Part shown: piece after piece, positions 1-64,000 of the stretch
How positions within the stretch are numbered: position 1 is the first letter of the stretch
Layout: every line of letters starts with the position of its first letter
Origin: an uncultured Acidimicrobiia bacterium
GTDB lineage: Bacteria > Actinomycetota > Acidimicrobiia > Acidimicrobiales > AC-14
Direction of reading: 5' to 3'
Assembly (NCBI GenBank): GCA_963825765.1
Contig: CAWGUU010000018.1
Span: 16,401-80,400, forward strand
Length of the DNA: 64,000 nucleotides
Notes under the pieces: model-generated
What the model was told of the DNA's origin: nothing
The model's database searches: none
The model's input: only the letters and a program-made list of their open reading frames with translations
Made by a program: the position numbers and the translations under genes

Positions 1-784
1 CGCCGGCGCCTGGCACCGGGCGGCCGAGGCCTGCCGGGCCCTGGGGTTCGATTATTTCTGCTTCCTCTCCGGGCTCGACTGGATGCCGTCCACGTCGCCC
101 AACCCCCGAGCGTCCGTCTCTGACGAGCTCGATACGGGCGACGACGACGACGCCCGCGCCACCGACGACGACGCCGACGCCGACGACGTCCCGTCGGTGG
201 ACTCCGATGCGGGTGCCGAGGTAACCGCCACCGACGGCTGGGCGACGGGCGTGGCCGGCGGCGACACCCGCTTCCAGGTCTTCGCCCGCCTCTACTCCAC
301 CACCCGCCACCAGGGCGTCACCCTGAAGGCCGACCTCGACGACGACGACCCCCGGGTCCCGACCTGGTCCGACGTCTACCCCGGTGCCAACTGGACCGAG
401 CGGGAGACCTGGGAGATGTACGGGTTCGTGTTCGACGGTCACCCGCACCTGGTCAAGCTCTACCTGCCTGGCGAGTTCGAGGGGTTCCCCCTGCGCAAGG
501 ACTTCCCGCTGCTGTCCCGAGAGGTCAAGCCCTGGCCCGGTCTCGTCGACGTCGAGCCCATGCCCGAGGTGCCCGAACCCGAGGCACCGCCCGAGCCCGC
601 CGCTGAGGCACCGCCCGAGCCTGCCGAGCCCGCAGCGGAGGCACCGCCCGAGCCGACCGGCGAGGCACCGCCCGAGCCTGCCGAGCCCGCAGCGGAGGCA
701 CCGCCCGAGCCGACCGGCGAGGCACCGCCCGAGCCCGCTGCCAAGGCACCGGCCGAGCCCACCGACGAGGGCAGCGCAGGCTGA
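1..784 (+). CDS. nuoC: NADH-quinone oxidoreductase subunit C (NuoC), 5'-partial, with C-terminal Pro/Glu/Ala repeat tail
   Basis: ORF runs off window start; ...ETWEMYGFVFDGHPHLVKLYLPGEFEGFPLRKDFP is a typical NuoC C-terminus; ATGA overlap with nuoD. Confidence 0.85.
   Translation, partial: AGAWHRAAEACRALGFDYFCFLSGLDWMPSTSPNPRASVSDELDTGDDDDARATDDDADADDVPSVDSDAGAEVTATDGWATGVAGGDTRFQVFARLYSTTRHQGVTLKADLDDDDPRVPTWSDVYPGANWTERETWEMYGFVFDGHPHLVKLYLPGEFEGFPLRKDFPLLSREVKPWPGLVDVEPMPEVPEPEAPPEPAAEAPPEPAEPAAEAPPEPTGEAPPEPAEPAAEAPPEPTGEAPPEPAAKAPAEPTDEGSAG
541..760 (+). repeat. In-frame tandem DNA repeats (24/27-63 bp units) encoding PEPAAEAPPEP(T/A)GEAPPEP tail of NuoC
   Basis: near-identical 63-bp blocks gaggcaccgcccgagcctgccgagcccgcagcggaggcaccgcccgagccgaccggc repeated. 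Confidence 0.7.
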
Positions 785-1953
785 TGGCCGTCACCGACAC
801 CCAGAAGCTCACCTACATCGCCGGGCAGGCCGCCGACGCCCGGGTCAACGTCGAGCTGCAGACCGAGGACATGACCCTCAACCTCGGTCCCCAGCACCCC
901 GCCACCCACGGCACGCTCCGCATCGTCGCCAAGCTCGACGGCGAGCAGGTCGTCGAGGCCGAGGTCGTCTGCGGCTACATGCACCGGGGCTACGAGAAGC
1001 TCACCGAGTTCCGCACATATCCCCAGGTCACGACCCTGATCAACCGGATCGACTGGCTCTCCTCGTTCGCCAACGAGGTCCCCTTCATCCTCGCCGCCGA
1101 GGAGCTGATGGGGATCGAGGCGCCGCCTCGGGCCCAGTGGATCCGGACGATCCTCTTCGAGCTGAGCCGCATCGCCAACGTCACCCTCTTCATCGGGGAG
1201 ATGGGCGTGCAGTTGGGCGCCATCACCCCGGTGTTCTTCGCCTTCCGCGACCGCGAGCACGTCCTCAACCTCATCGAGTCGGCCACCGGCGGGCGGTTCC
1301 ACCCGAACTACGACCGCATCGGCGGTCTGAAGGACGACCTGCCGAAGGGCTGGGTGGCGGACACCCACGGGGCGATGACACGCATCAGGACCTACTGCGA
1401 CCAGCTCGAGGACCTCCTCATGGGCAACGCCATCTTCGAGGCCCGGACCCGCGGCGTCGGCGTGATCCCCAAGGAGCTCGGCCTCGCCTACGGGCTGTCC
1501 GGCGCCAACATCAGGGCCAGCGGCGTCGACTGGGACCTGCGGCGGGACGAGAAGTCGCCCCTCGTGTGGAGCGAGCTGGACTGGAAGGTGTGGACCCACC
1601 CCGACGGCGACTCGTTCGCCCGCTACTGGGTCAGGCTGCAGGAGGTGCGCGAGGCCACCAAGATGGTCGACCAGATGCTCGACGGGCTCCCCGCCGGGCC
1701 GATCCAGGCCAAGGTCCCCCGCATCATCAAGGTGCCGGCCGGCGAGGCGTGGGCCCACACCGAGAACCCCCTCGGCGAGATGGGGTACTACGTGGTCAGC
1801 CAGGGCGGCCTGGGCCCGTTCCGGTGCAAGATCCGTTCGGCGTCGTTCCACAACACGTCGATCGTGCCGTGGCTCCTGAAGGGCGTCTACGTGCCCGACA
1901 TCATCACGATCCTCGCCAGCCTGTACTTCATCCTCGGCGACATCGACCGGTAG
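784..1953 (+). CDS. nuoD: NADH-quinone oxidoreductase subunit D (NuoD, 49 kDa)
   Basis: 389 aa; LGPQHPATHGTLRIVAKLDGE..., conserved NuoD motifs. Confidence 0.95.
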   Translation: MAVTDTQKLTYIAGQAADARVNVELQTEDMTLNLGPQHPATHGTLRIVAKLDGEQVVEAEVVCGYMHRGYEKLTEFRTYPQVTTLINRIDWLSSFANEVPFILAAEELMGIEAPPRAQWIRTILFELSRIANVTLFIGEMGVQLGAITPVFFAFRDREHVLNLIESATGGRFHPNYDRIGGLKDDLPKGWVADTHGAMTRIRTYCDQLEDLLMGNAIFEARTRGVGVIPKELGLAYGLSGANIRASGVDWDLRRDEKSPLVWSELDWKVWTHPDGDSFARYWVRLQEVREATKMVDQMLDGLPAGPIQAKVPRIIKVPAGEAWAHTENPLGEMGYYVVSQGGLGPFRCKIRSASFHNTSIVPWLLKGVYVPDIITILASLYFILGDIDR

Positions 1954-2045
1954 AGCGCCCTTCGCCAACCCGTCGAGCGTGCGAAAGGTCGCCATGGCGA
2001 TCCTTCTTGCACGCTCACGGCTCGGAGCCGCGACTCCATGCCGGC

Positions 2046-2273
2046 TCAGGCTTCGGGTTCGGGTGCCTCTTCTTCTTCCGACTCGATCGCGACCTCGTTG
2101 CCTTCGGGACGGGGGATCAGGGACTTGACCTTGTCCTTGACCGGGGCGACCTTGTCGTGGCCCAGCTTGTCGCCGGCGAAGTCGGCCACCTTGTCGACGA
2201 CGTCGTCGATCTTGTCGGCGTTCCCCGCGACCAGGTCTTTCGCCTTGTCGGCCAAGCCGTTCAGGTCAACCAT
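2046..2273 (-). CDS. small MT0933/Rv0909-like antitoxin-family (CsbD-like) protein
   Basis: 75 aa from ATG preceded by GGAGGAG; DKAKDLVAGNADKIDDVVDKVADFAGDKLGHDKV resembles PF14013-type proteins; lies between nuoD and nuoH on opposite strand. Confidence 0.55.
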   Translation of the reverse strand: MVDLNGLADKAKDLVAGNADKIDDVVDKVADFAGDKLGHDKVAPVKDKVKSLIPRPEGNEVAIESEEEEAPEPEA

Positions 2274-2415
2274 GGGCTCCTCCATCACTCGTCGGACACG
2301 CAACTGCGGATTCAGGTGTAGCTACCCAACGCGGATACCGGCCAAGCCTGGCACGCCTACGTTGCGGCAAGGTTGTCACTGTGTGAAGGCGTTCACTAAT
2401 GTCCGACGCTGAGCG

Positions 2416-3438
2416 ATGCTTGCCCTCGAACTTCCCTACTGGCAACTCACCGTCATCAAGACGGTCGTTGTGCTGTCCATCATTCCGGCGGCCGCGATCA
2501 TCCTCGGCTACGTCTTCCTCCTGAAGATGATGGCCCACATGCAGAGCCGGCTGGGCCCCATGGAGCCGGGCGGCTACCACGGCTGGTTCCAGCTGATCGG
2601 CGACGGCATCAAGTTCATCCAGAAGGAGGACATCATCCCGGACGAGGCCGACCGCCGGGTGTTCGCGGTGGCGCCGGTGGTGGTCCTCGTTTCGACGTTC
2701 CTGCTGTACGTGGTGATCCCAGCCGGGCCCGACCTGGTCGTCGAGAACCTCGACGTCGGCATCTTCTACGCCTTGGCGGTGGGCTCGCTGTCGGTCATCG
2801 GCGTGCTCATGGCCGGGTGGGCATCGGCCAACAAGTTCTCCCTGCTGGGCTCCCTGCGAGCCGCCGGCCAGCTCATCGCCTACGAGCTGCCGCTGGTGCT
2901 GGCGGTCGTCGGCGTGGTCATCCAGGCCGAGACCATGAGCCTGCAAGGCATCGTCCACGCCCAGGCGGACGGCTCGATCTTCGGCATCGGCTGGCTCGGC
3001 AACCCGTTCGTCCTCACCCAGATCGTCGGCTTCGTGATCTTCCTCGCCGCCGCCCAGGCCGAGCTCACCCAGACCCCGTTCGACATGCCGGTGGCCGAGT
3101 CCGAGCTGGTGGCCGGCTACATGACCGAGTACTCCGGCTTCCGGTTCCTGTTCTTCTTCATGGCCGAGTTTGGCACCGCCTTCGCGCTGTCGGCCATCGC
3201 CGCCACCCTCTACCTGGGCGGCTGGTACCAGCCGTTCATCACCGGCGACCTCGCCAACCTGGTCGGACCGCTCGTCCTGTTCGCCAAGGTGATGCTCATC
3301 GCCTTCGTGATCTTCTGGGTGAGGTTCACGTTCCCCCGTTTCCGTGAGGACCAGCTCCAGAGCTTCGCCTGGAAGGTCCTCATCCCGATCTCGCTGGTCA
3401 ACATCCTGGCGACCGGCGTTCTGAAAGTGATTTTCTGA
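2416..3438 (+). CDS. nuoH: NADH-quinone oxidoreductase subunit H (NuoH)
   Basis: 340 aa polytopic membrane protein; classic NuoH N-terminus. Confidence 0.95.
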
Positions 3439-3911
3439 TGGCAGGAGCTCGCGGGTTGGCCAAGGGCCTGGGCGTCACGTTCAAGACGATGCTCAAGCCG
3501 GCCGTGACGGTGCAGTACCCCCACGAGAAGGAGGCCCCGACCCCCCGGGCGCGGGGCGTCATCGCCCTCAAGGAGGAGAACTGCACCTCGTGCATGCTGT
3601 GCGCCAGGGAGTGCCCCGACTGGTGCATCTACATCGAGGCCCACAAGGAGAAGCGCCCGCCCCGGCGTGAGGGTGGCAAGCCCCGCACCGTCAACGCCCT
3701 CGAGCGGTTCGACATCGACTACGCCCTCTGCATGTACTGCGGCATCTGCGTGGAGGTGTGCCCGTTCGACGCCCTCTTCTGGAGCCCCGAGTACGAGTAC
3801 TCCGAGGTTCGGATCGCCGACCTTCTCCACGACAAGGAAAAGCTCGGGGAGTGGATGCAGGGTGTCCCCGAGCCCGAGCCGCTCGAGGCCGGCGCGGTCA
3901 AGAAGAAGTAG
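3438..3911 (+). CDS. nuoI: NADH-quinone oxidoreductase subunit I (NuoI, 2x[4Fe-4S])
   Basis: [12 protein letters not shown] and [12 protein letters not shown] ferredoxin motifs; TGATG overlap with nuoH. Confidence 0.95.
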
Positions 3912-3924
3912 GACCGAATCCGTC

Positions 3925-4416
3925 GTGGTCGCCCAGAACATCGCCTTCTACCTGCTGGCCGTGGCCATGGTGGCGGCCGCCTTCCGGCTGGTCACCACCA
4001 AGAACGTCGTGCGGGCCGCCCTCTACCTGGCCGTCGTGCTGGCGGGCGTGGCCGGGCTCTTCATCCTGCTGGCCGCCGAGTTCGTGGCGTGGGCCCAGGT
4101 GCTGGTCTACATCGGTGCCGTCGTCGTGCTGCTCCTGTTCGGGGTCATGCTCACCCGGGCGCCGATCGGCCGGGAGTCCGACCTCGACAACGACCAGAAA
4201 TGGCTGGCGGCCGTGGTGGCGATGTTCCTGGTCGGCGCTCTCGCCGCCGTGCTCGGCGACGCCTTCGGGACCGAGGAGATCGCCTTCGGCGAGATCCAGC
4301 CCACCGCAGCCCTGGCCGACTCGCTCTTCAGCACCTACGTGATCCCCTTCGAGGTCGCGTCCATCCTGCTGCTGGCCGCCCTCGTCGGCGCCGTCGCCCT
4401 GGCCAGAAGGGACTAG
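3925..4416 (+). CDS. nuoJ: NADH-quinone oxidoreductase subunit J (NuoJ)
   Basis: GTG start (VVAQNIAFYLLAV...), hydrophobic; in-frame with listed ORF 3667..4416 whose N-terminal part overlaps nuoI. Confidence 0.85.
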   Translation: MVAQNIAFYLLAVAMVAAAFRLVTTKNVVRAALYLAVVLAGVAGLFILLAAEFVAWAQVLVYIGAVVVLLLFGVMLTRAPIGRESDLDNDQKWLAAVVAMFLVGALAAVLGDAFGTEEIAFGEIQPTAALADSLFSTYVIPFEVASILLLAALVGAVALARRD

Positions 4417-4425
4417 GTACCGGCG

Positions 4426-4725
4426 ATGATGCTCAACCAGTTCCTCTTCCTCGCCGCGATCATCTTCTGCCTCGGTGTCTACGGAGTCCTGGCCCGCAAG
4501 AACGCCGTCCTGGTCCTCATGTCGATCGAGCTCATGCTCAACGCCGTGAACATCAACCTGATCGCCTTCGGCGCCTTCCGCGACAACGTGATCGGTCAGG
4601 TCTTCGCCGTCTTCGTCATCGCCATCGCCGCCGCCGAGGTCGGCGTCGGGCTGGCCATCGTCCTGCTCATCTACCGCAACCGCGCCAACATCGACCTGGA
4701 CCAGGCCGATCTGATGAAGGGCTAG
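4426..4725 (+). CDS. nuoK: NADH-quinone oxidoreductase subunit K (NuoK)
   Basis: 99 aa; ...[17 protein letters not shown]... Confidence 0.95.
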
Positions 4726-4736
4726 GGCGCCGCCCG

Positions 4737-6728
4737 ATGCTGGAGAACGCCTGGCTCATCCCGCTGACCATGGCGGTGTCGTTCGTCCTCATCCTGTTCT
4801 TCGGCAAGCGCATGCCGAAGAAGGGGGCCGAGATCGGCATCCTGGCCATCGGCGCCTGCTTCGTGATGTCGGTGATGACCGTCCTGCAGTGGATCGCGCG
4901 GGAGGGCCACCCGCACCGCGAGGCCGTCGAGGCCCACCTGACGTGGTTCAAGTTCGGGAGCGTCGACCTGGGCGCCGGCATCCACGTCGACGGCCTGACG
5001 GTGATGATGCTCTTCGTCGTCACCTTCATCTCGCTGATGGTGCACATCTATTCGACGGGCTACATGCACGGCGACCGGCGGTACACGTACTTCTTCGCCG
5101 CCCTGTCCCTGTTCACCGCGGCCATGCTCCTGCTGGTCGTCGCCGACAACACCCTCCAGATGCTGATCGGGTGGGAGCTCGTCGGCCTCTGCTCGTTCAT
5201 GCTGATCGGCCACTGGTGGGAGGAGACCGACAACTCCAGCGCCGCCATCAAGGCCTTCATCACCACCCGGATCGGCGACGTCGGCCTGCTGCTCGGCATC
5301 ATCACCCTGTTCTTCGCCGCCGGCCAGAACTTCAACATCGAGCACCTGAACCACGAGGCCCTCAGCGGTGGCATCAGCCACACCCTCCTCGTCGTCGGCG
5401 CCAGCCTCCTGTTCCTCGGGGTCATGGGCAAGAGCGCCCAGTTCCCGCTGCACGTGTGGCTCCCCGACGCCATGGCCGGCCCCACGCCGGTGTCGGCCCT
5501 GATCCACGCCGCCACCATGGTCGTCGCCGGCGTGTACCTGGTGGCCCGGCTGTACGGCGTCTTCTGGGAGGGCTTCTCCATCGCCGCCGGGGGCATCAAC
5601 CCGATGGCCCTGATCGGCGCCATCACGGTGATCGCCTGCGCCGCCCTCGCCTTCGTCCAGGACGACGTCAAGAAGGTGCTGGCCTATTCCACGGTAAGCC
5701 AGCTGGGGTACATGGTCATGGCCCTCGGCGTCGGCGCGTGGACAGCCGGGATCTTCCACCTCTTCACCCACGCCGCCTTCAAGGCCCTGCTCTTCCTCGG
5801 GGCGGGTTGCCTCATCCACGCCGTCCACTCCAACAACATGAGCGACATGGGTGGGCTCCGAAAACACATGCCGACCACGTTCGTCACGTTCATCATCGGC
5901 TCCCTGGCCCTGGCCGGGATGTTCCCGCTCGCCGGCTTCTGGTCGAAGGACGAGATCCTCCTCGGCGCCCTGACCGGCCCCCAGGGCAACGGCTACCCGC
6001 TCATGCTGATCGTCGGGATCGTCGGGGCTTTCATGACCGCCGCCTACATGACCCGCACCTGCTACCTCGTCTTCTTCGGCGAGTACCGGGGCCACGGCGA
6101 GCCCCACGAGGCCCCACCGTCGATGCGGTGGCCCCTGGTCGTCCTCGCCGTCCCGGCGGTGCTGTTCGGCCTGCTCAACGCCCCGGGGCTCGAGAAGTTC
6201 AACCACTGGGTCGCCTTCCACGTGCCGGGCGTGGAGGAGATCGTCGAGCACCACGAGTTCAACCCGTCGCTGGCCCTGATCTCGCTGGCGGTCGTCCTGG
6301 CGGGCATCGGCATCACCTGGCGGGCCTACGCGGCCGACGGCTGGCCGAGGGGGCTCATGGCCCGGAGCTCGTTCCTGGCTACCGCCCACCGCATCCTGGT
6401 GAACAAGTACTACCTCGACGCCCTCTTCATCGACGGCATCATCCGCAAGATCCAGTACCCGATCGCCCGGGCCGCGTATTGGTTCAACCAGCACGTGATC
6501 GACGGCGTGGTGAACGGTGTCGGCATCGGTTCGCGGAAGGTTGCCGGGTTCGTCTACGACATCATCGACCAGAAGGGCGTCGACGGGCTCGTCAACGCCG
6601 CCGGTGCCGGTGCCGAGGAGGGCGGCAAGGTCCTGCGAAAGACGCAGACGGGCCGCGTGCAGCAGTACGCCGCCTTCCTGTTCGGGGCCTCCGCGCTGCT
6701 GGCTGTGGGCCTGGTCTTCCTGACGTGA
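4737..6728 (+). CDS. nuoL: NADH-quinone oxidoreductase subunit L (NuoL)
   Basis: ATG at 4737 (MLENAWLIPL...) in frame with ORF 4089..6728; antiporter-like subunit. Confidence 0.9.
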   Translation: MLENAWLIPLTMAVSFVLILFFGKRMPKKGAEIGILAIGACFVMSVMTVLQWIAREGHPHREAVEAHLTWFKFGSVDLGAGIHVDGLTVMMLFVVTFISLMVHIYSTGYMHGDRRYTYFFAALSLFTAAMLLLVVADNTLQMLIGWELVGLCSFMLIGHWWEETDNSSAAIKAFITTRIGDVGLLLGIITLFFAAGQNFNIEHLNHEALSGGISHTLLVVGASLLFLGVMGKSAQFPLHVWLPDAMAGPTPVSALIHAATMVVAGVYLVARLYGVFWEGFSIAAGGINPMALIGAITVIACAALAFVQDDVKKVLAYSTVSQLGYMVMALGVGAWTAGIFHLFTHAAFKALLFLGAGCLIHAVHSNNMSDMGGLRKHMPTTFVTFIIGSLALAGMFPLAGFWSKDEILLGALTGPQGNGYPLMLIVGIVGAFMTAAYMTRTCYLVFFGEYRGHGEPHEAPPSMRWPLVVLAVPAVLFGLLNAPGLEKFNHWVAFHVPGVEEIVEHHEFNPSLALISLAVVLAGIGITWRAYAADGWPRGLMARSSFLATAHRILVNKYYLDALFIDGIIRKIQYPIARAAYWFNQHVIDGVVNGVGIGSRKVAGFVYDIIDQKGVDGLVNAAGAGAEEGGKVLRKTQTGRVQQYAAFLFGASALLAVGLVFLT

Positions 6729-6751
6729 AACCCCCGAGGAGTCTCTGAGCA

Positions 6752-8284
6752 ATGGTCCTGACCGCAGCCATCTTCCTGCCGATCCTCGGCGTGATACTCC
6801 TCGCCGTCATCCCGCGCTCGCAGGAGCAGGTCCTCAAGGCCGTGGCTCTGCTGGTGGCCCTGGGCACGACCGTCGCCGGGGTCGTCATCCTCAGGGGTTT
6901 CGACTACGGCCAGTCCGAGCGACTCCAGTACGAGGTCAACGAGCGCTGGATCGACGTCATCAACAGCCATTTCCACATCGCCGTCGACGGGATCTCGCTC
7001 CCGCTGCTGATCCTGTCGATGGTCATCACCGTCCTGTGCATCGTCTACTCCTGGGACCACTGGCCCGAGCCCCACAACCCGAAGGCGTTCCTGATCCTGA
7101 TGCTCCTCCTGGAGACGGGGATGAACGGCACCTTCGCCGCCCAGGACCTGATCTTGTTCTTCGTGTTCTTCGAGCTGGTGCTCCTGCCGATGTACTTCAT
7201 GATCGGAGTCTGGGGCGGTCCCAACCGGCAGTACGCAGCCATCAAGTTCTTCCTCTTCACCCTGTTCGGGTCGGCCCTGATGATCCTGAGCTTCCTCGCC
7301 CTCTACTTCCTGGGCGGGAACACTTTCGACATCCCGGAGCTCGTCCGCAACGGGTCGTCGATCGCAAGGGACACGCAGATCCTGATCTTCGCCGGCCTCT
7401 TCATGGGTTTCGCCATCAAGGTGCCGATGTTCCCGTTCCACACCTGGCTGCCCGACGCCCACACCGAGGCGCCGACGGTCGGCTCGGTGATCCTTGCCGC
7501 CGTGCTCCTGAAGCTGGGCGTCTACGGCTTCATCCGGGTGGCGCTCCCGATCCTGCCGGAGGCGGCCCGGGCGTGGGCCCCATGGATCGGGTTGCTGGCG
7601 GTCATCGGCATCATCTACGGCGCCCTCGGGTGCCTGGCGCAGAAGGACATGAAGCGCCTCATCGCCTTCTCGTCGGTGGCGCACATGGGGTTCATCATGC
7701 TGGGCGTCGCCACCCTCACCGACTTCGGGATCAACGCCGCGGTCTTCGGGATGGTGGCCCACGGGCTCATCACCGGGATGCTCTTCTTCATCGCCGGGTC
7801 GGTGCAGGAGCGGTTCGGCACCCGTGAGATCTCCCGCCTCGGCGGGCTGCTGACCCAGGCGCCCCACCTCGGCTGGATCCTCGGGTTCTGCGTCTTCGCC
7901 TCGTTGGGCCTGCCCGGCCTGGCCGGGTTCTGGGGCGAGTTCCCCGCCATCCTCGCCGCCTACCAGCCGGCCGAGGGGCTTCCTGTCGGCGTCTTCCGCG
8001 CCTACATGGCGGTCGCCGCCATCGGCACCGTCTTCGCCGCCGGCTACCTGCTCTGGATGCTGCAGCGGGTGGCGTTCGGCACCGCCAAGGCCGAGTTCGA
8101 GGACAGCCACATCCACGACGTCCACGTCTCCGAGTACATCGCCTGGGTGCCGCTGCTGGTCGGCATCCTGGTCCTGGGCATCTTCCCGGGCCTGCTCTTC
8201 GGCGTCACCAACGACGCCGTCGAGGCCGTCGCCCAGACGACCGGCGCGGTCGTGAACCTGGCCACCGGCGTCGGGCACCCATGA
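6752..8284 (+). CDS. nuoM: NADH-quinone oxidoreductase subunit M (NuoM)
   Basis: 510 aa antiporter-like subunit. Confidence 0.95.
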   Translation: MVLTAAIFLPILGVILLAVIPRSQEQVLKAVALLVALGTTVAGVVILRGFDYGQSERLQYEVNERWIDVINSHFHIAVDGISLPLLILSMVITVLCIVYSWDHWPEPHNPKAFLILMLLLETGMNGTFAAQDLILFFVFFELVLLPMYFMIGVWGGPNRQYAAIKFFLFTLFGSALMILSFLALYFLGGNTFDIPELVRNGSSIARDTQILIFAGLFMGFAIKVPMFPFHTWLPDAHTEAPTVGSVILAAVLLKLGVYGFIRVALPILPEAARAWAPWIGLLAVIGIIYGALGCLAQKDMKRLIAFSSVAHMGFIMLGVATLTDFGINAAVFGMVAHGLITGMLFFIAGSVQERFGTREISRLGGLLTQAPHLGWILGFCVFASLGLPGLAGFWGEFPAILAAYQPAEGLPVGVFRAYMAVAAIGTVFAAGYLLWMLQRVAFGTAKAEFEDSHIHDVHVSEYIAWVPLLVGILVLGIFPGLLFGVTNDAVEAVAQTTGAVVNLATGVGHP

Positions 8285-9795
8285 TCCTGCAGCTGGCCCA
8301 GGCGGTGGTCCCGTTCAAGGCGCCGACGCTCGACTACCACGCGCTCGCCCCGGAGATCGTCCTCAGCGTCGTGCTGGTGGCGGTGCTGCTGGCCGACGTC
8401 CTGCTCGACGACTCCAAGAAATGGGTCATACCCAGCATCGCCAGCTTCGGGCTGCTGGCCACCATGATCCCGATCATCACCCTGGCGCTCTACGGCGACG
8501 ACGTGCGGTCGATGCTGGGTGGCGCCTACGTGGTCGACAACTTCGCCCTGGTGTTCAAGGGGCTGTTCGTCGGCGTCGGCTACGTGGTCCTGCTGATGTC
8601 GACCACCTACGTCGAGGAGGGCGACTACTACGAGGGGGAGTTCTACTTCCTCCTGCTGGCCTCGATCTTCGGCATGGTCGTGATGGGCTCGTCCCGCGAC
8701 CTCATCAGCATCTTCGTGGCCCTGGAGACGCTCTCCATCCCCGCCTACATCCTGGCCGGCTGGCGCAAGCGTGACCTCAAGAGCAACGAGGCGTCGCTGA
8801 AGTACTACCTGCTGGGAGTCCTGGCGTCGGCGGTGATGCTCTACGGCATGTCGCTCGTCTACGGCGCCACCGGCACCACGATCCTCGTGCGCATCGGCGA
8901 GCAGATCGAGGGAAGCGCCACGGCGGTGCCGCTGGCCACCTTCGCCATCCTGTTCATCATCGTCGGCTTCGCCTTCAAGGTCTCGGCCGTCCCGTTCCAC
9001 TTCTGGGCTCCCGACACCTACGAGGGTGCCCCCACGCCGGTCACGGCCTTCCTCTCCGTGGGGTCGAAGACGGCGGGGTTCGTGGCCCTCTTCGAGCTCG
9101 TCTTCATCGGCTTCTTCGGGCGCTCGGAGGTCTGGGCCCCACTGTTCGGAATTCTCGCCGTCCTCACCATGACGGTCGGGAACCTGATCGCGCTGCGCCA
9201 GACCAACATCGTGCGCATGCTGGCCTACTCGTCGATCGCCCAGGCCGGCTACATCCTCGTCCCGTTCGCGGTGGCCGGCACGAGCATGGCCGCGGCCAAG
9301 AGCTCGATGACGGCGGGCGTCGTCTACCTGCTCATCTACGCGGCGATGAACCTCGGCGCCTTCACGATCGTCATGGCCGTCGCCCGCAAGACCCGGTCGG
9401 GGGACATCTCCTCCTACGGCGGGCTGTTCTCCTACGCCCCCGGTCTGGCCGTGCTGATGACGATCTTCCTGTTCTCCCTCGCCGGCATCCCGCCGCTCGC
9501 TGGCGCGTGGGCCAAGATCTTCATCTTCCGGGCCGTGCTCGACGCCGGCACGTCGTGGGCGATCGCCCTCGGAGTCGTCGCCGCGGTGAACTCGGTGATC
9601 GCCCTCTTCTACTACTCGGCGGTGGCCAAGGAGATGTGGATGAGCCCCGTCCCCGAGGGCCAGGAGGCGGCGCCGATCCGGGTGCCGGCGTCGCTGGTGG
9701 CGGCCCTGGGGATCACCTCGTCGATCGTCGTGGTGGTGGGCGTCTACCCCCAGATCCTCGCCCGCTTCGGCGACCTGGCGTCGCTGGTGCGATAG
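8281..9795 (+). CDS. nuoN: NADH-quinone oxidoreductase subunit N (NuoN)
   Basis: 504 aa; ATGA overlap with nuoM. Confidence 0.95.
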   Translation: MILQLAQAVVPFKAPTLDYHALAPEIVLSVVLVAVLLADVLLDDSKKWVIPSIASFGLLATMIPIITLALYGDDVRSMLGGAYVVDNFALVFKGLFVGVGYVVLLMSTTYVEEGDYYEGEFYFLLLASIFGMVVMGSSRDLISIFVALETLSIPAYILAGWRKRDLKSNEASLKYYLLGVLASAVMLYGMSLVYGATGTTILVRIGEQIEGSATAVPLATFAILFIIVGFAFKVSAVPFHFWAPDTYEGAPTPVTAFLSVGSKTAGFVALFELVFIGFFGRSEVWAPLFGILAVLTMTVGNLIALRQTNIVRMLAYSSIAQAGYILVPFAVAGTSMAAAKSSMTAGVVYLLIYAAMNLGAFTIVMAVARKTRSGDISSYGGLFSYAPGLAVLMTIFLFSLAGIPPLAGAWAKIFIFRAVLDAGTSWAIALGVVAAVNSVIALFYYSAVAKEMWMSPVPEGQEAAPIRVPASLVAALGITSSIVVVVGVYPQILARFGDLASLVR

Positions 9796-9861
9796 AGCTG
9801 CCGGTCGGGGATCGTCCTGTCGGCGATGTGAGTTGCCGACCTGGCTCGGCGGCGCGGGCCG

Positions 9862-10845
9862 GTGCGCTTCGACCGGGTGGTCGAGCTGGCGTTGTACGAC
9901 GCCGACGGCGGTTTCTACGAGCAGGGTGGCGGCGCCGGTCGTGGCGGCGCCGATTTCATCACCAGTCCCGAGGTGGGGCCACTGTTCGGTACCGTCCTCG
10001 CCGGCGCGCTGGACGGCTGGTGGCGGGAGCTGGGTAAGCCCGACCCGTACGTCGTCGTGGAGGTGGGGGCGGGCACGGGCACGCTGGCGGCCGCGGTCCT
10101 GGCCGCCGCTCCGGACTGCTCGCCGGCCCTGCGCTACATGCCGGTGGAGCGTTCCGCGGCCCTGCGCGCACGGGCCAGGCCGGGGCTGGAGATGCGGGCC
10201 GAGCCGCCACTAGGCCCCTTCGACGGGGTCGTGGTGGCCAACGAGCTTCTCGACAACCTGCCCTTCCGGCTCCTGGAGCGCACGCCCTCGGGTTGGGACG
10301 AGGTGTTCGTCGGCGCCGACCTGGTGGAGGAGCTTCAGCCGGCAGACGATGCAGCGGCGGCCGAGGCCGTGCGGCTGGGGCCGGGCGCAGCCGTCGGCGC
10401 CCGGATCCCCCTCCAGCACCAGGCCCGGGACTGGCTCGTCGACGCCCTGTCGAGGCTTCGCCGGGGCAGGGTGGTGGTCGTCGACTACATGGACACCACG
10501 CCGTCGATGGCCGGCCGCCCGTGGAGCGAATGGGTCCGGACCTACCGCGGCCACGGCCGTGCCGGCGGTCCGCTGGAAGGGCTCGGCACCGCCGACATCA
10601 CCTGCGAGGTGGCGCTCGACCAGCTGGCCGCGGTCCGCGCTCCCGACGAGGACCGCACCCAGGCCGAGTTCCTCGGCGCCCATGGCATCCAACGCCTCGT
10701 CGAGGTGGCCCATGCCGAGTGGCTCGAGCGGGCTGCCATCGGCGACCTCCGGGCCCTGAAGGCCAGGAGCCGGGTGACCGAGGCCGCCGCCCTCACTGAT
10801 CCGTCCGGGCTGGGGGCGTTCAGGGTCCTGGAATGGCGGGTCTGA
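9862..10845 (+). CDS. SAM-dependent methyltransferase, MidA/NDUFAF7-like (DUF185)
   Basis: GTG start; VVEVGAGTGTLAAAVL SAM motif, ...ANELLDNLPF..., MidA family architecture; directly downstream of nuoN. Confidence 0.7.
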   Translation: MRFDRVVELALYDADGGFYEQGGGAGRGGADFITSPEVGPLFGTVLAGALDGWWRELGKPDPYVVVEVGAGTGTLAAAVLAAAPDCSPALRYMPVERSAALRARARPGLEMRAEPPLGPFDGVVVANELLDNLPFRLLERTPSGWDEVFVGADLVEELQPADDAAAAEAVRLGPGAAVGARIPLQHQARDWLVDALSRLRRGRVVVVDYMDTTPSMAGRPWSEWVRTYRGHGRAGGPLEGLGTADITCEVALDQLAAVRAPDEDRTQAEFLGAHGIQRLVEVAHAEWLERAAIGDLRALKARSRVTEAAALTDPSGLGAFRVLEWRV

Positions 10846-10898
10846 TCCCGAAAGCCTGCTCTAAACTCCGAAAAGCCTGCTCTAAATTCCGAAAGACA
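10846..10898 (+). promoter_or_regulatory. two 21-bp direct repeats plus partial third upstream of acs (candidate operator/promoter element)
   Basis: tcccgaaagcctgctctaaac / tccgaaaagcctgctctaaat / tccgaaagaca; AT-richer than surroundings; ends 23 bp before acs ATG. Confidence 0.4.
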
Positions 10899-10920
10899 GT
10901 GGCCGATAGGCTCCCGGGAC

Positions 10921-12882
10921 ATGGCTGACCCGGCGACCATCGAGGCGTACTACCTCGAGGACCGCACCTTCCCGCCCTCCGAGGAGTTCAAGAAGAACGC
11001 CCTCGTCGTCGACAACTCCATGCACGAGGAGGCCGAGACCGACTTCGAGGGCTTCTGGGCCCGGCAGGCGGCCGAGCTCCTCGACTGGGACTCCGAGTGG
11101 GACACCATCCTGGAGTGGGAGCTGCCGTTCGCCAAATGGTTCGTCGGCGGCACGCTGAACGCCTCGGCCAACTGCGTCGACCGCCACGTGGCCGCCGGCA
11201 AGGGCGACAAGGTCGCCTTCCACTGGGAGGGCGAGCCCGGCGACACCCGCACCATCACCTACGCCGACCTGTGCGAGGAGGTGCAGAAGTTCGCCAACGT
11301 CCTGAAGTCGCTGGGCGTGGCCAAGGGTGACAGGGTCAACGTCTACCTGCCGATGATCCCCGAGCTGCCGGTGGCGATGCTGGCCTGCGCCCGGATCGGG
11401 GCGGCCCACTCCGTGGTCTTCGGCGGGTTCTCGTCCGACGCCTTGCGTGACCGGATCAACGACGCCGAGGCCAAGGTGCTGGTGACCGCCGACGGCGGGT
11501 GGCGGCGGGGCAAGGCGGTACCGCTCAAGGACAACGCCGACGCCGCCGTCGAGGGGACGCCCACCATCGAGCACGTGGTGGTGGTCAAGCGCACCGGGGC
11601 CGACGTGGCGTGGGTCGAGGGCCGAGACCAGTGGTACGCCGACCTCATGGAGGGCGCCTCCGCCGACTGCCCGGCCGAGCCGATGGACTCGGAGCAGCTC
11701 CTGTACCTGCTCTACACGTCAGGCACCACGGCCAAGCCCAAGGGCCTCATGCACACCACCGGCGGGTACCTCACCCAGGTCGCCTTCACCCACAAGTACG
11801 TCTTCGACCACCACCCCGACACCGACGTGTACTGGTGCGCGGCCGACATCGGCTGGGTCACCGGCCACAGCTACATCGTCTACGGCCCGCTGGCCAACGG
11901 GGCCACGTCGATCCTGTACGAGGGCAGCCCCGACTTCCCCGAACGTGACCGGTGGTGGTCGATCGTCGAGCGCTACAAGGCGACGATCCTCTACACCGCC
12001 CCCACCGCCATCCGCACGTTCATGAAGTGGGGCGCGGAGTTCCCGGCGGGGCGCGACCTGTCGTCGCTCCGGGTGCTCGGGTCGGTGGGCGAGCCCATCA
12101 ACCCCGAGGCGTGGATGTGGTACTCGGAGAACATCGGCGGCGGTCGTTGCCCGGTGGTCGACACCTGGTGGCAGACCGAGACGGGCGCCATCCTCATCTC
12201 ACCCCTCCCCGGGGCGACGACCACCAAACCGGGTTCGGCCACGTTTCCGCTCCCGGGGATCGCCGCCGAGGTGGTGGACGAGAAGGGCAACTGCGTGGCA
12301 GAGGGGGGTGGGTACCTCACCCTCACCCGGCCCTGGCCGAGCATGCTCCGGGGCATCTACGGCGACCCCGAGCGCTACCACCGGACGTACTGGTCACGCT
12401 TCGAGGGCCGCTACTTCGCCGGCGACGGGGCCAAGATCGACGCCGACGGCTACCTGTGGCTGCTCGGCCGGGTCGACGACGTGATGAACATCTCCGGACA
12501 CCGGATATCGACCGCGGAGGTGGAGTCGGCGCTGGTCCACCACCCCTCGGTGGCGGAGGCGGCGGTCGTCGGGGCCAAGGACGCCACCACCGGCCAGGCC
12601 ATCATCGCCTTCGTCACGCTGAAGGGCGACGTGGAGGCCGACGCCGAGCACGGCGAGGCCCTCCGGCAGCACGTGGCCCAGAAGATCGGCCACATCGCCC
12701 GGCCCAAGACGGTGATCTTCACCGACGACCTGCCCAAGACCCGCAGCGGCAAGATCATGCGCCGGCTTCTCCAGGACGTGGCCGAGGGCCGAGATCTGGG
12801 CGACACGACCACCCTTGCCGACGCCGGCGTGGTGGAGGAGATCAAGAAGCGGGCCAACGCCGGCGCGGGCGATCAGGATTAA
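10921..12882 (+). CDS. acs: acetyl-coenzyme A synthetase
   Basis: 653 aa; [14 protein letters not shown]-binding motif; strong family resemblance. Confidence 0.95.
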
Positions 12883-13422
12883 GTGTCGCAAGGAGCAGAG
12901 AAGCCGGGGCCGGAGGAGGACGTCGAGCTGCAGATCCCCTCCCACTGGGAATGGCGGGACGGCCCTGTCGAACCGGGCCCGGCCGTCGTCTTCGACATCG
13001 ACGGCGTGCTCTCCGACGCCACCAACCGCCAGCACTTCCTCGAGGGGGAGGGCGACAAGAAGGACTGGCGGGGGTTCTTCGACGCCTGCGGCGACGACCC
13101 GCTCCTCGAGGACGTGGCCGGGCTGGTCGAGGTGATCGACCGCGACCTCACCGTCGTCCTCCTCACCGGCCGGCCCGTGCGGGTGCAGCCGGCCACGCTG
13201 GCCTGGCTGGAGCGCTACGGCGTGCGCTGGGACCTGCTGATCATGCGCAACCGGGGCGACTACTCGACCGCCCCGGAGTTCAAGCGCCAGACCGTCGGCG
13301 AGCTGCGGGAACGGGGCTTCGACCTCCGCCTGGCCTTCGAGGACGACGTCCGCAACCGGGACATGTTCAAGAGCGAGGGCGTGCGCTGCGTGTACATCCA
13401 CTCCGGCTACTACGAGAACTGA
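12883..13422 (+). CDS. HAD-superfamily phosphatase-like protein
   Basis: GTG start immediately after acs stop; VVFDIDGVL (HAD motif I), VLLTGRP. Confidence 0.6.
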   Translation: MSQGAEKPGPEEDVELQIPSHWEWRDGPVEPGPAVVFDIDGVLSDATNRQHFLEGEGDKKDWRGFFDACGDDPLLEDVAGLVEVIDRDLTVVLLTGRPVRVQPATLAWLERYGVRWDLLIMRNRGDYSTAPEFKRQTVGELRERGFDLRLAFEDDVRNRDMFKSEGVRCVYIHSGYYEN

Positions 13423-13667
13423 CACGTTCGGGCGCCACGAGAACTGGTCCCGGCCCGGCGGGTGCGCGGGGCCAGGGCTCGTCTGGTTCCACTCGACTGG
13501 CTGTTTCTGCTCGCGCAATTCCGCCATATAGCCGGTACTTTCGCGAGCAGAACCTGCCTGCCGGTCCCGATTCCTGGCGCCCCGTGGTCCCTAAGGGACG
13601 ATCTTCCGGCGAAGACCCGGAACGCGCGCCGGGGCCGGAACGTTACAGAGGGAGACAAGGAGCAGAA

Positions 13668-14519
13668 GTGAGCAAGAACACAGCCAAGACGTACGTGCTG
13701 ATGGCAGGCCTCGGCGGCATGCTGGTGCTGGTGGGGTCGATCTTCGGCCGGGTCGGCACGATCATCGGCCTCCTCATCGGCCTGGCGTTCGTCGGGGGGT
13801 CCTACTGGTTCTCGGACAAGTTGGCCATCAAATCGGCCAAGGCGGTGCCGGTGACCGAGGCGGAGATGCCCGAGTACTACAGGATCGTCCGCGAGCTCAG
13901 CACCGAGGCAGGCATGCCGATGCCGGCCCTGTACGTCACCCCCGACCTCCAGCCCAACGCCTTCGCCACCGGGCGGAACCCCCAGCACGCCGCGGTCGCG
14001 GTGACACGGGGCATCCTCAACATCCTCGACTGGGACGAGCTTCGCGGCGTGCTGGCCCACGAGCTCAGCCACGTCGGCAACCGCGACATCCTGATCGGCT
14101 CGGTGGCCGCCGCGGTGGCCATGGGCATCACCTTCGTGGCCCGGATGGCCATGTGGGGTGCCATGTTCGGCGGCGGCGGCGATGACGACGACACCAACCC
14201 CCTTGCCATGCTGGCCTTCGCCTTGCTCGCCCCTCTCGCCGCCGCAGTGCTGCAGATGTCGCTGAGCAGGAGCCGCGAGTACGAGGCCGACCGTGCCGGG
14301 GCCCGGCTGATCCACGACGGCGAGCCGCTGGCCCGGGCGCTGGCCAAGCTCGATCGGGGTGCGAGGGCGATCCCGATGGCCGTGGATCCCACCCAGGCCT
14401 CGAAGTACATCGTCAACCCGCTGAGTGGACGCAAGGTGCAGTTCGCCAACCTGTTCTCCACCCACCCTCCGATGGAGGAGCGGATCGCCCGCCTCCGGGC
14501 ACGGGCGTGGCAGGAATAG
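13668..14519 (+). CDS. htpX: zinc metalloprotease HtpX (M48)
   Basis: GTG after GGAGACAAGGAG; HELSHVGNRD HExxH motif; only C-terminal part of the listed 855-aa ORF is genuine. Confidence 0.85.
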   Translation: MSKNTAKTYVLMAGLGGMLVLVGSIFGRVGTIIGLLIGLAFVGGSYWFSDKLAIKSAKAVPVTEAEMPEYYRIVRELSTEAGMPMPALYVTPDLQPNAFATGRNPQHAAVAVTRGILNILDWDELRGVLAHELSHVGNRDILIGSVAAAVAMGITFVARMAMWGAMFGGGGDDDDTNPLAMLAFALLAPLAAAVLQMSLSRSREYEADRAGARLIHDGEPLARALAKLDRGARAIPMAVDPTQASKYIVNPLSGRKVQFANLFSTHPPMEERIARLRARAWQE

Positions 14520-14562
14520 GTAGGACGTAGGCATAGGTAGGACGAAGGCCTGAGAGTTCTCG

Positions 14563-14591
14563 CCCGGTTCCGGCTGCGGGCAGGAACCGGG
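14563..14591 (+). terminator. possible intrinsic terminator hairpin after htpX (9-bp perfect stem cccggttcc/ggaaccggg, no U-tract)
   Basis: seen directly in sequence. Confidence 0.3.
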
Positions 14592-14642
14592 CGTCCCGGC
14601 GGCGAAAGGGTAGGGGTCGCGCCTACCCGCATCCGTTCGCTG

Positions 14643-15776
14643 GTGGTCCTCGTCCCGGTCGTCCTACTCCTGACGGTCAGCGGGCTTCCCGTGGCGCGGG
14701 CCCAGACGGCCCCGCCGACGCCGCCGACAACGGTGAAGGGACTGCTGGAGGACATCCTCTCCAGGCTCATTCCCCCGACGCCCCCTCCGCCTCCGCCCAC
14801 CACGGCCGTCCCACCGGAGCCGGCGCCCGAACCCGCCCCGGACCCGGCGGCCGATGCGGGCCCGACGACGACGGAGCCCGGCACCATCCCACCCGAGTTC
14901 CTGCCGATCATCAACTCCCTGCGCAAGTCCGGCCCTCGGAACAACTCCGCCCTCCTGGACGCCCTGCGGAGCCTCGAGGACCTGGGCCTGACCAGCGAGG
15001 AGGTGGCCCTGCTGGGATCGGGCCAGTTCCCGGTGGCCGGCCCGGTCAGCTACACCGACGACTGGCACGATGCCCGCTTCGGCCCGCCGTTCCACCTCCA
15101 CCAGGGCACCGACATCTTCGCGGCCCGGGGGACCCCCATCCGGGCCATGGAGGCCGGTGTCGTCTCGTTCACCGACGGGGGCCTGGGCGGCAAGGGCGCC
15201 TATCTCAACGCGGTGGGCGGCACCAGCTACTACATGGCCCATCTGAACGGCTACCCCCGGGACGTGTCGAGCGGATCGCGGGTGAACCAGGGAGACGTGA
15301 TCGGCTTCGTCGGCAGCACGGGGAACGCCGAGGGCGGCTCACCGCACCTGCACTTCGAGATCCGTCCCGGCGGCGGCGAGGCCACCAACCCCAAGCCCAT
15401 CCTCGACCGCTGGCTGGACGAGGCGCTCGAGGCCGTGCCGACCCTGCTGGCCTCGTTCAACATCAACGTGCCTCGCGCCGTCACCGCGGCCGGCATGCTG
15501 CGCCGGTTCGAGGGCGGGATGTACTCCGGTTCGGGCCAGACGGCGGTCGCGCCGCTGCTGTGGGCGTCGTCGGTCAGCGCGGGCGGGGGAACGCTACGGC
15601 TGGCCGAGCTGGTGGCCATGCGCATGGCCAGCCGGATCGACTGGGACGGGCGCACCAGCGTGCAGGAGCTCCAGGCGCAGTCGCTCAGGGACGCCCGGGC
15701 GGTCGCCGGCTCGGTGCTGGCGCCGGTGACGCCGACCGTGGTGATGCGACTGCTGGGGCCGGGCCTCAGTCCCTGA
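14643..15776 (+). CDS. secreted M23 family metallopeptidase (LytM domain)
   Basis: signal peptide, Pro-rich linker, HxxxD (HQGTDIFAARGTPIRAMEAGVV) and HLHFE motifs. Confidence 0.8.
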   Translation: MVLVPVVLLLTVSGLPVARAQTAPPTPPTTVKGLLEDILSRLIPPTPPPPPPTTAVPPEPAPEPAPDPAADAGPTTTEPGTIPPEFLPIINSLRKSGPRNNSALLDALRSLEDLGLTSEEVALLGSGQFPVAGPVSYTDDWHDARFGPPFHLHQGTDIFAARGTPIRAMEAGVVSFTDGGLGGKGAYLNAVGGTSYYMAHLNGYPRDVSSGSRVNQGDVIGFVGSTGNAEGGSPHLHFEIRPGGGEATNPKPILDRWLDEALEAVPTLLASFNINVPRAVTAAGMLRRFEGGMYSGSGQTAVAPLLWASSVSAGGGTLRLAELVAMRMASRIDWDGRTSVQELQAQSLRDARAVAGSVLAPVTPTVVMRLLGPGLSP

Positions 15777-16254
15777 AGTTCTTGAACTGGAGGGGGACCC
15801 CGAAATCCTCCTCTTTCAGCGCCGCGATCACGGCCTGAAGGTCGTCCCGCTTCTTGCCCGACACGCGGACCTGGTCGCCCTGGGTCTGCGACGACACGCC
15901 CTTGACGCCGCGGGCCTTGATGAACTTGTTCACCTCGCGGGCCTTGACGTCGCTGATCCCGGCGTTGATCGATACCGTCTGGCGCACCGTGCCCTTGGCC
16001 GCGTCCTCGACGGTGCCGTATTCGAGGGCCTTGAGCGACACCGACCGGCGGACCAGCTTCTCCTCCAGCACCTGGGAGAGCGCCTTCATGCGGTCGGCGG
16101 TGGCCGACGTCAGCCGGATCTCCCCGTCGCCGAGCTCGATGCTCGACCCGGTGTCCTTGAAGTCGAAGCGGGTGCCGACCTCCCGCTGGGCCTGGTCGAC
16201 GGCATTGCGGACCTCCTGCAGGTCCACCTCGGAAACCACGTCGAAGGTGGGCAT
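15766..16254 (-). CDS. yajQ: YajQ family (UPF0234) nucleotide/c-di-GMP-binding protein
   Basis: MPTFDVVSEVDLQEVRNAVDQAQREV... family-typical; longer listed ORF would overlap tRNA-Tyr so internal ATG chosen. Confidence 0.8.
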   Translation of the reverse strand: MPTFDVVSEVDLQEVRNAVDQAQREVGTRFDFKDTGSSIELGDGEIRLTSATADRMKALSQVLEEKLVRRSVSLKALEYGTVEDAAKGTVRQTVSINAGISDVKAREVNKFIKARGVKGVSSQTQGDQVRVSGKKRDDLQAVIAALKEEDFGVPLQFKNFRD

Positions 16255-16283
16255 CACCCAAACGGTATCGTGGAATCTCCGAT

Positions 16284-16365
16284 GGGTCGGTGCCCGAGCG
16301 GCCAAAGGGAGCAGACTGTAAATCTGCCGGCACAGCCTACGGAGGTTCGAATCCTCCCCGGCCCA
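16284..16365 (+). tRNA. tRNA-Tyr (GTA)
   Basis: cloverleaf with 7-bp acceptor stem (one G-U), anticodon loop ctGTAaa, long variable arm, T-loop ggttcgaatcc. Confidence 0.9.
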
Positions 16366-16561
16366 CGCAGGGAGCGTCACAAGTTGGCGGCTCCTACGTT
16401 CACAAGATGTGCGGCCGAAGGGGCGGCCGCCACGTCGTCGTTGGTTTCGGGTCGCGCAGGGACCCTCCTGGGTCGCCAGGAGGGGTCTCGTCGATCCACG
16501 GGGTCGCGGATAACCCGCCTGCCGGCGGGACAGGCGTCGGGCGTCGCCGCCGCTCTTGGAT

Positions 16562-18172
16562 TCAGTCGGCCTGCGGCAGGATCTCGCTCAGCCCGCCGGT
16601 ACGGCGCCTGGCCCGCGGCCGCCTCGTCTTCGGACGGACGGTAAGGCCGTGCGGATCGGGCAGACCGTGCTTGGCTCGATAGGCGACGAGGGTCAGCAGG
16701 TTGGCGGCGACATGGGTGAACGTCAGCAGCAGGTTGTAGTTGACCAGGCCGAGAGAGCGGATGTAGTTCCGCCCGACCCTGCCGTAGTGGACCTTGACGG
16801 ACGCGTTGGCGCTCTCGACGCCCACCCGACGGTTCTTCGACTCAACCCAGGTGCTGGTGCCATAGAGGTACTTCTGTCGGTCTCGCAGTCCCGCAGTTGC
16901 CGGGATCTGCACCGTCACCTGGTTGCAGCACGGCCGGAGGGCTTCGGCTGCCTGAGGCGGTGGAGCAACGGTGGGATTGCTGATCGGCCGGCGAAGCGAG
17001 GGCGGCACCAGCTCGCAACGGCTGTGTCCGCCACGCTGAGCGAGGCAGGCGACCCGGATGTGTCCGTCGCCCGTCGATCGGCCCTGCTGCAGGGTCGCGG
17101 CGTAGTTGGCCCTCTCGTCGTAGCGGGCGACGAGAGCATCCCGCTCGCTCTGGCGCATCCCCGGCTTCACGGGCGGAAGGTCCCAGAGGTCCTTCGGCGT
17201 CCCCGGGCAGAACTGCCCCCCGTCGAGCACCAGGAAGCCCCGCACGTCGGGCTGGGGGTCTCGCTGCCAGCTCATCAGGTCATGGGTGCGGTCCACTCCC
17301 ATCGCTTCGAGGGGAGCGGCGAACTTGTCGACGACGGAGATGGAATAGCCCCGGTCGGCGATGAGGTGCTCGACGGCGATGCCGTCGCCGATGGTGTCCC
17401 GGACCAGGTCCACCGCCGTCTGTCCCCGGTGGGTGCCGGCCGAGGTGACGCGATGGCGCCGGATGAGCAAGGGCACCTCGGGACCGCCCATGTTCCGGGT
17501 CTGGACCAGGAGGTGGTCCTCGTAGCCGAAGTAGGTCCCGCCCCGGCGTCCGTTCTTGGCCGGGCTGTGGCCCTCTCGGGCGTCGTCATCGAGCGTCGAT
17601 CGTGTCCGTTCGCCGTCGGCGTTGGCGCCGGTCTCCACCCGGGCCCACGTCTCCACGTCGGTGCCGTCGACGCTGTAGCAGTCGCTGAGGGCGATGTCCG
17701 CCGGTGTGGTGGCGTCGAGGAGCCTGTCGGTGAACCAGCTCACGGCGTCCCCGTGCGGCGCGGACCCGTCGAGCACGGTAGGTGCCAGCTCGCCCAGCGC
17801 GTGGCGGAGGCGATGCCAGCAGTGCCAGACCTGTCGGTAGGTGACCACGTGGCCCCCGACCTCGACCTCGAGCTCGTGGCGAAGCGGCTCGGGCAGAGCC
17901 CGCAGCAGACGTGCCACCTGGGTGAGATGGTTGTCGCGCTTGAGGCCGGCGTTCATGACCAGGCCGACGAGCAGGGCCTGCAACCGGAGCTGGCAGTCGG
18001 GCCCGGGGTGGTCGTCCAGGTGAGCTTGGAGCGCCTCGAGCTGACCGAACCGGCCGATGCAGTCGATGGCGACGCGGGCCATCTGGTCCACGGTGAGATC
18101 CATCGCCCGGCGGTCGTCGGGACCGGGCCGCTTCGGCGAGGTCGGGGCCGTGCCTGTCTGAGCGGCGCTCAT
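16562..18172 (-). CDS. DDE transposase, IS4 family-like (about 537 aa)
   Basis: candidate D (SVDGTDVETW), D (HLIADRGYS) and YREK-like R-x3-E-x6-K (NRRVGVESANASVK) signature; ATG at 18172 overlaps upstream ORF stop (ATGA). Confidence 0.55.
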   Translation of the reverse strand: MSAAQTGTAPTSPKRPGPDDRRAMDLTVDQMARVAIDCIGRFGQLEALQAHLDDHPGPDCQLRLQALLVGLVMNAGLKRDNHLTQVARLLRALPEPLRHELEVEVGGHVVTYRQVWHCWHRLRHALGELAPTVLDGSAPHGDAVSWFTDRLLDATTPADIALSDCYSVDGTDVETWARVETGANADGERTRSTLDDDAREGHSPAKNGRRGGTYFGYEDHLLVQTRNMGGPEVPLLIRRHRVTSAGTHRGQTAVDLVRDTIGDGIAVEHLIADRGYSISVVDKFAAPLEAMGVDRTHDLMSWQRDPQPDVRGFLVLDGGQFCPGTPKDLWDLPPVKPGMRQSERDALVARYDERANYAATLQQGRSTGDGHIRVACLAQRGGHSRCELVPPSLRRPISNPTVAPPPQAAEALRPCCNQVTVQIPATAGLRDRQKYLYGTSTWVESKNRRVGVESANASVKVHYGRVGRNYIRSLGLVNYNLLLTFTHVAANLLTLVAYRAKHGLPDPHGLTVRPKTRRPRARRRTGGLSEILPQAD

Positions 18173-18765
18173 GCGGCACCTCCCCTGAGGAGCGTCCGGG
18201 CGAGCTCCGGGTCCACCGCCGGCAGGAGCCGGATGATCTCGGTCAGGCCGCAGGCGGTGCGCAACCCGGCGGCAGGCAGGAGTACGGCCAGCGGGGTGCC
18301 CACGGCCAGGTGGTGGAGAAGCCACGTGGACCGCAATCGTCCGAGCGACAGGCGCACCCCGTCCGTCGGGTGCCCCAGCTGGAAGACGAGCGTGTTCACC
18401 GCCGTCCGTGACCCGATGATCCGTCCCTCGCCCACCCTGCGGGCGGCGGCGGCCAGTCGCTCCTCGTACGCGGCCAGGCACACGACGGATCGGTCCGGGT
18501 TCTGGGCCCGGACGGACACGCCGTGTTCGGAGACGACCACGTCGGTCCCGAGCACGTCGGACACCCACCGGCCGTCGATGCCGCACCCGAGCCCGATGGC
18601 CATGAGGGCCTCGAACAGGTGACGGCGAATGGCGGTGCCCTGGCCGCGGGCGGCAGCCTCCAACCGGTCCAGCTCCCACGGCGAGTAGGGCGGCTGGGGG
18701 CCGGATGGGGCCGTCGCCACCTCGACTCCGTCGGCGACGGGGCCGGCTGGCGCGACGACGCTCAT
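18169..18765 (-). CDS. hypothetical protein translationally coupled to transposase (IS orfA?)
   Basis: 198 aa, non-repetitive composition, stop overlaps transposase ATG. Confidence 0.35.
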   Translation of the reverse strand: MSVVAPAGPVADGVEVATAPSGPQPPYSPWELDRLEAAARGQGTAIRRHLFEALMAIGLGCGIDGRWVSDVLGTDVVVSEHGVSVRAQNPDRSVVCLAAYEERLAAAARRVGEGRIIGSRTAVNTLVFQLGHPTDGVRLSLGRLRSTWLLHHLAVGTPLAVLLPAAGLRTACGLTEIIRLLPAVDPELARTLLRGGAA

Positions 18766-18845
18766 CCCCGGCTCGACGATGAGGCCGGCATCGACACCGA
18801 CGAGCAGCGGCCTCGACCGCTCCGTCGCTGGGCGTCCCCGTTGGC

Positions 18846-19279
18846 GTGCAGCCTTACGCCGCGAGGCGGGCCGAGGCGGTGCCGCCCGCGGCCAGGCTCA
18901 CCGGGGTCCGCACCGGTCGCCAGGAGGGCTACGACCGAATCGTTTTCGACTTCTCGGGGGCCCTCGCCGGGTCCGAGTCAGTGGAGTACGTCGCCCGGGT
19001 GACCCAGGACGGGTCGGGCGAGCCGGTGCCGTTGAGCGGCCAGGCATTCCTGAAGGTCGCGTTCTCGGTGGCCGAAGCCCATGATGGCAGCGGAGCCCTC
19101 AGCATCCCCCAGGGAAGGCGTTTCGACCCGAGGCTCACGACCGTCAAGGAAGTCGCCCTCGCCGGGGACTTCGAGGGCTACGTGAGCTTCGGCCTCGGAC
19201 TGGCGGTATGGTCGGCTTTCGCGTCTTCGAGCTGTCGAACCCTTCACGGGTCGTCGTCGACGTCGCCCACCCGTCCTAA
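18846..19279 (+). CDS. hypothetical exported-type protein, apparent frameshift near 19190-19200 and missing N-terminus
   Basis: ...GDFEGYVSFGLGLA then, in +2 frame, GFRVFELSNPSRVVVDVAHPS*; no signal peptide at N-terminus, consistent with 5' truncation by the adjacent IS. Confidence 0.35.
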
Positions 19280-19302
19280 GTCCCGTGCCCGCCGGAGCCC
19301 CA

Positions 19303-20343
19303 TCACCCGGTTCGGCCAGACTCGCGGCGGCCGCGCCCGCCGATCTTGCGCCGGCCGGGCCCGCCGGAGTGGTGACGGGCCGGCGCCTCCGAGCCGCCGA
19401 CAGCTCGACCGGGCAACGTCACGACGGCCGAGGTGGGTCCCGGAAGCTCGTCGTCGGAGCGATGGCCCCGGCGTCGACGGGCGATGAGGAACGCGGCGAC
19501 GACCAGCAAACCGGCGCCGGCAGCCAGAACCGGTCCGTTGCCCAGGCCGTCGACCCAGCGGGTGACAGAGCCCGACCACCGCCCGACGGCGTCGACGGGA
19601 CCGCTCGGGACGCTGCGGCCCTGCGCGAGGCGGATGTCGTAGTACCCATAATATGCGACGTAGGCGCCGGCGATGGCGAGCAGGGCTCCAGCCGCCTTCT
19701 GCACATGGGGCAGCACCCGGCGAAGTCGTCTGACCAGAGCCCCCTGAGCCAGGGCGACGGCCACTGTGAGTGTGCCCAGCACCATGGCCATGCCGGCCGT
19801 GTAGGCCCCGAATGCGGCGAGCCCCGACGCGGCGTCGGCCTGCTCGAAGGTGGACGCGACCGCCACCAGAAACGCCGGTATCGTGCACGACAGCGACACC
19901 GTGGCATAGGAGGCGCCGAAGCCCGCCATGGCGGCGAGTCCCCGATCGTTGCCGGCAATGCCGAGGCGCCCGGACCGGGCCAGGCGGGGGAGGGCGATCT
20001 TGGGCTGCCAGCCGCGGGCCATGGCCACGCCCATCGGCACGAGGGCCAGCCCGATCGCGATCGAGAGCCAGGGCGTGAAGCGCTGCACCGTGATCGACAG
20101 CTGGGTGATGGCGAAACCGGCGATGCCGAACACGAAGGCGAAGCCAACCGAGACGGCCGCCGCCACCCGCAGCGCACTGGCCACCCTGACTGCCCCACCA
20201 CCGCCTGCGGCACCGCCGACGATGTCGTCGTCGTCGGTGCCGAGGAAATAGGACAGGTAGGCCGGGAGGAGCGCGAACCCGCACGGGTTGAAGGCGGCGA
20301 CGACGCCGGCTGCGAACGCGAAGCCGATCGGGGCGTCGAGCAC
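19303..20343 (-). CDS. ccdA: cytochrome c-type biogenesis protein CcdA (DsbD transmembrane domain)
   Basis: AAFNPCGFALLPAYLSYF motif with the conserved Cys; 6-TM profile. Confidence 0.85.
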   Translation of the reverse strand: MLDAPIGFAFAAGVVAAFNPCGFALLPAYLSYFLGTDDDDIVGGAAGGGGAVRVASALRVAAAVSVGFAFVFGIAGFAITQLSITVQRFTPWLSIAIGLALVPMGVAMARGWQPKIALPRLARSGRLGIAGNDRGLAAMAGFGASYATVSLSCTIPAFLVAVASTFEQADAASGLAAFGAYTAGMAMVLGTLTVAVALAQGALVRRLRRVLPHVQKAAGALLAIAGAYVAYYGYYDIRLAQGRSVPSGPVDAVGRWSGSVTRWVDGLGNGPVLAAGAGLLVVAAFLIARRRRGHRSDDELPGPTSAVVTLPGRAVGGSEAPARHHSGGPGRRKIGGRGRRESGRTG

Positions 20344-20352
20344 GCCGCGGGT

Positions 20353-20952
20353 TCAGGCCACGCCGGCGGCGGCGAGGATCTCGTCGGGCTGGAAGTCCCG
20401 GAACCAGGTGCCAGCGACCTGGCCGTCGGCTCCGAGCACGATGACGGCGGGCTGGTTCGTGATCCCGTAATGGACCCAGGACCGGCCGCTCGGGTCCCAC
20501 ACCATCGTCAGACCTGCAGTCCGGGTCTCGTTGAGGAAACCGTGGGCCTGGTCGAGGGAGTCCTGGGCCCCGAGGCCGAGGATGTCGAGATCGCCGCCGT
20601 GCTTCGCTGCGAACTCGAGCAGCTCCGGGGCCTCGGCCCGGCAGAACGTGCAATGCGGTGCCCAGAACCACAGCAGCGCCGGCCGGCCCGGGGTCGCCAA
20701 CGACCGCAGGCCGACCGTCGAACCAGAGGCGAGCAGGACCACATCGACCGACGGCACGTCGGGTGCCGACTGCGAGGTGGACGCCCCGGGCTCCGTGGGC
20801 GCGGCCGGGGCGGCCGGGGCCTTCGCACTGTTCGGGCCCGACCGTTTACCCGCTGACCCATTCCCGTTCCCGGCACCGCAGCCTGCGTGGGCAATCATGA
20901 CCACGAGCACGAGCGCGGCGGCCTTGCCGCCCCGGAGGATCCGATCAATCAT
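20353..20952 (-). CDS. TlpA/ResA-like thiol-disulfide oxidoreductase lipoprotein
   Basis: lipobox AHAGC, thioredoxin fold with WAPHCTFC CxxC; adjacent to ccdA. Confidence 0.8.
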   Translation of the reverse strand: MIDRILRGGKAAALVLVVMIAHAGCGAGNGNGSAGKRSGPNSAKAPAAPAAPTEPGASTSQSAPDVPSVDVVLLASGSTVGLRSLATPGRPALLWFWAPHCTFCRAEAPELLEFAAKHGGDLDILGLGAQDSLDQAHGFLNETRTAGLTMVWDPSGRSWVHYGITNQPAVIVLGADGQVAGTWFRDFQPDEILAAAGVA

Positions 20953-21432
20953 CGTCCCAACGTAGAACGGGACCGCAAGCCCCGGACGTCGCGCCTGCCT
21001 CGACTACGTGGGCGGCCCGTGAGCCGTTGCACGCCCCCGCGATCGCAGAGCGCGCCTGGAGTCCCCGAAGTTCTACGTCTATCGCCAGGAGGTATTGAGC
21101 TTCCTCGCCCAACGCCGACGCGGCGTAGGTCATCGCCGGGTCGGCCTCGGCGGCACCGCGCGTACGCCCCTCCGGTGGTCGGCGCCCCCCGCAGATCACA
21201 GATAACAGTCCGGTTACGAACTCCATCGGCGGCGGTGTTCGTTGTCGTGCGGGGTAGGAGTGCCCTTGGATCCCCACTGCTCCGTTCGGGTTACGGTGGT
21301 CGCCATCGAGCATCTGCCAACGGGCTTGTATCAATGAATTCCGCGCGCGGCGGCGCGGCCCGTCGCCGGCCCCGGCTCCGGCAGAACGACCGAGCGGTCG
21401 GCGCCTCCAGTGGGGTAAGCCAAAAATCGGGG

Positions 21433-22512
21433 TTGGCCCCCCGGCTGTGGCCGGTCGCCCTTTTCCTGACAGTCCTCCTCGCCTGCGGCGGGGGTGAACC
21501 CAGCGAGGTGGCGGGCCCGACCACCACCAACCTGCCGCCGGCCTCGACCACCACCCAGCCGGGGATGGGGCTGACCCAGGAGTGCGTCACCGAGGCGGCC
21601 GGGTACCGGGTCCGGTATCCAGCCACCTGGTTCTCCAACGATCCCAGCCAGTCCGCCGAGTGCCGGTTCTTCCACCCCGAGCCGTTCGACGTGCCCCCGA
21701 ACACCGAGGCGACCGGATTCGCCATCGCCCTCAACGTCGAGCCCACCCCCTTCGCCGAACTTGCGTTGGGGCCCGAAGGGTCCGTGGCCTCGGAGGTGCA
21801 GGCGAGAGCAGAGACCACGGTGGCCGGGAGGATGGCGGTGCGGGCCGAGATCACCTCGACGGGCGAGGGCTTGCTCCCGTCCGGGGCCAAAGGGGTCGTC
21901 TACTTCGTGGACTTCGGCGGGTCGACCTTCCTCGGTCGGACCTATGGGTCGCCGAGCGCAGGCACGCTTGCCTCCAACACCCAGGTGCTCGACCAGATGA
22001 TGGGCACGCTCGCTCGGATCGAACTACCTTCACCACAGTGCTCCGCCAGCGGTGAGTCGCCAGCCGAGCTGCTTCAGGATCGTCTTCCCGCCGCCGTGAC
22101 CACCACCCGGGGCGAGATCATCGAGGCTGCGGTGGCATGCGACTACGACGGCCTGGCGGAGATCGCCCTTCGGGGCGATGCTCTCTTCACGTACAGCTTC
22201 GGCGGCGGCGACGATCCGGCCGGGTCATGGAGACAGGACGAGGCCGCCGGTCGGCCGGTGCTCCGAACCCTCGTCCGATTGATGAACACACCGTTCGCAT
22301 CCCGTGAGGTCACTGACGGCACGCAGTATGTGTGGCCGTCGGCCTTCGGGTACGAGCGCTGGCAGGATGTCCCCGCGTCGGAGCGAGAGGTCCTACGGCC
22401 CATCTACGACGACGACGACTTCCAGGGCTTCGATGCCTTCGGGAGCTACGTCGGCTATCGCGTCGGCATCACCGACACCGGGGACTGGGTCTTTTTCGTC
22501 GGCGGCGACTGA
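21433..22512 (+). CDS. lipoprotein, function unknown
   Basis: TTG start gives ideal lipoprotein signal (M)APRLWPVALFLTVLLAC; alternative ATG at 21334; Thr/Pro-rich linker. Confidence 0.55.
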   Translation: MAPRLWPVALFLTVLLACGGGEPSEVAGPTTTNLPPASTTTQPGMGLTQECVTEAAGYRVRYPATWFSNDPSQSAECRFFHPEPFDVPPNTEATGFAIALNVEPTPFAELALGPEGSVASEVQARAETTVAGRMAVRAEITSTGEGLLPSGAKGVVYFVDFGGSTFLGRTYGSPSAGTLASNTQVLDQMMGTLARIELPSPQCSASGESPAELLQDRLPAAVTTTRGEIIEAAVACDYDGLAEIALRGDALFTYSFGGGDDPAGSWRQDEAAGRPVLRTLVRLMNTPFASREVTDGTQYVWPSAFGYERWQDVPASEREVLRPIYDDDDFQGFDAFGSYVGYRVGITDTGDWVFFVGGD

Positions 22513-22588
22513 CGCGGACGACCGTCCGTCGGCGAACTGACACGGCTCCGCAATCGGACTGACGCATAGTGAGCGGATACTGCGAGCC

Positions 22589-22912
22589 ATGCAAGATCAC
22601 GATCCCGTCAACGACCGTGCGCGCCTGCGGGTCGGCATGCAGGGCGATGCGATGGTCATCGCGGCCCAGGGTGTCCTCGACGAGGCCGCGGTGGGCACCA
22701 TCGGCTCCGCCGCCGCCTGCGCGCTCAACTGCCAGTGTCGCCGCGTGCGCGTGGATCTCGGCAACGTGACAGGCCACACGGAGGGTGGAGCGCGAGCGTT
22801 CGCCGATCTTCTGGCCCGCCTTCCCGCCAGCGCTGCGGGCCGAGTGACCTACCACGCCAACTCGGAGGCGGCCCAAAACGTCCTGGTCGCCGCCTACGCC
22901 CGACTCGGCTGA
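22589..22912 (+). CDS. STAS-domain protein (anti-sigma factor antagonist-like)
   Basis: ARLRVGMQGDAMVIAAQGVLDEAAVGTIGSAAA...RVRVDLGNVT pattern. Confidence 0.5.
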   Translation: MQDHDPVNDRARLRVGMQGDAMVIAAQGVLDEAAVGTIGSAAACALNCQCRRVRVDLGNVTGHTEGGARAFADLLARLPASAAGRVTYHANSEAAQNVLVAAYARLG

Positions 22913-22928
22913 GCCATCATGTCCCCTC

Positions 22929-23609
22929 ATGGGGGCCCACATCCTGCTGGTCGAGGACGACAGGCGCATCCGGACCTCGCTGCGACTGGTCCTCGAAGAC
23001 GAAGGCAACACGGTCGACGAAGCCGAAAGCGCCGAGGTTGCCCTCGAGATGCTCGGTCGTCGGGCGGTCGAGGTGGCGATCGTCGACCTCATGCTTCCGG
23101 GCATGGACGGCTTCGAGCTGTGCCGCCGGCTGCGGGCGTCCTTCGACATCCCGATCCTGATCCTCACCGCTCGCTCCGACAGCCACGACGTGGTGGCCGG
23201 CCTCGAGGCCGGCGCCGACGACTACATGGTGAAGCCGGCCGTGCCCAAGGAGTTGTCGGCACGGGTGCGGGCTTTGTTGCGGCGCTCGGCGCGTTCGGGC
23301 TCCGAACCGCAGCGCCTCGCCTTCGGCGATCTCGAGATCCAGCCCGACGCGGGGGTCGTGCGACGCGGCGGGGCGGAGGTCTCACTCACCAAGACCGAGT
23401 TCGGTCTCCTGTGTGAGCTGGCGCAGGCGCCAGGGCGGATCCTGACCAGGGAGATCCTGCTCGGGAAGGTCTGGGGCTACGACTACTTCGGAGACGGGCG
23501 GCTGGTCGACGTCCACATCCGGAGGCTCCGCACGAAGGTGGAGGCCGATCCCGCGCACCCCCGCCACATCGTGACGGTCCGGGGCCTGGGCTACAAGCTG
23601 GAGCCTTGA
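22929..23609 (+). CDS. mtrA: OmpR-family response regulator (MtrA-like)
   Basis: receiver (ILLVEDD...DLMLPGMDGFELCRRLR...ADDYMVKP) plus winged-helix (VRGLGYKLEP). Confidence 0.85.
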   Translation: MGAHILLVEDDRRIRTSLRLVLEDEGNTVDEAESAEVALEMLGRRAVEVAIVDLMLPGMDGFELCRRLRASFDIPILILTARSDSHDVVAGLEAGADDYMVKPAVPKELSARVRALLRRSARSGSEPQRLAFGDLEIQPDAGVVRRGGAEVSLTKTEFGLLCELAQAPGRILTREILLGKVWGYDYFGDGRLVDVHIRRLRTKVEADPAHPRHIVTVRGLGYKLEP

Positions 23610-25005
23610 CGGCACCGTCGAACGAAGGCCGCCAACCGGCCGTGACCGTCAGCCGGATCGGCCTGCGCACCCGGGTCACAGTGGCCTTCGCCCTGGGAGC
23701 GCTGTTCCTGTCGATCGGCCTCGCCGGCATCACCTACCAGCTCTCGCGCACCTACCTGCTTCGTCAGCGGGAGACTTCGGTGCTCCGCCAAACCTATGCC
23801 AATGCCCGGCTGGTCAAGAGCGCCCTCCGGTCGCCCGAGCCGGACATCCCCCGGCTGCTGGCGTCCGTCGAGCTGCCGGCCGGCTCCAACGCCATCCTGC
23901 TCCACGAGGGAGTCTGGTTCGGCGCGTCCGTCGCCATCGGGTCCGAGGCCATCCCGGCCGACCTGCGAACGACCGTGATCGCAGGGGAAGCGGCCCGCCA
24001 GAAGTTCACGCAGGACGCAGTGCCGCGGTTCGTCGTCGGGATCCCCCTGCCCGCGGTGGATGGCGCCTATTTCGAGGTGTTCGCCTTGTCCGACCTCGAC
24101 CGCACCCTGGCGGTGCTGCGCAACTCGATCGCGGTCGCCGCCGTCGCCACGGCCCTTGCGGGTGCGGCGGTGGGGCGGTGGGCGAGCCGGCGGGTGCTGG
24201 CGCCGGTGGCCGACGTCTCCGCGGCCGCCGCGGCCGTCGCCGCAGGCCGACTGGATGTCCGCCTCGACGAGCGGGGGACGCGGACCTGTCGAGCATGGCC
24301 GTCTCTTTCAACCGCATGACCGACGCCCTCCAGGCGCGGATCCAGCGAGAGGCCCGTTTCGCCTCCGACGTCAGCCATGAGCTCCGGTCGCCGCTGACGA
24401 CCCTCGCCGCCGCGCTGAAGGTGGTCACCACTCGGCGGGACGAGATGCCTGAACGAGCACGGCAGGGCCTCGACCTGCTGTCGGAGGAGGTGGGGCGGTT
24501 CGGCCAGCTCGTCGAAGACCTCCTCGAGATCTCGAGGATCGACGCCGGCGTGGCCGAGCTGGCCCTCGAAGAGGTGGTGCTGGCCGAGTTCGTGCTCCAC
24601 GCCCTGCGCGCCGGCGGAGCCGGGATCGTGCCCGTGGAGATCGAGGGACCGGCGAGCGGCGCCGTCGTACAGGCCGACAAGCGCCGTCTCGAGCGGGTCG
24701 TGGCCAACCTCGTCGACAACGCCCGACGGTACGGCAACGGTGTGACCCGGGTGAGCGTGGAGCTCGGGGGAGCGTGGGTGCGCCTGGCCGTGGAGGATGC
24801 GGGTCCTGGCGTCGCCGTCGACGAGCGGGGACGGATATTCGAGAGGTTTGCTCGCGGGGCGGCGGGACGGCGCGCGGAGAGCGACGGGACGGGGCTCGGG
24901 CTCGCTCTCGTCCACGAGCACGTCCGGCTCCACGGCGGCCGGGTCCGGGTCGAGGAGCGAGCCGGGGGCGGCGCCCGCTTCGTCGTCGAGCTCCCGGCCG
25001 TCTGA
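23606..25005 (+). pseudogene. mtrB: sensor histidine kinase (MtrB-like) interrupted by -1 frameshift in G5 run at 24273..24277 (possibly a sequencing error)
   Basis: N-terminal TM/sensor part ends ...RLDVRLDERG in one frame; HAMP/HisKA/HATPase (SFNRMTDAL..SHELRSPL..GTGLGLALV) continue in next frame; overlaps mtrA stop. Confidence 0.75.
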
Positions 25006-25586
25006 TGCGTCGAACCCGACTGGTGCCGTGGCTCGTCTCCGGGGTGGCCCTCGTCCTCGTCGGCTGTGGTGTCCCCTCCGATTCAGCGCCGCGGACGATC
25101 CCTCCCGAGAACGTGCCCTTCGGGCTGCTCGACCTCGACACGACCGTCCCGTCGACCTCCGTTCCCGATGTCTCCCTGACGCTCGAGGTCTATCTCGTCT
25201 CGGGTAGCCGACTGGCGGTGGTCGGTCGCGTCTTGTCGTCGCCCGTCACTCCGAGCGGGTCGCTCCAGGCGCTGCTCCTGGGCCCGACCGCCGACGAGGC
25301 CGGTCGTGGCCTACGCACCGCTATAGGAACCGACTCCGGGCTGTCGGTCTCGTCTGTCGATGCGGGCCAGGTGCGGGTCGAGTTGGGTGAGTCGTTCGGC
25401 GCCACGAGCGCGTCCGACCAGATCCTGGCGATCGCCCAGATCGTGTACACCGTCACCGCCCTCCCGGGCGTCGAGAAGGCGACCTTCACCCTTGCCGGGC
25501 GGGCGGTCGACGTCCCGACGGGCGACGGCACGCTGACATCCGGCCCCCTCGGCCGCCAGGACTTCCCGGGCCTCGCCCCGGCGTGA
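25005..25586 (+). CDS. GerMN-domain lipoprotein (short LpqB-like)
   Basis: ATG overlaps mtrB stop (TGATG); lipobox LVGCG; downstream of MtrAB as lpqB is in actinobacteria but only about 193 aa. Confidence 0.6.
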   Translation: MRRTRLVPWLVSGVALVLVGCGVPSDSAPRTIPPENVPFGLLDLDTTVPSTSVPDVSLTLEVYLVSGSRLAVVGRVLSSPVTPSGSLQALLLGPTADEAGRGLRTAIGTDSGLSVSSVDAGQVRVELGESFGATSASDQILAIAQIVYTVTALPGVEKATFTLAGRAVDVPTGDGTLTSGPLGRQDFPGLAPA

Positions 25587-25692
25587 TCGTCACCGGATCG
25601 ACACATGTTGGGCCGACCACCTTCACCTGGGACCGTCATTCTGATGCCATGACGAACTCTGGCAGACGATCCACCAGGCTGACGAGCACGAC

Positions 25693-26043
25693 ATGCACGT
25701 CGTGATCGACTCGACCGAGGCGTCCCGGACCGTGTGTCGCCTCTCCGGGGCGCTGGATTCGGAGCATGCGGCCCAGCTCGGCGCGACACTGGCTGCCTGC
25801 GACGAGGCTGCGGACCTCGCCGTCGATCTTTCGGACGTCTCGTTCATGGATTCCGCGGGACTGAGGGTCCTGGTCGGTGGGGTGCGACGGGTCCACTACG
25901 GAGGTGGGGCCGTCGTCGTCTGCGGAGCCCGTCCCAACATCCGACGACTGCTCGAGCTGACCGGGTTCGACCGGGTCGCTCCCCTGGAGGCCGAACCCGT
26001 CACCCCGGGGCCGCTGCGGACGGTGACCGTCGCGGCCGTATGA
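25693..26043 (+). CDS. STAS-domain anti-sigma factor antagonist
   Basis: VDLSDVSFMDSAGLRVLVG...RRLLELTGFDRV SpoIIAA-like. Confidence 0.7.
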   Translation: MHVVIDSTEASRTVCRLSGALDSEHAAQLGATLAACDEAADLAVDLSDVSFMDSAGLRVLVGGVRRVHYGGGAVVVCGARPNIRRLLELTGFDRVAPLEAEPVTPGPLRTVTVAAV

Positions 26044-26119
26044 GGCATCTCAACTCATTCGGTCACGCAGCTATGGACCCGGAAACCTAGCCCGAGGGGT
26101 GAGCGCGTAGCATCGGTCA

Positions 26120-27373
26120 GTGGGGTCACGCCGGGCATCGTCGCAAGCCGGGTGGCGGGCTCAGGCCGGAGACCGGCGCCGGACGCCGAAACCCTTCCGC
26201 CGGCTGGCCGAGGTGCAGGTCCTTCACGCCGCGGGCGATGGCATGGTGGCCGTTGCCCTCGCCAACACCCTCTTCTTCGCCGTCCCCATCGGGGAGGCGC
26301 GCGACAAGGTCGGCCTGTACCTGGCGCTCACCATGGCGCCCTTCGCCGTGCTGTCCCCGCTCGTCGGACCCTGGCTCGACCGACGCTCGGGCACCTACAG
26401 GCTCGCGATCATCATCGGCGCGGGAGGCCGGGCCGTGCTCGCTCTCCTGCTCGCTACGCGCACCGACCGTGTCGCCCTCTACCCCTTGGCCTTCGGGCTC
26501 CTCGTCCTGTCCAGGATCCACGGCATCAGCCGCAGCGCGCTCATGCCCGACGTGCTTCCCCCGGACCGGTCGCCCATGTGGGGAAACGCCAGACTGGCGG
26601 TGCTCTCCGTAGTGGGTGGAGCTCTCGGGGCCGGGCTGGCGGCAGTGGCCAACCTGGTCAGCGGGCCCGGGCTGGCTTTGGGAGTCGCCGCCGTCGTGTT
26701 CTCCGCCGCGGTCGTGCCCGGGGCGCGCCTGCCCCACAGTCGTACCAGGGGCACGGAGCCCGCCGCCGCCGGCGACTACCGGGCCCTTCTCAGCTCGCGC
26801 CTGCTGGCCGGAGGGGTGGCGATGGGTGCGAGCAGGGCGGCGGTGGGCTTCCTCATGTTCCTCCTGGCGTTCCTGCTCCGGGCCGAGGGCGAGCAGGGCC
26901 GGGGTTTTGCCGTCGTCATCGCCGCCGCCGGCATCGGTGGCTTCGCGGGTGCGGTGCTGGGGCCCGTCCTGCGCGCCGTCATTTCGGAGACGCTGCTCCT
27001 CCAGCTCAGCCTGGGAGCGACGGTGGTGGCGGCGCTGTGGGCCGCGGGATCGTTCGACGTGCCTCGGGCGGCAGTGCTGGCGGGCGTCGTCGGACTGGCG
27101 ACAGCGAGCGGTCGACTGGCGTTCGACAGCCTTCTCCAGGGGGACGCACCTTCGACCGTCCGGGGCCGCACCTTCGCCCGCTACGAGACGATCTTCCAGC
27201 TCTGCTGGGTCGGCGGCGCCGGCCTCGCCACCGCCGTGCCGTTCCGGGCCGCCGCCGGCATGTGCAGCCTGGCGCTCATCGCGTCAGGCGGGATGGCGCT
27301 CTCCATTCTCGGGCTGATCCGACGCCGTCCGACAGGCCGACGGACCACGGGCGCGCCCGGCAGGGCGGGCTGA
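26120..27373 (+). CDS. MFS transporter
   Basis: 12-TM-like hydrophobic profile, MFS-like loops; start uncertain. Confidence 0.55.
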   Translation: MGSRRASSQAGWRAQAGDRRRTPKPFRRLAEVQVLHAAGDGMVAVALANTLFFAVPIGEARDKVGLYLALTMAPFAVLSPLVGPWLDRRSGTYRLAIIIGAGGRAVLALLLATRTDRVALYPLAFGLLVLSRIHGISRSALMPDVLPPDRSPMWGNARLAVLSVVGGALGAGLAAVANLVSGPGLALGVAAVVFSAAVVPGARLPHSRTRGTEPAAAGDYRALLSSRLLAGGVAMGASRAAVGFLMFLLAFLLRAEGEQGRGFAVVIAAAGIGGFAGAVLGPVLRAVISETLLLQLSLGATVVAALWAAGSFDVPRAAVLAGVVGLATASGRLAFDSLLQGDAPSTVRGRTFARYETIFQLCWVGGAGLATAVPFRAAAGMCSLALIASGGMALSILGLIRRRPTGRRTTGAPGRAG

Positions 27374-27377
27374 GGGC

Positions 27378-28766
27378 TCAGCTGGCCTGGGCCGCCGCCT
27401 CAGACTTCTCCTCATGTGGCCTGGAGGCCCGCAACAGCAAGATGGCGCCGAGGATCGCCGCCATCGTGGAGGCGCCCAGCACTCCCAGCTTGGCCGCGTC
27501 CTGAATGGCACCCGGCTCGTAGGCCAGCTCCGCGATGAACAGCGAGACGGTGAAGCCGATGCCACCGATGGCGGCGATTCCCACGACCATGGGCCAGGTT
27601 GATCCCTCGGGCAGACGACCGAGACCGGTGCGGACGGCCAACCACGTGAAAACGGTGATCCCGACGAGCTTGCCGACGACGAGGCCGAGCACCACGCCTG
27701 CGGTGACCCCCAGGGTGGCGGGGGCGTCGAAGGAGTCGGCCTTGATGACGACGCCGGCGTTGGCCAGGGCGAAGACGGGCACGACCACGAAGCTGGTCCA
27801 CGGGTGCAGCCGGTGCTCGAGGCGCTCGGCGGGAGAAACCGAGGTCTGCGCCAATCGGCTCATGGCGTCGAGCTCGGCCGGGTCGGGGTCGTCGCTCAGG
27901 TCCGAGGCCCACTCCCGGGTCAGAGCGGCCGGAGTCAGCGGCTGGGCCGGAGCGAGAAGGCCGAGCGCGACCCCGGCGATGGTGGCGTGCACCCCCGACG
28001 CCTGGGTAGCGAGCCAGACGCCGACGCCCAGCACGACATAGGGCGCCATCCAAACGACGCCTGCCCGCCGCAGGACCAGCATCATCACGACGATCCCAGC
28101 CGCGGTGGCAAGGAAAACGGGCTGCACGTCCGTGGCGTAGAAGACGGCGATCACCACGATTGCGCCGATGTCGTCGACGATGGCGAAGGTCAACAGGAAC
28201 AGCTTGAGCGACGCCGGCACCCTCGACCCCAGCAGGGCGACGACGCCGACGGCGAAGGCGATGTCGGTGGCCATCGGGACGCCCCATCCCCTCGCCCCCG
28301 CTCCCCCGATGGTCACCAGGAGGAACAGGAGCGCGGGCACGGCCATGCCACCGAGGGCGGCAATGGCGGGCATGGCCGCGACCCGGGGCTGGCGGAGGTC
28401 GCCGTGCACGAGCTCGCGCTTGATCTCGAGGCCCACCACGAAGAAGAACAGGGCCATGAGCCCGTCGTTGACCCAGTGCCGGAGGTCCTCGCTGAGCACG
28501 AACCGGCCCAGCCCGACCGACAGGTCGGTGTGCCACAGCGCCTCGTAGGAAGCGCTCCATGGCGAGTTGGCCCACAGCAGCGCCACCACCGCGGCGACGA
28601 GCAGCACGATCCCACCCGCCGCCTCGGTCTCGAGGAAACGTCGCACGGGCTTCGGCACTCGGCGCCCAGGCAGGGCGGCGGCGGCGCCTGTCAGATTCGC
28701 GCGGTCCTGTCCTTCACTGTCCCTGGTGCCCACGATTGCTGCTCCCTTGGTCGCGCGACGGCCCAT
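27378..28766 (-). CDS. nhaA: Na+/H+ antiporter NhaA
   Basis: WANSPW...FFFVVGLEIKRE...LTFAIVDDIGAIVVIAVFYA NhaA hallmarks; start at internal ATG (MGRRATKGAA...). Confidence 0.85.
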   Translation of the reverse strand: MGRRATKGAAIVGTRDSEGQDRANLTGAAAALPGRRVPKPVRRFLETEAAGGIVLLVAAVVALLWANSPWSASYEALWHTDLSVGLGRFVLSEDLRHWVNDGLMALFFFVVGLEIKRELVHGDLRQPRVAAMPAIAALGGMAVPALLFLLVTIGGAGARGWGVPMATDIAFAVGVVALLGSRVPASLKLFLLTFAIVDDIGAIVVIAVFYATDVQPVFLATAAGIVVMMLVLRRAGVVWMAPYVVLGVGVWLATQASGVHATIAGVALGLLAPAQPLTPAALTREWASDLSDDPDPAELDAMSRLAQTSVSPAERLEHRLHPWTSFVVVPVFALANAGVVIKADSFDAPATLGVTAGVVLGLVVGKLVGITVFTWLAVRTGLGRLPEGSTWPMVVGIAAIGGIGFTVSLFIAELAYEPGAIQDAAKLGVLGASTMAAILGAILLLRASRPHEEKSEAAAQAS

Positions 28767-28918
28767 CGCCGACCAGGCTTCCCGGCACACCCCCCACCGG
28801 AGTGGGCATGACCATCTTGACCCATCGGCGGGGCGGGACCCGACACGTCCAGTCGCACCCGCGGCGACCCTCGCCTGCCGAGGCCGCCCTCCGAAGACAG
28901 CGGTTGCTTGGACCCCCA

Positions 28919-29271
28919 TTAGGCGTCGCCACTCGCGGCCAGGTCGGGCTCATTGACTTTGGTCGCCTCGTAGGCGGCGTTGAGCGAGCTCACGACCGGG
29001 ACGACCCGGTCGAAGCCTGTGACCGACAGGAGGCGCCCGACGGCGCTACCGGAGCCGACACAGAGAGCCACCCTGCCCCTGTGATCCGAGCTTGGCGGAT
29101 ACCGAAGATGACAGCGCCCAGCCCCGCTGAGTCCATGAACGGCACTGCCCGGAAGTCGATGAGGACCGTTCCGAGCGTGGCGGCGATACGCAGACGCTCT
29201 CGGAGCTCACTCGCGTTCGACAAATCGACCTCTCCATGCACCTGGACTGTGACGCCACCGCGGCCGGCCAT
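28919..29271 (-). CDS. STAS-domain anti-sigma factor antagonist, frameshifted in a C4/G4 run near 29066..29069
   Basis: GAGGA RBS + ATG 29271; ...FMDSAGLGAVIFGIRQAR then alternative frame gives canonical STAS end ...GRVALCVGSGSAVGRLLSVTGFDRVV... Confidence 0.6.
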
Positions 29272-29676
29272 GGTGTGTTCCTCGAGTTTGCAGCGACATC
29301 GACGACTCCTTCTGGTCGGCCGCGGATGCGCCCGGTGGCGACATCGACATCGCCGGAGACGGACGCCCAGGCGCCGCCTCGTAGCGCCGTCGGCCAACTG
29401 GCGATGGGGCTTTCCGTTCGCGTGGCCCGTTGTCTTTGATTGGCGGCCTCGCAGGCATCCTGCGGTTCCGACCTGACGATCCTGCTTCGGCCACCTTGCG
29501 ATCCCGTGACATTCGATAGATCACGTCATTGACCAGGCTCTCCCGTGGGAAGCTCGGGCAGAGGCCGACGATTCGTTTCGCGACTCTCACGTACCCGACG
29601 AGCGGGAGTCCGTCCCGGAGAGCGTTGGTGCGACCCCCGGTATCCCAAGGGTCGTGCCGGGGCCAGGAATCGTGGC

Positions 29677-30633
29677 ATGTCCCGGGGGACAGGAAGGTCG
29701 GTCGAGCTGTTGGCTAGTCGTTGCCGTAGCAAGTGGGTTGGCATCGCCGTGGTGAGCCTGTTGGCCGCCTGTGGCGACGCAGCCATGACCGGGGCCCCGG
29801 TTGACATCCCTCTCAGTTCCACGACGACGACCCCGCCCACGACGACCCCGCCCACGACGACCCCGCCCACGACGACCCCGCCCACGACGACCCCGCCCAC
29901 GACGACCCCGCCCACGACGACCCCGCCCACGACGACCCCGCCCACGACGACCCCGCCCACGACGACCCCGCCCACGACGACCCCGCCCACGACGATGCCA
30001 CCACCCGTTCTCGGGTCAGGTGATGAGGGTCCGTCAGTGCTCGAGCTACAAGAGCGACTCGAGTCCCTCCGGTACTGGATCGGACCGGTCGATGGCGGCT
30101 TCGGTGCCCTCACCGAACAGGCGGTGTACGCCTTCCAGAAGGCGAACGGCATCGGGATCGACGGTCGCGTCGGCCCCGAGACCCGCGCCTCGCTGGCTGA
30201 TCCCGTTCCCCCGAAGTCTCGAAGCGAACAGAGCCACGTGGTTGAGATCGACAAGGAGCGCCAGCTGCTCCTCGCCGTCGCCGACGGGGAGGTTCAGTGG
30301 GTCTTCAACACGTCGACCGGCACGGAGCTGCCCTACGACCATCCGGACGGCTACACCGCGTTGGCCGACACTCCGCCCGGCACCCATACCGTCTTCTACG
30401 AGGTCGACGGCTGGCAGGAGGGTGAGCTGGGGCCCTTGTACCGCCCCAAGTACTTCCACAAGGACGGGATCGCGGTGCATGGCTATGGCGACGTCCCTCC
30501 GTACCCGGCCTCCCATGGTTGCGCTCGCGTCTCGTTCGAGGCGATCGACTACATCTGGGCGCAGGGCCTGATGCCAATGGGCGGGACGGTGCTGGTCTAT
30601 GGCGAATCACCGACGCCGGGACCGGTGGTCTGA
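29677..30633 (+). CDS. L,D-transpeptidase (YkuD) lipoprotein with PG-binding domain and (TTTPP)n linker
   Basis: lipobox SLLAACG; PG_binding_1-like LELQERLESLRYWIGPVDGGFG; catalytic HGYGDVPPYPASHGCARVS. Confidence 0.85.
   Translation: MSRGTGRSVELLASRCRSKWVGIAVVSLLAACGDAAMTGAPVDIPLSSTTTTPPTTTPPTTTPPTTTPPTTTPPTTTPPTTTPPTTTPPTTTPPTTTPPTTTPPTTMPPPVLGSGDEGPSVLELQERLESLRYWIGPVDGGFGALTEQAVYAFQKANGIGIDGRVGPETRASLADPVPPKSRSEQSHVVEIDKERQLLLAVADGEVQWVFNTSTGTELPYDHPDGYTALADTPPGTHTVFYEVDGWQEGELGPLYRPKYFHKDGIAVHGYGDVPPYPASHGCARVSFEAIDYIWAQGLMPMGGTVLVYGESPTPGPVV
29821..29995 (+). repeat. perfect 15-bp tandem repeat (acgacgaccccgccc) x about 11 encoding (TTTPP)n
   Basis: directly visible; no variant copies. 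Confidence 0.9.
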
Positions 30634-30811
30634 GCAGAGAGCGAGTCCCTCGCGCCTCGGATCTCAGCTTCGACCACTGGACGGCCACGAGTCGTGGCGC
30701 CCCTGGGATCCGAGCCTCCAGGGTTGTCATCGCGCCGCCGGCGTCGGGCGCCGACCGACCGCCTCGAGGCGGATGGCGGACTAGGTTTGGGTTGGTGGTC
30801 TACGGCCTCCG

Positions 30812-31339
30812 ATGACCAGCCTTTACCTCTTCGCCGCCGCCGCGGGAATCCCCTTGGTTCTCTGGTTCATGTTTTCGGGAGGCGAGGATGGCGGCGGCGC
30901 GGACAGCGGCCTCGCCGGTGTCATGTTCCGCCGCCTGCCACTGAGCACCTTGGCCATCGTGGCCGCCACGTTCGGAGTGTGCGGCCTTGTGCTCACCGCA
31001 GCAGGAACCGGCGGTGGACGTACCTTGATCTCGGCCGTGCTCGTCGGGCTGGTGGCAGGTCTTCTGAACGGCGCGCTTTTCTCCTATCTCCGCCGGTCGG
31101 AGTCGACCACCGAGGTGGTCGACGAACAGCTCGCGGGCAAGATTGGCCGGGTCGTGGTCCCGGTCGCGGGGGACCGGCGCGGCCGCATCGCGGTGAGCGT
31201 GGGAGGACAGCAGATCCACCTGTCGGCCCACGCCGTTCCTGAGGCGCCGGCCGACCTTGCTGTGGGCTCGGCCGTCCTGGTCGTGGAGGTTCACAACGGC
31301 ATTGCAATCGTCACCGCCCTGGACCCGGAGCTGAGCTGA
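30812..31339 (+). CDS. NfeD-family membrane protein (short form)
   Basis: N-terminal TM helices + C-terminal OB-like beta domain; precedes flotillin gene. Confidence 0.65.
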   Translation: MTSLYLFAAAAGIPLVLWFMFSGGEDGGGADSGLAGVMFRRLPLSTLAIVAATFGVCGLVLTAAGTGGGRTLISAVLVGLVAGLLNGALFSYLRRSESTTEVVDEQLAGKIGRVVVPVAGDRRGRIAVSVGGQQIHLSAHAVPEAPADLAVGSAVLVVEVHNGIAIVTALDPELS

Positions 31340-31370
31340 CGGCAGTCCACCTCAACGAAGGAGCCAACTC

Positions 31371-32630
31371 ATGACCGCCCTCATCCTCGGCGCGGTGCTC
31401 GCCGTCGTCGTCTTGGTGATCCTCACCACGATCCGCAGCCTGATCATCATCTGCCCCCCGAACCGGGTGGCGGTCATCTCCGGCCGCTCCCGCCAGCTGA
31501 GCGACGGTCGTACCGTCGGCTACCGGGCCATTCGCGGCGGACGGACGCTGCGGGTCCCGCTACTGGAACGGGTGTCGTGGATGGAGCTCAACACCATCCC
31601 CATCGAGGTATCGGTCATGAACGCCTACTCGAAGGGCGCCATCCCCTTGCACGTCCAGGGCATCGCCAACGTCAAGGTCTCGAGCGTCGAAGGGTTGCTC
31701 CAGAACTCCGTGGAGCGGTTCCTCGAGGTTCCCCAGAGCGAGATCGCGGCCATCGCCAAGGAGACGCTCGAAGCCAACCTGCGAGGAGTGCTCGCCACCC
31801 TCACTCCCGAGGAGGTCAACGAGGACCGGCTCAAGTTCGCCCAGACCCTCATCGAGGAGGCCGACGACGACATAAAGACTCTCGGTCTGGAGCTCGATGT
31901 CCTCAAGATCCAGAACGTCACCGACGAGGTGGGCTACCTCGACTCCGTGGGTCGTCGTCAGACGGCGGAAGTCCTGAAGGAAGCCCGGGTGGCCGAGGCC
32001 CAGTTCAAGGCCGAGGCCGAGGAGTCCGAGTCTCTGTCCCGCCAGCGAGCAGAGATCGCCACCGCCCAGGCCGACCTCAAGATCGTCGAGCAGCAGAACG
32101 CCCTCCGGGTCCGCCAGGCCGAGCTGGAGGCCATCGCCGGAGCGGCTGAGGCCGAGGCCAAGGTCGCCGGGGAGAAGGCCAGGGTGATCGCTGAGCAGGC
32201 CTTGGAGGCCGAGCGGGTGAAGCTGGAGACACGCCGGCTGGAGGCGTACGTGATCGCGCCGGCCCGGGCCGACCTCGAGGCCAAGGAACTGGCGGCCAAG
32301 GCCGACGCGGCCAAGATCATCGAGGACGGCAACGCCCAGATCGAGGTCTTCCGTCGACTGGTCGAGCAGTACAAGGCGGCGGGCGCCGACGCCCAGCGCG
32401 TCTTCGTCCTGCGGATGCTCCCCGACATCATCGACAGCATTGTCTCCACGGTGGCTGCAGTCGACATCGACAAGGTTTCCATCATTGACAGTGGGGGCCA
32501 GGGCACGGGGATCCCGGGCTTCATGGGCCAACTGCCGGCGGCGGTGATCGGGTTCGTCGAGCAGCTCGAGAACGCCACCGGCGTGGATCTGCTGAAGGCA
32601 TTGCGGCCGGAAGGCTCCCCTGCGCAGTAG
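31371..32630 (+). CDS. flotillin-like SPFH/band-7 protein
   Basis: N-terminal TM, SPFH domain, long Ala/Glu-rich coiled-coil repeats. Confidence 0.85.
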   Translation: MTALILGAVLAVVVLVILTTIRSLIIICPPNRVAVISGRSRQLSDGRTVGYRAIRGGRTLRVPLLERVSWMELNTIPIEVSVMNAYSKGAIPLHVQGIANVKVSSVEGLLQNSVERFLEVPQSEIAAIAKETLEANLRGVLATLTPEEVNEDRLKFAQTLIEEADDDIKTLGLELDVLKIQNVTDEVGYLDSVGRRQTAEVLKEARVAEAQFKAEAEESESLSRQRAEIATAQADLKIVEQQNALRVRQAELEAIAGAAEAEAKVAGEKARVIAEQALEAERVKLETRRLEAYVIAPARADLEAKELAAKADAAKIIEDGNAQIEVFRRLVEQYKAAGADAQRVFVLRMLPDIIDSIVSTVAAVDIDKVSIIDSGGQGTGIPGFMGQLPAAVIGFVEQLENATGVDLLKALRPEGSPAQ

Positions 32631-32640
32631 CAGCGGCCGT

Positions 32641-33720
32641 ATGAATACGTCGACCGGCGACACCGGCAACGGTCGCTGGATCGCGGCAGGCACGACGATC
32701 GTGGCCGCGACCATCGACCTCATCTACGGCGTGGAGGCGTCGCTGATCGTGCCCCTGGTCTTCGGACCATTCGTCGCGTCCGCACTGGCTTCGGTCCGAG
32801 ATACCGCGACCGTGGCCGTGGTGGCGACGTTGTTCGGCGTCCTCCTGGGCTGGACGGACCAGACCATCGGCACCTCCCCCCACGCCGTCCGCGTCGCTTC
32901 GGTGGCGATCGGGGGGACGCTCGCCGTCTGGCTCGCATCCACGCGCACCGCTCGCGAGCAGAAGCTGCAGGCCATGACCCGTGTGGCTCACGTGGCCCAA
33001 CAGGCGATCCTCCGCCCCCTCCCCGACGAGATCCGGTGCATCCGGCTCGCAGCCCGGTACGTGTCTGCATCGGCAGAGGCGCAGATAGGCGGCGACTTCT
33101 ACGAGGCGCTGGACACGCCGTGGGGCGTCCGGATCGTCGTCGGCGATGTCCGCGGGAAGGGACTCGACGCAGTGCGCCTGGCGGCGGTGCTCCTGGGCGA
33201 GTTCCGCAGTCGCGCCTTCTCGGAGCCGGACCTGACCGCGGTCGTCAAGGCCGTCGATGACGCGGGCGGTCGTGCGGTCGACCAGGCCGGCGAGGACTTT
33301 GCGACCGCGGTGTTCGTTCAACTCGACGGAGCACAGGCCACGATCGTCCGTTGCGGGCAGCCGCTCCCCTTTCTGGCGCAGAGTCAGGAGGTCCATCCGA
33401 TCGAGACCTACACGTCGCTGCCGCTCTGCCTCGGCACGGATGCCGTAGCCGACGAGGTCAGCCTGGGACCGGGGTCACGGATGCTGCTCTACAGCGACGG
33501 TGCGATCGAGGGGCGCGACGAGAGAGGCGACTACTTCGACCTTCAGTCGAGCTACCAGCGACATGTGGGCACCCCCGAACCCGGAACGGTGCTCGAGCTG
33601 ATCCTCGACGACCTGGACCGCCACTGCGACGGGGGGATCACCGACGACGTCGTTCTGGTGATCGCCGAGCAGCCTGGCTGGGCAAGGAGCTCGACTGGGT
33701 GTTCATGGCCGCCCTGCTGA
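32641..33720 (+). CDS. membrane-anchored PP2C-type Ser/Thr phosphatase (SpoIIE/RsbU-like)
   Basis: N-terminal TM segments; GGDFYEALD, VGDVRGKGLDA, LLYSDGAIEG, DDVVLVIAE metal-binding motifs; tail reads into secF remnant. Confidence 0.8.
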   Translation: MNTSTGDTGNGRWIAAGTTIVAATIDLIYGVEASLIVPLVFGPFVASALASVRDTATVAVVATLFGVLLGWTDQTIGTSPHAVRVASVAIGGTLAVWLASTRTAREQKLQAMTRVAHVAQQAILRPLPDEIRCIRLAARYVSASAEAQIGGDFYEALDTPWGVRIVVGDVRGKGLDAVRLAAVLLGEFRSRAFSEPDLTAVVKAVDDAGGRAVDQAGEDFATAVFVQLDGAQATIVRCGQPLPFLAQSQEVHPIETYTSLPLCLGTDAVADEVSLGPGSRMLLYSDGAIEGRDERGDYFDLQSSYQRHVGTPEPGTVLELILDDLDRHCDGGITDDVVLVIAEQPGWARSSTGCSWPPC

Positions 33721-34259
33721 CCGTCATCGGCTACTCGATCAACGACTCGGTGGTCGTGTTCGACCGTATCCGGGAACTGCGCCGGGACCGGCAGCGGGAG
33801 CCGCTGCGGGAGGTGGCCAACGACGCCTGCCTGCAGACGGTTCCCCGCACCATCAACACCGGCCTCGGAGCCCTGTTCATCCTGGTCGCCCTCTACCTGC
33901 TCGGGGGCGAGACGCTCCGAGACTTCGCCCTGGCGCTACTCATCGGCATCGTCGTGGGGACGTACTCCTCGGTGTTCACGGCCACGCCCCTCGCCCTGCG
34001 CTTCGAGGCCCTCGCCAACAGGTCGGATACCCCCTCGTCGCCACTTCGCCCGCAGCCGGCCAACGGGGTGCTCGCTCCCAAAGCGCCCACCAGGACCCCC
34101 ACGGCGACTGTGGCGCCCGGCCCATCCGCCACCTCTCAATCGAATGCGGCCGAGGCGAAGCAGTTGCCGGCGCCCCCGGCGCGACCGAAGCGACCGACGC
34201 ATGCGACCACCCAGCCTCGGCCCCGCAAGAAGCGCCGAAAGCAATCCAGGAGGAGATGA
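33681..34259 (+). pseudogene. secF: secF 3' fragment (C-terminal about 150 codons plus Pro/Lys-rich tail); N-terminus and secD absent
   Basis: WVFMAALLTVIGYSINDSVVVFDRIRE...TVPRTINTGLGALFILVALYLLGG...IGIVVGTYSSVFTATPLAL matches SecF TM4-6; no start codon/upstream part. Confidence 0.7.
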
Positions 34260-34328
34260 CGAACGATGGACCATGACATGACGACGAGGGGGCGTCTCTC
34301 TGGCGGGCTGAATCGCGACCAGCGCTGA

Positions 34329-34799
34329 TCAGCCTGGCGTGGCCTGATCGTCGACGCCGGCGTCCCGAGAGAGCGACCTTCTCCGACCGACTGCTGCGGC
34401 CGCGACGATCAGCACGAGCACGGCTGCTGCGATCCGACCGGGGCCGACCTGGTCCAGCCACGTCGAAACTTGGCCCGACCACCGGGTGACTATGGCCACC
34501 GGCCCGGCGTCGGCGTCGTCGTCGGTGGCGAGGCGGATCTCATACACCGCGTACCACGTGACGTAGGCGCCGGCGACGGCCAGGACCAGGCCACCGAGGC
34601 GGGCCGGCACCGGCCCAGCCCCTCGCAGGGCGGCGCCCACGGGGCGGCGGGCGAGGGCGATGGCCACGGCTAGCCCGGTCAGCACCGTGCCCATCCAACC
34701 GCGGCCGCGCTCAGCAGTCGGCGGGAGGAATCCGCGGGTGTCATGGCCTGCCAGCGTCGCACGCAACGGGGCCGCGATGCTGTCGCCCTGCGATGACAC
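34329..34799 (-). pseudogene. ccdA paralog 3' fragment (last TM helices only)
   Basis: LVLAVAGAYVTWYAVYEIRLA...VTRWSGQVSTWLDQVGPG aligns to C-terminus of the intact CcdA at 19303..20343; Cys motifs missing. Confidence 0.55.
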
Positions 34800-34829
34800 C
34801 CGGCCGACCGGCCGGAGCAGCTCTTACGC

Positions 34830-35672
34830 TCAGCGGATGCCAAGGCGGGCGTCGTCGCCCGGTGGGCGCCCCTGGACGAGGCGCAGCAATGCCTCGGCGG
34901 GAATCCGAAGGGGATCGGTCGTGCGGGTGACGAGCAGGTCGGTGTCGAGCACGCCGCCGGTCACGGTGGGGCCGAACGGGCTCCAGAAGGCGCCGTCGGC
35001 GGTGATCGTGAGCTCGGCCGGCAGGTCCCCCGTCTCGACTTCCACGCCGGCTCCCCGGACGCGGGCCCGCCCCCGGCGCACGACCGGGCGGACCACATGG
35101 TCCTCGTCGGCGACACCCAGGGAGCGGTGCAGCTCGCACAGCCGGGCGGCGGCATCGGGGTCGGCGGGGCCCTCGAGGGTCGTCGCCACCCTCACCCGCA
35201 GGCCCATGTCCACCAGGCGGGGAATGGCCTCCACCACCTTGTCGAAGTTGTCGGGGCCCCGGGCCGCGTCGTTGACGTCGGGCCGGTCGCTGTCCAAGGA
35301 CACCTGGATCCGGACGGGCAGGCCGCCCAGTGGGCGCAGGGCGGCCAGCCGGGCCGGGTTGAACAGGGTGCCGTTGGTGAGCACGACGGTGGGCAGCACC
35401 GTCGCCACACTGGCCAGCACGGCCGGCAGCTCGGGGCTCAGGAAGGGCTCGCCGCCGGTGATGCCGACCTCCGTGAAGCCCAGCGCCGCCGCCTGGCGCG
35501 TCAGGTCGACGATGCGGGAGCCGGCCAGGGCCCGCCGGGGGACCCCGGGGGCCGACTCGGTCAGGCAGTAGGTGCAGGCCAGGTTGCAGGAGTACGTCGA
35601 GTAGAACCACACCCGGCCGGGCAGGCGGCCGTCGGCCACCGCGGTGGCGACGTCGTGTCCACTTCCGCTCAC
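34830..35672 (-). CDS. radical SAM protein
   Basis: CNLACTYC (CxxxCxxC) plus GGEP; GTG start after GAGGG; no SPASM/extra Cys cluster. Confidence 0.75.
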   Translation of the reverse strand: MSGSGHDVATAVADGRLPGRVWFYSTYSCNLACTYCLTESAPGVPRRALAGSRIVDLTRQAAALGFTEVGITGGEPFLSPELPAVLASVATVLPTVVLTNGTLFNPARLAALRPLGGLPVRIQVSLDSDRPDVNDAARGPDNFDKVVEAIPRLVDMGLRVRVATTLEGPADPDAAARLCELHRSLGVADEDHVVRPVVRRGRARVRGAGVEVETGDLPAELTITADGAFWSPFGPTVTGGVLDTDLLVTRTTDPLRIPAEALLRLVQGRPPGDDARLGIR

Positions 35673-36247
35673 GACGTGAAGCCCTCGGCCGCCAGGCGGG
35701 CCAGCGTCTCGGACGACGACGGCAGCGACAGCGCCGTGCACAGGCGGTTGAGGAACACGGTGGCCCCGAGGGTGACGACGAGCTCGACGATCTCGTGGTC
35801 CCGGTACTGGGCGGACATGGCGGCGTGGACGTGGTCGGGCAGCGGGCCCCGCCCGGCGGCCAGCGCGTCGACCCAGGCGACGAGGGCGGCGGTGCCGTCG
35901 TCGACGCCGGCCGGGCGCTCACCCGGGGCCGTGCCCCGCAGGGCTGCCACCAGCTCGGGCCCCAGCCCCACGTCGAGGGCGGTGACGGTGCGGGCGTCGA
36001 CGCAGTAGCGGCAGCCGAGCACCGCCGAGGTGCGCAGCACCACCGTCTCCTTGACCGTCGGCGGCAACGAACCCGGCCCGAGGGCGGCGCCGACGAAGGG
36101 GATTGCCACCTCGGCCAGCTCCGGGACCGTGGCCAGCGACTTGACGATCACGCCCGGGTCGCCTCCGGCGAATAGGTGCCGGACGAGCAGGGGGGCCTGG
36201 TCGGCCTCGACCAACGCCACGCGCGGGGCCACGCCCCATACTCCCAC
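35669..36247 (-). CDS. carboxymuconolactone decarboxylase (CMD)/AhpD-like protein
   Basis: CMD-type CRYC motif region; stop overlaps radical SAM start (GTGA). Confidence 0.6.
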   Translation of the reverse strand: MGVWGVAPRVALVEADQAPLLVRHLFAGGDPGVIVKSLATVPELAEVAIPFVGAALGPGSLPPTVKETVVLRTSAVLGCRYCVDARTVTALDVGLGPELVAALRGTAPGERPAGVDDGTAALVAWVDALAAGRGPLPDHVHAAMSAQYRDHEIVELVVTLGATVFLNRLCTALSLPSSSETLARLAAEGFTS

Positions 36248-36348
36248 GCGAGGAGGCCGTGCCCCTCGACGGCGACGCCCTGGGGTGCTAGCACGGCGTC
36301 GTGGCCACCGACACCGCCCGGGCGGAACCGACGCTGCCGCCGGCGCGA

Positions 36349-36861
36349 CGGATGGCCCAGGGCCTGGCCGCCCTGCGCATCTTCACGGGAACCATCCTGT
36401 TCGCCAACGGGCTGGCCAAGCTGCTGGGGATCACGACGATCACCCTCGGCCCCTACCAGGCGAACCTCATCGACCGGGAGGCGACCCGCTTCATCCTGCG
36501 CTTCGAAGGGCTCGAGAACCCGGCCAACGGGGGAGCCGGTACCGAGGTACCCGGCCTCGAACCGGTGGTGCGATTCCTGCTCGACAACTTCGGCACCGTG
36601 GAGTGGCTCATCACTGCCGCCGAGCTCGCCGTCGGCGCCCTTCTGATCGTCGGCCTGGCCAGCCGGGGAGCGGCGATCCTCGCCCTTGGCCAGCACCTCT
36701 TCCTGGCCTTGCTGTACGCCTCATCGAACCGTTGGCTGTTCGAGCAGCCCCACGAGTACCTGCCGCTGCTCATCCTCGCCCTGGTCTCGTCGGGCCGCGT
36801 GTGGGGCCTCGACGGTCGCCTGGCGTGGGCTCGGGCCCGCGCCGGGAGGTTCCCGTTCTGA
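36349..36861 (+). CDS. DoxX-family membrane protein
   Basis: MAQGLAALRIFTGTILFANGLAKLLG DoxX-like; GTG at 36301 possible alternative start. Confidence 0.6.
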   Translation, partial: RMAQGLAALRIFTGTILFANGLAKLLGITTITLGPYQANLIDREATRFILRFEGLENPANGGAGTEVPGLEPVVRFLLDNFGTVEWLITAAELAVGALLIVGLASRGAAILALGQHLFLALLYASSNRWLFEQPHEYLPLLILALVSSGRVWGLDGRLAWARARAGRFPF

Positions 36862-37003
36862 GCGCGGCCGGCCGACGTAGGAGTCACCGGGTCGCCGGCA
36901 GCCGCGACGGGTGGGGCCGGGAGCGAGCCTCAGGGCCCCGACTCCCATGCCGCCAAAACGTACCCTTGACCGTCCTCCATGTAGGAAGGTGCAGCATTGG
37001 CCC

Positions 37004-37294
37004 GTGGAGATCACCGTGCTTTACGTGGAGGGCTGTCCGAACCTGACCCTGGCCCGGGCCAGGGTCGCGGAGGCGATCCGGGTCGCAGGTGTGACTGCGG
37101 TGGTGCGGGAGCGCCTCGTCAGCGACGAGGCAGAAGCCGCAGCCCTCGGCTTCGGAGGGTCCCCGACGATAGTGGTCGGCGGCCGTGACCTCTTTCCGTC
37201 GGCGCCGGCGGGGCTGTCGTGCCGGCGCTACGCCACTGACGCCGGTTACGAGGGAGCGCCCACCGTGGCCCAGCTCGTGAATGCCTTGGCATGA
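37004..37294 (+). CDS. small hypothetical protein (thioredoxin-like?)
   Basis: GTG after AGGAAGG; VEITVLYVEGCPNLTLARARV...; overlaps next gene start. Confidence 0.35.
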   Translation: MEITVLYVEGCPNLTLARARVAEAIRVAGVTAVVRERLVSDEAEAAALGFGGSPTIVVGGRDLFPSAPAGLSCRRYATDAGYEGAPTVAQLVNALA

Positions 37295-38028
37295 GCCCAC
37301 CCGATAGGGGCGGTACGGGTCACAGCGCGCAGGCCGCGCCCGACATGGGGGCGGAGCTGAACCGATTCCACGTGCTGGTGTTGGCCAAGGCCCCGGTCGC
37401 CGGAGCGGTCAAGACGCGCCTGTGCCCGCCGTGCTCGCCGGCCGAGGCGGCGGCGGTGGCTGCGGCCGCCCTGGCCGACACGCTCGACGCGGTGGCCGCG
37501 TGCGGGGCGGGCCGGCGCATCGTTGCCCTGTGGGGTGAGCCCGGCCCGTGGCTGCCCCCGGGCGTGGCGGTCGTGGCTCAGCGTGGTCGCACGCTGGGCG
37601 AGCGACTGGCCTGCGCCTGGGCCGACGCGGACGGGCCCGGTCTCCAGATCGGATCCGACACCCCCCAGGTCACGGCGGGCGACCTCGACGACGCGCTGGC
37701 GCTGCTCGGCGGGGCGCCCGCGGGCGGACGCGAGCGGGCGGTGCTGGGGCCGGCCACTGACGGGGGGTGGTGGGCCATCGGGCTGCCGCAGTGCGACCCC
37801 GGCGCCGTCTTCGCCGGCATACCGATGAGCTCGTCCCGCACCGGGGCCTGCCAGCACCGCCGCCTGCTCGCGCTGGGCTTCGACGTCCGCCTGGCCGCAT
37901 CCCGACGTGACATCGATACGGTGGACGATCTCGTCGCGGTCGCCCACGACGCACCTGGCACACGCACCGCTGCGGTGGCCGAGACCCTCGGCCTGACCGA
38001 TCGAGCGTTCGGCACCGGGCTCCGCTGA
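37291..38028 (+). CDS. DUF2064 (TIGR04282-like) nucleotidyltransferase/glycosyltransferase-like protein
   Basis: FHVLVLAKAPVAGAVKTRLCPP...AAAALADTLDAV matches DUF2064 N-terminus; ATGA overlap. Confidence 0.6.
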   Translation: MSPPDRGGTGHSAQAAPDMGAELNRFHVLVLAKAPVAGAVKTRLCPPCSPAEAAAVAAAALADTLDAVAACGAGRRIVALWGEPGPWLPPGVAVVAQRGRTLGERLACAWADADGPGLQIGSDTPQVTAGDLDDALALLGGAPAGGRERAVLGPATDGGWWAIGLPQCDPGAVFAGIPMSSSRTGACQHRRLLALGFDVRLAASRRDIDTVDDLVAVAHDAPGTRTAAVAETLGLTDRAFGTGLR

Positions 38029-38230
38029 TTGTCGCACCGAGCAGGCGCCGCCCCGACGGGCGTCGAGCAGCGAGCAGAACAGTGGCTCGGAGTCGAAGCG
38101 GGGCACGCACAGCCAGACCACCGCCCCGTCACGGCCCACGAGGGCCGCGGTCGTACCATCGCCGATGAGACCGAGGTCTTCCAGCGCGGGGTAGCCGTGG
38201 TAGTTCAGCGGGGCAGTCGTCACGCCAACC

Positions 38231-38854
38231 CTACGACAAGGGGGCCCGGCCGGAGTTCGGCCGCGGGGACGATATCGTCGAGGGCCTCGACGTTGGCGGG
38301 ATAGGCGCCGGCGGAGGAAAGCGTGCTTTCCCCAACTCGGTCCGGGTGAGGTGGACCTCGTCGCCGTGACAGCCTACGACGCCTTCATCCGGGAGGATCT
38401 CGACCCGTCCGCCGAACTCGATGCGGGCAGGGCCGGTGGCGTGGTCACGGGACCGCCGCAACATGGCACGGATCCTGGCCGCCAGTTCCTTCTCTCGAAC
38501 GGCTTGGCCAGGTAGTCGTTCGCTCCCGCTTCGAGCCCGGCCACGACGTCGTAGGCATCGGTGCGGGCGGTGACCATGATGATGGGAAATGCTGCGGCTC
38601 CGAATGGCCCGGCAGGTGTCGAAGGCGTTGCCGTCCGGCAGCATCATGTCGAGCAGCCCGCAGTCGGCCGGTCGGCGCTCGAACCGGGTGATCGTCTCGC
38701 GGCCACCTGCGGCCTGGTGGACGTCGTAACCCTCGTCCTCGAGGAGGACCGCCGACTGGCTCCGGATGCTCTCGTCGCCCTCGACAAGCAGAATGAGTCC
38801 GGGCATCCCACCATTGTCCCGCATCGAGCTGGGTTGTCCGAAGACGGGCGTCAT
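38231..38854 (-). pseudogene. OmpR-family response regulator remnant with multiple frameshifts
   Basis: receiver pieces (LILLVEGDESIRS..., DYLAKPFE in another frame) and wHTH piece ([12 protein letters not shown]...LTRTELG) spread over at least 2 frames. Confidence 0.5.
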
Positions 38855-38981
38855 GGCACGGCTACCGCCAGGACCCCGGCGTCTCGGTCGACCGTCTCCG
38901 CCCTCAACTCCTTGGCGGTCGCCTCGTCGAGTCCCCTAACCTCGCCGCTTCTTCGGTACTCTACCTGGGTATAGTAAGTAT

Positions 38982-39263
38982 ATGCCTGGATATGCCATGG
39001 ACAAGGACGACCTGCTGAAGCGGCTGCGCCGGGTCGAGGGCCAGGTCCGGGGCCTTCAGCAGATGGTGGAGGAGGGCCGTTATTGCATCGACGTCCTCAC
39101 CCAGATCTCGGCCGCGACCAAGGCCCTACAGAGTGTGGCCATGGGCCTGCTCGACGACCACCTCCGCCACTGCGTGGCCGATGCGGTGGCCACTGGAGGT
39201 CCGGAGGCGGACAAGAAGCTGACCGAGGCCACCGCCGCCGTCGCCCGCCTGATCAGAAGCTAG
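38982..39263 (+). CDS. csoR: CsoR/RcnR-family metal-sensing repressor (copper-sensing CsoR-like)
   Basis: [31 protein letters not shown]...H..C with C-H-C ligands. Confidence 0.85.
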
Positions 39264-39275
39264 GAGGAGGACCGC

Positions 39276-41417
39276 ATGCATCCCACCCACGACACAGCAC
39301 CGACGGTCCACGACGACGATGGGATCGACACCGGAGTCGGACACCCAGACGGCCACGACCAGCCGGCGGGTGAGCACGGCGACACCGGGAGCCATGGAGG
39401 TCATGGTGACCACGTCGCCATGTTCCGACGGCGGTTCTGGTGGAGCCTGCTCCTGACGATCCCCCTCGTGGCTACCAGCCACATGGTCATGGACTGGCTC
39501 GGCTACGAGATCGACTTCCCCGCCATGGCCTGGGTCGGGCCCGTCCTCGGCACCGGCATCTTATTCTGGGGTGGTTGGCCCTTCCTCTCCGGTGGATGGT
39601 CGGAGGTCCGCGGTCGTCGTCCCGGGATGATGCTCCTCATCTCCATGGCGATCACGGTGGCCTACACCGCGTCGCTGGCCACGAGCCTGGGATGGTTCGA
39701 CCTCGACTTCTGGTGGGAGCTGGCGGCGCTGATCACGATCATGCTCCTGGGTCACTGGCTGGAGATGCGGGCCCTGGGCCAGGCCCAGTCGGCGCTGGCC
39801 GCCCTGGCCGCGCTGCTGCCCGACGAGGCAGAGCGGGTCCGCCCCGGCGGCGAGATCGAGACGGTGTCGACCTCGGTCCTCGGGCGCGCCGATGTGGTGC
39901 TCGTGCGGGCCGGCGGGCGCGTGCCGGCCGACGGCGTCGTCGTGGACGGCGAGGCCGAGCTGGACGAGTCCATGGTCACTGGCGAATCCCGCCCGGTGGC
40001 CAAGGGCGCCGGCGACCCGGTCATCGCCGGCACGGTGGTGACCGATTCGGCCCTCCGCGTCCGGGTGGAGGCGGTCGGCGACGACACCGCCCTGGCCGGC
40101 ATCCAGCGCCTGGTGGCCGAGGCCCAGGCATCTCGGAGCCGGGCCCAGGCCCTTGCCGACCGCTTCGCCGCCCTGCTGTTCTATGTCGCGGCCGGCTCCG
40201 CGGTGGTCACCTTCGTGGGCTGGTGGGCGGCGGGCTCGCTCGACGACGCGGTGGTGCGCACCGTCACCGTGCTGGTCATCGCCTGCCCCCACGCCCTCGG
40301 CCTGGCCATCCCCCTGGTGGTCTCGTTGTCGACGGCCGTGGCCGCCCAGGCCGGCATCCTGATCAAGGACCGGCTGGCCCTGGAGCGCATGCGCACCGTC
40401 GATGCGGTGCTGTTCGACAAGACCGGGACCCTCACCAAAGGTGAGCACGCCCTCACTGCCGTGGCCGGGGTCGGCTTCGACGAGGATCAGGTCCTGCGCA
40501 TGGCGGGTTCGGTCGAGTCCGACAGCGAGCATCCGTTGGCCCGGGCCATCGTGGCCGCGGCCCACCAGCGCGGCTCGGTGTCGCCCGCCAGCCAGTTCCG
40601 CTCCATCGTCGGCCGGGGCGTGGAGGCCACGGTTGACGGTCAGCGCTACGCCGTCGGGGGTCCCGCCCTGCTCCGGGAGCGTCAGCTCACCGAACCGGTT
40701 TCGCTGAAGGAGGCTGCCGATCAGTGGCGGTCGCGGGGCGCGGCGGTCCTCTACCTCGTGCGCGGGGACGAGATAGTCGGTGCGCTCGCCCTTGAGGACG
40801 AGATCCGGCCGGAGGCGGCCGAGGCCGTGGCCGAGCTGCGCCGGATCGGCCGGCGGGTGGTGATGATCTCCGGCGACGCCCGCCAGGTGGCAGAGTCCGT
40901 CGGTGCCGCCCTCGGGTTCGACGAGGTCATGGCCGAGGTCCTGCCCGAGGACAAGGACGCCAAGGTGGCCGAGCTGCAGGCCCGGGGCCTGCGGGTGGCG
41001 ATGGTGGGCGACGGGGTCAACGACGCCCCCGCCCTGGCCCGGGCCGATGTGGGCATCGCCATCGGCGCCGGGACCGACGTGGCCATGGAGTCCGCCGGCG
41101 TCGTGCTCGCCTCCAACGATCCTCGGGCGGTGGTGTCGGTCATCCGACTGTCCCAGGCCAGCTACCGCAAGATGATCCAGAACCTGGCCTGGGCCGCCGG
41201 CTACAACATCCTCGCCATCCCCCTGGCGGCGGGTGCGTTCTCGTGGGCCGGCATCACCCTGTCGCCCGCCGTCGGGGCCATCCTCATGAGCGGCTCGACC
41301 ATCGTCGTCGCTCTCAATGCCCAGCTCCTGCGGCGCATCCAGCTCCGACCCACGACCTCTGCCGCCGATTACTCGCAGGAGCCACATGAAGCTCTCCCGT
41401 CCGCTCGTAGCGCGTGA
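39276..41417 (+). CDS. copA: heavy-metal (copper) P1B-type ATPase, CPH type with His-rich N-terminus
   Basis: TAGGAGGAGG RBS; CPHALGLA, DKTGTLT, GDGVNDAPAL; N-terminus HDDDGIDTGVGHPDGHDQPAGEHGDTGSHGGHGDH instead of CxxC. Confidence 0.9.
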   Translation: MHPTHDTAPTVHDDDGIDTGVGHPDGHDQPAGEHGDTGSHGGHGDHVAMFRRRFWWSLLLTIPLVATSHMVMDWLGYEIDFPAMAWVGPVLGTGILFWGGWPFLSGGWSEVRGRRPGMMLLISMAITVAYTASLATSLGWFDLDFWWELAALITIMLLGHWLEMRALGQAQSALAALAALLPDEAERVRPGGEIETVSTSVLGRADVVLVRAGGRVPADGVVVDGEAELDESMVTGESRPVAKGAGDPVIAGTVVTDSALRVRVEAVGDDTALAGIQRLVAEAQASRSRAQALADRFAALLFYVAAGSAVVTFVGWWAAGSLDDAVVRTVTVLVIACPHALGLAIPLVVSLSTAVAAQAGILIKDRLALERMRTVDAVLFDKTGTLTKGEHALTAVAGVGFDEDQVLRMAGSVESDSEHPLARAIVAAAHQRGSVSPASQFRSIVGRGVEATVDGQRYAVGGPALLRERQLTEPVSLKEAADQWRSRGAAVLYLVRGDEIVGALALEDEIRPEAAEAVAELRRIGRRVVMISGDARQVAESVGAALGFDEVMAEVLPEDKDAKVAELQARGLRVAMVGDGVNDAPALARADVGIAIGAGTDVAMESAGVVLASNDPRAVVSVIRLSQASYRKMIQNLAWAAGYNILAIPLAAGAFSWAGITLSPAVGAILMSGSTIVVALNAQLLRRIQLRPTTSAADYSQEPHEALPSARSA

Positions 41418-41807
41418 TCGCCATAGGCCTTGTCGACATGGCGTGCGGTGGCGCCTACAGGCCCACGACCAGCGCAGGCAACAAAGGGGCACCCGCACTG
41501 TCGAGTTGTCGATGGTAGACAACCGTTTCGAGCCCGCCGCCCTCACTGGGGGGCGGGCGAGAAGGTCAAGTTCGTCATCCGCAACAACGGCAGCGTCGTC
41601 CATGACGCCTTCGTCGGCGATGCCGCCGCCCAGGCCATGCACGAGACCGACGCGATCGCCGCCGCCGCCGACCCCGTGGTCACCGTCGAGCCGGGCATGA
41701 CCGGCACGCTCACCCACACGTTCGACCAGGCAGGTGACGTCGAGATCGGCTGCCACGAACCTGGCCACTTCGCCGGTGGAATGAAGATGGATGTTGCGGT
41801 CTCCTGA
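41386..41807 (+). CDS. cupredoxin (plastocyanin/azurin-like) lipoprotein, reading frame broken by at least 2 indels at G-runs (41486..41489, 41548..41553)
   Basis: pieces MKLSRPLVA / IAIGLVDMACGG / TVELSMVDNRFEPAALT / GEKVKFVIRNNGSVVHDAF...GCHEPGHFAGGM (type-1 Cu ligands H,C,H,M) in three frames. Confidence 0.6.
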
Positions 41808-42595
41808 CTGCCCGGGGGCAGCCCGCCCGGCGGCCGGTGGGGGGCGGGTGGTAACGCCCGACGATGGCGCGCACGGTCACAGTCGGGCAGGCCTTCTGCG
41901 CCGCCACCCGCTGCTATCCGCTCTCCTCGCGCTGACCCTGGGACTGGTCGGCATCTGGGGCGTCCGGCTCTGGCATCTCCAGCAAGAGGTCGATCGCTAC
42001 CGCCGCTACTGGTCGCGGGCCAGGGGCGAGCCCGGTGGGATCCTCTACGTGCGCCCTCGGGGATTCGACCGCTCAGGGGATCGGTGCCAGTGGACCGGAC
42101 AAGGGCTACGTCGGGTTGATCGCAGACCGACTCCGGGCGGCGAAGGGCCGCCCGGTGCAGGTCATCAACCTCAGCCGCACGGGGGCACGTGTCGACGACG
42201 TCGTCGCAGACCAGCTGCCGAAGCTGGCCGGGCTGACCCCCGACGTCGTCACCGTCGCGGTTGGCGGCAACGACATCCGGCACTACGACGCCGTCCGCTT
42301 CCGCTCCGACGTCGATGCGTTGATCGCAGGGTTGCCGGCCGGCGCCGTGGTGGGCGACGTCCCGTGGTTCATGCACGGGGGCACGGGGCGAGACTCCGCC
42401 GAGGCCGCCGCATATGTGACCCAGGTCGCCGAATCCCGAGGGCTGCCGGTCGCAGGGCTCCACGAAGCGATGCAGCGGAGGGGTTGGGCGAGCATGCTCA
42501 CCGACTTCTCCGCGGACTGGTTCCATCCGAGCAACCGGGGCTATCGGATCTGGGCTGACGCATTCTGGGAGGCGGTGAACAAGCCCCGGCGCTGA
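41791..42595 (+). CDS. SGNH/GDSL hydrolase with N-terminal TM, single-nt indel near 42050
   Basis: ALGDSTAQG (block I), VGGNDI (block III), DWFHPS (block V); N-terminal TM segment in adjacent frame. Confidence 0.6.
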
Positions 42596-42932
42596 CGGCG
42601 CTGAGACTCCCGCCGTCGCAGTTTCCGTGGCGGGCCTCAAGACATCCTGATCCGGGCGACCCAACTGCCTGGTCGGCGCGGTCCGAGGCCCAGGAGCGCG
42701 CCTCGAGGAGCCGGTACTGAGGGGTGGGCCGCCGACTGCCGCGTGGGAACCCGGCGCTTAACCCGTGGGGACGGTGACCAATGCATCGGGAAAGTCCGGG
42801 TCAACCCGTACATGTGAACCGCCCACGCACGCGCACTGCGTCCCGCTGCGGCCCGTAGGGGCGACGGCGGATCTGGCGGAGTGAGATATTCGAGGAAGGA
42901 GCTATTCGCGTCGGGAGCGTCGCCTGGGTGCT

Positions 42933-43433
42933 GTGACACCCGCCGGTTCCTGCTTGGACGAGCCCCTGCTGGCGAGGCTGGGTCTTCGAGCCGGGGAGGT
43001 CGCTGCCCTCGAGCTGGGTGACGTCGACTGGCGGGCCGGGGAGATCCTGGTGCGGGGCAAGGCACGACGCCAGGACCACCTCCCGCTTCCCGTCGAGGTG
43101 GGCGAGGCGCTGGTGGCCTACCTGCGCGACGGTCGTCCGTGCTGCCAGTGGCGGCAGCTGATCGTCACCCTCTACGCGCCCTTCCGGCCGATCCATCCCA
43201 GTTCCATCACCAACGTCGTCTATCGCGCCTGCCGGCGAGCCGGAATTGCCCGGGTTGGCGGTCACCGTCTGCGCCATGCCCTGGCCACCGAGATGCTGCG
43301 CCAGGGCGGGGACCTGATCGAGATCGCCCAGGTGCTGCGTCATTCCGACCTGGGGACCACCTCCGGCTACGCCAAAGTCGACCGGGTCGCGCTGCTCATA
43401 GTGGCCCAGCCCTGGCCGGGGACGGAGCGATGA
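42933..43433 (+). pseudogene. tyrosine recombinase fragment (catalytic C-terminal domain only; RitA-like, 5'-truncated)
   Basis: [44 protein letters not shown] (R..HxxR..Y); stops in all frames upstream. Confidence 0.6.
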
Positions 43434-44359
43434 GCAGCTTCGCCGACCACGCCCAGGACTACCTGCGACTCCGACGGGCCCTGGGCCACGAACTGGCTGA
43501 GGCCACCCGGCTGCTCCCCCGCTTCGTGGCCCACCTGGACTCGGTCGGGGCCACGACCATCACCGTCGAGATCGCCCTGGCCTGGGTGCGGCGTCCCGAC
43601 GCGGACCCGACGAGCTCCGTGTGGTTCCGGCGCATGACCGTGGTCCGGGGCTTCGCCCGCCACATGTCGGGCATCGACGCCGCCACCGAGGTCCCGCCGC
43701 TCGGGTTGGTGAGCTTCCGGCGGCACTGGCGGCCGCCGTTCATCTACTCCCGCGACGACGTCGTGGCGTTGATGGCCGAGGTCCCCCGGCACACCCCCTC
43801 ACCCCTGCGGGCGGCGACCTTCCAGACCATGATCGGACTGTTGGCGGCCACCGGCATGCGGGTGGGCGAGGCCATCGGCCTGGCCCGTCGCGACGTGGAC
43901 GCGGTCGGGGGAGTGATCACCGTCAGGGCCTCCAAGTTCAACAAGTCCCGGGAGCTGCCACTGGAGCCGACCACGGTGCACGCGCTCGGGGCCTATGCCG
44001 AGGTCCGAGACCGGTTCGTGTCGGCGCCCACCAGCCCCACTTTCTTCCTCTCCCGGGCCGGGACCCCGGTGATCTACACCGACTTCGGAACCAAGTCCCG
44101 CATCCTGGTCGATGCCGCCGGGGTGGGGGCCGACTCGCCGGTGCGGCCCCGTGTCCATGACCTGCGCCATTCGTTCGCGGTCGCCACCCTGGTGCGCTGG
44201 TATCGGGCGGGCGAAGACGTGGGCGCCCTGCTGCCGAGGCTGTCGACCTACTTGGGCCACCTGTCGCCCGGCTACACGTACTGGTATCTGTCGGCTGCCC
44301 CCGAGCTGCTGGCCCTGGCCGCCGGCCGCGTGGAGGCGGCGGAGGCGTCCCGACCGTGA
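43430..44359 (+). CDS. tyrosine recombinase (RitB-like), 309 aa
   Basis: MRVGEAIGLARRDVD, HDLRHSFAVA, LGHLSPGYTYWYL. Confidence 0.75.
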   Translation: MSSFADHAQDYLRLRRALGHELAEATRLLPRFVAHLDSVGATTITVEIALAWVRRPDADPTSSVWFRRMTVVRGFARHMSGIDAATEVPPLGLVSFRRHWRPPFIYSRDDVVALMAEVPRHTPSPLRAATFQTMIGLLAATGMRVGEAIGLARRDVDAVGGVITVRASKFNKSRELPLEPTTVHALGAYAEVRDRFVSAPTSPTFFLSRAGTPVIYTDFGTKSRILVDAAGVGADSPVRPRVHDLRHSFAVATLVRWYRAGEDVGALLPRLSTYLGHLSPGYTYWYLSAAPELLALAAGRVEAAEASRP

Positions 44360-45344
44360 GCCTGCTCGCTCCCACCCTGCAGCTGTTCTTCACCGAGCGG
44401 CTGGCCAAGCAGCGCCAGGCCAGCCCGGCCACGGTGACCTCCTATCGCAACACCTTCCGGCTCCTGCTGCGCTTCGTGCAGGAGACCACCGGCAAGGCCC
44501 CCTCCACCCTGGATTGGGCCGACCTGGACGTCGAGGTGATCTCGGCCTTCCTGGACCACCTCGAGACCGACCGCCACAACAGCGCCCGCAGCCGCAACAC
44601 CCGCCTGGCCGCGCTTCGTTCGCTGTTCCGCTACGCCGCCCTCCGCCACCCAGAGCACGCCCAGCTCATCGCCCAGGTGCTGGCCATCCCCCAGAGCGCT
44701 ACGACAAGACCATCGTGGCGTTCCTCGAGCCCGAGGAGGTCGACGCCCTCTTGGCCGCTCCCGACCTGAGTTGGTGGGAGGGACGGCGCGACCGGGCGCT
44801 GATGGCCCTGGCCGTGCAGACCGGCCTGCGCCTCTCCGAGCTGACGGGGATCCGCTGCGGTGACATCGAGCTCGGCAACGGCGCCCACCTGCGCTGCACC
44901 GGCAAGGGTCGCAAGCAGCGCTGCGTCCCGCTGACGGCCTCGACCGTCGCCGTTCTCCGGGTTTGGCGTCGGGAGCGGGGTGGCCTGCGTGATGATCCGC
45001 TGTTCCCCACAAGAACCGGGCGGCGCCTCAGCGACGATGCCGTCGAGGCCAGGGTCGCGACCCACAAGGCGACGGCCACCACCCGCTGTCCGTCCTTGGC
45101 CACCAAGCGCCTGACGCCCCACGTCCTGCGCCACACCTGCGCCATGGTCCTGCTGCGAGCCGGGGTCGACGTCGCCGTCATCGCCCTCTGGCTCGGGCAC
45201 GCCGACATCCGCTCGACGCAGATCTACCTCCACGCCGACCTGAGCATCAAGGAACGAGCGCTCGCCCGCACCACGCCTGCGACCTCCAAGCCAGGGCGCT
45301 ACCGACCTCCCGACAGCTTGCTGGCGTTCCTCGAGAACCTGTGA
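44356..45344 (+). CDS. tyrosine recombinase (RitC-like), frameshifted in C5 run 44688..44692
   Basis: N-terminal SAM-like domain in one frame, then ...RYDKTIVAFLEPEEVDALL...LRLSELTGIRCGDIEL...HVLRHTCAM...IYLHAD in next frame. Confidence 0.7.
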
Positions 45345-45475
45345 TTATCCCGACCTCGGGGGGCATGCCCGCTCACCAGCGGGGCCCCCCGCCGACTGGG
45401 CCGACGCGGCGCGGGCCCGAGCCACGTCGGGATAATCGCGAGGTCGGGATAAGTCCAGTTACTCCGAAATCGGGG

Positions 45476-45772
45476 TTACTGGACGACTTCGCCCTCCAGC
45501 CGATGGACGGCCTCGACACCTCCGACGTCTACGACCTCATCGTGGAACGGCACCGGGTGGCCTCCACCGTGGTCACCTCCAACCGGGAGCCGATCGAGTG
45601 ACTGGGCCAGATGGCCGACGCCCTGCTGGCCCAGTCGGCCATCGACCGGCTGCAGTCGGCGGCCTACGAGCTGGTGCTCGACGGCGAGTCATACCGCCGC
45701 CGCCAGAAGCCGGGCCTCGACGTCGGCTCGACCACGCCCCGCCCCCGCCGACGCCGGCGGCCGACGGCATGA
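45476..45772 (+). pseudogene. istB: IS21-family helper ATPase IstB, 3' fragment with in-frame TGA
   Basis: LLDDFALQPMDGLDTSDVYDLIVERHRVASTVVTSNREPIE*LGQMADALLAQSAIDRLQSAAYELVLDGESYR matches IstB C-terminus. Confidence 0.7.
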
Positions 45773-46276
45773 CCACGACGTTCCGGACGCAGGTGCTCTA
45801 CCTCCCGCCGACGCCGCTCGGCCTGCTCCCCGGGCGATGGGCGGTCGAGCACCACTGCTCCCTCTGCCGGAGCAGGGTCGCTCCCGACGACCTCATCCGG
45901 CACGCACAGGATCACTCGGCCATGACCACCCAGGACGCAGGGCGCGACCGGGTTCCTTGACCACAGCGACGGCATCGTCCATCATCGCCAAGTCGGTGCT
46001 GGTGACCCCGGAAGTGGTCCCATGCCACTGGCGAAACGATGGTCCCATCGGGCTGGCGGGCGACATCACGGCGTCGAGCCCCCTCGTACAGGCGGTCACC
46101 CGGTCGTGTCCTCGACGCCGCCCGGACGGGGTTGGCCCGGACGAGGGGAAGACGTCGACGACATCCGCCGGGAGGTCGCCCTTCGTGAACGTGGGACAGG
46201 TCGGCCACCGGACGGCGCGCTCGCCGGCAGCTACAAGATGCCGACGGCTCGCTGCCGGTGGCGACTGGCCCGTTGC

Positions 46277-46513
46277 TCAGGCGACCCGGCGAGACGGCGT
46301 ATGGCCGCCACCGAGTTGGCGGGAGATCGACCTCTGCTGCTCCAGAGCGTGGTCGGACGTTCCTTTGGAGCGGTTCGGGTTCGGCATCACGTCGACGATG
46401 TCATCGCGAAGCCGACCTCCGGGATCAGGGTTGATACCCCCAGTATAAGAGCCTCCAACCTGCATGTGATGGGGACTCTGAGGGTCCTTCCGCGTTGCAT
46501 TTACCAGTGCCAT
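46277..46513 (-). CDS. hypothetical small protein in lower-GC region
   Basis: GGAGGTGA RBS 5 nt before ATG (MALVNATRKDP...); atypical codon usage; otherwise unsupported. Confidence 0.25.
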   Translation of the reverse strand: MALVNATRKDPQSPHHMQVGGSYTGGINPDPGGRLRDDIVDVMPNPNRSKGTSDHALEQQRSISRQLGGGHTPSRRVA

Positions 46514-47477
46514 GTGGATCACCTCCACTGTTCAACGAGGTTTCAAGGCACCGCTTACATTGTACTCCTCGGGGTGCAGTTTTCAACGAAAGATTCTTTT
46601 TTCGGCCTCGGCGATGGCACGCATCGAATTGCCAGTCCACTCCGCCCCCAGCATCCTCAGCCGGCGCCAAGGGGGTGAGTGTTCACGTACTATCGGAGAT
46701 GGGTTCTCCGCACAATCTGACTCTAGACATGGGACCTCTAGACATGGGACGAGGCCAATTGTTGTGCCGCCGATCCGAATATCTGCAGCACATACGACGT
46801 TCTCCTCCGGCGTCAGCAGCCGCTTGCGCCGCGCCGGCCCCTAACCCTCGGCCATGTGGAGCCTCCCTCTCGTCGGGCTCGGGCACCGTAGAAGATGCGG
46901 AGTGTTCAACCGCGGCTGCGAACACTGAGTCAAACGCAAACCACATCCGCGCGTTCGCTGACTTCAATCGGTGCGTCCCCTTTTCGGGTGGTGGACTGGT
47001 TCGCCCCCGCCACCGTCATCCGCCAGAGGGCGCAGGTGATGGATCAGGTCATCGAGGGGGGGACTTTGGTTGGCCACGGGTGGGGACGTTCGCATGGCCA
47101 CGGACAGGCGTCGCCCCTTCGGACGAGAGCCAGGGTCGGGCCCCGCTCAGTATTGAGCGATCGCCTGAATCAGGCCTGTATCTCTACCCTCCTCGACCGG
47201 GGGTCCCCTCGCCCCGAGAACTGCGGGACGGTGAGCGAGTCCAGGTCGCCCGAGCCAGTGACATAGGCGCGTCCGCCGCGGCTGACGACGGGCAGATCGA
47301 GGTGGCTGAAGCCGGCACCCGAGGGAGGATGGCAGTCCGAGTCCACGGCGGGCGGCCGTGGCCGGGTCGTGAGGCAGGTGGTGGTTCGGCCGACCGAGCG
47401 CGCCTCCCCGGCAAGGCGAGAACCGCGTGCCGCGCCGTCCGCCCACAAGAGTCGCTGACCGTGCCCCGGACATGACG

Positions 47478-48068
47478 TTAGGACCCGAGCGCGAGCTCGG
47501 CCTTGCTGAGCTGCTGGGCAGCCTCGGCCAGCACGTGACCGAGGAGCTCGGTGATGATCAGTACCATCCCGTGCCGGACGCTCGCGGGAAGCCAGTCGTC
47601 AACCGCGCGACCCTCCGCCACCCGGGCCAGGCGCTCGGACTCCGCCGCGAGCACGGAGATCATCTCGTCGGGATCCCAGCGGTGGTAGCCGGCGATCGGC
47701 TCGCTCAGATGGCAGCGCGTCTCGACGGGACGAACATCGCGGGACAGGCGCTCCAAGTGGTCGGCCGTTGCGTGGACGAGATCCCGGACGCATATGAGGC
47801 GTTCGATGGCGGTCGGGGACCCCGGGGCGTGCCGTCGGCAGCTTCGTTCCCTTCTGGTCCCGTCGATGAGCCGCTCGCCCAGCAGGTCCCGGAAGTCTTC
47901 GGGCAAGGAGCGGACGAGCTCGACGACGTTGCTCATGGCGACTCGGTCCGCCTCGAACGCGACCGAACCCTTCTCGCCCGCCGAGGGCGGCCAGAGGTTT
48001 TGACCGACCCACCAGCGCGGCGATCCAGCCGAAGCACCAGCCGTCCCCGGGGAGTGCTCGACGGTCAT
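47478..48068 (-). CDS. hypothetical protein, possibly DinB/MDMPI-like
   Basis: more protein-like than the fully overlapping plus-strand ORF; weak family resemblance only. Confidence 0.3.
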   Translation of the reverse strand: MTVEHSPGTAGASAGSPRWWVGQNLWPPSAGEKGSVAFEADRVAMSNVVELVRSLPEDFRDLLGERLIDGTRRERSCRRHAPGSPTAIERLICVRDLVHATADHLERLSRDVRPVETRCHLSEPIAGYHRWDPDEMISVLAAESERLARVAEGRAVDDWLPASVRHGMVLIITELLGHVLAEAAQQLSKAELALGS

Positions 48069-48364
48069 GGGTGGGCCGAGAGATCAACGACCGAGTCGCT
48101 CCCGCCGTACTCGTTCGGCTGGTAGCCGTCAAACGCCTCGTCGTTGAACCACCTGCCGCCCTCGGCCAGGTAGCGGAACGCGTAACGCCTCGCGGCCTCG
48201 ACGGTGACCGACGCCGTGCGCTGGTCGCGGTGCTTGCGCAGCGACGTGGCCGTGGGGTCCCATCCTGTTGAAATCTCCAACCACGGCGACCGGGCCGTCG
48301 ATCCCGTTCTCGCCCACGATGAACACCTTGACGTGGTCGCTGCCCCTTTTGGGCTCGCAGCGGA

Positions 48365-48877
48365 TCATGGCTCGTCTCGTTGGTCGGCGAGGTACCTATT
48401 GCTCCCGGCCGGGTGAGCGGAGATCGACCGCCGCTCTGCAGGGGTCCGCTCTCCGGCCGATGGAAGGGACCGTCCCCGAAACGGTGTGGAGCGTCCGGTG
48501 ACGCGGACAGCGGGGGCCAAGCCGGTCGCATCCAAGCCTCGGTGCACGGCATCGCAGGGGTCGGCGAGGATCAACTCGCCGCCCCGGGTGGAGGCCGAAG
48601 TTGCCGCGCCCCGGAAGACGGCCCAGCCACCCTCCTCCACCCGGGTCAGGTCTAGAAGATCGACCACGACCCTCAGGTTCCCTTGGTTCTCGATCAGGTC
48701 TTCCAGCACGTGTTCGAGCTGGGCACATCCGGAGGTGTCCAGCGTGCCGTGGACCGTCACGACCACGAGGCCAGGAGCGCGGCCGACGGAGAACCGGAAG
48801 GCCGACGGCGGGGTCGTGGGGGCTACTCGGGGGCTGGGCGGCGGGCGGTGTCCGTCGGACGGGGCCGCGGCCGACAT
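48365..48877 (-). CDS. STAS-domain protein (anti-sigma factor antagonist-like)
   Basis: LVVVTVHGTLDTSGCAQLEHVLEDLIENQGNLRVVVDLLDLTRVEEGGWAVF...; start/stop uncertain. Confidence 0.45.
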   Translation of the reverse strand: MSAAAPSDGHRPPPSPRVAPTTPPSAFRFSVGRAPGLVVVTVHGTLDTSGCAQLEHVLEDLIENQGNLRVVVDLLDLTRVEEGGWAVFRGAATSASTRGGELILADPCDAVHRGLDATGLAPAVRVTGRSTPFRGRSLPSAGERTPAERRSISAHPAGSNRYLADQRDEP

Positions 48878-49520
48878 CGAGTCGTGACTCACCTTCCCGG
48901 GACCCGCGCGGCCCGAGCTGCCAGTCCACGACGAAGTCGGATGCTTCAGCGGGCGCCACCTTGACGGCCAGGCGTGCCAGGTGGCCAGCCGGGATCGGGG
49001 CGCGCCGGCTGCGGGGCGCGGCTGCCACTCGGCACGAGGGCGACGGCTTGGGCGGAGCGGGCCTGTAACCCAGTTGTGTTGACATTCGCTTCCCTCCACG
49101 TCATGGCTGTGGAGGCCCGGCCCCAGCCAGGAAGAGCGGGGCCTCTCCGGCGACGAGCTGGTCAGCTCCTTCCGGGCGTCGGAACAGTTGTCTTCGCGAT
49201 GCGCGGCGCTGGCGCCACCACCCGTGGCGTAGCGGGCGGCAAACGCCGTTCGAGGCGACGACGCCGACGTGCTTCCGAGACGGCCCACATGGCGAGATGC
49301 ATCTGCCGATCGCCGCGCATTGGAACCACCCTTCCGTCCGCTGATCTGGATGCTGAAACTCGTTGCCGACGCGCCAACCCGATGCGTCCGCGACTCAGAC
49401 CTTTTCACTCAGAAGGGGCGGCCAGCTAGGCGGATGTCTACGGGAAACTGCTCAGTACGACTACGGGGGCGCCCGACACTCTTAGGCGACTCAACCCCAC
49501 TAGCACGCGGTGGCTACGGC

Positions 49521-50171
49521 CTACTGCTCTTGGGGAACGATGCCCCGGCGGACCGCGTAGATTGCGAGCTCGACGGGGGTCCGCAGGCCCAGCTTCTTCA
49601 TCGCATGCGCTCGGTGCGTCTCCACGGTCCGCCGACTGATGAACAACTGTGCGCCGATGGCGGCGTTCGTGTGGCCCTGCGCCACGAGTTGCAGGACCTC
49701 CCGCTCGCGGTCGGTGAGGGTGTCGTAGGGGTCGGGGGGTTCCCCGGCGCGGCGAGAGTACGCCTCCAGGGCACGCTCCGACAGCGGTGGGCTGAGGTAG
49801 CGGCGTCCGGCGGCCACTTCCCGGATGGCCCGTCCCAGCTCCGCCGCGTCCGCCTGCTTGAGGGCGTAGCCCGAAACGCCCCTTCGCAGTGCCTCGAGCA
49901 CGTAGGCCTCGCTCTGGTGCATGGACAAGATGAGAACGCGAGTCGCCGGCGAGCGCTCAGCCAGCTCCGGGGTGACGTCGAGGCCGCTCCTCGCACCCAT
50001 CATAAGATCGAGCACCACGACATCGGGATGGAGTTGGCCAGCCAGCGTGGCCACGTCATCGCCGTTATCGGCCTGGCCCACCACCTCGAAGTCGGGGTCG
50101 GAGTCCAGCAGGGCCCGGAGACCCTCTCGTACCACCGGGTGGTCGTCGGCGAGGACGAGCCTGAGTGTCAT
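49521..50171 (-). CDS. NarL/FixJ (LuxR)-family response regulator
   Basis: receiver LVLADDHPVVREGL...VVLDLMM + HTH REREVLQLVAQGHTNAAIGAQLFISRRTVETH. Confidence 0.9.
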   Translation of the reverse strand: MTLRLVLADDHPVVREGLRALLDSDPDFEVVGQADNGDDVATLAGQLHPDVVVLDLMMGARSGLDVTPELAERSPATRVLILSMHQSEAYVLEALRRGVSGYALKQADAAELGRAIREVAAGRRYLSPPLSERALEAYSRRAGEPPDPYDTLTDREREVLQLVAQGHTNAAIGAQLFISRRTVETHRAHAMKKLGLRTPVELAIYAVRRGIVPQEQ

Positions 50172-52813
50172 GGAATCACACTCGGACGCTCGCTAAGCGG
50201 AAACTGGGCGATCACCCAGGTGCCGCCGCCGAGTTCGGAGCGCAACCGAAACTGGCCCCCGGTCGCGCGGGCTCGCTCCTCCATCCCGACCAGGCCGCTG
50301 CTCTGCCCGGGCCGGAGGGCGTCAACCTCGAAGCCGACGCCTTCGTCGCTCACTTCGATGCGCAGTGAGTCTTCGCTCAGGGCACAGCCGACCGTGGCCA
50401 GGCTGACCCCGGCGTGGCGGGCGACGTTGGTGAGCCCCTCCTGCACGATCCGGAAGGCGGCCGTCTCGACCTCTGGCCGGAGGCGCCGGTCCAGCCCCGG
50501 AGCCTTGAAGGCCACCTCCACCCCCGTCTGGGCGGTATACCGCTCCACGAGCCACAGAAGGGCTGGTCGAAGGCCCAGGTCGTCGAGCATGGCGGGACGG
50601 AGGTCGAGGGAAAGATCCTGCACCCGGCGCAGGAGCTCGCCCACCAGGGCTCGCGCCAGGCCCAGTCGATCTGCCACCGCCTCCGGGGAAAGGCGCACGT
50701 GGTTCTCCAGCGCGAGCTTGAGACCAGTGAGAGTCTGGCCGATCTCGTCATGCAGCTCGTGGGCGATGCGCCGCCGCTCGCCCTCCTGAGCGTCCACCGC
50801 TGCCCTCGAGTGGGTCTCGAGGCGCTGGCGCAGCCGGCGCTCCTCGTCGTGGGCGGACCGAAGGGCCTTTTCCACCTCGGCGCGGCCGATCACCTCGGCC
50901 AGGGTGTTGGCGGCGGCATGGAGGAAGTGGGCGTCATCGACGTTGAAGCGTCGTCGCCTGCTCGCGTAAGCACCCAGAACCCCCCACGGAGCGGCCCGCC
51001 CCATGATGACGACACTCATCCCGCTCACCACCCCGTGGTCGACCAGCAGCGGCGGGGCCCCGAAGCGGGTCTCCCGGGCGAGGTCCTCCACCACCACTGG
51101 GGCGTCGCAGGCCAGGGTGAAGCCGGCCTGGGACCCCAGCCCGGCCGCGACCGTGGCCTGGCCCACCAGTCCCTCCTCCCACCCCACCCCCGCCCGCAGG
51201 AGCAAGACGTCATCTTCCGGCAGCAGCTCGAGGACCTCGGCGTACTCCACGTCGAGGGTGCGGGCGACGGCGTCGACGGCGGCATCCATAAGAGAAGAGA
51301 GATCGGGGTCGGCCAGCGCCCGGCGACCGAGCTCGGCCACGACAGCCTGCTGGTGGGCCCGAGTGGCGAGCTCGGCCTCGACCCGACCACGGGCTACGGC
51401 GTCGGCCACCACGTTGGCCACCGCCCGCAGGAAATGGATGTCGTCGAGTCCGAAGCTCCGGTGGCGCGTGGTGTCGGCGCCGAGCACGCCGTAGGGCTCG
51501 TCATCGCTGCGGATGAGTACGGTCATGCCGGCGACCACCCCGTGGTCGACCAGCAGCGGCGGGGCCCCGAAGCGGGTCTCCCGGGCGAGGTCCTCCACCA
51601 CCACTGGGGCGTCGCAGGCCAGGGTGAAGCCGGCCTGGGACCCCAGCCCGGCCGCGACCGTGGCCTGGCCCACCAGTCCCTCCTCCCACCCCACCCCCGC
51701 CCGCAGGAGCAAGACGTCATCTTCCGGCAGCAGCTCGAGGACCTCGGCGTACTCCACGTCGAGGGTGCGGGCGACGGCGTCGACGGCGGCATCCATAAGA
51801 GAAGAGAGATCGGGGTCGGCCAGCGCCCGGCGACCGAGCTCGGCCACGACAGCCTGCTGGTGGGCCCGAGTGGCGAGCTCGGCCTCGACCCGACCACGGG
51901 CTACGGCGTCGGCCACCACGTTGGCCACCGCCCGCAGGAAATGGATGTCGTCGAGTCCGAAGCTCCGGTGGCGCGTGGTGTCGGCGCCGAGCACGCCGTA
52001 GGGCTCGTCATCGCTGCGGATGAGTACGGTCATGCCGGCGACCACCCCGTGGTCGACCAGCAGCGGCGGGGCCCCGAAGCGGGTCTCCCGGGCGAGGTCC
52101 TCCACCACCACTGGGGCGTCGCAGGCCAGGGTGAAGCCGGCCTGGGACCCCAGCCCGGCCGCGACCGTGGCCTGGCCCACCAGTCCCTCCTCCCACCCCA
52201 CCCCCGCCCGCAGGAGCAAGACGTCATCTTCCGGCAGCAGCTCGAGGACCTCGGCGTACTCCACGTCGAGGGTGCGGGCGACGGCGTCGACGGCGGCATC
52301 CATAAGAGAAGAGAGATCGGGGTCGGCCAGCGCCCGGCGACCGACCTCGGCCACGACAGCCTGCTGGTGGGCCCGAGTGGCGAGCTCGGCCTTGACCCGC
52401 TTGAGCTCGATGAGATCTCGGAATGTTGCGACGATCTCGGCCGGACCCTCGCCGGCGACGAGCTGAGCGCTGACCTCTACCGGGACGCGATGCCCATCCC
52501 TGTGTACAAGGTCGCACTCGTAGTGTCGTGGCACCTCCTCGCCGGCGAGGCGGCGCCTGGCCCGGTCGGCGATGAGATCCCGGGAGTCTGGGGTGACGAG
52601 ATCGGCGAACGGTCTCACTGTCAAGACCTCCTTGACGGAATAGCCGATCAGAGAGCCGAACGCCTCGTTGACAAGCAGCGCGCGCTCGGGATTGCCGACA
52701 ACCAGGCCCACCCCCAGATCGCCCAACACCTGAGGAAGACTCCTGTACCAAGGGCGATCCTCCTCAGGCGGCCCGGCCATTCCGGTCATGGCCAGCTCGG
52801 GTGCCATGGGCAC
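50168..52813 (-). CDS. sensor histidine kinase, PAS-GAF-GAF-GAF-HisKA_3-HATPase_c
   Basis: HELHDEIGQTLTGL H-box (HisKA_3), GLTNVARHA/ELGGGTWV ATPase; tandem near-identical 169-aa GAF units; stop overlaps response regulator start. Confidence 0.85.
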   Translation of the reverse strand: MPMAPELAMTGMAGPPEEDRPWYRSLPQVLGDLGVGLVVGNPERALLVNEAFGSLIGYSVKEVLTVRPFADLVTPDSRDLIADRARRRLAGEEVPRHYECDLVHRDGHRVPVEVSAQLVAGEGPAEIVATFRDLIELKRVKAELATRAHQQAVVAEVGRRALADPDLSSLMDAAVDAVARTLDVEYAEVLELLPEDDVLLLRAGVGWEEGLVGQATVAAGLGSQAGFTLACDAPVVVEDLARETRFGAPPLLVDHGVVAGMTVLIRSDDEPYGVLGADTTRHRSFGLDDIHFLRAVANVVADAVARGRVEAELATRAHQQAVVAELGRRALADPDLSSLMDAAVDAVARTLDVEYAEVLELLPEDDVLLLRAGVGWEEGLVGQATVAAGLGSQAGFTLACDAPVVVEDLARETRFGAPPLLVDHGVVAGMTVLIRSDDEPYGVLGADTTRHRSFGLDDIHFLRAVANVVADAVARGRVEAELATRAHQQAVVAELGRRALADPDLSSLMDAAVDAVARTLDVEYAEVLELLPEDDVLLLRAGVGWEEGLVGQATVAAGLGSQAGFTLACDAPVVVEDLARETRFGAPPLLVDHGVVSGMSVVIMGRAAPWGVLGAYASRRRRFNVDDAHFLHAAANTLAEVIGRAEVEKALRSAHDEERRLRQRLETHSRAAVDAQEGERRRIAHELHDEIGQTLTGLKLALENHVRLSPEAVADRLGLARALVGELLRRVQDLSLDLRPAMLDDLGLRPALLWLVERYTAQTGVEVAFKAPGLDRRLRPEVETAAFRIVQEGLTNVARHAGVSLATVGCALSEDSLRIEVSDEGVGFEVDALRPGQSSGLVGMEERARATGGQFRLRSELGGGTWVIAQFPLSERPSVIP
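51030..52340 (-). repeat. 507-bp tandem repeats inside the kinase gene: two perfect copies (51030..51536, 51537..52043) plus about 290 bp of a third, then diverged copies
   Basis: identical nucleotide strings read directly; matching identical shadow ORFs at 507-bp spacing in the six-frame track. Confidence 0.85.
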
Positions 52814-52860
52814 ACGCTAGACCTTCCCGTAGCGGAGGGGACGGGGAGTCGGCGATCACC

Positions 52861-53892
52861 CTATGGAAACACCGGGCGCCCGCTACCGTGTCGCAGCGAG
52901 TGGGCCGTGAGCTCGTCGGGCAGCCCGGCCGCCCTGCGGTAGAGCGCGAAACGCGCGCTGAGATGGTGGACGGACATCCGGGCGCCACGCTCCGTGAGCC
53001 ACATGGCCGGGTGGCAGTCCTGTCCGTAGGTGGGGCGGACAACGGTGAGGTACTCGTCGACCACCTCGACCGCCCAAGGCATCACCGTGGCCACATTGCG
53101 GCGGCGTGGCGGGCCACCCCGCATGGCCTTGCCGTAGCGAACGAGCAGCATCCCGTAACGGCCGAGCTCGGGTGCGGCCGCGTTGGTGGAAAAATCCCCG
53201 ATGTCGAGCATCACCGCCTCTCGCCGGCGCAGTCCCCAGGCGTAGATCACCTTGAAGAGGACGGCGTCTCGGAAGGCGGGGAGCCACCCCTTGCGGCCCA
53301 GGCTCCGAATCTTCGCCACCCGCTCGGCGGCGTACTCGTAGAAGGCGATGAGCTCCTCCCGGCTGAACGGGCGTCGCCCGGGACCTCCTTCGTAGTCGGC
53401 CACGTGGTCGGCGGTGTTCCACTCGTGGCATATCTGGACCGGGTGCTCGCCGAAGCGCTCCTCGCATTCTGGGCCCCATCGGTAGCGGGCGTCGGTGACG
53501 TAGGACATGAACAGCCCGAGGACGATCTGGTAGTTGCGGACCGTCGAATGGGCTCGCTTGTCCGACATCAACGAGCTGCTCCACGCCTCGACGTCCTCAG
53601 GGCCCCACCTCCACGGGTAGTCGTTCGTGAAGCGCTGGGACCGCCGGACATGCCCTCGCGGCCGCCGATCGTGGTTGCGGTCAGCAGCCGGCTCTGCTGC
53701 TGGGTGCGCCACCCGGCGAATGGCATCGAACACAGCAGTCTCGGGGTGAAGGAGAATGGCTCCTCGCACGAGGGCCAGATGCGCGGCTCCGGGCGTCTCG
53801 GAACGCTGTCCCATCCACCCCTCCGGCCAGGTCGCTAGATGCAACCGCGTTGCATCCAACGCAACCTTGGAGGAAAAGGCCAGGTAGATCAA
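52861..53892 (-). pseudogene. tyrosine-type site-specific integrase, 3'-truncated (ends 8 codons after HxxR box; catalytic Tyr region absent)
   Basis: RRREAVMLDIGDF and LTAHSLRHG motifs; no continuation in any frame; truncation point abuts kinase start. Confidence 0.6.
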
Positions 53893-54006
53893 GCCCTTCG
53901 TCGGCCTTCCGGGCCTGCTCTCCGTCCAGAGTGGCTTGTTCCCTGGCCTGCGCCGGAGCGTTCTAAGGGTGCCGAATGATGCGCCAGATGCAATTCGGCC
54001 TGCTTC

Positions 54007-54513
54007 TCAGAGGAGGCGCTGCATCACGACGACGTCGAGCCAGCGGCCGAACTTGCGGCCGACCTCCCTTTCGACGCCGACGAGGTCGAAGCCGCACTTC
54101 TGGTGCAGCGCGATGGAGGCCTCGTGGCCGTCGACGATGCGCCCCATCACCGCGTGGAACCCGTGGACGGTCGCCAGGCGTAACAGCTCGGTGAGCAGCT
54201 CCCGCCCGTACCCGAGGCCCTGGCGGTCCCGTCGGACGTAGAGGGAATCCTCCACCGTGGTGGCGTACGCGGGGCGGGGCCGGTACGGGCCGAGGGACCC
54301 GAAGGCGACCACGACACCGTCCTCGGTCACGACGATGGCGGGGTGGGCTCCGGCGTGCTCCCTGAGCCATTCCTCCTGGGCGTCGAGGGTCCGGGGCACC
54401 ATGTCGAAGGTCACGGTCGAGCCCGATACCTCGACGTTGTAGATGTCCCGGATGGCGTCGGCGTCGGCGACAGTCGCCAGCCGGATCTCCGCCGCGGATC
54501 GGCTGACTATCAT
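54007..54513 (-). CDS. GNAT-family N-acetyltransferase (PAT-like)
   Basis: RRDRQGLGYGRELLTELL acetyl-CoA-binding motif. Confidence 0.8.
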   Translation of the reverse strand: MIVSRSAAEIRLATVADADAIRDIYNVEVSGSTVTFDMVPRTLDAQEEWLREHAGAHPAIVVTEDGVVVAFGSLGPYRPRPAYATTVEDSLYVRRDRQGLGYGRELLTELLRLATVHGFHAVMGRIVDGHEASIALHQKCGFDLVGVEREVGRKFGRWLDVVVMQRLL

Positions 54514-54543
54514 CGAAGGTGGAGTCGCATCGGCGAAGGAATC

Positions 54544-54616
54544 GCCCCCTTAGCTCAGTCGGTAGAGCACAGCCATGGTAAGGCTGGTGTCGTCGGTTCG
54601 ATTCCGACAGGGGGCT
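54544..54616 (+). tRNA. tRNA-Thr (GGT)
   Basis: acceptor gccccct/agggggc, anticodon loop atGGTaa, T-loop ggttcgattcc. Confidence 0.9.
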
Positions 54617-54677
54617 CCGCGGGGTGCTTGTAAGCTGGGTCGCCCGGCGCGACGGCCGGCAGTCAAGGCTCAACCTT

Positions 54678-54753
54678 GGCGGCGTAGCTCAGTTGGCAGA
54701 GCACTCGGCTCATAATCGAGGAGTCGGCGGTTCGAGTCCGCCCGCCGCCACCA
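54678..54753 (+). tRNA. tRNA-Met (CAT), elongator-type
   Basis: acceptor ggcggcg/cgccgcc + CCA, anticodon loop ctCATaa; lacks initiator GGG/CCC anticodon-stem signature. Confidence 0.85.
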
Positions 54754-54774
54754 CGACACGGGGGTAGACGCAGG

Positions 54775-55962
<1,188 letters not shown>

Positions 55963-56038
55963 GGCACGACCGGCCCGGACACCGGTCCGGGCGGTACATG
56001 ACAGACTTGGATCGACGTGAAGCGAAAGGGCACCGAGG

Positions 56039-56203
56039 ATGGCGAAGGGCGAGAAGCGAGTGAAGATCACGCTCGCGTGCGAGCAGTGCAAGCGGCGGAA
56101 CTACATCACGATGAAGAACAAGCAGAACGACCGCGAGCGCATGGAGCTCAAGAAGTACTGCCGCTGGGATCGGACGCACACGACCCACCGCGAGACTCGC
56201 TGA
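56039..56203 (+). CDS. rpmG: 50S ribosomal protein L33
   Basis: [54 protein letters not shown], 54 aa, not in six-frame list (<60 aa). Confidence 0.9.
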
Positions 56204-56325
56204 CCGACGACGAGCAGCCCTCCGAGGCTGCCACCAAGCCCAAACCTGCCACGTCTGGACCGAAACCTGCCACGTCTGGACCGAAACGTGGCCGTAACCT
56301 TTCGGATCCCGCAGAGGTCCAACCT

Positions 56326-56907
56326 GTGGTGATCCCTGCGGATGAGGCAGAGCTGGTGGCACGGGCCAAGGCTGGCGACGTCAATGCCTTCGCCGCCCTG
56401 GTCACGACCACGCAGGCCGAGGTGTACACCCTGGCGTACCGGTTGACGGGGAACGAGGAGGACGCCCGCGACGTCGCCCAGGATGCCTACCTGCGAGCGT
56501 ACAAGGGCCTCAAGCATTTCCGGGGCGACGCCAGGTTCTCGACCTGGATGTACCGGATCACGGCCAACTGCGCCTCCACCGCGTTGGTCCGCAGGTCCCG
56601 CAACGGATCCCACGAGCCTCTGCCCGACGAGGACGCCACGCCCGACGTGCGCCCCGAGTCGAACCCCGAGAGCATGGCCGAGGCCGGTGCCCTCCGCGAC
56701 AGGATGACGGCGGCTCTCGCCGAGCTCTCGCCCCCCCTGCGCTCGGTCGTGGTGCTGCGTGACATCTACGACCTCCCGCACGAGGCCATCGCCTCGGAGC
56801 TGGGCATCACCGAGGCGGCGGCGAAGGTGCGGTTGCACCGGGCCCGTCGCAAGCTTCGTGAGCGGTTGTTCCCGTTGCCGGGAGAGGAGAAGGCCCGTGC
56901 GGTCTAG
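56326..56907 (+). CDS. ECF sigma factor (SigE/SigH-like)
   Basis: region 2 (YRLTGNEEDARDVAQDAYLRAYKGLKHFRGDARFSTWMYRI) and region 4 (LSPPLRSVVVLRDIYDLPHEAIASELGITEAAAKVRLHRARRKLR); GTG start approximate. Confidence 0.75.
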   Translation: MVIPADEAELVARAKAGDVNAFAALVTTTQAEVYTLAYRLTGNEEDARDVAQDAYLRAYKGLKHFRGDARFSTWMYRITANCASTALVRRSRNGSHEPLPDEDATPDVRPESNPESMAEAGALRDRMTAALAELSPPLRSVVVLRDIYDLPHEAIASELGITEAAAKVRLHRARRKLRERLFPLPGEEKARAV

Positions 56908-56911
56908 GTTC

Positions 56912-57346
56912 ATGCTCTTGCGTCCAGCCATCCAGGGTGGCTTGTGGTCGGCCACGCGCGGAAGCCTGTTGCCCAGCGGCGTGTCCTGCTCTGCGGTCGC
57001 CAAGGCCCTGCCGGGCATCGTCGACGGCATGGAGGTGGCCGATCTCGATCTGCGCCGCCACGTCGACTCCTGCCTGCGGTGCCAGGCCGAGCTGGCCCAG
57101 TACCGCAAGGTGCTACGGGCCCTCCACCAGATGCGCACGGAGCTGCTCGAACCCGCGCCCGGACTGTTGCCCGACATCCTCGCCTCGCTGGAGGCCGCGG
57201 GGGAGCGGCGGGCCATGCGCTTCCTGCTCACCGGCCGCCAGGCCGCCTACGTCGGCACCATCGCCGCCGCCACTGCGGCCAGCGCAGCCGGTGCCATCGT
57301 GCTGGCCAGCCGCGCCCGCCACCGTCGCGTGCCCGTCGCCAGCTAG
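56912..57346 (+). CDS. anti-sigma factor, zinc-finger (ZAS/RsrA-RseA-like) with C-terminal TM
   Basis: RRHVDSCLRCQAEL (HxxxCxxC) right after sigma gene; hydrophobic C-terminal segment. Confidence 0.55.
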   Translation: MLLRPAIQGGLWSATRGSLLPSGVSCSAVAKALPGIVDGMEVADLDLRRHVDSCLRCQAELAQYRKVLRALHQMRTELLEPAPGLLPDILASLEAAGERRAMRFLLTGRQAAYVGTIAAATAASAAGAIVLASRARHRRVPVAS

Positions 57347-57440
57347 CACGCCAGCTACCGCTCTCCACTCGGAGATGGGGGACGGGCATCGCGAACCTTG
57401 AGCTATCCTCGGGCCATCCACGCCCCCGGGCAGACCCCTA

Positions 57441-57513
57441 AGGGCAGTAGCTCAACTGGCAGAGCACCGGTCTCCAAAACCGGCGGTTGGGGGTTCGAGT
57501 CCCTCCTGCCCTG
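57441..57513 (+). tRNA. tRNA-Trp (CCA)
   Basis: acceptor agggcag/ctgccct, anticodon loop ctCCAaa, T-loop ggttcgagtcc. Confidence 0.9.
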
Positions 57514-57546
57514 CTGCGTTCGATCGTTTCCGTCCAAGAGGTAGCT

Positions 57547-57837
57547 GTGAACCGACAGATGAAGCGGATGATGCAGAAGCAGGGCCAGCTCGCGCCCGAC
57601 GGTTCGCCGGCTCGTCGCGAGCCGGTCAAGCCCGCGCCCCGTCCGCCCAAGGAACGTGTCGGTGCCGCCGAGTACCTCCGCCAGGTGCGCGCCGAGCTAC
57701 GGAAGGTGGCGTGGCCGACGCGGGCCGAGGTCATCAACTACTCGATCATCGTGCTCATCGCCCTGCTGCTCCTCACCGCCCTGATCTTCCTGCTCGACTA
57801 CGCCTTCGGGCAGTTCGTGATCTTCCTCTTCGAATGA
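57547..57837 (+). CDS. secE: preprotein translocase subunit SecE
   Basis: GTG after AAGAGG; [34 protein letters not shown] SecE core. Confidence 0.8.
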
Positions 57838-58670
57838 GCGACATCGCAGACAACGACGACCAGCCGTCCGACTCCCTCCCCGATTCGCTCGCCGATCCCG
57901 TGGAGCTCGAGGGCGTGGCGGCACCCGAGGAAGGGGGCCCTGCGGCGGCGGAGGGCGACACCGACGGCCCCATCGCCGTGGCCGGGGCCGAGGCCGATGC
58001 CCCCGAGGCCGATGGCCCCGAGGCCGACATCCCGCCGATCGAGATCCCGCCTGACGTCGTGCTCGGCGACGGCTTGGCCGACGACGACGAGGAGGACGAG
58101 GTCGTCCCGGTCGAGAGCCCGTACGACCGTCCGGGCTCGTGGTACGTGGTGCACACCTACGCCGGCTACGAGAACAAGGTGAAGTCCAACCTCCAGAGCC
58201 GGATCGCCTCCATGAACATGGAGGACAGGATCTTCGAGTGCGTCATCCCGATGGAGGACGTGATCGAGTTCAAGGGCGGCAAGCGGGTCACGGTCCAGAA
58301 GAAGGTGTTCCCCGGCTACCTGCTCGTGCGGTGCGAGCTCGACGACGACTCCTGGCGGGTCGTCCGCAACACGCCGGGCGTCACCGGGTTCGTGGGCCTG
58401 GGGGCCAAGCCCACCCCGCTCTCGCGCAAAGAGGTGGAGAGCATCCTGCAGGTGCAGTCCGGCGGCACCGAGGGCGTGGCCCGCAAGCCGGCCCGCCGGC
58501 CCATGTACGAGGTGGGAGAGAGCGTTCGGGTCAAGGAAGGTCCGTTCTCGGACTTCTCCGGCCAGATCGCCGAGATCAACGAGGACCAGCTCAAGCTCAA
58601 GGTCCTCGTCAACATCTTCGGCCGGGAGACTCCGGTCGAGCTCGAGTTCAGTCAGGTGGCGAAGCTGTAG
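57834..58670 (+). CDS. nusG: transcription termination/antitermination factor NusG with acidic N-terminal extension
   Basis: ATGA overlap with secE; NGN ([15 protein letters not shown]) + KOW ([18 protein letters not shown]) domains. Confidence 0.9.
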
Positions 58671-59099
58671 ATGGCAAAGCGACGGGTAGCAGCAGTCGTG
58701 AGGATCCAGATCCCGGCCGGCGCGGCCACACCCGCGCCTCCCGTCGGCACCGCCCTGGGCCCCCACGGCGTGAACATCATGGAGTTCTGCAAGCAGTACA
58801 ACGCGGCCAGCGAGTCGCAGCGGGGAACGATCGTCCCGGCCGAGATCACCGTGTTCGAGGACCGCTCGTTCACGTTCATCCTCAAGACGCCGCCGACGCC
58901 CGTACTGCTGCGCACCGCCGCCGGGGTCGAAAAGGGGTCGGAGACCCCAGGACGAACCGGTGTCGGTTCGATCACCGACGCCCAGCTGGCCGACATCGCC
59001 AACGTGAAGATGCCCGACCTCAACGCCAACGACCTCGAGGCGGCCAAGCGCCAGATCGCCGGCACGGCCCGCTCGATGGGGATCACGGTTTCCAAATGA
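58671..59099 (+). CDS. rplK: 50S ribosomal protein L11
   Basis: [36 protein letters not shown]. Confidence 0.95.
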
Positions 59100-59833
59100 C
59101 GCACACCAAGAAGGACTCCAAGAAGTACCAGGACGCCGTCCGCCGGTTCGACGAGCAGCTCCTGCACAACCCGGGTGAGGCCGTCGACCTGGTGAAGAGC
59201 CTGGCCTTCGCCAAGTTCGACGAGACCGTCGAGCTGGCGGTGCGCCTGGGCGTCGACCCCCGCAAGGCCGACCAGATCGTGCGAGGCACCGTCGGTCTGC
59301 CGGCAGGTACGGGCAAGATGGTCCGGGTCGTGGTATTCGCCGCCGGCGAGGCCGCCAATGACGCCCGGGAGGCGGGTGCCGACGTCGTGGGCGCCGACGA
59401 CCTGGTCGCTCGGGTGCAGGGCGGGTTCCTCGACTTCGACGTTGCCATCGCCACGCCTGACCTCATGGGACAGGTCGGCAAGCTGGGCCGGGTCCTCGGC
59501 CCCCGGGGCCTCATGCCGAACCCCAAGACCGGCACCGTCACCATGGAAGTCGGCCGGGCGGTCAAGGAGTTCAAGGGCGGTCGGGTGGAGTACCGCACCG
59601 ACCGCTACGGAAACATCCACGTCCCCATCGGCAAGGTGAGCTTCGACCGCCGTGCCCTGCTGGAGAACCTGCGGGCCGTCATCGACGAGCTCAACCGGGC
59701 CAAGCCGGCTTCCTCCAAGGGCAGGTACATGCGCGGGGTCACCATCTCGTCCACCATGGGTCCGGGCGTGAAGATGGACCCCAGCGCGGCGCGTGCGCTC
59801 GAGGACGACCTGGCTGCGGCTGGCCCGTCGTAG
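59096..59833 (+). CDS. rplA: 50S ribosomal protein L1
   Basis: ATGA overlap with rplK; ...[24 protein letters not shown]...[19 protein letters not shown]. Confidence 0.95.
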
Positions 59834-60027
59834 CCGCGTAGCGTTCCAACACCTGGCTGTTGGAGCCCCGAATCGCCTCCAACACCCCCGGGAATCCGGC
59901 GGAAAGCTTCCTGTCAGCCTCCTCCCCGAAGTAGTCTGCCGCCGCGAGCTGGGCGTTCCGCGTGGCGTGGCGGTGTGCTCCCGGTTGAGCGGTCGAAGTG
60001 CACAGCGCCAACGAAGCGAGGCTGACG

Positions 60028-63000
60028 ATGCGGGCGTCAAGGGCTGGATTCACGACGGCGGCCACGGGGAGCAGGGGCAGGGGCAAGGGGACGCCGGCGC
60101 TGGTAGGCGCGATGCTGGCATCGCTCCTTGTGTTCCTGGGCGCGGCTGCGGGCCCGGCGACGGCACAGACCGAAACGCCGACCACGGAGCCGCAGGCCTC
60201 CGAGGCGCCGGCCACCACCGACACCGCCGCGGCCTTGGGCGGCGAGACGCCCGCCGACGCAGGCCCCGCGTCCGGGGATGCGGGGTCATCCGGCGAGAGC
60301 GCCGACACGGGCAAGGCGACCAGCTCGGCGAACTCGGGAGCCAGCTCGAACGCAACCGGCCGACCGGGCCCGAGCGGTGACGCCCGGAACCTGACCAACG
60401 CCGTCGCCGCCGGGGGCGAGGGGGGCGAGGGCGGTATCGCCGGGTCGCTCTCCGTCGGAGCCGACGGCGTTGTCGCGTCCGTAGGTACCAGCGGCTCGAG
60501 TGGCGCCCTCAGCGGAGTCGTCGCCTCGATCGCCGATGCGTCCGGCGGGGCCGGCGGGTCGGCGCTGGTGGCGCTCTCACCGGTGGCCCTTTCCGGCGAT
60601 ACCGGTTCGGCCACCGCCCAGTCCTCTGCCACCAACACGGGTGCCACCGGTGACGCCAGCTCGACGGCCGTCGCCAACCCGACCTCGACCTCAGGTTCAA
60701 CCGGGAACAGCAGCGGCACGGGCGGCTCGGCCACGCCCAACCCCTTCGCCCTCAACACGGGCATCCTGAGCATCACGCCGGTGACTCGAGAGGGCGGCGT
60801 CGGGAGCACCACCCAGACCTCCGGCGGGAACCCCCTCGGCGGCATCGGCGTCGCCTCCGGCTCCTCGCCGAACGAGTCCGCCGATTCAGGTTCAACCGGT
60901 AACTCCGGAGCGGTGTCCTCGATCGGCCTGGCCAGCAGCTCGGCGAACTCCGGCGCGTCAAGTACGTCCACGAGCGTCTCCGGTGACACCGGTGACGCGG
61001 TCAACGACATCGACGTCCTCGCCCTCGGCGGCGAAGGCGGCGACGGCGGCTTCGCCCTCCCGATCGCCCTCGGTGGCAGTGCCGCCAATGTGATCGTCGG
61101 CACGCCCGGCGCGGCCGGTGGGGCCGGCGGGGCCGACGTCGGCGCGGCCGGCGGCGCGGGCGCGGCCGGTGCCGATGATGTCGGCGGCGCTGGTGGTGCA
61201 GGTGGCGCGGGTGGAGCAGGTGGAGCCGGTGGCGTGGGTGTCCCGCCTGCGGCCGGTGGAGCAGGCGGCACGGGTGGAGCCGGCGGCGCGGGCGGTGGCG
61301 GCGCGCCCGGTACCGGCGGCGCAGGCGGTGCGGGCACAACCGGTGGAGCGGCGGCCGGTGGCGCCGGCGTCGCGGGCGGCACGGGTGGGGGAGCGTCCGG
61401 GAGCCCCACGGCGGTCGGAGGCAGCGCCATCGCTGTCGGCACCGCCGACGGTGGCGCGGGTGGCGATGCCACGGTCACGTTCGGCAGTCCGACTGCAGTG
61501 TCCGGGAGCTCGGGCGCCTCGGTGGCCCAGAGCAGCAGCACGAACAGCGGCGACACCGGCGACGCGGAGTCCGAGGCGGAATCCAGCCCGACCGCGGTGT
61601 CCGGCGACACGGGTGACTCCGGCGACACGGGTGACGTGGCGTCCAGCCCGACGGCCGCCAACTCGGCGATCCTCGGCGCGGCCATCGTGATCGACGGCGA
61701 CGTCGAGTCCGGCGACTCCGGTGACACCGGCACCACCGGCGACGCCGCCGCGGTCGGCGCGGCCACCAGCTTCGCCAACAGCGGGGCCAACAGCGACGTC
61801 GTGTCCACGTCCGGCGACACCGGCTCGGCGGAGAACGACGTGGAGGCCCTGGTCGTGGCCGGCGAGGGTGGCGACGGCGGCATCGTCGTTCCCATCGCCG
61901 TGGGCGGCGACGCCCTCAACGTCCTGGCCGGCGCGGCCGGTGGCACCGGCGGTACGGGTGGCGCCGCCACCGGCGGGGCCGGCGGCGCGGGTGGCGCAGG
62001 AGGCGCCGGAACGGGCGGGGCCGGTGGGGCGGGTGGCGGCGGCGGGGCCGGCGGGGCGGGCGGGGACTCAGCGGCGGTCACCGTCGTGGTCGGCGACCCC
62101 GCTCCGGTGATCGCACCCATCGTCACCGGCGGGCAGGGCGGTGCGGGCGGCGCCGGTGGGGCGGGCGGCACGGGCGGCATCGGCACGGGCGGTGCGGGCG
62201 GCACGGGTGGGGCGGGCGGCGCCGCGGCCGGCGGCGGGGGCGGCGCGGGAGGCGCTGGAGGCGCGGCCACAGGAAGTCCCACCGCCATCGGCGGCGCGGC
62301 GATCGCGGTCGGCTCCGCCGACGGGGGTGCCGGAGGATCGGCCACGTTCTCGGCCAGCCCCGAAGCCCGGTCCGGAGCCTCGGGCGCCACGAGCGCCAAG
62401 ACGTCGGCCACCAACACCGGCGACACCGGCGACGCCGACTCGAGCGCGGAGTCGAGCCCGTCGGCCGTCTCCGGCGACTCCGGCGACTCCGGTGACACTG
62501 GCGACGCCACATCCAGCCCGTCGGCCACCAACACAGGCCTTTTGGGCGCGGCAGTTGCCATCGGTGGCGACGTCGAGTCCGGCGACTCCGGCGCCTCGGG
62601 TGCCACCGGCAACGCCGCAGCAGTTGGCGCGGCGTCGAGCTTCGCCAACTCCGGCGCCAACGCCGACGGCGTCTCGGTCTCGGGTGACACGGGCGCGGCC
62701 GCCAACGACCTCGACGTGCTCGTCCTGGCCGGTGAGGGTGGCGACGGCGGCGTGGCCATCCCCGTGGCCCTCGGCGGCGATGCCACCAACGTGATGCTCG
62801 GTGGCGCCGGCGGTGGCGGCGGCACGGGCGGCGCGGCCACAGGCGGTGCCGGAGGCCTGGCCGGCGCCGGTGGCGCAGGGCTCGGCGGCGCCGGCGGTGG
62901 CGGTGGCACAGGCGGTGGCGGCGGGGCCGGCGGGTCGGCCACCGAGGTCTCCACCGTCGTCAACACCATCAACGTGGCCGGCGGAGACGCCGCCGTCGCG

Positions 63001-64000
63001 GTCACGATCGTCCCGATCGTCAGCGGCGGCGCCGGCGGCGCGGGCGCGCTCGGCGGCGCTGGCGGTGCCGGCGGCGGGGGCCTCGGCGGCGCAGGTGGCA
63101 CCGGCGGCACCGGCGGTACGGCAACCGGGGGTGCCGGCGGCGCCGGCGGTGCCGGTGGGACCGTGTCGGGCAGCCCGACGGCGGTCACCGGGCCCACCGT
63201 GGCCACAGCTTCGGCCGGCGGCGGCGCAGGTGGGGCGGCGAGCCTCATCACCAACAGCCCCATCGCGACCTCGGGCGCCTCGGGCTCTTCCAGCACCCAG
63301 GTTTCGGCCACCAATACGGGCGACACCGGCGACGCGTCGTCCAGCGCCGAGGCCAGCCCCGTCGCCGTGTCCGGCGACTCGGGCGACTCGGGCGACTCGG
63401 GCAGTGCCACCTCCACCCCCACGGCCGCCAACGGCTCGATCCTCGGGATCGCCCTTGCGGTCGGCGGAGACGCCGAGACCGGCGACACGGGTGTCACCGG
63501 CGACACAGGCGCATCGGTCGGCGTGGGTACCGCGTCCAGCACCGCCATCTCCGGGGCCAGTGCCTCCGGCGTGTCCTTCTCGGGCGAGACCGGCTCGGCT
63601 GCGAACGAACTCGACCTTGTCGTCGTCGGCGGCGAGGGTGGCGACGCCGGCCTCGCTCTGGCCGCGTCGGCCGGCGGCAACGCCACCAACGTCATGGTCG
63701 GCGGAGCCGCGGGCGTCGGCGGGGTCGGTGGCGCGGCCACGGGTGGAGCCGGAGGCGCAGGCGGGAGCGGCGGAGCGGGCTTCGGCGGCTTCGGCGGCGC
63801 GGCCGGCGGCGGTGGCGCGGGCGGTGGCGGCGGCGCGGCAGTCGCGAACGACGCCGTCGTCACCACGATCACCACGGCCAACGGCGACGCCACCGTCACC
63901 ACCCTCGACGCCCCCATCGTCAGCGGTGGAGCGGGAGGTGCGGGCGCCGGTGGTGGCGCGGGCGGTGCCGGCGGGCCCGGCACCGGCGGCACAGGTGGTA
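60028..64000 (+). CDS. giant secreted Gly/Ala/Ser/Thr/Asp-rich repeat protein (PGRS-like beta-roll/beta-helix-type), 3'-partial (>1320 aa)
   Basis: GCGAGG RBS + ATG 60028; signal peptide MRASRAGFTTAATGSRGRGKGTPALVGAMLASLLVFLGAAAGPATA/Q; manual translation open to window end; about 830-900-bp imperfect repeats each containing SSPTAVSGDTGDSGDTGD...GDVESGDSG...NDxDxLxxxGEGGDGG...GGDAxNV plus GGAGGxGG tracts. Confidence 0.6.
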   Translation, partial: MRASRAGFTTAATGSRGRGKGTPALVGAMLASLLVFLGAAAGPATAQTETPTTEPQASEAPATTDTAAALGGETPADAGPASGDAGSSGESADTGKATSSANSGASSNATGRPGPSGDARNLTNAVAAGGEGGEGGIAGSLSVGADGVVASVGTSGSSGALSGVVASIADASGGAGGSALVALSPVALSGDTGSATAQSSATNTGATGDASSTAVANPTSTSGSTGNSSGTGGSATPNPFALNTGILSITPVTREGGVGSTTQTSGGNPLGGIGVASGSSPNESADSGSTGNSGAVSSIGLASSSANSGASSTSTSVSGDTGDAVNDIDVLALGGEGGDGGFALPIALGGSAANVIVGTPGAAGGAGGADVGAAGGAGAAGADDVGGAGGAGGAGGAGGAGGVGVPPAAGGAGGTGGAGGAGGGGAPGTGGAGGAGTTGGAAAGGAGVAGGTGGGASGSPTAVGGSAIAVGTADGGAGGDATVTFGSPTAVSGSSGASVAQSSSTNSGDTGDAESEAESSPTAVSGDTGDSGDTGDVASSPTAANSAILGAAIVIDGDVESGDSGDTGTTGDAAAVGAATSFANSGANSDVVSTSGDTGSAENDVEALVVAGEGGDGGIVVPIAVGGDALNVLAGAAGGTGGTGGAATGGAGGAGGAGGAGTGGAGGAGGGGGAGGAGGDSAAVTVVVGDPAPVIAPIVTGGQGGAGGAGGAGGTGGIGTGGAGGTGGAGGAAAGGGGGAGGAGGAATGSPTAIGGAAIAVGSADGGAGGSATFSASPEARSGASGATSAKTSATNTGDTGDADSSAESSPSAVSGDSGDSGDTGDATSSPSATNTGLLGAAVAIGGDVESGDSGASGATGNAAAVGAASSFANSGANADGVSVSGDTGAAANDLDVLVLAGEGGDGGVAIPVALGGDATNVMLGGAGGGGGTGGAATGGAGGLAGAGGAGLGGAGGGGGTGGGGGAGGSATEVSTVVNTINVAGGDAAVAVTIVPIVSGGAGGAGALGGAGGAGGGGLGGAGGTGGTGGTATGGAGGAGGAGGTVSGSPTAVTGPTVATASAGGGAGGAASLITNSPIATSGASGSSSTQVSATNTGDTGDASSSAEASPVAVSGDSGDSGDSGSATSTPTAANGSILGIALAVGGDAETGDTGVTGDTGASVGVGTASSTAISGASASGVSFSGETGSAANELDLVVVGGEGGDAGLALAASAGGNATNVMVGGAAGVGGVGGAATGGAGGAGGSGGAGFGGFGGAAGGGGAGGGGGAAVANDAVVTTITTANGDATVTTLDAPIVSGGAGGAGAGGGAGGAGGPGTGGTGG

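Follow-up and report, generated by a model that had tools for sequence, protein, structure and literature searches.

Acidimicrobiia usually carry two complex I gene sets, and the stretch of DNA analysed here (the window, 64 kb) holds the second, 11-gene version, without the genes of the NADH-oxidising N-module. Its operon is very probably of this 11-subunit type, which we call nuo2 as opposed to the canonical nuo1. We lean towards reading it as the last ten genes of a 12-gene operon conserved in Acidimicrobiia, nuoA2-B2-C2-D2-H2-I2-J2-K2-L2-M2-N2 followed by an NDUFAF7-type methyltransferase gene. Its product, Nuo2, would be a second complex I-like enzyme lacking the N-module, working beside the canonical 14-subunit complex I. 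The operon reads as follows:

2..784, plus strand: nuoC2, 30-kDa subunit (PF00329, E 3e-31), its 5' end cut by the window start
784..1953, plus strand: nuoD2, 49-kDa subunit (PF00346, E 3e-75)
2046..2303, minus strand: small MT0933-like gene, 75-85 aa (PF14013, E 8e-11)
2373..2402, plus strand: putative promoter-like element, TTGTCA-18 nt-TAATGT, 13 nt 5' of the nuoH start
2416..3438, plus strand: nuoH2 (PF00146, E 7.5e-100)
3438..3911, plus strand: nuoI2 (Fer4 family matches, two 4Fe-4S motifs)
3922..4416, plus strand: nuoJ2, GTG start (PF00499, E 1.7e-36)
4426..4725, plus strand: nuoK2 (PF00420, E 2.4e-29)
4737..6728, plus strand: nuoL2, antiporter-like subunit (PF00361 and PF00662)
6752..8284, plus strand: nuoM2, antiporter-like subunit (PF00361, E 1.9e-77)
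8281..9795, plus strand: nuoN2, antiporter-like subunit (PF00361, E 3.8e-70)
9862..10845, plus strand: NDUFAF7/MidA-type SAM-dependent (arginine) methyltransferase, twelfth operon gene (PF02636, 109.9 bits)

An earlier note on this DNA had given the gene order as nuoC-nuoD-(small reverse gene)-nuoH-I-J-K-L-M-N with tight or overlapping junctions, and Pfam matches bear out every gene. nuoC/nuoD and nuoH/nuoI overlap by 1 nt and nuoM/nuoN by 4 nt, the other junctions span 10-24 nt, and nuoD-nuoH is the sole wide gap in the window's nuo set. The positions implied at that time for nuoJ and nuoL had to be corrected: neither gene is the longest open reading frame listed there, and the true starts are at 3922 (frame 1) and 4737 (frame 3).

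The absence of nuoE, nuoF and nuoG from the operon, also claimed earlier, holds both for the window and for the surroundings of nuoD2 in 80 orthologous loci. Pfam-verified NuoE, NuoF and NuoG queries gave no tblastn match anywhere in the 64 kb, and a search for NuoF motifs, which did return matches in canonical operons as a positive control, found none in the window or in the 80 loci. nuoD is directly followed by nuoH in all 87 related loci that hold both genes, with a median spacer of 18 bp, and their adjacency is therefore neither chance nor an assembly break. All that could speak for an artefact (misassembly between nuoD and nuoH, displacement of EFG within one rearranged operon, or a pseudogene cluster in decay) is the unusual gap of ~462-466 bp, with its antisense gene, in the window. 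We nevertheless give such explanations next to no credence and have rejected them, because the 87 loci showing the adjacency are independent, the sequence on either side of the insertion runs collinear with that of the relatives, the nuo2 reading frames are all intact and under purifying selection (dN/dS 0.12-0.30), and the upstream operon of the relatives is complete by itself.

The window starts inside nuoC2, and the expectation that nuoA and nuoB lie upstream of it is borne out in the relatives, nuoA2-nuoB2 standing directly 5' of nuoC2 in 80 of 80 orthologous genome loci. Further upstream, a complete paralogous 14-gene operon (nuoA-N, including E, F and G) lies on the same strand in 34 of the 51 relatives whose genome loci offer enough upstream sequence, in most cases 0.2-7 kb away. 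L098, L109, L111, L114 and L121 show the whole tandem, A1...G1...N1 followed by A2-B2-C2-D2-H2, and in L012 and L082 a Pfam-confirmed NuoG directly precedes the upstream nuoH. The only E, F and G copies found in the relatives are those of this neighbouring operon. Since most of these relatives carry a complete canonical operon upstream, what the window shows is a second, N-module-less enzyme; the two options left by the earlier note, such an enzyme or EFG encoded elsewhere, thus hold at once. The single rearranged operon that the note had named as a refutation is not what we find, because the upstream operon has its full gene set and shares only about 40% identity with this one.

On sequence comparison, Nuo2 is an old separate lineage rather than a recent duplicate of the canonical enzyme. 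NuoD1 and NuoH1 find their best match in the complex I of M. smegmatis (452 and 374 bits), against which NuoD2 and NuoH2 score 244 and 192 bits, their top-ranked matches being Thermus/NdhH or NdhA. In a neighbor-joining tree whose backbone is unresolved, the NuoD proteins with Trp at the Tyr87 position (W-type) form a clade in 65 of 91 bootstraps and are sister to NuoD1 in none of the 91. The kinship with cyanobacterial NDH-1 and archaeal Fpo suggested earlier survives only in a loose form: among solved structures NuoH2 is best matched by cyanobacterial NdhA (212 bits, versus 189-198 for bacterial NuoH), but NuoD2 makes up a clade of its own that is sister to NdhH in 0 of 91 bootstraps. NuoD2 is nonetheless of complex I type, scoring 326 bits to Nqo4 versus 152 to MbhL of MBH and 139 to HycE of FHL. 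With these lower scores and a C-terminus that, read from the sequence, ends in LGDIDR and has no DPCxxC motif, we have discarded its identity as a NiFe-hydrogenase large subunit.

In its quinone site NuoD2 departs from the published descriptions consulted, in which Tyr87, His38 and Asp139 of NuoD (T. thermophilus numbering) are the signature of quinone reactivity and Tyr87 is "strictly conserved", the stated exception being Archaean Fpo, which has Tyr87 but neither His38 nor Asp139. We placed these positions by HMMER alignment to Nqo4 and NdhH and counted the residues in the columns of 89 NuoD2 and 36 NuoD1 sequences. NuoD1 has the complete signature in 36/36 cases. In NuoD2 the Tyr87 position is Trp in every one of the 89 sequences (W91 in the window, codon 1054-1056) and Asp139 is replaced by Gln in 86 (Q143, 1210-1212), with, in the window, a Glu (E139) at the Thr135 position, His38 kept (H42) and a Tyr (Y70) specific to the NuoD2 clade. 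Two residues before this Tyr stands R68 (985-987), the equivalent of NDUFS2-Arg85, which is Arg in 89/89 NuoD2 and Thr in 36/36 NuoD1.

NuoH, the quinone-tunnel subunit, has changed as well. In the columns that distinguish 73 NuoH2 from 84 NuoH1 plus NdhA, four conserved charges are neutralised: ERK has become LLK, the Arg of AExNR is Gln, and the first Glu of xEAExEL is Val. With a "strictly conserved" Tyr and four NuoH charges lost, quinone reduction or its coupling could be impaired or different. In the mechanism that we propose, the site would work by an altered chemistry, with Trp for Tyr87, the carboxylate moved from 139 to 135, Tyr70, and the four neutralised charges of NuoH2. We found no report in the literature of the Trp87, Gln139 or methylatable Arg of NuoD2, or of the charge losses of NuoH2.

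NuoI2 keeps its FeS ligands in two CxxCxxCxxxCP motifs (clusters N6a/N6b), and the NuoB2 of the closest relative (L001) keeps those of N2 (CCAIE, SCANCGG, GCPPRPE). By motif, the membrane-arm charges are retained too: both conserved membrane glutamates of NuoK2, and the TM5 Glu, TM7 Lys and TM12 Lys/Glu motifs of NuoL2 (GWELVG, GKSAQFPLHVWLPDAM, WSKDE; this subunit has a long C-terminal extension), NuoM2 (LLETG, IKVPMFPFHTWLPDAH, WGEF) and NuoN2 (ALETLS, FKVSAVPFHFWAPD, WAK), along with the conserved TM3 Tyr of NuoJ2 (LVYIGA). NuoC2 has an enlarged acidic loop, 62 aa in the window (the median is 33 aa for NuoC2, from 90 sequences, and 15 aa for NuoC1, from 35), and its C-terminal tail of 80 aa, rich in PEAPPEP, stems from a 57-bp tandem repeat spanning 581-770.

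The sole conserved extra gene of the nuo2 operon is the methyltransferase. It exceeds the PF02636 cut-off of 23.3 bits by far and matches, more weakly than it does the Pfam family, the COG1565 structure 4f3n, the structure 1zkd and the Dictyostelium NDUFAF7 homologue 5ztz. A PF02636 gene lies within 600 bp 3' of nuoN2 in 38 of 48 loci, and members of the same family neighbour solitary W-type nuoD genes in L165 and L164. NDUFAF7 methylates the Arg equivalent to R68 in human and P. denitrificans complex I (PMC3829151, PMC3750175), and this substrate Arg (HRGxEK) is present in all 89 partner NuoD2. By analogy, the operon methyltransferase probably acts on NuoD2, and it would dimethylate Arg68 beside cluster N2 as NDUFAF7 does in mitochondria. 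A bolder proposal, which we regard as rather doubtful, is that the quinone pocket, rebuilt as a set (Trp87, the carboxylate now at 135 in place of 139, a Tyr gained two residues past the methylatable Arg, four NuoH charges gone), together with NDUFAF7-dependent assembly or activity, defines a functionally distinct class of complex I-like enzymes. This class would take in the Acidimicrobiia nuo2 operons and the related lone NuoD2-methyltransferase pairs in other Actinobacteria.

As for the electron donor, we propose that electrons would enter Nuo2 at NuoI from a soluble low-potential carrier, not from NADH via a flavoprotein of its own, and that the enzyme would act as a proton-pumping (mena)quinone reductase. 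This last activity is something we infer, because the Tyr and the four NuoH charges are lost. The model is cyanobacterial NDH-1, which takes electrons from ferredoxin (Moparthi & Hagerhall). From this analogy and that with Fpo-like enzymes, a ferredoxin-like donor is our favoured candidate for Nuo2, a tentative reading on which we are almost evenly divided. The earlier note had suggested looking for candidate donor modules near the operon, either FpoF-like or ferredoxin-binding; no gene for an FpoF-like protein, FpoO, ferredoxin, flavodoxin or hydrogenase is linked to it in the window or the relatives, although FpoF need not be linked.

The canonical NuoE, NuoF and NuoG could instead dock on the Q-module of Nuo2 and make it a second NADH:quinone oxidoreductase with another quinone site or another pumping. 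The proximity of nuo1, with its E, F and G, in those 34 relatives is in keeping with such borrowing, as is the remark by Spero et al. 2015 that a genome with one nuoEFG set and the other genes in duplicate "could potentially" give two isozymes. We find it improbable all the same. The Q-module subunits of Nuo1 and Nuo2 are ~40% identical and belong to different deep lineages, and the docking surface for NuoG is therefore unlikely to be preserved. Moreover, in at least 13 genome loci nuo2 occurs with nuo1 absent across more than 8 kb upstream, related W-type NuoD genes persist with no nuo genes nearby, and the enlarged acidic loop of NuoC2 is absent from NuoC1.

Less probable still is a dedicated donor module encoded elsewhere (an F420H2 dehydrogenase like FpoF, a hydrogenase or a module of formate-dehydrogenase type) that would dock as FpoF does on Fpo. 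There is precedent for it in archaeal Fpo and in the complex I of Campylobacter, and the 11-subunit core has been proposed as a docking platform for several donors (Moparthi & Hagerhall). Yet neither the window nor any of the 80 orthologous loci has such a gene linked to the operon, what lies between nuoN1 and nuoA2 varies (DUF222, PhyH, Na/H exchanger, STAS, DegV), and the one extra gene that is conserved encodes the methyltransferase.

The gene order itself brings nothing new: 11-subunit complex I is widespread, and the same arrangement has been published for a sister lineage. In Ca. Actinomarina, also among the Acidimicrobiia, nuoA,B,C,D,H,I,J,K,L,M,N are followed by NDUFAF7 (PF02636), with a 14-subunit operon nearby (Bulzu et al. 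2021, bioRxiv 10.1101/2021.02.01.429150), an arrangement that we confirmed in locus L163. Its NuoD shares 56% identity with that of the window and is also of the Trp type, but it keeps an acid (Glu) at 139, a position that is Gln in the window clade, which has Asp/Glu at 135. The surroundings differ too: in L163 heliorhodopsin and an iron ABC transporter precede the operon, and HtpX, rhodanese and PfkB come after it, whereas in the window an acetyl-CoA synthetase gene lies downstream of the operon and a reverse gene separates nuoD from nuoH.

Enzymes with 11 subunits have been known in Actinobacteria since 2011. The "ancestral" NUO11 of bacteria and archaea, with Bacillus cereus, Chlorobium and Desulfitobacterium hafniense among the examples (Moparthi & Hagerhall 2011; Degli Esposti 2015) shares with nuo2 a contiguous nuoABCDHIJKLMN without E, F and G and with complete Q- and P-modules. 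The nuo2 clade is set apart by its Trp87 and Gln139, and by standing beside a canonical enzyme in aerobic heterotrophs instead of serving an anaerobe as its sole complex I. Streptomyces has a full nuoA-N and a second set, nuoA2, B2, D2, H2-N2, without N-module genes (PMC3765725); by gene content, this set has no nuoC2 and its nuoD2 lies apart, while in the window clade both are inside the operon. Cyanobacterial and chloroplast NDH-1 resembles nuo2 in its 11 core subunits and missing N-module, with NdhA the top match of NuoH2 and NdhH the second-best of NuoD2, but NdhH retains Tyr87 and Asp139, NDH-1 has ferredoxin-docking and oxygenic-specific subunits (NdhS, V, O, L, M, N) where the nuo2 operon holds no extra small genes, and its quinone is plastoquinone, that of Nuo2 presumably menaquinone. 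Mitochondrial and alpha-proteobacterial complex I shares the HRGxEK Arg beside cluster N2 and the PF02636 methyltransferase, which there serves the canonical NADH enzyme; in Acidimicrobiia it is genetically tied to the N-module-less one, and NuoD1 has Thr.

Abundant soil, freshwater and marine Actinobacteria hold two complex I enzymes side by side, and the second breaks a supposedly universal rule of complex I, the quinone-binding Tyr, while being tied to an NDUFAF7 methyltransferase. If Nuo2 did form a distinct class, its acceptor, or else its proton chemistry or directionality, would differ from that of known complex I, and it would offer a genetically tractable bacterial system for the role of Arg dimethylation beside cluster N2. 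It gives a handle on what feeds an N-module-less complex I in aerobic bacteria, on the real need for the Tyr/His/Asp triad and on the role of the conserved arginine methylation.

The MT0933-like reverse gene of the wide nuoD-nuoH spacer sits on an insertion of ~350 bp, clean in spacer alignments against L001, L003, L004 and L006, and has no homologue in 160 related loci, being found in the window's genome only. The promoter-like element at 2373..2402 was not called by a consensus sigma-70 scan. Its core (GTGAAG...TCACTA[A/G]TGTCC) is conserved in alignment with the closest relatives, and its TAATGT may be read as an actinobacterial TANNNT -10 element.

The nuo cluster of the window, a stretch with a G+C content of about 70%, was assigned gene by gene using Pfam:

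nuoC, 2-784, 5' end cut off
nuoD, 784-1953
nuoH, 2416-3438
nuoI, 3438-3911
nuoJ, 3922-4416
nuoK, 4426-4725
nuoL, 4737-6728
nuoM, 6752-8284
nuoN, 8281-9795

Neighboring genes overlap or are spaced by 10-24 nt, with the nuoD-nuoH gap as the sole exception. Neither tblastn with Pfam-verified queries nor NuoF motif searches yielded any NuoE, NuoF or NuoG in the entire 64 kb, while the same NuoF motifs matched canonical operons as a positive control. The earlier note was therefore correct in observing that nuoD is followed by nuoH without nuoE/F/G. Regular-expression matches to the NuoE cluster motif near nuoD2 loci proved to be out-of-frame noise and were discarded. The dN/dS values of six genes, calculated between the window and two relatives (0.12-0.30), indicate that the operon is functional. 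The window encodes the pumping residues of the membrane arm and the NuoI FeS ligands; the NuoB ligands are found in L001, the closest relative. NuoC2, the NuoC of this operon (nuo2), ends in an 80-aa tail of PEAPPEP type, encoded by a 57-bp tandem repeat (581-770; 2.7-3.5 copies, up to 95% matches). This tail reaches 144 aa in L001 and merely 15-35 aa in other relatives, and the acidic loop of NuoC2 contains another short repeat (141-188).

The closest relatives of the window NuoD come from metagenome-assembled genomes of Acidimicrobiia/Acidimicrobiales, the best being 92% identical. We mapped the window proteins onto 80 genome loci of relatives and then onto 80 metagenome loci, and recovered the order A2-B2-C2-D2-H2-I2-J2-K2-L2-M2-N2 in every sufficiently long locus. 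In L001 and many others, a second nuo set, paralogous at 35-47% identity, lies on the same strand and ends 0.2-7 kb before nuoA2. Pfam identifies NuoG as the gene immediately preceding the upstream nuoH in two loci (L012, L082), and complete operons that include E, F and G emerged from a metagenome scan anchored on the upstream NuoH. The whole layout, A1-B1-C1-D1-E1-F1-G1-H1-I-J-K-L1-M1-N1 and then A2-B2-C2-D2-H2, is found on one strand in L098, L109, L111, L114 and L121. Of 51 genome loci with 3 kb or more of sequence before nuoA2, 34 carry the tail of the canonical operon there, and the remainder carry unrelated genes. This supports the proposal that the organism has a second enzyme lacking the N-module and/or encodes EFG elsewhere: in relatives, E/F/G sit in the upstream canonical operon. 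The window begins inside nuoC, and the tandem picture for this organism is drawn from its relatives. In one further locus (L083, 1-10001) the canonical operon looks truncated, with nuoE/nuoF fragments before nuoG and reverse-strand transporter-like genes upstream; this is probably a local rearrangement or a chimeric contig, and we left it out as evidence.

The gap of about 462-466 bp between nuoD and nuoH holds a reverse-strand gene of the MT0933-like family (PF14013, 2046-2303). A contig break or misassembly at this point was considered as an alternative explanation for the gene order. However, nuoH2 directly follows nuoD2 in 87/87 related loci holding both; the spacer has a median length of 18 bp there and does not exceed 191 bp, which makes the window the sole outlier in length. 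When aligned with its counterparts in four close relatives, the window spacer has collinear flanks around a clean insertion of about 350 bp bearing the small reverse gene. Given the adjacency in all loci and the collinear flanks, the junction is ancestral to the operon and the assembly explanation is ruled out. The reverse gene has a counterpart in none of the related loci, and is a recent insertion private to the window genome. Insertions also separate nuoH2 from nuoI2 in two relatives (5 kb in L030, 4454-9634; 3 kb in L078, 12299-15298), so the operon evidently tolerates interruption at more than one junction. The closest relatives share a conserved block right before nuoH; its window version, TTGTCA-18 nt-TAATGT (2373-2402), is a possible internal promoter. 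A scan of the gap for sigma-70 consensus sequences and terminators called nothing, and an Rfam scan of the window returned four tRNAs only.

The nuo2 enzyme represents a lineage distinct from the canonical enzyme that relatives also carry. Comparison with solved structures ranks the subunits of the two operons differently:

Best solved-structure matches of the NuoD and NuoH subunits (bits)
NuoD1 (upstream operon): M. smegmatis 452, T. thermophilus 449, cyanobacterial NdhH 354
NuoH1 (upstream operon): M. smegmatis 374, T. thermophilus 291, cyanobacterial NdhA 225
NuoD2 (window): T. thermophilus 326, cyanobacterial NdhH 311, M. smegmatis 244
NuoH2 (window): cyanobacterial NdhA 212, M. smegmatis 192, T. 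thermophilus 189

In a neighbor-joining tree of 150 database representatives plus local sequences, the window NuoD falls in a clade of its own in 65/91 bootstraps, on a backbone without resolution; this clade is sister to NuoD1 in 0/91 bootstraps and to NdhH alone in 0/91. The score ranks and the tree rule out that nuo2 arose by recent duplication of nuo1 followed by loss of EFG. The score ranking, together with the missing Cys ligands, also rules out that NuoD2 is a hydrogenase-type subunit.

The divergence extends to the quinone site. We compared NuoD residues (T. thermophilus numbering) through high-confidence HMMER alignment to Nqo4 and NdhH and column counts. Just five positions are conserved in NuoD1, Thermus and NdhH yet consistently different in NuoD2: S36A, V40T, L62M, Y87W (89/89) and D139Q (86/89), all of them in quinone-head loops. 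His38 is retained, and position 135 is Asp or Glu in 86/89. Related NuoD proteins with Trp at the Tyr87 position either pair an acid at 135 with Gln139 or have Ala/Ser at 135 and Glu139, which suggests that the carboxylate moved rather than being lost. In NuoH2, four charges kept by NuoH1 and NdhA are neutralized, each in 73/73 sequences:

ERK motif, Glu to Leu
ERK motif, Arg to Phe, Leu or Met
AExNR-PFD, Arg to Gln
xEAExEL, first Glu to Ile, Val or Leu

Reviews describe the Tyr, which binds the quinone head, as 'strictly conserved' (PMC8119997). A genome-wide residue survey takes Y87, H38 and D139 together as the mark of quinone reactivity, names archaean Fpo as lacking the latter two, and does not contain the word tryptophan (PMC4758237). 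We found no report of a natural Tyr87-to-Trp variant in the literature, whose coverage was incomplete, so that this is no proof of novelty. Two fused NuoC/D proteins of Methanofastidiosia and Methanonatronarchaeales archaea (P0027, P0045) also have Trp at this position and fall outside the actinobacterial Trp clade in the NuoD tree. Judging from these sequences, the change may have multiple origins.

Next after nuoN lies a gene (9862-10845) assigned to PF02636, the NDUFAF7/MidA family; among solved structures, its product matches COG1565 proteins and the NDUFAF7 homologue of Dictyostelium. [quoted passage not shown] The methylatable Arg is present in 89/89 NuoD2 sequences; 36/36 NuoD1 sequences have Thr, as does Thermus. 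Two residues further, at position 66, all 89 NuoD2 sequences have Tyr where NuoD1 has Met. A PF02636 gene lies within 600 bp after nuoN2 in 38 of the 48 loci with room for it. Dermatophilaceae and other Actinomycetales carry isolated nuoD-like genes of the Trp type that share 38-50% identity with the window NuoD2; they have no other nuo genes nearby and lie in a folate/ftsH/nadB neighborhood:

L161, 10001-11143
L162, 10001-11143
L164, 10001-11182
L165, 1568-2770

A PF02636 gene accompanies two of these, directly upstream in L165 and 2 kb off in L164. That the two genes keep occurring together is good comparative evidence for NuoD2 as the substrate of the methyltransferase, with the chemistry predicted from homologs. 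An acetyl-CoA synthetase gene (10921-12882) comes after the methyltransferase gene, likewise in L001, L014, L022, L035, L057 and L072, and is a moderately conserved operon neighbor.

Nuo2 would pump protons while reducing menaquinone, with a soluble low-potential carrier delivering the electrons to NuoI. For this donor, the best analogy is ferredoxin, from cyanobacterial NDH-1 and the Desulfitobacterium proposal. No linked candidate for a donor module was found in the nuoN1-nuoA2 interval of relatives or elsewhere in the window: that interval holds unrelated and variable genes, and the remaining genes of the window are housekeeping. The main alternative is that Nuo2 shares NuoE/F/G with the neighboring canonical operon, although the deep divergence of the two Q-modules and the loci where nuo2 stands alone speak against it.

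A report from 2011 already described 11-subunit complex I in Actinobacteria (PMC3144371). Streptomyces has nuoA2, B2, D2 and H2-N2 without an N-module; its nuoD2 is encoded away from the rest (PMC3765725). In Ca. Actinomarina, an 11-subunit operon is followed by NDUFAF7, with a 14-subunit operon close by (Bulzu et al., 2021); the NuoD of the locus that we recovered is 56% identical to the window NuoD and likewise of the Trp type. With these precedents, the window arrangement is of a known kind. Its gene order adds little, and novelty may lie only in the quinone-site pattern and in how Arg and methyltransferase are split between the two enzymes.

Elsewhere in the window, integrase gene fragments lie at 42.9-44.8 kb (42885-44769), and a reverse-strand integrase-like gene (52861-54006) adjoins a GNAT gene and a tRNA-Thr (54544-54618). 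The stretch separating the two codes for a GAF/PAS histidine kinase, a LuxR-type regulator and a STAS protein, and G+C drops at 46-48 kb. Together these features may mark an integrated element. At 59739-63992, G+C rises up to 0.76-0.79 with positive GC skew; the longest ORF there (1417 aa, reverse strand) is Pro/Ala-rich, of low complexity and without a Pfam match, and may be the shadow of a Gly-rich forward-strand gene.

Follow-up and report, generated by a model that had tools for sequence, protein, structure and literature searches.

A MidA/NDUFAF7-family methyltransferase gene linked to an 11-gene nuo cluster in Acidimicrobiia-like bacteria

The locus described here raises the question whether the methyltransferase gene that directly follows nuoN acts on the complex I-like enzyme encoded upstream of it. 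[quoted passage not shown] The equivalent arginine is symmetrically dimethylated in the bovine, human, Pichia and Paracoccus denitrificans enzymes (PMC3750175), and NDUFAF7 is described as the enzyme responsible in human cells (PMC3829151; PMC9006661). The relevant features of the window (the whole stretch of 64,000 nucleotides that was analyzed) are the following:

83–784, plus strand: nuoC (PF00329)
784–1953, plus strand: nuoD, encoding the proposed substrate (PF00346; NuoD NCBIfam models)
985–987, plus strand: codon CGG of NuoD Arg68, within GYMHRGYEK; equivalent to Arg85 of the bovine 49-kDa subunit and R121 of Yarrowia
2416–3438, plus strand: nuoH (PF00146, E 7.5e-100)
3438–3911, plus strand: nuoI, an ORF of 157 aa; orthologues in related loci carry Fer4 families
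3925–4416, plus strand: nuoJ, first start GTG 3925; orthologues carry PF00499
4426–4725, plus strand: nuoK, an ORF of 99 aa; orthologues in related loci carry PF00420
4737–6728, plus strand: nuoL, from ATG 4737 inside a longer ORF (4089–6728); tblastn NuoL matches in all related loci
6752–8284, plus strand: nuoM (PF00361 and PF01059)
8281–9795, plus strand: nuoN (TIGR01770, 391.5 bits against a cutoff of 332.6; PF00361)
9796–9861, plus strand: nuoN–midA spacer of exactly 66 nt, after the nuoN stop TAG at 9793–9795
9862–10845, plus strand: midA, MidA/NDUFAF7-family SAM-dependent methyltransferase (GTG start, 327 aa; PF02636)
10921–12882: acs, acetyl-CoA synthetase, less than 500 nt downstream of midA

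The sequence-only reading of this DNA had recognized a MidA/NDUFAF7-like methyltransferase at 9862–10845, and both the family match and the modelled fold bear this out. The Pfam entry PF02636 (Methyltransf_28, MidA/DUF185) matches the product with an E value of 1.9e-31 and 109.9 bits against a cutoff of 23.3, residues 49–258 being aligned with profile positions 5–236 of 249; the NCBIfam scan gave no matching model. The GC content by codon position (0.80/0.53/0.89) indicates a real coding sequence. The AlphaFold2 model (mean pLDDT 94.1, pTM 0.91) is confident from residue 1, and its comparison with the PDB using Foldseek recovers 4g67/4f3n at TM 0.83, 5zu0/5ztz at 0.78–0.79 and 1zkd at 0.76 (E 2e-23 to 5e-21), the next matches being unrelated methyltransferases at TM 0.40 or below. 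The predicted fold is of the MidA type, with a Rossmann methyltransferase core, family-specific insertions and a C-terminal helical part. At the sequence level the PDB matches are 4f3n, 1zkd and 5ztz, and the family profile aligns over the full length with 5ztz, the Dictyostelium MidA, an arginine methyltransferase validated by experiment (E 1.2e-43). The motifs of the window protein, DFITSPE (residues 31–37), EVGAGTG (67–73), VERS (95–98), ANELLDNLP (126–134), DY (208–209) and DIT (245–247), align with their counterparts in 5ztz, 1zkd and 4f3n, and their columns, among them DFxTxPE, ExGxGxG, ANELLDxxP, DY and DIT, are invariant or nearly so in alignments A1 and A2. By comparison with methyltransferases in general, EVGAGTG is the SAM-binding glycine-rich motif I. 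The protein is a typical representative of an already known family, with 6611 homologous proteins at E ≤ 0.001 among the scored candidates and 6956 representative clusters at 50% identity; an exact look-up in the contig index returned 0 matches for the window MidA (P0001) or for P0447.

The position first read from the letters, directly after nuoN on the same strand with a gap of 66 nt, was likewise found. Within this gap an in-frame TGA (9829–9831) is followed by ten codons in the MidA frame (9832–9861), whose translation, VADLARRRGP, is related by homology to the extension found at the N-terminus of close relatives (alignment A1 with P0002, and the junction alignment A3). Compared with the related locus L009, one extra A at 9831 puts an upstream GTG (9828–9830) out of frame, and the start of the window MidA lies 11 codons downstream of that in L009 and P0002; the 11-residue extension is missing because this single base makes the in-frame TGA. 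Judging from these alignments, the 66 nt are not a neutral spacer. No canonical in-frame start precedes GTG 9862, TTG 9833 having been rejected as lying in the wrong frame and CTG 9841 as non-canonical, and the relatives P0003 and P0004 are likewise called at the equivalent short start. By eye, no clear ribosome-binding site precedes GTG 9862. The promoter and terminator scan returned neither terminator-like nor sigma-70-like sites in 9300–11300 and the Rfam scan of 1–16000 gave no matches; therefore, there is no evidence of a regulatory RNA or a terminator between nuoN and midA.

A nuo operon next to midA, as initially claimed, is indeed present, with the correction that it is of the 11-gene type lacking nuoEFG: nuoD, ending at 1953, is followed by nuoH, starting at 2416, with no nuoE, nuoF or nuoG between them, and the interval holds only an antitoxin-like minus-strand ORF of 85 aa. 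This opposite-strand gene and the loss of the N-terminal extension of MidA are both missing from the sequence-only reading. The genes nuoA and nuoB are expected before position 1 of the window; the related locus L017 has the order nuoA-B-C-D-H...N-midA, and nuoA-B-C-D-H...N is found in L018, L019 and L020 as well. The absence of nuoEFG at the nuoD–nuoH junction holds for every linked cluster in which the fetched sequence covers the junction, and no NuoF- or NuoG-like ORF stood out in the 64-kb window when judged by size and composition, few ORFs having been scanned against Pfam.

We further analyzed how far the linkage extends among relatives. The metagenome scan was alignment-based and comprised the best 80 loci nearest the window protein, so that other phyla lie outside this sample; in 47 of its 52 informative loci (about 90%) nuoN lies less than 500 nt upstream of midA on the same strand. 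The genome scan, based on a single protein, gave 15 loci, one of which (L015, Marinomonas) was discarded as a false positive, a YidC-like membrane protein matched through the peptide ELGKPDPY. Among the 14 informative genomic loci nuoN and midA are adjacent in seven, and in an eighth (L014) at the ORF level, whereas four more differ only by inserts of 1.4–4.6 kb. No nuo gene is found near midA in two genomic and three metagenomic loci; within Acidimicrobiia, midA lies away from nuo in L005, L007 and L033. Adjacency persists down to 38% MidA identity in Acidimicrobiia-like bacteria. In L009, MidA is 77–82% identical to the window protein and the Nuo subunits are 81–98% identical (93–98% except for NuoC and NuoI, at about 81%), MidA thus evolving much faster than the Nuo subunits.

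Breadth beyond these near relatives came from homologue searches seeded with a Thermoanaerobaculia protein and with the 1zkd sequence. In four loci of Thermoanaerobaculia (Acidobacteriota), midA lies 93–121 nt upstream of nuoA-B-C-D-H...N, its product being 26–36% identical to the window MidA and the NuoD about 40% identical. On the related contig L089, midA precedes the nuoA of an orthologous cluster by 143 nt; the NuoD of this cluster is 75% identical to that of the window. Both Thermoanaerobaculia and L089 have an epimerase gene before midA; it was considered as a conserved third partner, for instance NDUFA9-like, and rejected, because the two epimerases share no more than 25–26% identity and because the gene after the L089 epimerase has an N-terminus that by eye resembles UDP-glucose dehydrogenases. 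In Rhodopseudomonas palustris, the neighbors of midA are lgt and a Cu-oxidase_4 gene, and nuo genes are absent to a distance of 10 kb. Linkage of midA to nuo is not obligatory. It spans two phyla and three gene orders. A single clade supplies the majority of the adjacency counts, which therefore do not represent independent events; independent support comes from the three orders. The functional link between midA and complex I suggested earlier from adjacency gains support from this recurrence; the expected conservation of the neighborhood holds in Acidimicrobiia-like lineages, as the counts above and most genomic loci attest, and is not shown for Actinobacteria as a whole.

The candidate target residue is retained. 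The window NuoD sequence ...VCGYMHRGYEKL... can be aligned with KCDPHIGLLHRGTEK, the bovine peptide in which Arg85 is symmetrically dimethylated (PMC3750175), and the check for this arginine proposed in the sequence-only reading came out positive: the window NuoD keeps it in HRGYEK, and HRGxEK is present in 24 of the 24 linked NuoD sequences whose N-terminal region is available. The motif has been reported as HRGXE (PMC8042128). Since the E. coli enzyme has the same arginine unmethylated (PMC3750175), the residue alone is weak, non-discriminating evidence.

Taking these observations together, we consider it probable that MidA is a SAM-dependent protein arginine methyltransferase and a dedicated maturation factor of the 11-subunit complex I-like enzyme encoded upstream. 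MidA would be co-expressed with nuoH-N, co-transcription being argued because the spacer is short and a terminator-like site was not found. It would bind newly made NuoD and methylate Arg68 of HRGYEK, probably to symmetric dimethyl-arginine; this residue is the loop arginine that, where NuoB meets NuoD, neighbors Fe-S cluster N2. The modified NuoD would be released and enter Q-module assembly, the methylation serving either assembly or the tuning of N2. The linkage supports, without proving, the idea that MidA methylates a subunit of complex I, the activity known from its mitochondrial relative. Counting against this reading are the E. coli enzyme with its unmethylated arginine, the predominance of one clade in the adjacency counts, the loci (and R. 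palustris) in which midA is away from nuo, the missing 11-residue extension of the window MidA, the faster evolution of MidA relative to the Nuo subunits, and the DNA methylation reported for a Wolbachia MidA expressed in E. coli (PMC12455994).

Several other readings of the locus were weighed against this one. MidA might act on another substrate, either a protein or a small molecule, its place beside nuo being an inherited gene order devoid of functional meaning; the dominance of one clade in the adjacency counts, the lack of an assigned substrate for the proteobacterial homologues 4f3n and 1zkd, and the distance of midA from nuo in R. palustris, L005, L007 and L033 are in line with this. We nevertheless regard it as unlikely: the tie of midA to 11-gene nuo clusters is seen again in two phyla and three gene orders, the MidA proteins being only 26–36% identical between the phyla, it survives the insertions of 1.4–4.6 kb, and the sole known substrate of the family is a NuoD homologue. 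Still less weight is given to the reading that midA is decaying or inactive in the window genome, the frameshift having removed the original start and N-terminus. The extra A9831 with its in-frame TGA, the 11 codons lost relative to L009 and P0002 and the want of a clear ribosome-binding site (by eye) before GTG 9862 all fit such decay, but the remaining 327 codons are uninterrupted, all family motifs are kept, GC3 is 0.89, the AlphaFold2 model is confident from its first residue and P0003 and P0004 are called at the same short start; the extra base could also be an assembly error.

Two further alternatives appear very improbable. One takes the downstream acetyl-CoA synthetase, and not complex I, as the partner of MidA, which would for example modify Acs: acs begins less than 500 nt after midA in 9 of 37 informative metagenomic and 3 of 13 genomic loci, and at a greater distance in a further 18 and 2, respectively. 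It was however not found in 10 of the 37 metagenomic and 8 of the 13 genomic loci and is not beside midA in L089 or in any Thermoanaerobaculia locus, where nuo is still adjacent; moreover, a link between MidA and Acs is not known. A gene so often separated or absent while nuo stays in place was rejected as the true partner. The other, given the same weight, is that MidA methylates nucleic acid, as proposed for its Wolbachia homologue, for which adenine and cytosine methylation was reported upon expression in E. coli (PMC12455994). Against DNA as the substrate stand the absence of restriction-modification or DNA-related neighbors, a fold that matches MidA-family structures only (M.TaqI reaches TM 0.25) and a conserved partner that is a respiratory complex.

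Retaining the maturation of the complex I-like enzyme as the preferred role of MidA, we advance more tentatively, and at somewhat below even confidence, a wider proposal: that 11-subunit complex I-like enzymes devoid of the N-module may undergo, as a maturation step encoded in their own operon, MidA-dependent methylation of the N2-proximal arginine. This would apply to no fewer than two phyla outside Proteobacteria (Actinomycetota, in Acidimicrobiia, and Acidobacteriota, in Thermoanaerobaculia), and the modification would then not be a proteobacterial or mitochondrial speciality. If true, the modification would be tied to the Q-module and not to NADH oxidation. The pairing questions the view of Proteobacteria as the origin of protein arginine methylation by MidA, and suggests simple systems for testing, for example Acidimicrobiia in culture that carry the cluster. 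The link between a bacterial MidA and its substrate has been inferred in silico only, and the literature agrees with the initial remark that bacterial MidA proteins are poorly characterized. A conserved link of midA to a complex I devoid of the N-module was not found in the literature searched, within which the conserved pairing, in two phyla and at the operon level, of midA and a minimal 11-subunit complex I would constitute the first neighborhood-based evidence for a bacterial MidA role. It reveals no new kind of system.

Comparison with known systems places the locus as follows. The order nuoA-B-C-D-H-I-J-K-L-M-N, with A and B taken from relatives, matches the widespread '11-subunit complex I', which includes that of actinobacteria (PMC3144371; PMC4453560); a term search of these two surveys finds no mention of methyltransferase or methylation. 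In Rhodobacter capsulatus, urf7 is also a methyltransferase gene embedded in a nuo cluster, with a role in complex I assembly proposed in silico, but it differs in its length of 257 aa, its 14-gene operon and the fact that no PF02636 assignment was found in the portions consulted (PMC9036352); as far as that description goes, it is a parallel case and not a homologous one. The best match of solved structure is the COG1565 protein of Burkholderia thailandensis (4f3n, 4g67; TM 0.83, 26% identity, phmmer E 1.7e-17), which is longer, with a chain of 432 residues. The alphaproteobacterial MidA of R. palustris (1zkd) is likewise a bacterial family member, at 22–23% identity, its gene being located, unlike that of the window, between lgt and Cu-oxidase_4. 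R. palustris and P. denitrificans are generally credited with a 14-subunit complex I. The NuoD homologue Nqo4 of Paracoccus denitrificans carries symmetric dimethyl-arginine, so that the modification exists in bacteria (PMC3750175). With human NDUFAF7 and the Dictyostelium discoideum MidA (5ztz, 5zu0), finally, the window protein shares PF02636, a full-length fold (TM 0.78–0.79), the same SAM-binding and family motifs and the HRGxEK motif as a candidate target in the NuoD/NDUFS2 homologue. It differs from them in sequence (about 20% identity), in length (327 aa against 414 residues of the crystallized chain) and in lacking a mitochondrial targeting context, and whereas their genes are unlinked, that of the window lies inside a nuo cluster, the partner being an 11-subunit complex without the NADH-oxidizing NuoEFG.

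The midA gene of the window encodes a protein that matches the Pfam family PF02636 (Methyltransf_28, the MidA/DUF185 family) with an E-value of 1.9e-31 and a score of 109.9 bits (cutoff 23.3), and its homologues number in the thousands. Its GC content by codon position (0.80/0.53/0.89) follows the pattern of real genes in this sequence of ~70% GC. The TAG stop of nuoN lies at 9793-9795, leaving a spacer of exactly 66 nt on the same strand, and the sequence-only reading of a MidA-type gene directly after nuoN with a 66-bp gap is thus borne out. A promoter/terminator scan of 9300-11300 found no terminator-like or sigma-70-like sites, and no Rfam family matched within 1-16000. The genes concerned are given below; nuoA and nuoB lie beyond the window start, so that the cluster is seen from nuoC on.

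83-784, nuoC, upstream of midA
784-1953, nuoD, upstream of midA
2046-2303, minus strand, antitoxin-like ORF of 85 aa (MT0933-like antitoxin family PF14013, E 8e-11)
2416-3438, nuoH, upstream of midA
3438-3911, nuoI, upstream of midA
3925-4416, nuoJ, upstream of midA
4426-4725, nuoK, upstream of midA
4737-6728, nuoL, upstream of midA
6752-8284, nuoM, upstream of midA
8281-9795, plus strand, nuoN (TIGR01770, 391.5 bits)
9862-10845, plus strand, midA (GTG start, 327 aa; Pfam PF02636)
10921-12882, acetyl-CoA synthetase gene (acs), first gene downstream of midA
12883-13422, HAD phosphatase, after acs
C-terminal part of ORF 11952-14519, HtpX protease, after the HAD phosphatase
next, M23 peptidase
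next, minus strand, YajQ/DUF520 gene

No nuoE, nuoF or nuoG is found between nuoD and nuoH in the window (83-9795), and the cluster is of the 11-gene type (nuoA-B-C-D-H-I-J-K-L-M-N) devoid of the N-module, a point on which the earlier reading was silent. Such clusters have been described as widespread, actinobacteria included (PMC3144371; PMC4453560), and every midA-linked cluster with the nuoD-nuoH junction inside the fetched sequence belongs to this type (for example L003, L004, L006, L017-L020 and L089). The PF14013 ORF, lying in the 463 nt that separate nuoD from nuoH, divides the window cluster. At the same junction the annotated contig L016 carries an HTH_31 gene and a DUF6036/AbiEii-like gene (1291-2426), and nuoD directly abuts nuoH in L003, L004 and L006; this junction, the site of nuoEFG in 14-gene operons, seems to draw small toxin-antitoxin-like inserts.

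Sequence matches, motifs and fold agree in placing the window protein in the MidA/NDUFAF7 family, and we regard this computational assignment as established. The PDB sequence search returned MidA-family entries only, from Burkholderia (4f3n, E 1.7e-17), Rhodopseudomonas (1zkd, E 1.2e-10) and Dictyostelium (5ztz, 'protein arginine methyltransferase NDUFAF7 homolog', E 7.3e-9), and a profile of 18 diverse relatives aligned almost end to end with 5ztz (E 1.2e-43). The glycine-rich SAM motif EVGAGTG (residues 67-73) and the family motifs DFITSPE (31-37), VERS (95-98), ANELLDNLP (126-134), DY (208-209) and DIT (245-247) fall in alignment columns that are invariant or nearly so. The AlphaFold2 model, with 38 homologues as input, has a pLDDT of 94.1 and a pTM of 0.91; in Foldseek against the PDB these three proteins again came first, with TM values of 0.76-0.83, and the hits that followed, unrelated methyltransferases, did not exceed TM 0.40. 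Some acidimicrobial MidA proteins (P0006, P0007, P0011, P0016, P0045, P0076 and others; columns ~220-325 of the alignment A1) carry after the ANELLDNLPFRLLQR motif one to approximately five tandem copies of a TGDTSGRQD(A/D)(P/Q)(D/I)RHQF-like peptide; this repeat, expanded to a variable extent in a surface loop, is lacking in the window MidA.

The N-terminus of the window protein deserves comment. The codons just 5' of GTG 9862 read M-stop-VADLARRRGP in the midA frame, whereas the closest genomic relative, L009, and the protein P0002 (85% identical) have at that site a GTG in frame and are extended by 11 residues, V-V/I-A-D/G-L-...-GPVRFD. Relative to L009 and P0002 (window 9826-9864), the window has an extra A at 9831, changing the GTG-GTC of L009 to GTG-A-GTT with an in-frame TGA at 9829-9831; this yields ATG-TGA in the midA frame, places the old start out of frame and removes the 11 codons, either through a real indel or through an assembly error. 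A copy truncated or inactive in this genome is nevertheless quite improbable: past GTG 9862 the protein is intact, the model is good from residue 1 and the short start is also the one called in P0003 and P0004, both close relatives as well, so that we treat the shortened N-terminus as a caveat and not as a sign of decay. In the comparison of L009 with the window, MidA (77-82% identical) is diverging much faster than most neighbouring genes (NuoD, H, J, K, L, M and N 93-98%, Acs 93%, NuoC and NuoI ~81%). The midA of L009 is spread over three reading frames (10001-10973) and the nuoL of L001 lies in many frame-shifted pieces (1034-3146); since both are 'MFD' metagenome-assembled genomes, these are probably assembly indel errors and not pseudogenes.

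A genome scan in which each GTDB species was represented once yielded 14 true loci, 13 from Acidimicrobiia-type metagenome-assembled genomes and one (L013) from Thermoanaerobaculia, in which Nuo genes were located by tblastn with the window Nuo proteins; a further candidate from Marinomonas (L015) was rejected as a YidC-like membrane insertase sharing only the peptide ELGKPDPY. In L002, L003, L004, L006 and L009 nuoN ends directly 5' of midA and is read in the same direction; the two are also adjacent, at ORF level, in L014. In L001, L008, L011 and L012 nuoN is found 1.4-4.6 kb upstream, the intervening stretches holding response-regulator- and kinase-like ORFs (L001 6303-9950), an ISL3-transposase-like ORF of low GC3 (L008 5478-9899) and one opposite-strand gene (L011 8716-9846), all of which look unrelated to complex I to judge from the ORF translations; that of L012 spans 6140-9899. 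In L005 and L007 ('Ca. Aldehydirespirator') no nuo gene was found within 10 kb of midA. The annotated contig L017 has the order nuoA-B-C-D-H-I-J-K-L-M-N-midA, and in L016 nuoD, the two inserted genes, nuoH to nuoN, midA and acs follow one another. A metagenome scan gave 80 loci with MidA 38-62% identical to that of the window, of which 52, those having 600 nt or more of sequence 5' of midA, were counted: nuoN lies less than 500 nt upstream on the same strand in 47, is farther off in two (L089, L100) and was not found upstream in three (L023, L033, L088), counts which, being inflated by shared ancestry, show long-term retention and not many independent events. L033, a locus devoid of nuo genes, contains, 2.5 kb before its intact midA, a second, fragmentary MidA-like ORF (1226-1681, ...GRRGAFITSPEAG...), which suggests a local rearrangement.

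Two other gene orders were encountered. In L089 (61% GC) a midA gene (9947-11026, product 42% identical to that of the window) stands between two nuo clusters on one strand (1-21023) and 143 nt upstream of nuoA, in the order divergent nuoI-N, epimerase, a UDP-glucose-dehydrogenase-like ORF, midA and nuoA-B-C-D-H-I-J-K-L-M; the latter cluster is of the acidimicrobial 11-gene type with NuoD 75% identical, and the NuoN of the divergent one is 39% identical to the window's. The two genes preceding midA are thus of sugar-nucleotide type; the second resembles, by eye, UDP-glucose dehydrogenases at its N-terminus. For Thermoanaerobaculia, a search was made with the MidA of L013, and of its homologues three (59-70% identical to it) were examined on megabase contigs, L018, L019 and L020; all three show epimerase-midA-nuoA-B-C-D-H-I-J-K-L-M-N on one strand, with midA-nuoA spacers of 93-121 nt and no nuoEFG in the cluster. 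Thermoanaerobaculia and acidimicrobial proteins are 26-36% (MidA) and ~40% (NuoD) identical. An NAD-dependent epimerase/dehydratase (PF01370, ~8400-10004) always precedes midA-nuoA in these contigs; with just 25-26% identity to the pre-midA epimerase of L089, it is unlikely to be a third, conserved partner. The linkage of midA to nuo is thus met in three different gene orders and in two phyla, always with an 11-gene cluster, the pattern expected of a functional partnership.

The proposed target residue is likewise present. Arg85 of the bovine 49-kDa subunit, in the peptide KCDPHIGLLHRGTEK, is fully symmetrically dimethylated, and this modification also occurs in the enzymes of human, Pichia and Paracoccus denitrificans; E. 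coli has the arginine in unmodified form, and Thermus has threonine instead (PMC3750175). In Yarrowia the corresponding R121, part of an HRGXE motif, is required if the N2 cluster is to be stable (PMC8042128). In human cells the methylation is carried out by NDUFAF7, and an NDUFS2 peptide is methylated by Dictyostelium MidA made as a recombinant protein (PMC9006661). In the window NuoD, which reads ...VVCGYMHRGYEKL..., codon 985-987 encodes Arg68, and HRGxEK occurs in 24 of 24 NuoD from midA-linked clusters in which the N-terminal region is present, as GYMHRGYEK in 20 and as GYLHRGTEK in the four Thermoanaerobaculia loci. The target context, whose absence would have counted against the sequence-only reading, is thus found in the window and in all 24 of these linked NuoD; taken by itself, the arginine gives weak positive support.

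From the family, fold, motifs, linkage and target residue we infer the substrate, chemistry, co-transcription and physiological effect: MidA is probably co-expressed with nuoH-N and would methylate Arg68 of NuoD while the Q-module of an N-module-less complex I matures. Another substrate, with the nuo adjacency an inherited gene order, is unlikely; the homologue from R. palustris, whose structure is 1zkd, is encoded between lgt and a Cu-oxidase_4 gene and has no nuo gene within 10 kb, indicating that nuo linkage is not general to the MidA family, and the shared ancestry of the metagenomic loci has to be set beside the recurrence of the linkage in two phyla. A partnership with acs, which follows midA in the window and in L016, appears very remote, as this adjacency is far less constant and is lacking in L089 and Thermoanaerobaculia. 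Equally slight is the probability of a role in DNA methylation, as claimed for Wolbachia MidA. The midA-acs spacer of the window contains a tandem duplicate of a relatively AT-rich 21-nt unit (10846-10887, TCCCGAAAGCCTGCTCTAAAC / TCCGAAAAGCCTGCTCTAAAT), the core of which, GCCTGCTCTAAA, has two occurrences there and none in the rest of the window (chance expectation 0.07). The spacer of L009 is far shorter (~40 nt), and only ...cgaaag... and ggccgataggctcc before the acs start are common to both; the duplication may be a promoter or operator region for acs.

The nuo-midA link will be no great surprise for complex I specialists; it bears on the origin of this assembly factor, and the loci constitute concrete, testable bacterial systems for the arginine modification. 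The window MidA belongs, as an unexceptional member, to a known family whose function is established in eukaryotes and proposed in bacteria, where it is 'only inferred in silico' (PMC12455994; PMC9006661). Our literature search found no account of midA inside or beside nuo clusters, nor tied to an 11-subunit complex I. The urf7 of Rhodobacter capsulatus (PMC9036352), which belongs to an operon of 14 genes, codes for a methyltransferase of another kind. What is particular here is the conserved operonic link of midA to a minimal complex I, in Actinomycetota as well as in Acidobacteriota.

Follow-up and report, generated by a model that had tools for sequence, protein, structure and literature searches.

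A decayed patchwork island between tRNA-Tyr and tRNA-Thr in an uncultured Acidimicrobiia bacterium

The 64,000-nt stretch of an uncultured Acidimicrobiia genome analysed here (GCA_963825765.1, CAWGUU010000018.1:16401-80400; hereafter the window) carries about 37.6 kb of accessory DNA between tRNA-Tyr and the tRNA-Thr-tRNA-Met pair (Table 1). We consider this block probably to be a horizontally exchanged genomic island, assembled in several steps in a spacer that ancestrally held little beyond one GNAT acetyltransferase gene. The site is empty in some related species and reduced or otherwise occupied in others, modules A and C of the island are far closer to the copy of a distant relative than the core genome is, and the island is built from four or more blocks that meet at truncated genes. 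Against this explanation, bulk GC and tetranucleotide usage in the island are nearly the same as in the flanks.

Table 1. Features of the tRNA-Tyr to tRNA-Trp interval, in window positions.
Feature	Position	Strand	Remarks
tRNA-Tyr(GTA)	16284-16366	+	ARAGORN and Rfam agree; left anchor of the island
Post-tRNA stretch	16367-16422	+	CAGGGAGC-GTCACAAG hairpin motif, second TTCACAAG, start of GC-rich hairpin
Island	~16.37/16.42-54.006 kb		accessory DNA
DDE transposase (predicted), IS4 superfamily	16562-18172	-	536 aa; stop codon faces tRNA-Tyr 3' end, 196 nt off
Partner-ORF remnant	18169-18765	-	198 aa; full partner ~300 aa
Rest of module A	19257-33674	mixed	Pfam: ccdA-like and thioredoxin-like; two unknown genes; OmpR-type response regulator (RR), histidine kinase (HK), Germane lipoprotein; STAS; MFS; NhaA; STAS remnant; YkuD L,D-transpeptidase; NfeD/Band7; SpoIIE phosphatase
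Module B	33675-38882	mixed	secF', ccdA', radical SAM, CMD, DoxX, DUF2064, RR'
secF'	33699-34259		module B; C-terminal half
ccdA-like fragment	34329-34694		module B
RR'	38231-38935		module B; frameshifted response-regulator fragment
Module C	38883-42635	+	CsoR, P1B-type ATPase (39276-41417), cupredoxin pseudogene, GDSL lipase
CsoR and P-type ATPase pair	38997-41417		module C
Decayed RIT element	42933-45464	+	ritA', ritB, frameshifted ritC, palindromic inverted repeat 45333-45464
ritA'	42933-43433	+	Phage_integrase match
ritB	43430-44359	+	Phage_integrase match
ritC	44356-45344	+	Phage_integrase match
IS21 istB 3' fragment	45503-45769	+	C-terminal, ~89 last codons
ORF-poor, lower-GC stretch	45770-49520		STAS-domain gene (~48361-48873, -) and unknown ORFs only
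LuxR-type response regulator and PAS/3xGAF histidine kinase	49521-52729	-	
XerC/D-like tyrosine integrase	52861-53571	-	3'-truncated; right end of island, reads inward
GNAT acetyltransferase	54007-54513	-	outside the island
tRNA-Thr(GGT)	54544-54618	+	ARAGORN and Rfam
tRNA-Met	54678-54753	+	ARAGORN and Rfam
tRNA-Trp	57441-57514		ARAGORN and Rfam

A first-pass annotation had recognised an accessory block of about 38 kb between these tRNA genes, and the gap indeed measures 38,177 nt. Downstream of it follow tuf, rpmG, an ECF sigma gene, tRNA-Trp, secE, nusG, rplK and rplA. The supposed synteny of tRNA-Tyr and tRNA-Thr holds in the lineage: the order yajQ, tRNA-Tyr, spacer, tRNA-Thr, tRNA-Met, tuf, rpmG is seen in 29 Acidimicrobiia relatives with the tRNAs on one contig, the spacer being 0.56-8.0 kb long in 28 of them. 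The Escherichia coli order is thrU-tyrU-glyT-thrT-tufB ... secE-nusG-rplK-rplA and that of mycobacteria tyrT-thrT-metT-rpmG. Like both, the locus has tRNA-Tyr near tRNA-Thr, then tuf, rpmG, tRNA-Trp, secE, nusG, rplK and rplA; unlike them, the window lineage has a GNAT gene separating tRNA-Tyr from tRNA-Thr, places tuf after tRNA-Met and ahead of rpmG, and carries an ECF sigma/anti-sigma pair before tRNA-Trp. The position of tuf means that the order is not the mycobacterial one previously assumed.

In comparison with relatives, homology breaks at 16369-16422 on the left and at 54003-54007 on the right. Distant relatives cease to match at 16369, 3 nt beyond tRNA-Tyr, and two empty-site relatives (L168, L169) at 16422, 56 nt past it; the segment 16367-16422, which is single copy in the window, is common to both of these, and L172 retains its first hairpin only. 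On the right, homology with all relatives resumes at the GNAT gene, which is found in the spacers of 17 relatives and, as judged by sequence comparison, is the ancestral occupant of the spacer. This conserved gene lies between the integrase fragment and tRNA-Thr, so that the fragment is not next to the tRNA as had been described, and the island ends at 54006 rather than 54543.

Among species that have the site on one contig, the four closest (L167-L170) are essentially empty, with 558-1657 nt between the two tRNAs, a result which supports the earlier view that the 38-kb content is not ancestral. In L167, window position 16376 is joined to 54007 with only 8 nt between the window-homologous flanks. 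Island genes are absent from the spacers of about 30 GTDB and JGI relatives, except for one inverted NhaA gene; the genes in these spacers are ordinary and no integrase recurs among them, and most versions resemble native genes, with a GC3 of 0.93-0.97. The site of L172 is reduced and filled almost by module C alone, yet pieces of both module A and module C survive there in their order. Because L172 carries such pieces, some of the empty sites may once have been occupied and have lost their content by deletion. Taken further, the common ancestor could have possessed the whole 38 kb and most relatives could have lost it by deletion, as the ordered remnants of L172 and the clean join of L167 would allow. 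We find such differential loss very improbable, since the outgroups L001, L002 and L081 hold unrelated native-looking genes at the site, the distributions of the modules are discordant, and the island is 15-18 points more identical to its counterpart in a more distant relative, contig_7351, than the core is.

The spacer of contig_7351 measures 37,429 nt and contains modules A and C collinear with the window. Over about 24 kb, its identity to the window is 89-99% in most 500-nt segments, while the core flanks of the same pair average about 81% (66-91% per 500 nt); this discordance points to horizontal exchange and not inheritance. Outside the transposase unit, identity in module A ranges over 82-99% by 500-nt segment, with most segments at 94-99%; module C is 98% identical (92.8% to L172). 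Identity rises from 66-84% to 91-98% exactly at the 3' end of tRNA-Tyr, the T-arm of contig_7351 being of its own lineage's type and the sequence from the 3' end onward of the window type. The empty site for that lineage is represented by L081 and L083, against which contig_7351 has a 29-kb insertion directly after tRNA-Tyr. Nothing homologous to its right junction, BacA/Cu-oxidase, exists in the window lineage, where the right flank is the GNAT gene. Three copies of the motif GGCCCAC...GTCACAAG are present in contig_7351, at 9.81, 14.09 and 38.78 kb, so placed that the motif recurs at internal and distal island junctions. With the 50-mer of the putative attL as query, the top non-self match in 57 kb is the right junction (alignment score 31, next-best 28), and the junctions share an imperfect repeat some 35 nt long.

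The close relatives are all represented by metagenome contigs, and frameshift errors are evident in several of these, so that single-base pseudogene calls in the window could be assembly errors. The module A histidine kinase has a 1-nt frameshift at 24273, and module C has five 1-nt indels at 41486-42051. Metagenome assemblies of one project, from co-occurring related populations, could also have wrongly joined the island of another population to this core. A chimera of this kind is hardly credible: an independent assembly of another sample (contig_25583, L165/L166) repeats 44.0-64.0 kb at 99%, including the right junction, and the same left junction occurs independently in contig_7351.

Of the contents listed by the first-pass annotation, those found include a RIT element, an IstB fragment, a truncated integrase, secF, ccdA and response-regulator fragments, metal resistance, two further two-component systems and the ORF-poor stretch, where GC falls to 0.63 at 46-47 kb. 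The PAS/3xGAF kinase contains a 3 x 507-nt tandem repeat. The proposed mosaic origin by repeated events is borne out by four modules that differ in distribution among relatives, with their joints at truncated genes. The junction at 33674 cuts both SpoIIE and secF; beyond it, contig_7351 has TetR-ABC-ABC2 in place of module B, and window positions 34280-38038 match, at 90-95% identity, a locus on a different contig of a relative (L163, L162), where it lies downstream of tRNA-Pro(CGG). The suggested compositional contrast was only partly found. Bulk values barely differ (GC 0.69-0.73 in the island and 0.68 in the flanks; tetranucleotide correlation of island with core 0.96-0.97), but GC3 (0.87-0.91 against 0.93-0.95) and coding density (0.65-0.78 against 0.86-0.94) do.

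These comparisons also bear on a purely homologous route. Flexible genomic islands are conserved hot spots with different cargo in each lineage, and the locus resembles them in its frame of yajQ-tRNA-Tyr and GNAT-tRNA-Thr, which in about 30 Acidimicrobiia encloses unrelated content amounting to between 0 and 37 kb; it differs in that one version is near-identical in divergent hosts and carries mobile-element debris. Blocks could have been swapped through the conserved tRNA-Tyr and shared island genes as anchors, with no recombinase or transposase involved. The identity switch within the highly conserved 83-nt tRNA or at its end, the lack of an intact integrase in either island copy, the ordinary genes of the relatives' spacers and the exchange of TetR-ABC for module B, which resembles an internal swap, are all consistent with this route. 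We nevertheless hold it to be rather unlikely as the full account, as the right junction of contig_7351 is unmatched in the window lineage, so that homologous crossover on both sides fails to account for the original insertion; the GGCCCAC...GTCACAAG repeat at that junction also argues against it.

The ORF beside tRNA-Tyr had been called an IS4-like element. Alone, its product passes no Pfam or NCBIfam threshold (E = 0.063), but in an alignment of its homologues (A3) D169/D273/E453 and the Y-2-R-3-E-6-K motif are invariant, and DDE_Tnp_1 is matched by 23 of 50 homologues and DDE_Tnp_1_6 by 24 of 50. The protein, 95% identical to P0001 on contig_7351, is thus predicted to be a DDE transposase of a poorly annotated family. 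The DDE triad with its motif and the Pfam matches of the homologues are shared with IS4 and IS1182-type elements; the sub-threshold match of the window protein, the partner ORF, the adjacency to tRNA 3' ends and the lack of terminal inverted repeats are not, no convincing repeats or target duplications having been found in the window, contig_7351, L177 or L180. The partner of about 300 aa always precedes the transposase with a 4-nt overlap; that of the window is truncated by a 2.16-kb deletion relative to contig_7351, and the right end of the element is lost. A divergent small HTH regulator gene is also present in two contexts (L180/L181 and plasmid pSCL3), and in contig_7351 a 141-aa ORF with no significant Pfam match takes this position.

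Every chromosomal context examined has a tRNA whose 3' end is 193-218 nt away from the stop codon of the transposase: tRNA-Tyr in the window, contig_7351 and L179 (55-56% identity), tRNA-Cys in L177/L178 (31%) and tRNA-Pro in L180/L181 (33%). CAGGG-N-GTCACA stands directly 3' of the tRNA in four contexts, the contig_7351 unit sits between two GGCCCAC...GTCACAAG copies 4.3 kb apart, and L172 lacks the unit but keeps the hairpin. Such regularities would suit a hot spot driven by the three-gene unit itself (small regulator, ~300-aa ORF, IS4-like transposase), which would insert just downstream of tRNAs and recreate its target, with islands growing by successive insertions or being mobilised as cargo. 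This scenario appears unlikely to us, its growth and cargo consequences included: the sample is small, the pSCL3 copy has no adjoining tRNA, terminal inverted repeats and target duplications are not definable, the repeats are direct and not inverted, which is unusual for DDE elements, and the hairpins of the window and contig_7351 copies fold weakly or ambiguously.

The remaining mobility genes of the window are an integrase fragment, ritA', a split ritC and an istB fragment. No recombinase gene in the window is complete; the IS4-like element has an unbroken transposase ORF but is itself truncated. The integrase stops just past the HxLRH box, so without the catalytic tyrosine, and no istA accompanies the incomplete istB. 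RIT, or recombinase in trio, elements have been defined previously (PMC3414803); the window copy agrees with them in its three adjacent tyrosine-recombinase genes with 4-bp overlaps, the palindrome after ritC and its location inside a genomic island, and differs in its length (~2.5-2.8 kb against ~3.5 kb), in having been seen in one copy and in its damaged genes, ritA' being reduced to the C-terminal 166 aa without the N-terminal domain and ritC split at ~44715-44769. The called island genes contain no Pfam domain of a relaxase, FtsK-like translocase, T4SS or replication protein, and the precomputed annotation of the relatives likewise has none; in this the island differs from ICE, AICE and IME elements. 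Att-type direct repeats including a tRNA 3' end, among them the predicted copy of the tRNA-Tyr end, are absent from the whole window.

Islands and integrative elements linked to tRNA genes include P4-type integrase islands and actinomycete elements such as pSAM2 at tRNA-Pro. The present island shares with them its start at a tRNA 3' end, its presence in some genomes and absence from the same site in close relatives, its identity discordance with the core, its 10-200 kb size class, adaptive cargo (metal efflux, ion transport, signalling) with recombinase and IS remnants and, in contig_7351, a short imperfect repeat of the tRNA end at the far junction. It departs from them in having no intact integrase, window att repeat, or replication or conjugation genes, in an integrase remnant distal to the tRNA, and in an insertion which, compared with L168 and L169, lies 56 nt past the tRNA and not inside it. 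A further point against our explanation is that, with neither att repeat nor intact integrase in the window and no integrase in the contig_7351 island, the proposed mechanism of integration depends on the short and imperfect repeat of a single relative.

Under the exchange of an island in several steps, which we favour, a precursor made of modules A and C, with CsoR/Cu-ATPase, redox, ion-transport and signalling cargo, would have come in through recombination at the terminal bases of tRNA-Tyr, GGCCCAC. The window copy would later have been remodelled: a 2.2-kb deletion may have cut away a portion of the IS4-like element, TetR-ABC may have given way to a 5-kb piece of chromosome from a locus linked to tRNA-Pro, and the right end may have been replaced by a recombinase-bearing block (RIT, istB scrap, GAF-containing kinase with its response regulator, integrase). 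Since all mobility functions are incomplete and no att repeat is present, the island now seems to be immobilised at its site and to serve as cargo alone. The patchwork island is genuine, though decayed; relatives lack it or hold it in other versions, and it is an ordinary kind of feature with one unusual transposon.

The DNA between tRNA-Tyr and the ancestral GNAT gene beside tRNA-Thr is a 37.6-kb tRNA-Tyr-linked island, horizontally exchanged and built by several events, in a spacer that is variable across the Acidimicrobiia. The first-pass annotation had proposed such an island from the sequence alone, and that reading is supported: the finding is real, and the island now appears immobile. 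ARAGORN and Rfam returned the same four tRNA genes, all on the forward strand, at the positions first given, with a Tyr-to-Thr gap of 38,177 nt; Rfam gave no further match. The left flank carries the nuo operon, an acetyl-CoA synthetase gene and M48 and M23 peptidase genes; on the right, tuf is followed by rpmG, an ECF sigma gene and its partner, tRNA-Trp, secE, nusG, rplK and rplA. Since tuf lies within it, this order is not the mycobacterial one that had been assumed.

As the DNA is about 70% GC, genes were called by third-position GC, and the calls were then scanned against Pfam and NCBIfam. Nearly every item of the earlier inventory of the island was recovered, including a CsoR and P-type ATPase pair, two additional two-component systems, an ORF-poor stretch with a GC minimum of 0.63 and the fragments and recombinase genes listed in the table. 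An IS4-like gene was sought in the ORF-poor 45.3-49.5 kb, which held only an istB scrap and a STAS domain. Flank genes have a GC3 of 0.91-0.98 and a coding density of 86-94%, island genes 0.83-0.92 and 65-78%. In profiles across the window, bulk GC and tetranucleotide usage of the island were close to the flank values and did not discriminate, so that composition alone would not identify it.

Coordinates of the tRNA genes, flank and island genes, IS4-like units and repeat copies, with the state of the site in relatives
Sequence	Feature	Position	Strand	Remark
Window	yajQ/DUF520	15766-16257	-	left flank
Window	tRNA-Tyr	16284-16366	+	ARAGORN, Rfam
Window	IS4-like unit	16562-18765	-	tRNA-Tyr; stop to tRNA 3' end 196 nt, contig_7351 alike (copy 95% identical)
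Window	secF	33699-34259		C-terminal half
Window	ccdA-like	34329-34694		fragment
Window	response regulator	38231-38935		frameshifted
Window	tyrosine-recombinase trio	42933-45344		4-bp overlaps
Window	IS21 istB	45503-45769		last 89 codons
Window	integrase	52861-53571	-	ends just past HxLRH box
Window	tRNA-Thr	54544-54618	+	ARAGORN, Rfam
Window	tRNA-Met	54678-54753	+	ARAGORN, Rfam
Window	tuf	54775-55962		right flank
Window	tRNA-Trp	57441-57514	+	ARAGORN, Rfam
L161	IS4-like unit	7927-11611
L177	IS4-like unit	3132-5656		L177/L178: tRNA-Cys; 31% identical to window; 205 nt
L179	IS4-like unit	1772-3311		tRNA-Tyr; 55-56% identical to window; 193 nt
L180	IS4-like unit, HTH-bearing	2551-5581		L180/L181: tRNA-Pro(CGG); 33% identical to window; 218 nt
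L182	IS4-like unit, HTH-bearing	1551-4716
contig_7351	GGCCCAC...GTCACAAG	9.81 kb		tRNA-Tyr end
contig_7351	GGCCCAC...GTCACAAG	14.09 kb
contig_7351	GGCCCAC...GTCACAAG	38.78 kb
L167	empty site			spacer 558 nt; window 16376 joined to 54007 over 8 nt
L168, L169	empty site			spacers 1244 and 1254 nt; ~630 nt unrelated DNA between window-homologous flanks
L170	empty site			spacer 1657 nt; ~1.1 kb between homologous flanks
L172	reduced site			spacer 3952 nt; CsoR-ATPase 92.8% identical to window, minor remnants of modules A and C
contig_25583 (L165/L166)	occupied site			99% identical to window 44.0-64.0 kb

Several genes in and around the locus are internally repetitive. The HK gene at 50168-52729 (-) contains a 507-nt unit three times in tandem (97-100% identity, 51005-52525), which triplicates a GAF domain; the repeat also occurs in contig_25583, an assembly from another sample, and has the look of a duplication that arose within the gene very recently. 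In the YkuD L,D-transpeptidase gene (29533-30633), the 15-nt unit ACGACGACCCCGCCC, coding for TTTPP, stands in about 12-13 perfect tandem copies (29779-30032); the tract is 60 nt longer in contig_7351, and a similar repeat is found in a 425-aa spacer protein of the relative L001. Downstream of rplA, an ORF of about 1400 codons (59739-63992, -; GC 77-79%) contains many self-similar segments of 65-75% identity, and relatives have proteins of 890-2250 aa without a Pfam domain at this position. The ECF sigma factor and its probable anti-sigma partner (56356-57346), between rpmG and tRNA-Trp, interrupt the otherwise universal tuf-rpmG-secE-nusG cluster and are kept in all relatives examined.

Loci of relatives were fetched via yajQ from species-representative genomes and metagenomes and then scanned for tRNAs. 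They belong to the Acidimicrobiia, with YajQ identity of at most 84%, and the order yajQ, tRNA-Tyr, spacer, tRNA-Thr, tRNA-Met is conserved among them, the spacer measuring 0.8-8.0 kb at 23 loci and exceeding 5-10 kb at a few more. At the nucleotide level, homology with the window ends at 16369 and restarts at 54006/54007, the GNAT stop codon. The GNAT gene is present in the spacers of 17 relatives, the remaining spacer genes being ordinary and common to near relatives only, and no recurrent integrase or transposase was seen in these spacers. Comparison of the spacers with the window by tblastx was dominated by GC-rich noise; tblastn with the called ORFs, used instead, found only one island gene in the yajQ-fetched spacers, the NhaA gene of L098, which is inverted. 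Exact-sequence look-ups yielded closer relatives, several contigs that encode an identical L33 protein; at 84-91%, the identity of their core flanks to the window exceeds that of every species-representative genome. The match of contig_25583 independently confirms the right junction. Elsewhere, the spacer of L010, longer than 10 kb, contains a different CsoR-containing cluster (5065-8520), so that metal-resistance cargo recurs at the tRNA-Tyr site, and in L011 (1-1424) the M48 and HAD genes lie on the other side of tRNA-Tyr, a sign of local rearrangement.

A second filled site was reached in a more distant relative, contig_7351 (284 kb), via a 95%-identical homologue of the IS4-like ORF, and was traversed with two more proteins. 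Its Tyr-to-Thr spacer of 37,429 nt runs from the two ORFs of the IS4 unit through ccdA/Trx, RR-HK-Germane, STAS, MFS, NhaA, YkuD, NfeD-Band7 and SpoIIE to TetR-ABC-ABC2 and CsoR-ATPase-cupredoxin-GDSL, and ends with FA-desaturase, BacA, Cu-oxidase, CopCD, NTP-transferase, STAS and GNAT. The core flanks of the two sequences are 66-91% identical per 500 nt (mean about 81%; GNAT 75% at the amino-acid level), and the blocks common to both (window 16.4-33.67 and 38.88-42.64 kb) reach 89-99% in nearly every 500-nt window. Identity switches at the end of tRNA-Tyr, where the T-arm of contig_7351 has the variants of its own lineage and the sequence is of the window type from GGCCCA onward. Compared with L081 and L083, loci of its own lineage with an empty site, contig_7351 carries a 29-kb insertion starting directly after tRNA-Tyr, and its Cu-oxidase-to-GNAT segment is the ancestral spacer of that lineage. 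Taken together, the island-versus-flank identities, the switch at the tRNA end and the empty site in the same lineage are hard to explain unless the shared block moved horizontally between species and entered the same site. In the left flank, contig_7351 also has a gene of 5.5 kb without Pfam match (1823 aa; L161 14737-20208) between the M48 peptidase and HAD phosphatase genes, where the window has merely a 245-nt intergenic gap (13422-13668).

The window copy is a mosaic. Modules A (16.4-33.67 kb) and C (38.88-42.64 kb) are common to the window and contig_7351, and module B (33.67-38.88 kb) stands where contig_7351 has TetR-ABC. Between 34.28 and 38.04 kb, module B matches at 90-95% identity a locus that relatives carry on other contigs; in L163 this locus follows tRNA-Pro(CGG) at a distance of a few kb. 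SpoIIE and secF are both cut at the left junction of module B. Module D (42.64-54.0 kb), known from the window and contig_25583 only, is where all of the recombinase debris lies. Compared with contig_7351, the window shows a deletion of 2.16 kb at 18.7-19.26 kb; a 1-nt frameshift at 24273 splits its MtrB-like histidine kinase gene, and five 1-nt indels fall in cupredoxin/GDSL (41486-42051). These single-base changes could reflect genuine decay or errors in the long-read consensus, and call for caution because several related assemblies have obviously fragmented core genes; sequencing error cannot account for the genes truncated at module junctions. A second variable site seems to exist 3' of tRNA-Pro(CGG): L163 (4012-12262) carries cyc2-ArsR-DUF2064-DoxX-CMD-radical SAM, the source of module B, and L180 (5799-9581) the IS4-like unit instead. 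Comparison ruled out the response-regulator fragment at 38.2-38.9 kb as an orthologue of the regulator on the tRNA-Pro side of L163.

The direct repeat of the tRNA-Tyr 3' end predicted near the right junction was not found in the window. Searches with 22-mer and 17-mer patterns at up to three mismatches gave nothing above chance, the island ends share no k-mers beyond chance, and local alignment of a 50-mer from the tRNA-Tyr-side end against the whole window returned chance-level matches only. The motifs following the tRNA have no second copy within the window, where a general repeat scan detected intragenic tandem repeats and chance matches only. contig_7351 has three copies, all in one orientation, of GGCCCAC with GTCACAAG 6-12 nt behind it; the 38.78-kb copy lies about 45 nt before homology to L081 restarts, and GTCACAAG is absent from the rest of the 57 kb searched. 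The best non-self alignment of the 50-mer there falls at the right junction, by a small margin (score 31, next 28). From these motif copies and this alignment we infer, with moderate confidence, that recombination at the final bases of tRNA-Tyr brought the island in and that the internal and distal repeat copies were later lost from the window. Hairpins predicted around TCACAAG just past tRNA-Tyr are strong in L168, L172 and L179 (z-scores -4.3 to -4.7); folding is weak or ambiguous for the window and contig_7351 copies.

Such islands are well known as a class, and the less ordinary element is a transposase family that appears to track tRNA 3' ends. Alone, the 536-aa ORF of the window matched nothing in Pfam, NCBIfam or a profile search against PDB sequences. 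A full HMMER search gave about 1100 cluster representatives of its family, and an alignment of 50 homologues displays an invariant D...D...E triad and a Y-2-R-3-E-6-K signature, with DDE_Tnp_1 or DDE_Tnp_1_6 matches in about half. One homologue is named transposase by NCBI, RefSeq calling these unit proteins hypothetical. On these grounds the original IS4-like call was right in substance.

In the contexts examined, an ORF of about 300 aa always precedes the transposase with a 4-nt overlap, and further upstream L180/L181 and the copy on the Streptomyces plasmid pSCL3 have a small HTH regulator gene in divergent orientation; contig_7351 has at this position a 141-aa ORF without significant Pfam match. 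In every chromosomal context inspected, the transposase gene ends towards a tRNA, with 193-218 nt between its stop codon and the 3' end of that tRNA, and a CAGGG...GTCACA motif immediately follows the tRNA in four of them; the pSCL3 copy has no adjacent tRNA. The ends of the element were not definable from sequence in the window, contig_7351, L177 or L180, the only terminal inverted repeat being a 13-nt match in contig_7351, itself within a palindrome. A shallow literature search found no description of a tRNA-flank-specific IS4-like element. Because the sample is small, the adjacency is a lead and not a result. It is conceivable, if rather unlikely, that the unit represents an undescribed family of the IS4 superfamily that inserts downstream of tRNAs, recreates its target and seeds islands by successive insertions. 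Such a unit would comprise the small regulator, the ~300-aa partner and the ~540-aa transposase, and would insert in fixed orientation some 10-100 nt beyond the 3' end of tRNA genes, those seen being for Tyr, Cys and Pro. The target, formed by the last bases of the tRNA and the TCACAAG hairpin, would be restored at each insertion, and the tRNA-Tyr island, perhaps also the tRNA-Pro locus behind module B, would have grown at the recreated site. Under this scenario a transposase, and not an integrase, would have seeded these tRNA-linked islands.

A little-studied uncultured actinobacterial class here offers a well-documented example of one chromosomal site in four states (empty, reduced and filled in two different ways), and one filled version has clearly moved between species. 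Its cargo of copper-resistance, redox, Na+/H+ antiport and signalling genes may bear on soil adaptation. The transposase family recurring at tRNA 3' ends is the more useful lead. If this recurrence is true, it would provide a DDE-transposon route to tRNA-linked islands and would give names to proteins now called hypothetical.

Follow-up and report, generated by a model that had tools for sequence, protein, structure and literature searches.

In the deposited sequence of the window, a 64,000-nucleotide stretch of contig CAWGUU010000018.1 from an uncultured soil Acidimicrobiia bacterium, the reading frames of otherwise intact accessory genes are broken about a dozen times by single-base indels. 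Each gene that a preliminary description had named as frame-broken does contain single-base shifts, including its "18846 gene" (break at 19206-19210), the SGNH hydrolase with an indel near 42050 (an extra, non-duplicative G at 42051) and a multiply broken response regulator. One base was restored conceptually per break, and a Pfam search of the joined proteins gave full-length matches spanning the junctions for the MtrB-like kinase, STAS, cupredoxin, GDSL hydrolase, third RIT recombinase and AMIN-like proteins and for the receiver domain of the response regulator. The full-length domains of the kinase, STAS, GDSL, RIT and AMIN-like proteins leave no further lesion after repair.

The AMIN-like domain gene (18846..19279, plus strand), outside the coverage of close relatives, is interrupted between 19205 and 19211, where five nucleotides (GTATG) occupy a place for which the frame needs six, outside any homopolymer; the joined protein matches PF24837 over 2-129 of 129 positions (E = 1.4e-38). 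The MtrB-like histidine kinase gene (23606..25005, plus strand) lies beside genes for an MtrA-like regulator (22929-23609) and a Germane-domain lipoprotein and encodes, when repaired, 466 aa with a complete HAMP (1-53 of 53), HisKA and HATPase_c. Its G5 run at 24273..24277 is one G short of the G6 found in relative L001, which splits the HAMP domain. The repaired kinase differs from that of L001 in 11 codons (7 synonymous and 4 nonsynonymous), and three independent frameshifts across the two assemblies against just 11 substitutions between them suggest that purifying selection acted until essentially now. The STAS gene (28919..29299, minus strand), of the anti-sigma-factor antagonist type, is called intact at 126 aa in L001 and L004 and has two breaks in the window: a C4 run at 29076..29079 (G4 on the coding strand) that is one base short of CCCCC in L001 and CCTCC in L004, and a window-private extra T at 29287..29289, where TT has become TTT close to the gene's 5' end. 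After repair of both bases, the STAS match covers 7-106 of 106.

The cupredoxin gene (41414..41807, plus strand), downstream of the CsoR and Cu-ATPase genes, is called at 131 aa in L004, L009, L010 and L012, and its repaired product matches Copper-bind over 13-98 of 99 positions. The first of its two breaks is a G4 run at 41486..41489, one base short of the GGGGG in four of five relatives and of the GGCGG in L009; the second is GGG at 41555..41557, where all five have GGGG. The five relatives all carry a compensated pair of their own, a missing G at 41733 and an extra base at 41765, which is the only indel pair common to them and is not the window's; it scrambles their copper site, whereas the window keeps the functional frame, and its presence in all five means that real indels or a systematic artefact exist in this gene. 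Between the window and the clade the cupredoxin shows 10 nonsynonymous and 2 synonymous substitutions, GDSL about 6 and 3, and the intact ATPase 17 and 10, all of them small counts. The SGNH/GDSL hydrolase gene (41848..42595, plus strand; 248 aa when intact) is broken by the extra G at 42051 (GT[G]CGCC), which lies between T and C, copies neither neighbour and is absent from all five relatives; repair yields a Lipase_GDSL_2 match over 1-178 of 178. Intact, near-identical copies of 248/247 aa exist (P0241, P0362, P0365 and P0364), and a Logan contig encodes an intact 247-aa protein identical to P0362 (248 aa) except for one N-terminal residue that it lacks. The truncated 186-aa frame at 42035-42595 corresponds exactly to protein P0247, which is recorded for a contig of 91,583 bp found in both NCBI and ENA.

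The third tyrosine recombinase of a RIT element (44356..45344, plus strand) has 329 aa when repaired, with Phage_int_SAM_1 and Phage_integrase (2-169 of 172) matches. Of the 120 homologues listed, 116 are exactly 329 aa long and 110 cover 100% of the repaired protein in the alignment. The break is an A missing from CAG-AAG at 44694..44696, where the window has CAGAG, L008 has CAGAAG and the family consensus reads AIPQKRYDK. A small CBM48-like gene (48068..48332, minus strand), identified by eye, is broken at 48263-48266 between GDFN and GWDP, outside homopolymers and outside the range of the preliminary description; a Pfam search of its pieces returned no family. This break and the one at 29287-29289 in the STAS gene are additions to those listed earlier.

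The islands also hold truncated genes and a nonsense codon, lesions beyond any homopolymer error, and this genuine decay is separate from the clean breaks. A SecF C-terminal fragment (33672..34259, plus strand) matches SecD_SecF_C over 76-186 of 189 only and begins at a rearrangement breakpoint (33674) relative to L004, L009 and L010. The response-regulator remnant (38333..38806, minus strand), outside the coverage of relatives, consists of a receiver domain (Response_reg 1-109 of 111 after repair) with an extra base at 38590 and a missing one at about 38494 that compensate each other's shift, and has lost its winged-helix output domain; after it comes a GH15-like N-terminal fragment (~38047-38193), recognized by eye only. 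RIT recombinase 1 (42954..43433, plus strand) is 5'-truncated, with a Phage_integrase match over 31-169 of 172 only and the N-terminal domain absent. An IstB-like C-terminal fragment (45476..45720, plus strand), seen by eye and without a family in the Pfam search, is interrupted in frame by a TGA at 45599-45601, a Trp position in homologues of its kind. At the right edge of the second island, a tyrosine integrase (52864..54006, minus strand; by eye) is cut off right after HSLRH.

The density of 10 breaks in 25.5 kb is, by our judgement rather than by a computed baseline, unlike that of an accurate assembly of intact genes. All breaks fall within two tRNA-flanked accessory islands (16.4-38.9 kb, adjoining tRNA-Tyr, and 42.0-54.0 kb) that are absent from relative L005. 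The islands hold 11 breaks in about 37.6 kb, and none was seen in the core genes of the same window, which span about 22 kb (nuo operon, acs, EF-Tu, NusG, L11 and L1); one would expect about 6.5 there if breaks were as frequent as in the islands, and the probability of finding none is about 0.0015. Within the segment shared with relatives, CsoR and the ATPase (2.4 kb) have no break, while the cupredoxin and GDSL genes (1.2 kb) have three. In both comparisons, island against core and ATPase against cupredoxin plus GDSL, the breaks depart from what errors that ignore gene function and selection would give, so that an explanation by consensus error needs an extra assumption on coverage or haplotype mixture.

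Homopolymers account for part of the pattern. For the breaks that can be positioned in the window, four of six lie in runs of at least 4 nt, which make up 5% of positions (p ~9e-5), and when all assemblies are pooled, 8 of 14 lie in such runs or at most 3 nt from them (p ~5e-5). The enrichment is real, but G/C runs of at least 4 nt contain only about 4 of the 11 breaks (~40%), and of some 700 runs of at least 4 nt in the window four are affected. Of the five run positions originally given, those in the kinase (24273-24277) and the first in the cupredoxin (41486-41489) hold, and three have to be moved: the letters at 29066-29069 in the STAS gene are AGCC, 10 nt away from the C4 run; the G6 run at 41548-41553 corresponds to GTGGGG in the relatives, a single T/G substitution, and the second missing G of the cupredoxin lies at 41555-41557; and the A missing from the RIT recombinase is two bases 3' of the C5 run at 44688-44692. 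Several insertions copy neither neighbouring base (42051 in the window, 40566 in L012, 41956 in L011 and 23963 in L001), and deletions at 44695 and, in L004, at 42479 lie beside rather than inside G/C runs; neither pattern is readily explained by replication slippage.

Sequence identity to the closest relatives is 96-99.9%; these were assembled with Flye in the Microflora Danica project, and ENA lists them as "contig_N" records within assemblies ERZ25039476 to ERZ25039530. Comparison with up to five of them revealed no inherited break: not one of the clean single-base breaks in the window recurs in a relative. Those covered by one to five relatives (24273, 29076, 29287, 41487, 41555 and 42051) are all private to the window, and neither L008 nor the family consensus shows the one at 44695. 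The relatives have private frameshifts of their own. L001 has four, namely an extra G at 23963 and another at 24874 in the kinase, a missing T at 33317 in a SpoIIE gene and an extra C at 33817; L012 has at least 1-2, including an extra G at 40566 that breaks the Cu-ATPase into pieces of 506 and 219 aa; L011 has two (missing G at 41814, extra C at 41956); L004 has one, a missing A at 42479 that costs GDSL its block V; and L009 and L010 have 0-1. The resulting rate in the sister assemblies, 0.1-0.3 per kb, is similar to that of the window, which has 6 in 18 kb. In the tight clade there are about 4-5 singleton indels, all of them frameshifts in coding sequence, against 18 singleton SNPs. Allele-tolerant scans of JGI metagenome contigs gave no match. 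Between the window and L001, indels seem on inspection, uncounted, to be much denser in intergenic than in genic sequence, which suggests that many of these indels are real evolutionary differences.

Taken together, the Nanopore-only provenance of the relatives, the privacy of the breaks and the private frameshifts of the sister assemblies lead us to propose that the majority of the clean single-base breaks probably arose as consensus errors of a Nanopore-only metagenome assembly and not as mutations of the organism. The proposal covers most of the breaks in the kinase, STAS, cupredoxin, GDSL hydrolase and RIT recombinase 3 genes, and those in the AMIN-like and CBM48-like genes are probably of the same kind. 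The preference for sequencing errors expressed in the preliminary description is accordingly the best supported reading, although the qualifier "homopolymer" fits only about 4 of the 11. Microflora Danica used R10.4.1 flow cells, Guppy SUP basecalling and Flye --meta --nano-hq, followed by one Medaka round and no polishing with short reads (PMC12313526); this pipeline is established for the close relatives and presumed for the window, whose nearest relatives all come from that project. The long-read consensus problem and its dependence on coverage have been described, and R10.4 bins below about 40x coverage still require Illumina polishing (PMC9262707); a tool that corrects gene-fragmenting errors has been described as well (PMC12007338).

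Under this proposal the contig would have been assembled with Flye --meta from reads of modest coverage and would have received a single round of Medaka polishing. If the two islands are segments common to co-occurring related genomes at 98-99.9% identity, reads from several haplotypes may pile up on them and leave a low effective coverage of any single haplotype; the consensus could then gain or lose single bases, chiefly in or beside short G/C runs and at haplotype-variant positions, while the genome-specific core would be polished cleanly. A 38-mer of the window matches two GTDB representative MAGs, MFD01916.bin.1.57 and bin.2.63, which come from one sample, represent separate species and differ by 16 SNPs in 3.76 kb over the CsoR-ATPase-cupredoxin-GDSL segment, so that mixed-haplotype pile-ups are plausible exactly in the islands. 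The breaks resemble known Oxford Nanopore-only consensus errors in being single-base indels enriched in and beside homopolymers, in being private to one assembly at a locus that independent assemblies have intact, and in the Flye and Medaka pipeline without short-read polishing used for the relatives (PMC12313526). They differ from them in that only some 40% lie in runs of 4 nt or more, these runs being just 4-6 nt long, and in being limited to islands shared by co-occurring genomes instead of contig-wide. These differences suggest mixed haplotypes or low coverage as the source, not classic homopolymer miscalls. Counting against consensus error are the confinement of the breaks to the islands and their absence from the core, the undoubted gene remnants in those islands, and the fact that an R10.4.1 consensus normally resolves G4-G6 runs.

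Alternatively, the breaks could be real, recent mutations, with relaxed selection in mobile-element-rich, tRNA-flanked islands letting genes be inactivated singly by single-base indels, as happens in decaying genomic islands. We consider this explanation unlikely, if clearly the most serious competitor. The restriction to two islands absent from L005 beside a clean 22 kb core, and the SecF, response regulator, GH15, RIT recombinase 1, IstB and integrase remnants within them, recall strain-specific mobile-element graveyards with integrase, RIT and IS debris, truncated genes and a nonsense codon. The cupredoxin contributes a real-looking double frameshift in five relatives and a relaxed substitution pattern (10:2), two short genes (cupredoxin and response regulator) are doubly broken, and the G/C runs holding four of the six positioned breaks are hot spots for real slippage too. 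What such decay does not predict is that no relative inherits any clean break, and that relatives from the same pipeline break the same or neighbouring conserved genes, the Cu-ATPase included, at other positions, since different private frameshifts in each would need parallel pseudogenization in many populations. Most of the broken genes, moreover, have no other lesion, and in the kinase, the one gene so tested, the three frameshifts stand against mostly synonymous substitutions. Non-duplicative insertions are atypical of the spectrum of real mutation.

Far less probable is that the G/C runs act as contingency loci whose reversible length switching toggles the kinase, STAS and cupredoxin genes, the assemblies having caught different phases. 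Reversible frameshifts occur in the 7C tract of Mycobacterium tuberculosis glpK, and Neisseria and Campylobacter have contingency loci that undergo phase variation by slippage of homopolymeric tracts. A one-base difference in a G/C run does switch the frame between assemblies here, at 24273 (G5/G6), 29076 (C4/C5), 41487 (G4/G5) and 41814 (G4/G5). Known phase-variable tracts are longer, typically 7 nt or more, whereas these measure only 4-6 nt. Most of the roughly 700 runs are unaffected, over half of the breaks lie outside runs, the affected runs show only one-base losses from the in-frame length, and neither 5' ends nor promoters are preferred. Decoding of the breaks into full-length proteins by programmed ribosomal frameshifting or transcriptional slippage, for which only the short runs at some junctions speak, is effectively refuted by intact homologues, given the single open reading frames of the RIT and GDSL homologues, the intact STAS and cupredoxin gene calls in relatives and a shift position conserved in none of them.

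With consensus error as the preferred reading, the apparent pseudogenes of the window are most likely artefacts of this kind and should not be trusted without a read check. Several other lesions in the range of the preliminary description are genuine decay instead. In the very improbable case that frame switching at short G/C tracts and their flanks is real, reversible and of high rate in island genes of soil Acidimicrobiia, populations living together would differ in which of these genes are switched on and which off, a phase variation with unusually short tracts.

Single-base breaks in reading frame were located with a GC3-based frame model and frame translations, as points within a gene where the same-strand coding signal changes frame, and were repaired in silico by adding or removing one base per junction before a Pfam scan of the joined protein. 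Repair yielded HAMP (1-53/53) with HisKA and HATPase_c in the MtrB-like kinase (23606..25005, + strand), STAS (7-106/106) in the STAS gene (28919..29299, - strand), Copper-bind (13-98/99) in the cupredoxin gene (41414..41807, + strand), Lipase_GDSL_2 (1-178/178) in the SGNH/GDSL hydrolase gene (41848..42595, + strand), Phage_int_SAM_1 and Phage_integrase (2-169/172) in recombinase 3 of a RIT (recombinase in trio) element, Response_reg (1-109/111) in a response regulator, and an AMIN-like domain (2-129/129) in the "18846 gene". As these full-length domains extend across the junctions, the frame breaks listed in the preliminary description are genuinely present in the sequence as deposited.

Their placement in G/C homopolymers was less accurate, and three of the five run positions had to be corrected. 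The kinase G5 run (24273-24277; G6 in L001, a related contig) and the first cupredoxin run, G4 at 41486-41489 (G5 in four relatives, GGCGG in the related contig L009), are where they had been reported. Bases 29066-29069, previously taken as the STAS run, read AGCC, and the affected C4 run is 29076-29079; a second private STAS indel, TT to TTT, lies at 29287-29289. The second cupredoxin break had been assigned to a G6 run that differs from the relatives' GTGGGG by one T/G substitution, and the deletion is instead the GGG at 41555-41557, which is GGGG in the relatives. Recombinase 3 is broken not in its C5 run but just 3' of it, where an A is missing from CAG-AAG at 44694-44696; the related contig L008 has CAGAAG there, and AIPQKRYDK is the family consensus among the listed homologues. 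In the GDSL gene the break is due to one additional G at 42051, a copy of neither adjacent base, and the breaks in the AMIN-like gene (19206-19210), in the response regulator (38590 and about 38494) and an additional one in a CBM48-like gene recognized by eye (48263-48266) all lie outside homopolymers. This gives about 11 breaks, 4 of them within runs of at least four bases. Such runs cover 5% of positions, and the enrichment is strong (p ~9e-5, from 4 of 6 positionable breaks), yet it is far from a full account of the breaks; by inspection, no common sequence motif apart from G/C runs surrounds the private indels.

The window has a G+C content of ~70%, and a 38-mer of its flotillin gene is matched in two GTDB representatives, MFD01916.bin.1.57 and MFD01916.bin.2.63, both recorded as "MAG: uncultured Acidimicrobiia bacterium" and ~98% identical to the window, with neither identical. 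Exact-protein and homologue look-ups returned seven related contigs, all of them "contig_N" records from ENA assemblies ERZ25039476 to ERZ25039530, which are part of the Microflora Danica long-read project. The truncated GDSL ORF of the window (42035-42595, 186 aa, MGSSTCALGDSTAQG...) is exactly the recorded protein P0247, found on a 91,583-bp NCBI and ENA contig, and there is a strong inference that the window derives from the same project as its relatives. That project used FLO-PRO114M (R10.4.1), Guppy super-accurate, Flye --meta --nano-hq and one Medaka round, and its assemblies were made without short-read polishing (PMC12313526); the same group reports near-finished R10.4 consensus only at ~40x, with bins of lower coverage still needing Illumina polishing (PMC9262707). 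Two allele-tolerant scans of JGI metagenomes gave no match to a short-read assembly with either allele of the kinase G-run or the GDSL insertion.

The clean breaks are best explained as consensus errors, and we regard this as probable, because the assemblies of one Nanopore-only project carry private, non-inherited single-base indels at differing positions within the same conserved genes, and because several insertions duplicate no neighbouring base and some deletions lie beside, not in, G/C runs. The earlier suggestion of sequencing error thus holds as the likely cause; its attribution mainly to homopolymers does not, and real decay is present alongside. The stretch 38883-42635 is covered by L004, L009, L010, L011 and L012, five assemblies of four samples that form a tight clade, with 7-16 SNPs per pair and ~2% divergence from the window. 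None of the five shares the missing G at 41487, the missing G at 41555 or the extra G at 42051 of the window, and three have lesions of their own: in L012 the Cu-ATPase is cut into pieces of 506 and 219 aa by an extra G at 40566, L011 lacks a G at 41814 and carries an additional C at 41956, and L004 lacks an A at 42479, which puts GDSL catalytic block V out of frame. Singleton indels in the clade number ~4-5 against 18 singleton SNPs, and all of those indels are coding frameshifts. In the GDSL 90% cluster four copies are intact at 248/247 aa, including one from a Logan assembly, and three are differently broken, with 186 aa (window), 277 aa (L004) and 192 aa (L011). Private coding frameshifts occur at 0.1-0.3 per kb per assembly, and the window is alike, with 6 in the 18 kb open to comparison.

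A similar picture emerges from L001, which spans 22538-36775 of the window at 96-99% identity and has G6 and C5 in place of G5 and C4, so that both the HAMP and the STAS junction are in frame in this contig. The L001 kinase has its own extra G at 23963 and at 24874, and it was called as a 537-aa chimera that runs on into the following gene; elsewhere in this contig a missing T at 33317 splits SpoIIE, and an extra C is found at 33817. Removal of two bases from L001 and addition of one G to the window give the same 466-aa kinase, with 7 synonymous and 4 nonsynonymous codon differences; the two copies thus hold three independent frameshifts, compared with eleven substitutions, most of them silent. 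The kinase was the only gene to give a usable signal of the dN/dS type; as a general discriminator dN/dS was discarded, since counts are too small and the intact ATPase itself has 17 nonsynonymous and 10 synonymous differences.

Three further differences involve L001. Where the first STAS gene ends, L001 has ~12 more bases than the window over 60 nt (26010-26066; L001 3477-3543), dispersed as single-base gaps and reflecting either a replaced segment or local low quality in one assembly. A 2-nt indel at 32651-32652, at the 5' end of the SpoIIE phosphatase gene, is common to the window and L001 relative to L004, L009 and L010 and shifts the predicted start (359 aa vs 377 aa); being inherited, it looks real. 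A perfect 15-nt tandem repeat of 11.5 copies at 29824-29995, which specifies (TTPPT)n in the linker at the N terminus of a YkuD/PG_binding L,D-transpeptidase, appears from overlapping BLAST alignments to differ in copy number from L001.

The main objection to consensus error is that the breaks are confined to islands. L005, a related contig ~92% identical to the window, joins 13584-16367 to 38906-41450, then to 41683-42002 and to 54007 onward, which marks 16.4-38.9 kb and 42.0-54.0 kb as strain-specific islands; in L005, yajQ/tRNA-Tyr directly adjoin the genes for CsoR and the Cu-ATPase, and the GDSL region adjoins an acetyltransferase gene and tuf. Island 1 starts at tRNA-Tyr (16284-16366), and a truncated tyrosine integrase identified by eye (52864-54006) closes island 2. 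All breaks lie strictly inside the two islands except the cupredoxin pair at 41487 and 41555, which was counted with them as it falls in a short variable stretch between them (41450-41683) that is unaligned in L005. In 22 kb of core no break was found, and nuoC to nuoN, acs, htpX, the M23 peptidase gene, yajQ, the acetyltransferase gene, tuf, rpmG, a sigma and anti-sigma pair, secE, nusG, rplK and rplA all read through; with 11 breaks per 37.6 kb, as in the islands, ~6.5 would be expected there (P(0) ~0.0015). About 1 in 4 accessory genes of the window looks like a pseudogene. A plausible cause of this restriction is that island segments are shared between co-occurring genomes, as is the copper segment of bin.1.57 and bin.2.63 described below: they would act as collapsed repeats in the Flye --meta graph and would be polished from mixed-haplotype, low-depth pile-ups, leaving genome-specific core clean. 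For two of the deletions in the window, the middle base of the run itself varies by substitution among the relatives (G/C at 41487, C/T at 29078), which fits the mixed-haplotype idea.

That the accessory genes were really and recently inactivated is the less likely account, though a serious one. Islands do decay, the ATPase is spared by the breaks, and two short genes have two breaks each. Indels that separate the window from L001 also seemed far more crowded between genes than within them (by inspection, uncounted), and many of them are probably real. In addition, all five relatives share a missing G at 41733 and an extra C (T in L009) at 41765, 32 nt apart (12460-12491 in L004), which compensate each other and give the copper-site segment VTSRSAATNLA in place of GDVEIGCHEPG (GDVEIGCHEPGHFAGGM in the window), so that the window alone keeps the functional cupredoxin frame. 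Private errors of L004 are ruled out here, as five relatives from four samples share the pair; the alternatives are a genuine compensated double frameshift in the clade and a systematic artefact, and, with CCWGG motifs adjoining both sites, a methylation-linked error may be considered. Against inactivation stand the private indels themselves, which consensus error predicts and inherited pseudogenes would not give. Phase variation is very improbable, given tracts of 4-6 nt and breaks mostly outside runs, and programmed frameshifting can be dismissed, the homologues being single ORFs.

Five truncated or nonsense remnants in the islands are impossible as base-calling errors. They are a SecF C-terminal fragment that begins at a rearrangement point (33674), a response regulator that lacks the output domain and precedes an N-terminal GH15-like fragment (by eye), the 5'-truncated RIT recombinase 1, an IstB-like fragment, likewise recognized by eye, with TGG changed to TGA at 45599-45601, and the 3'-truncated tyrosine integrase. 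The RIT element (42833-45455), inserted relative to L004, L009 and L012, comprises this recombinase 1, an intact recombinase 2 and the frame-broken recombinase 3, with the IstB-like fragment next to it; the L008 copy is 94% identical, and its recombinase 1 appears fragmentary too (85-aa call, no Pfam match). Pfam returned no family for the IstB-like and CBM48-like pieces or for 16565-18853, 18172-18897 and 20857-22509, and ORFs of this kind were identified from motifs read by eye.

Other features of the window were noted in passing. The MAGs bin.1.57 and bin.2.63, from one soil sample, are treated as different species in GTDB, yet their CsoR-ATPase-cupredoxin-GDSL segments (38883-42635 of the window; L004 and L010, both from ERZ25039485) differ by only 16 SNPs in 3.76 kb. 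The flanking core, where comparison was possible, appeared clearly less similar (~91-93% for L004 over 134-189-bp stretches, 86-93% for L005), which suggests that the copper-resistance module was exchanged recently between co-occurring Acidimicrobiia. Within island 2, ~1.5 kb of lower G+C (~67%; 45938-47485) had no coding signal and no recognisable ORF in the translations of either strand. Gene 50171-52816 contains, at 51005-52318 (- strand), three tandem 507-nt repeats, 97-100% identical over the best-matching 300 nt, which encode three near-identical GAF-like modules (by eye) of a histidine kinase adjoining a LuxR-type regulator and could be a recent real triplication or an assembly expansion. 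At 59742-64000 (76-79% G+C) both strands are open for >4 kb, with Gly/Ala-rich repeats (GGAGG...) on one and Pro/Ala-rich repeats on the other; the region looks like a gene, on one strand or the other, for a very large and repetitive surface protein.

There is no new biological feature in the frame breaks, and the matter is mainly one of annotation quality. Correction of homopolymers alone would leave more than half of the breaks, and the clean core genes on the same contig mean that a local problem may escape genome-wide quality scores. The truncated remnants are real and their pseudogene calls should stay; until the reads are checked, pseudogene calls in the window should be restricted to them, with frame-aware annotation elsewhere. 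If most breaks are, as seems likely, errors of the consensus, Nanopore-only MAGs would be an unreliable basis for counting pseudogenes, inferring metabolism or analysing selection. The parts hit here are those that matter most to ecology, namely horizontally shared islands, mobile elements and genes for metal resistance and signalling.
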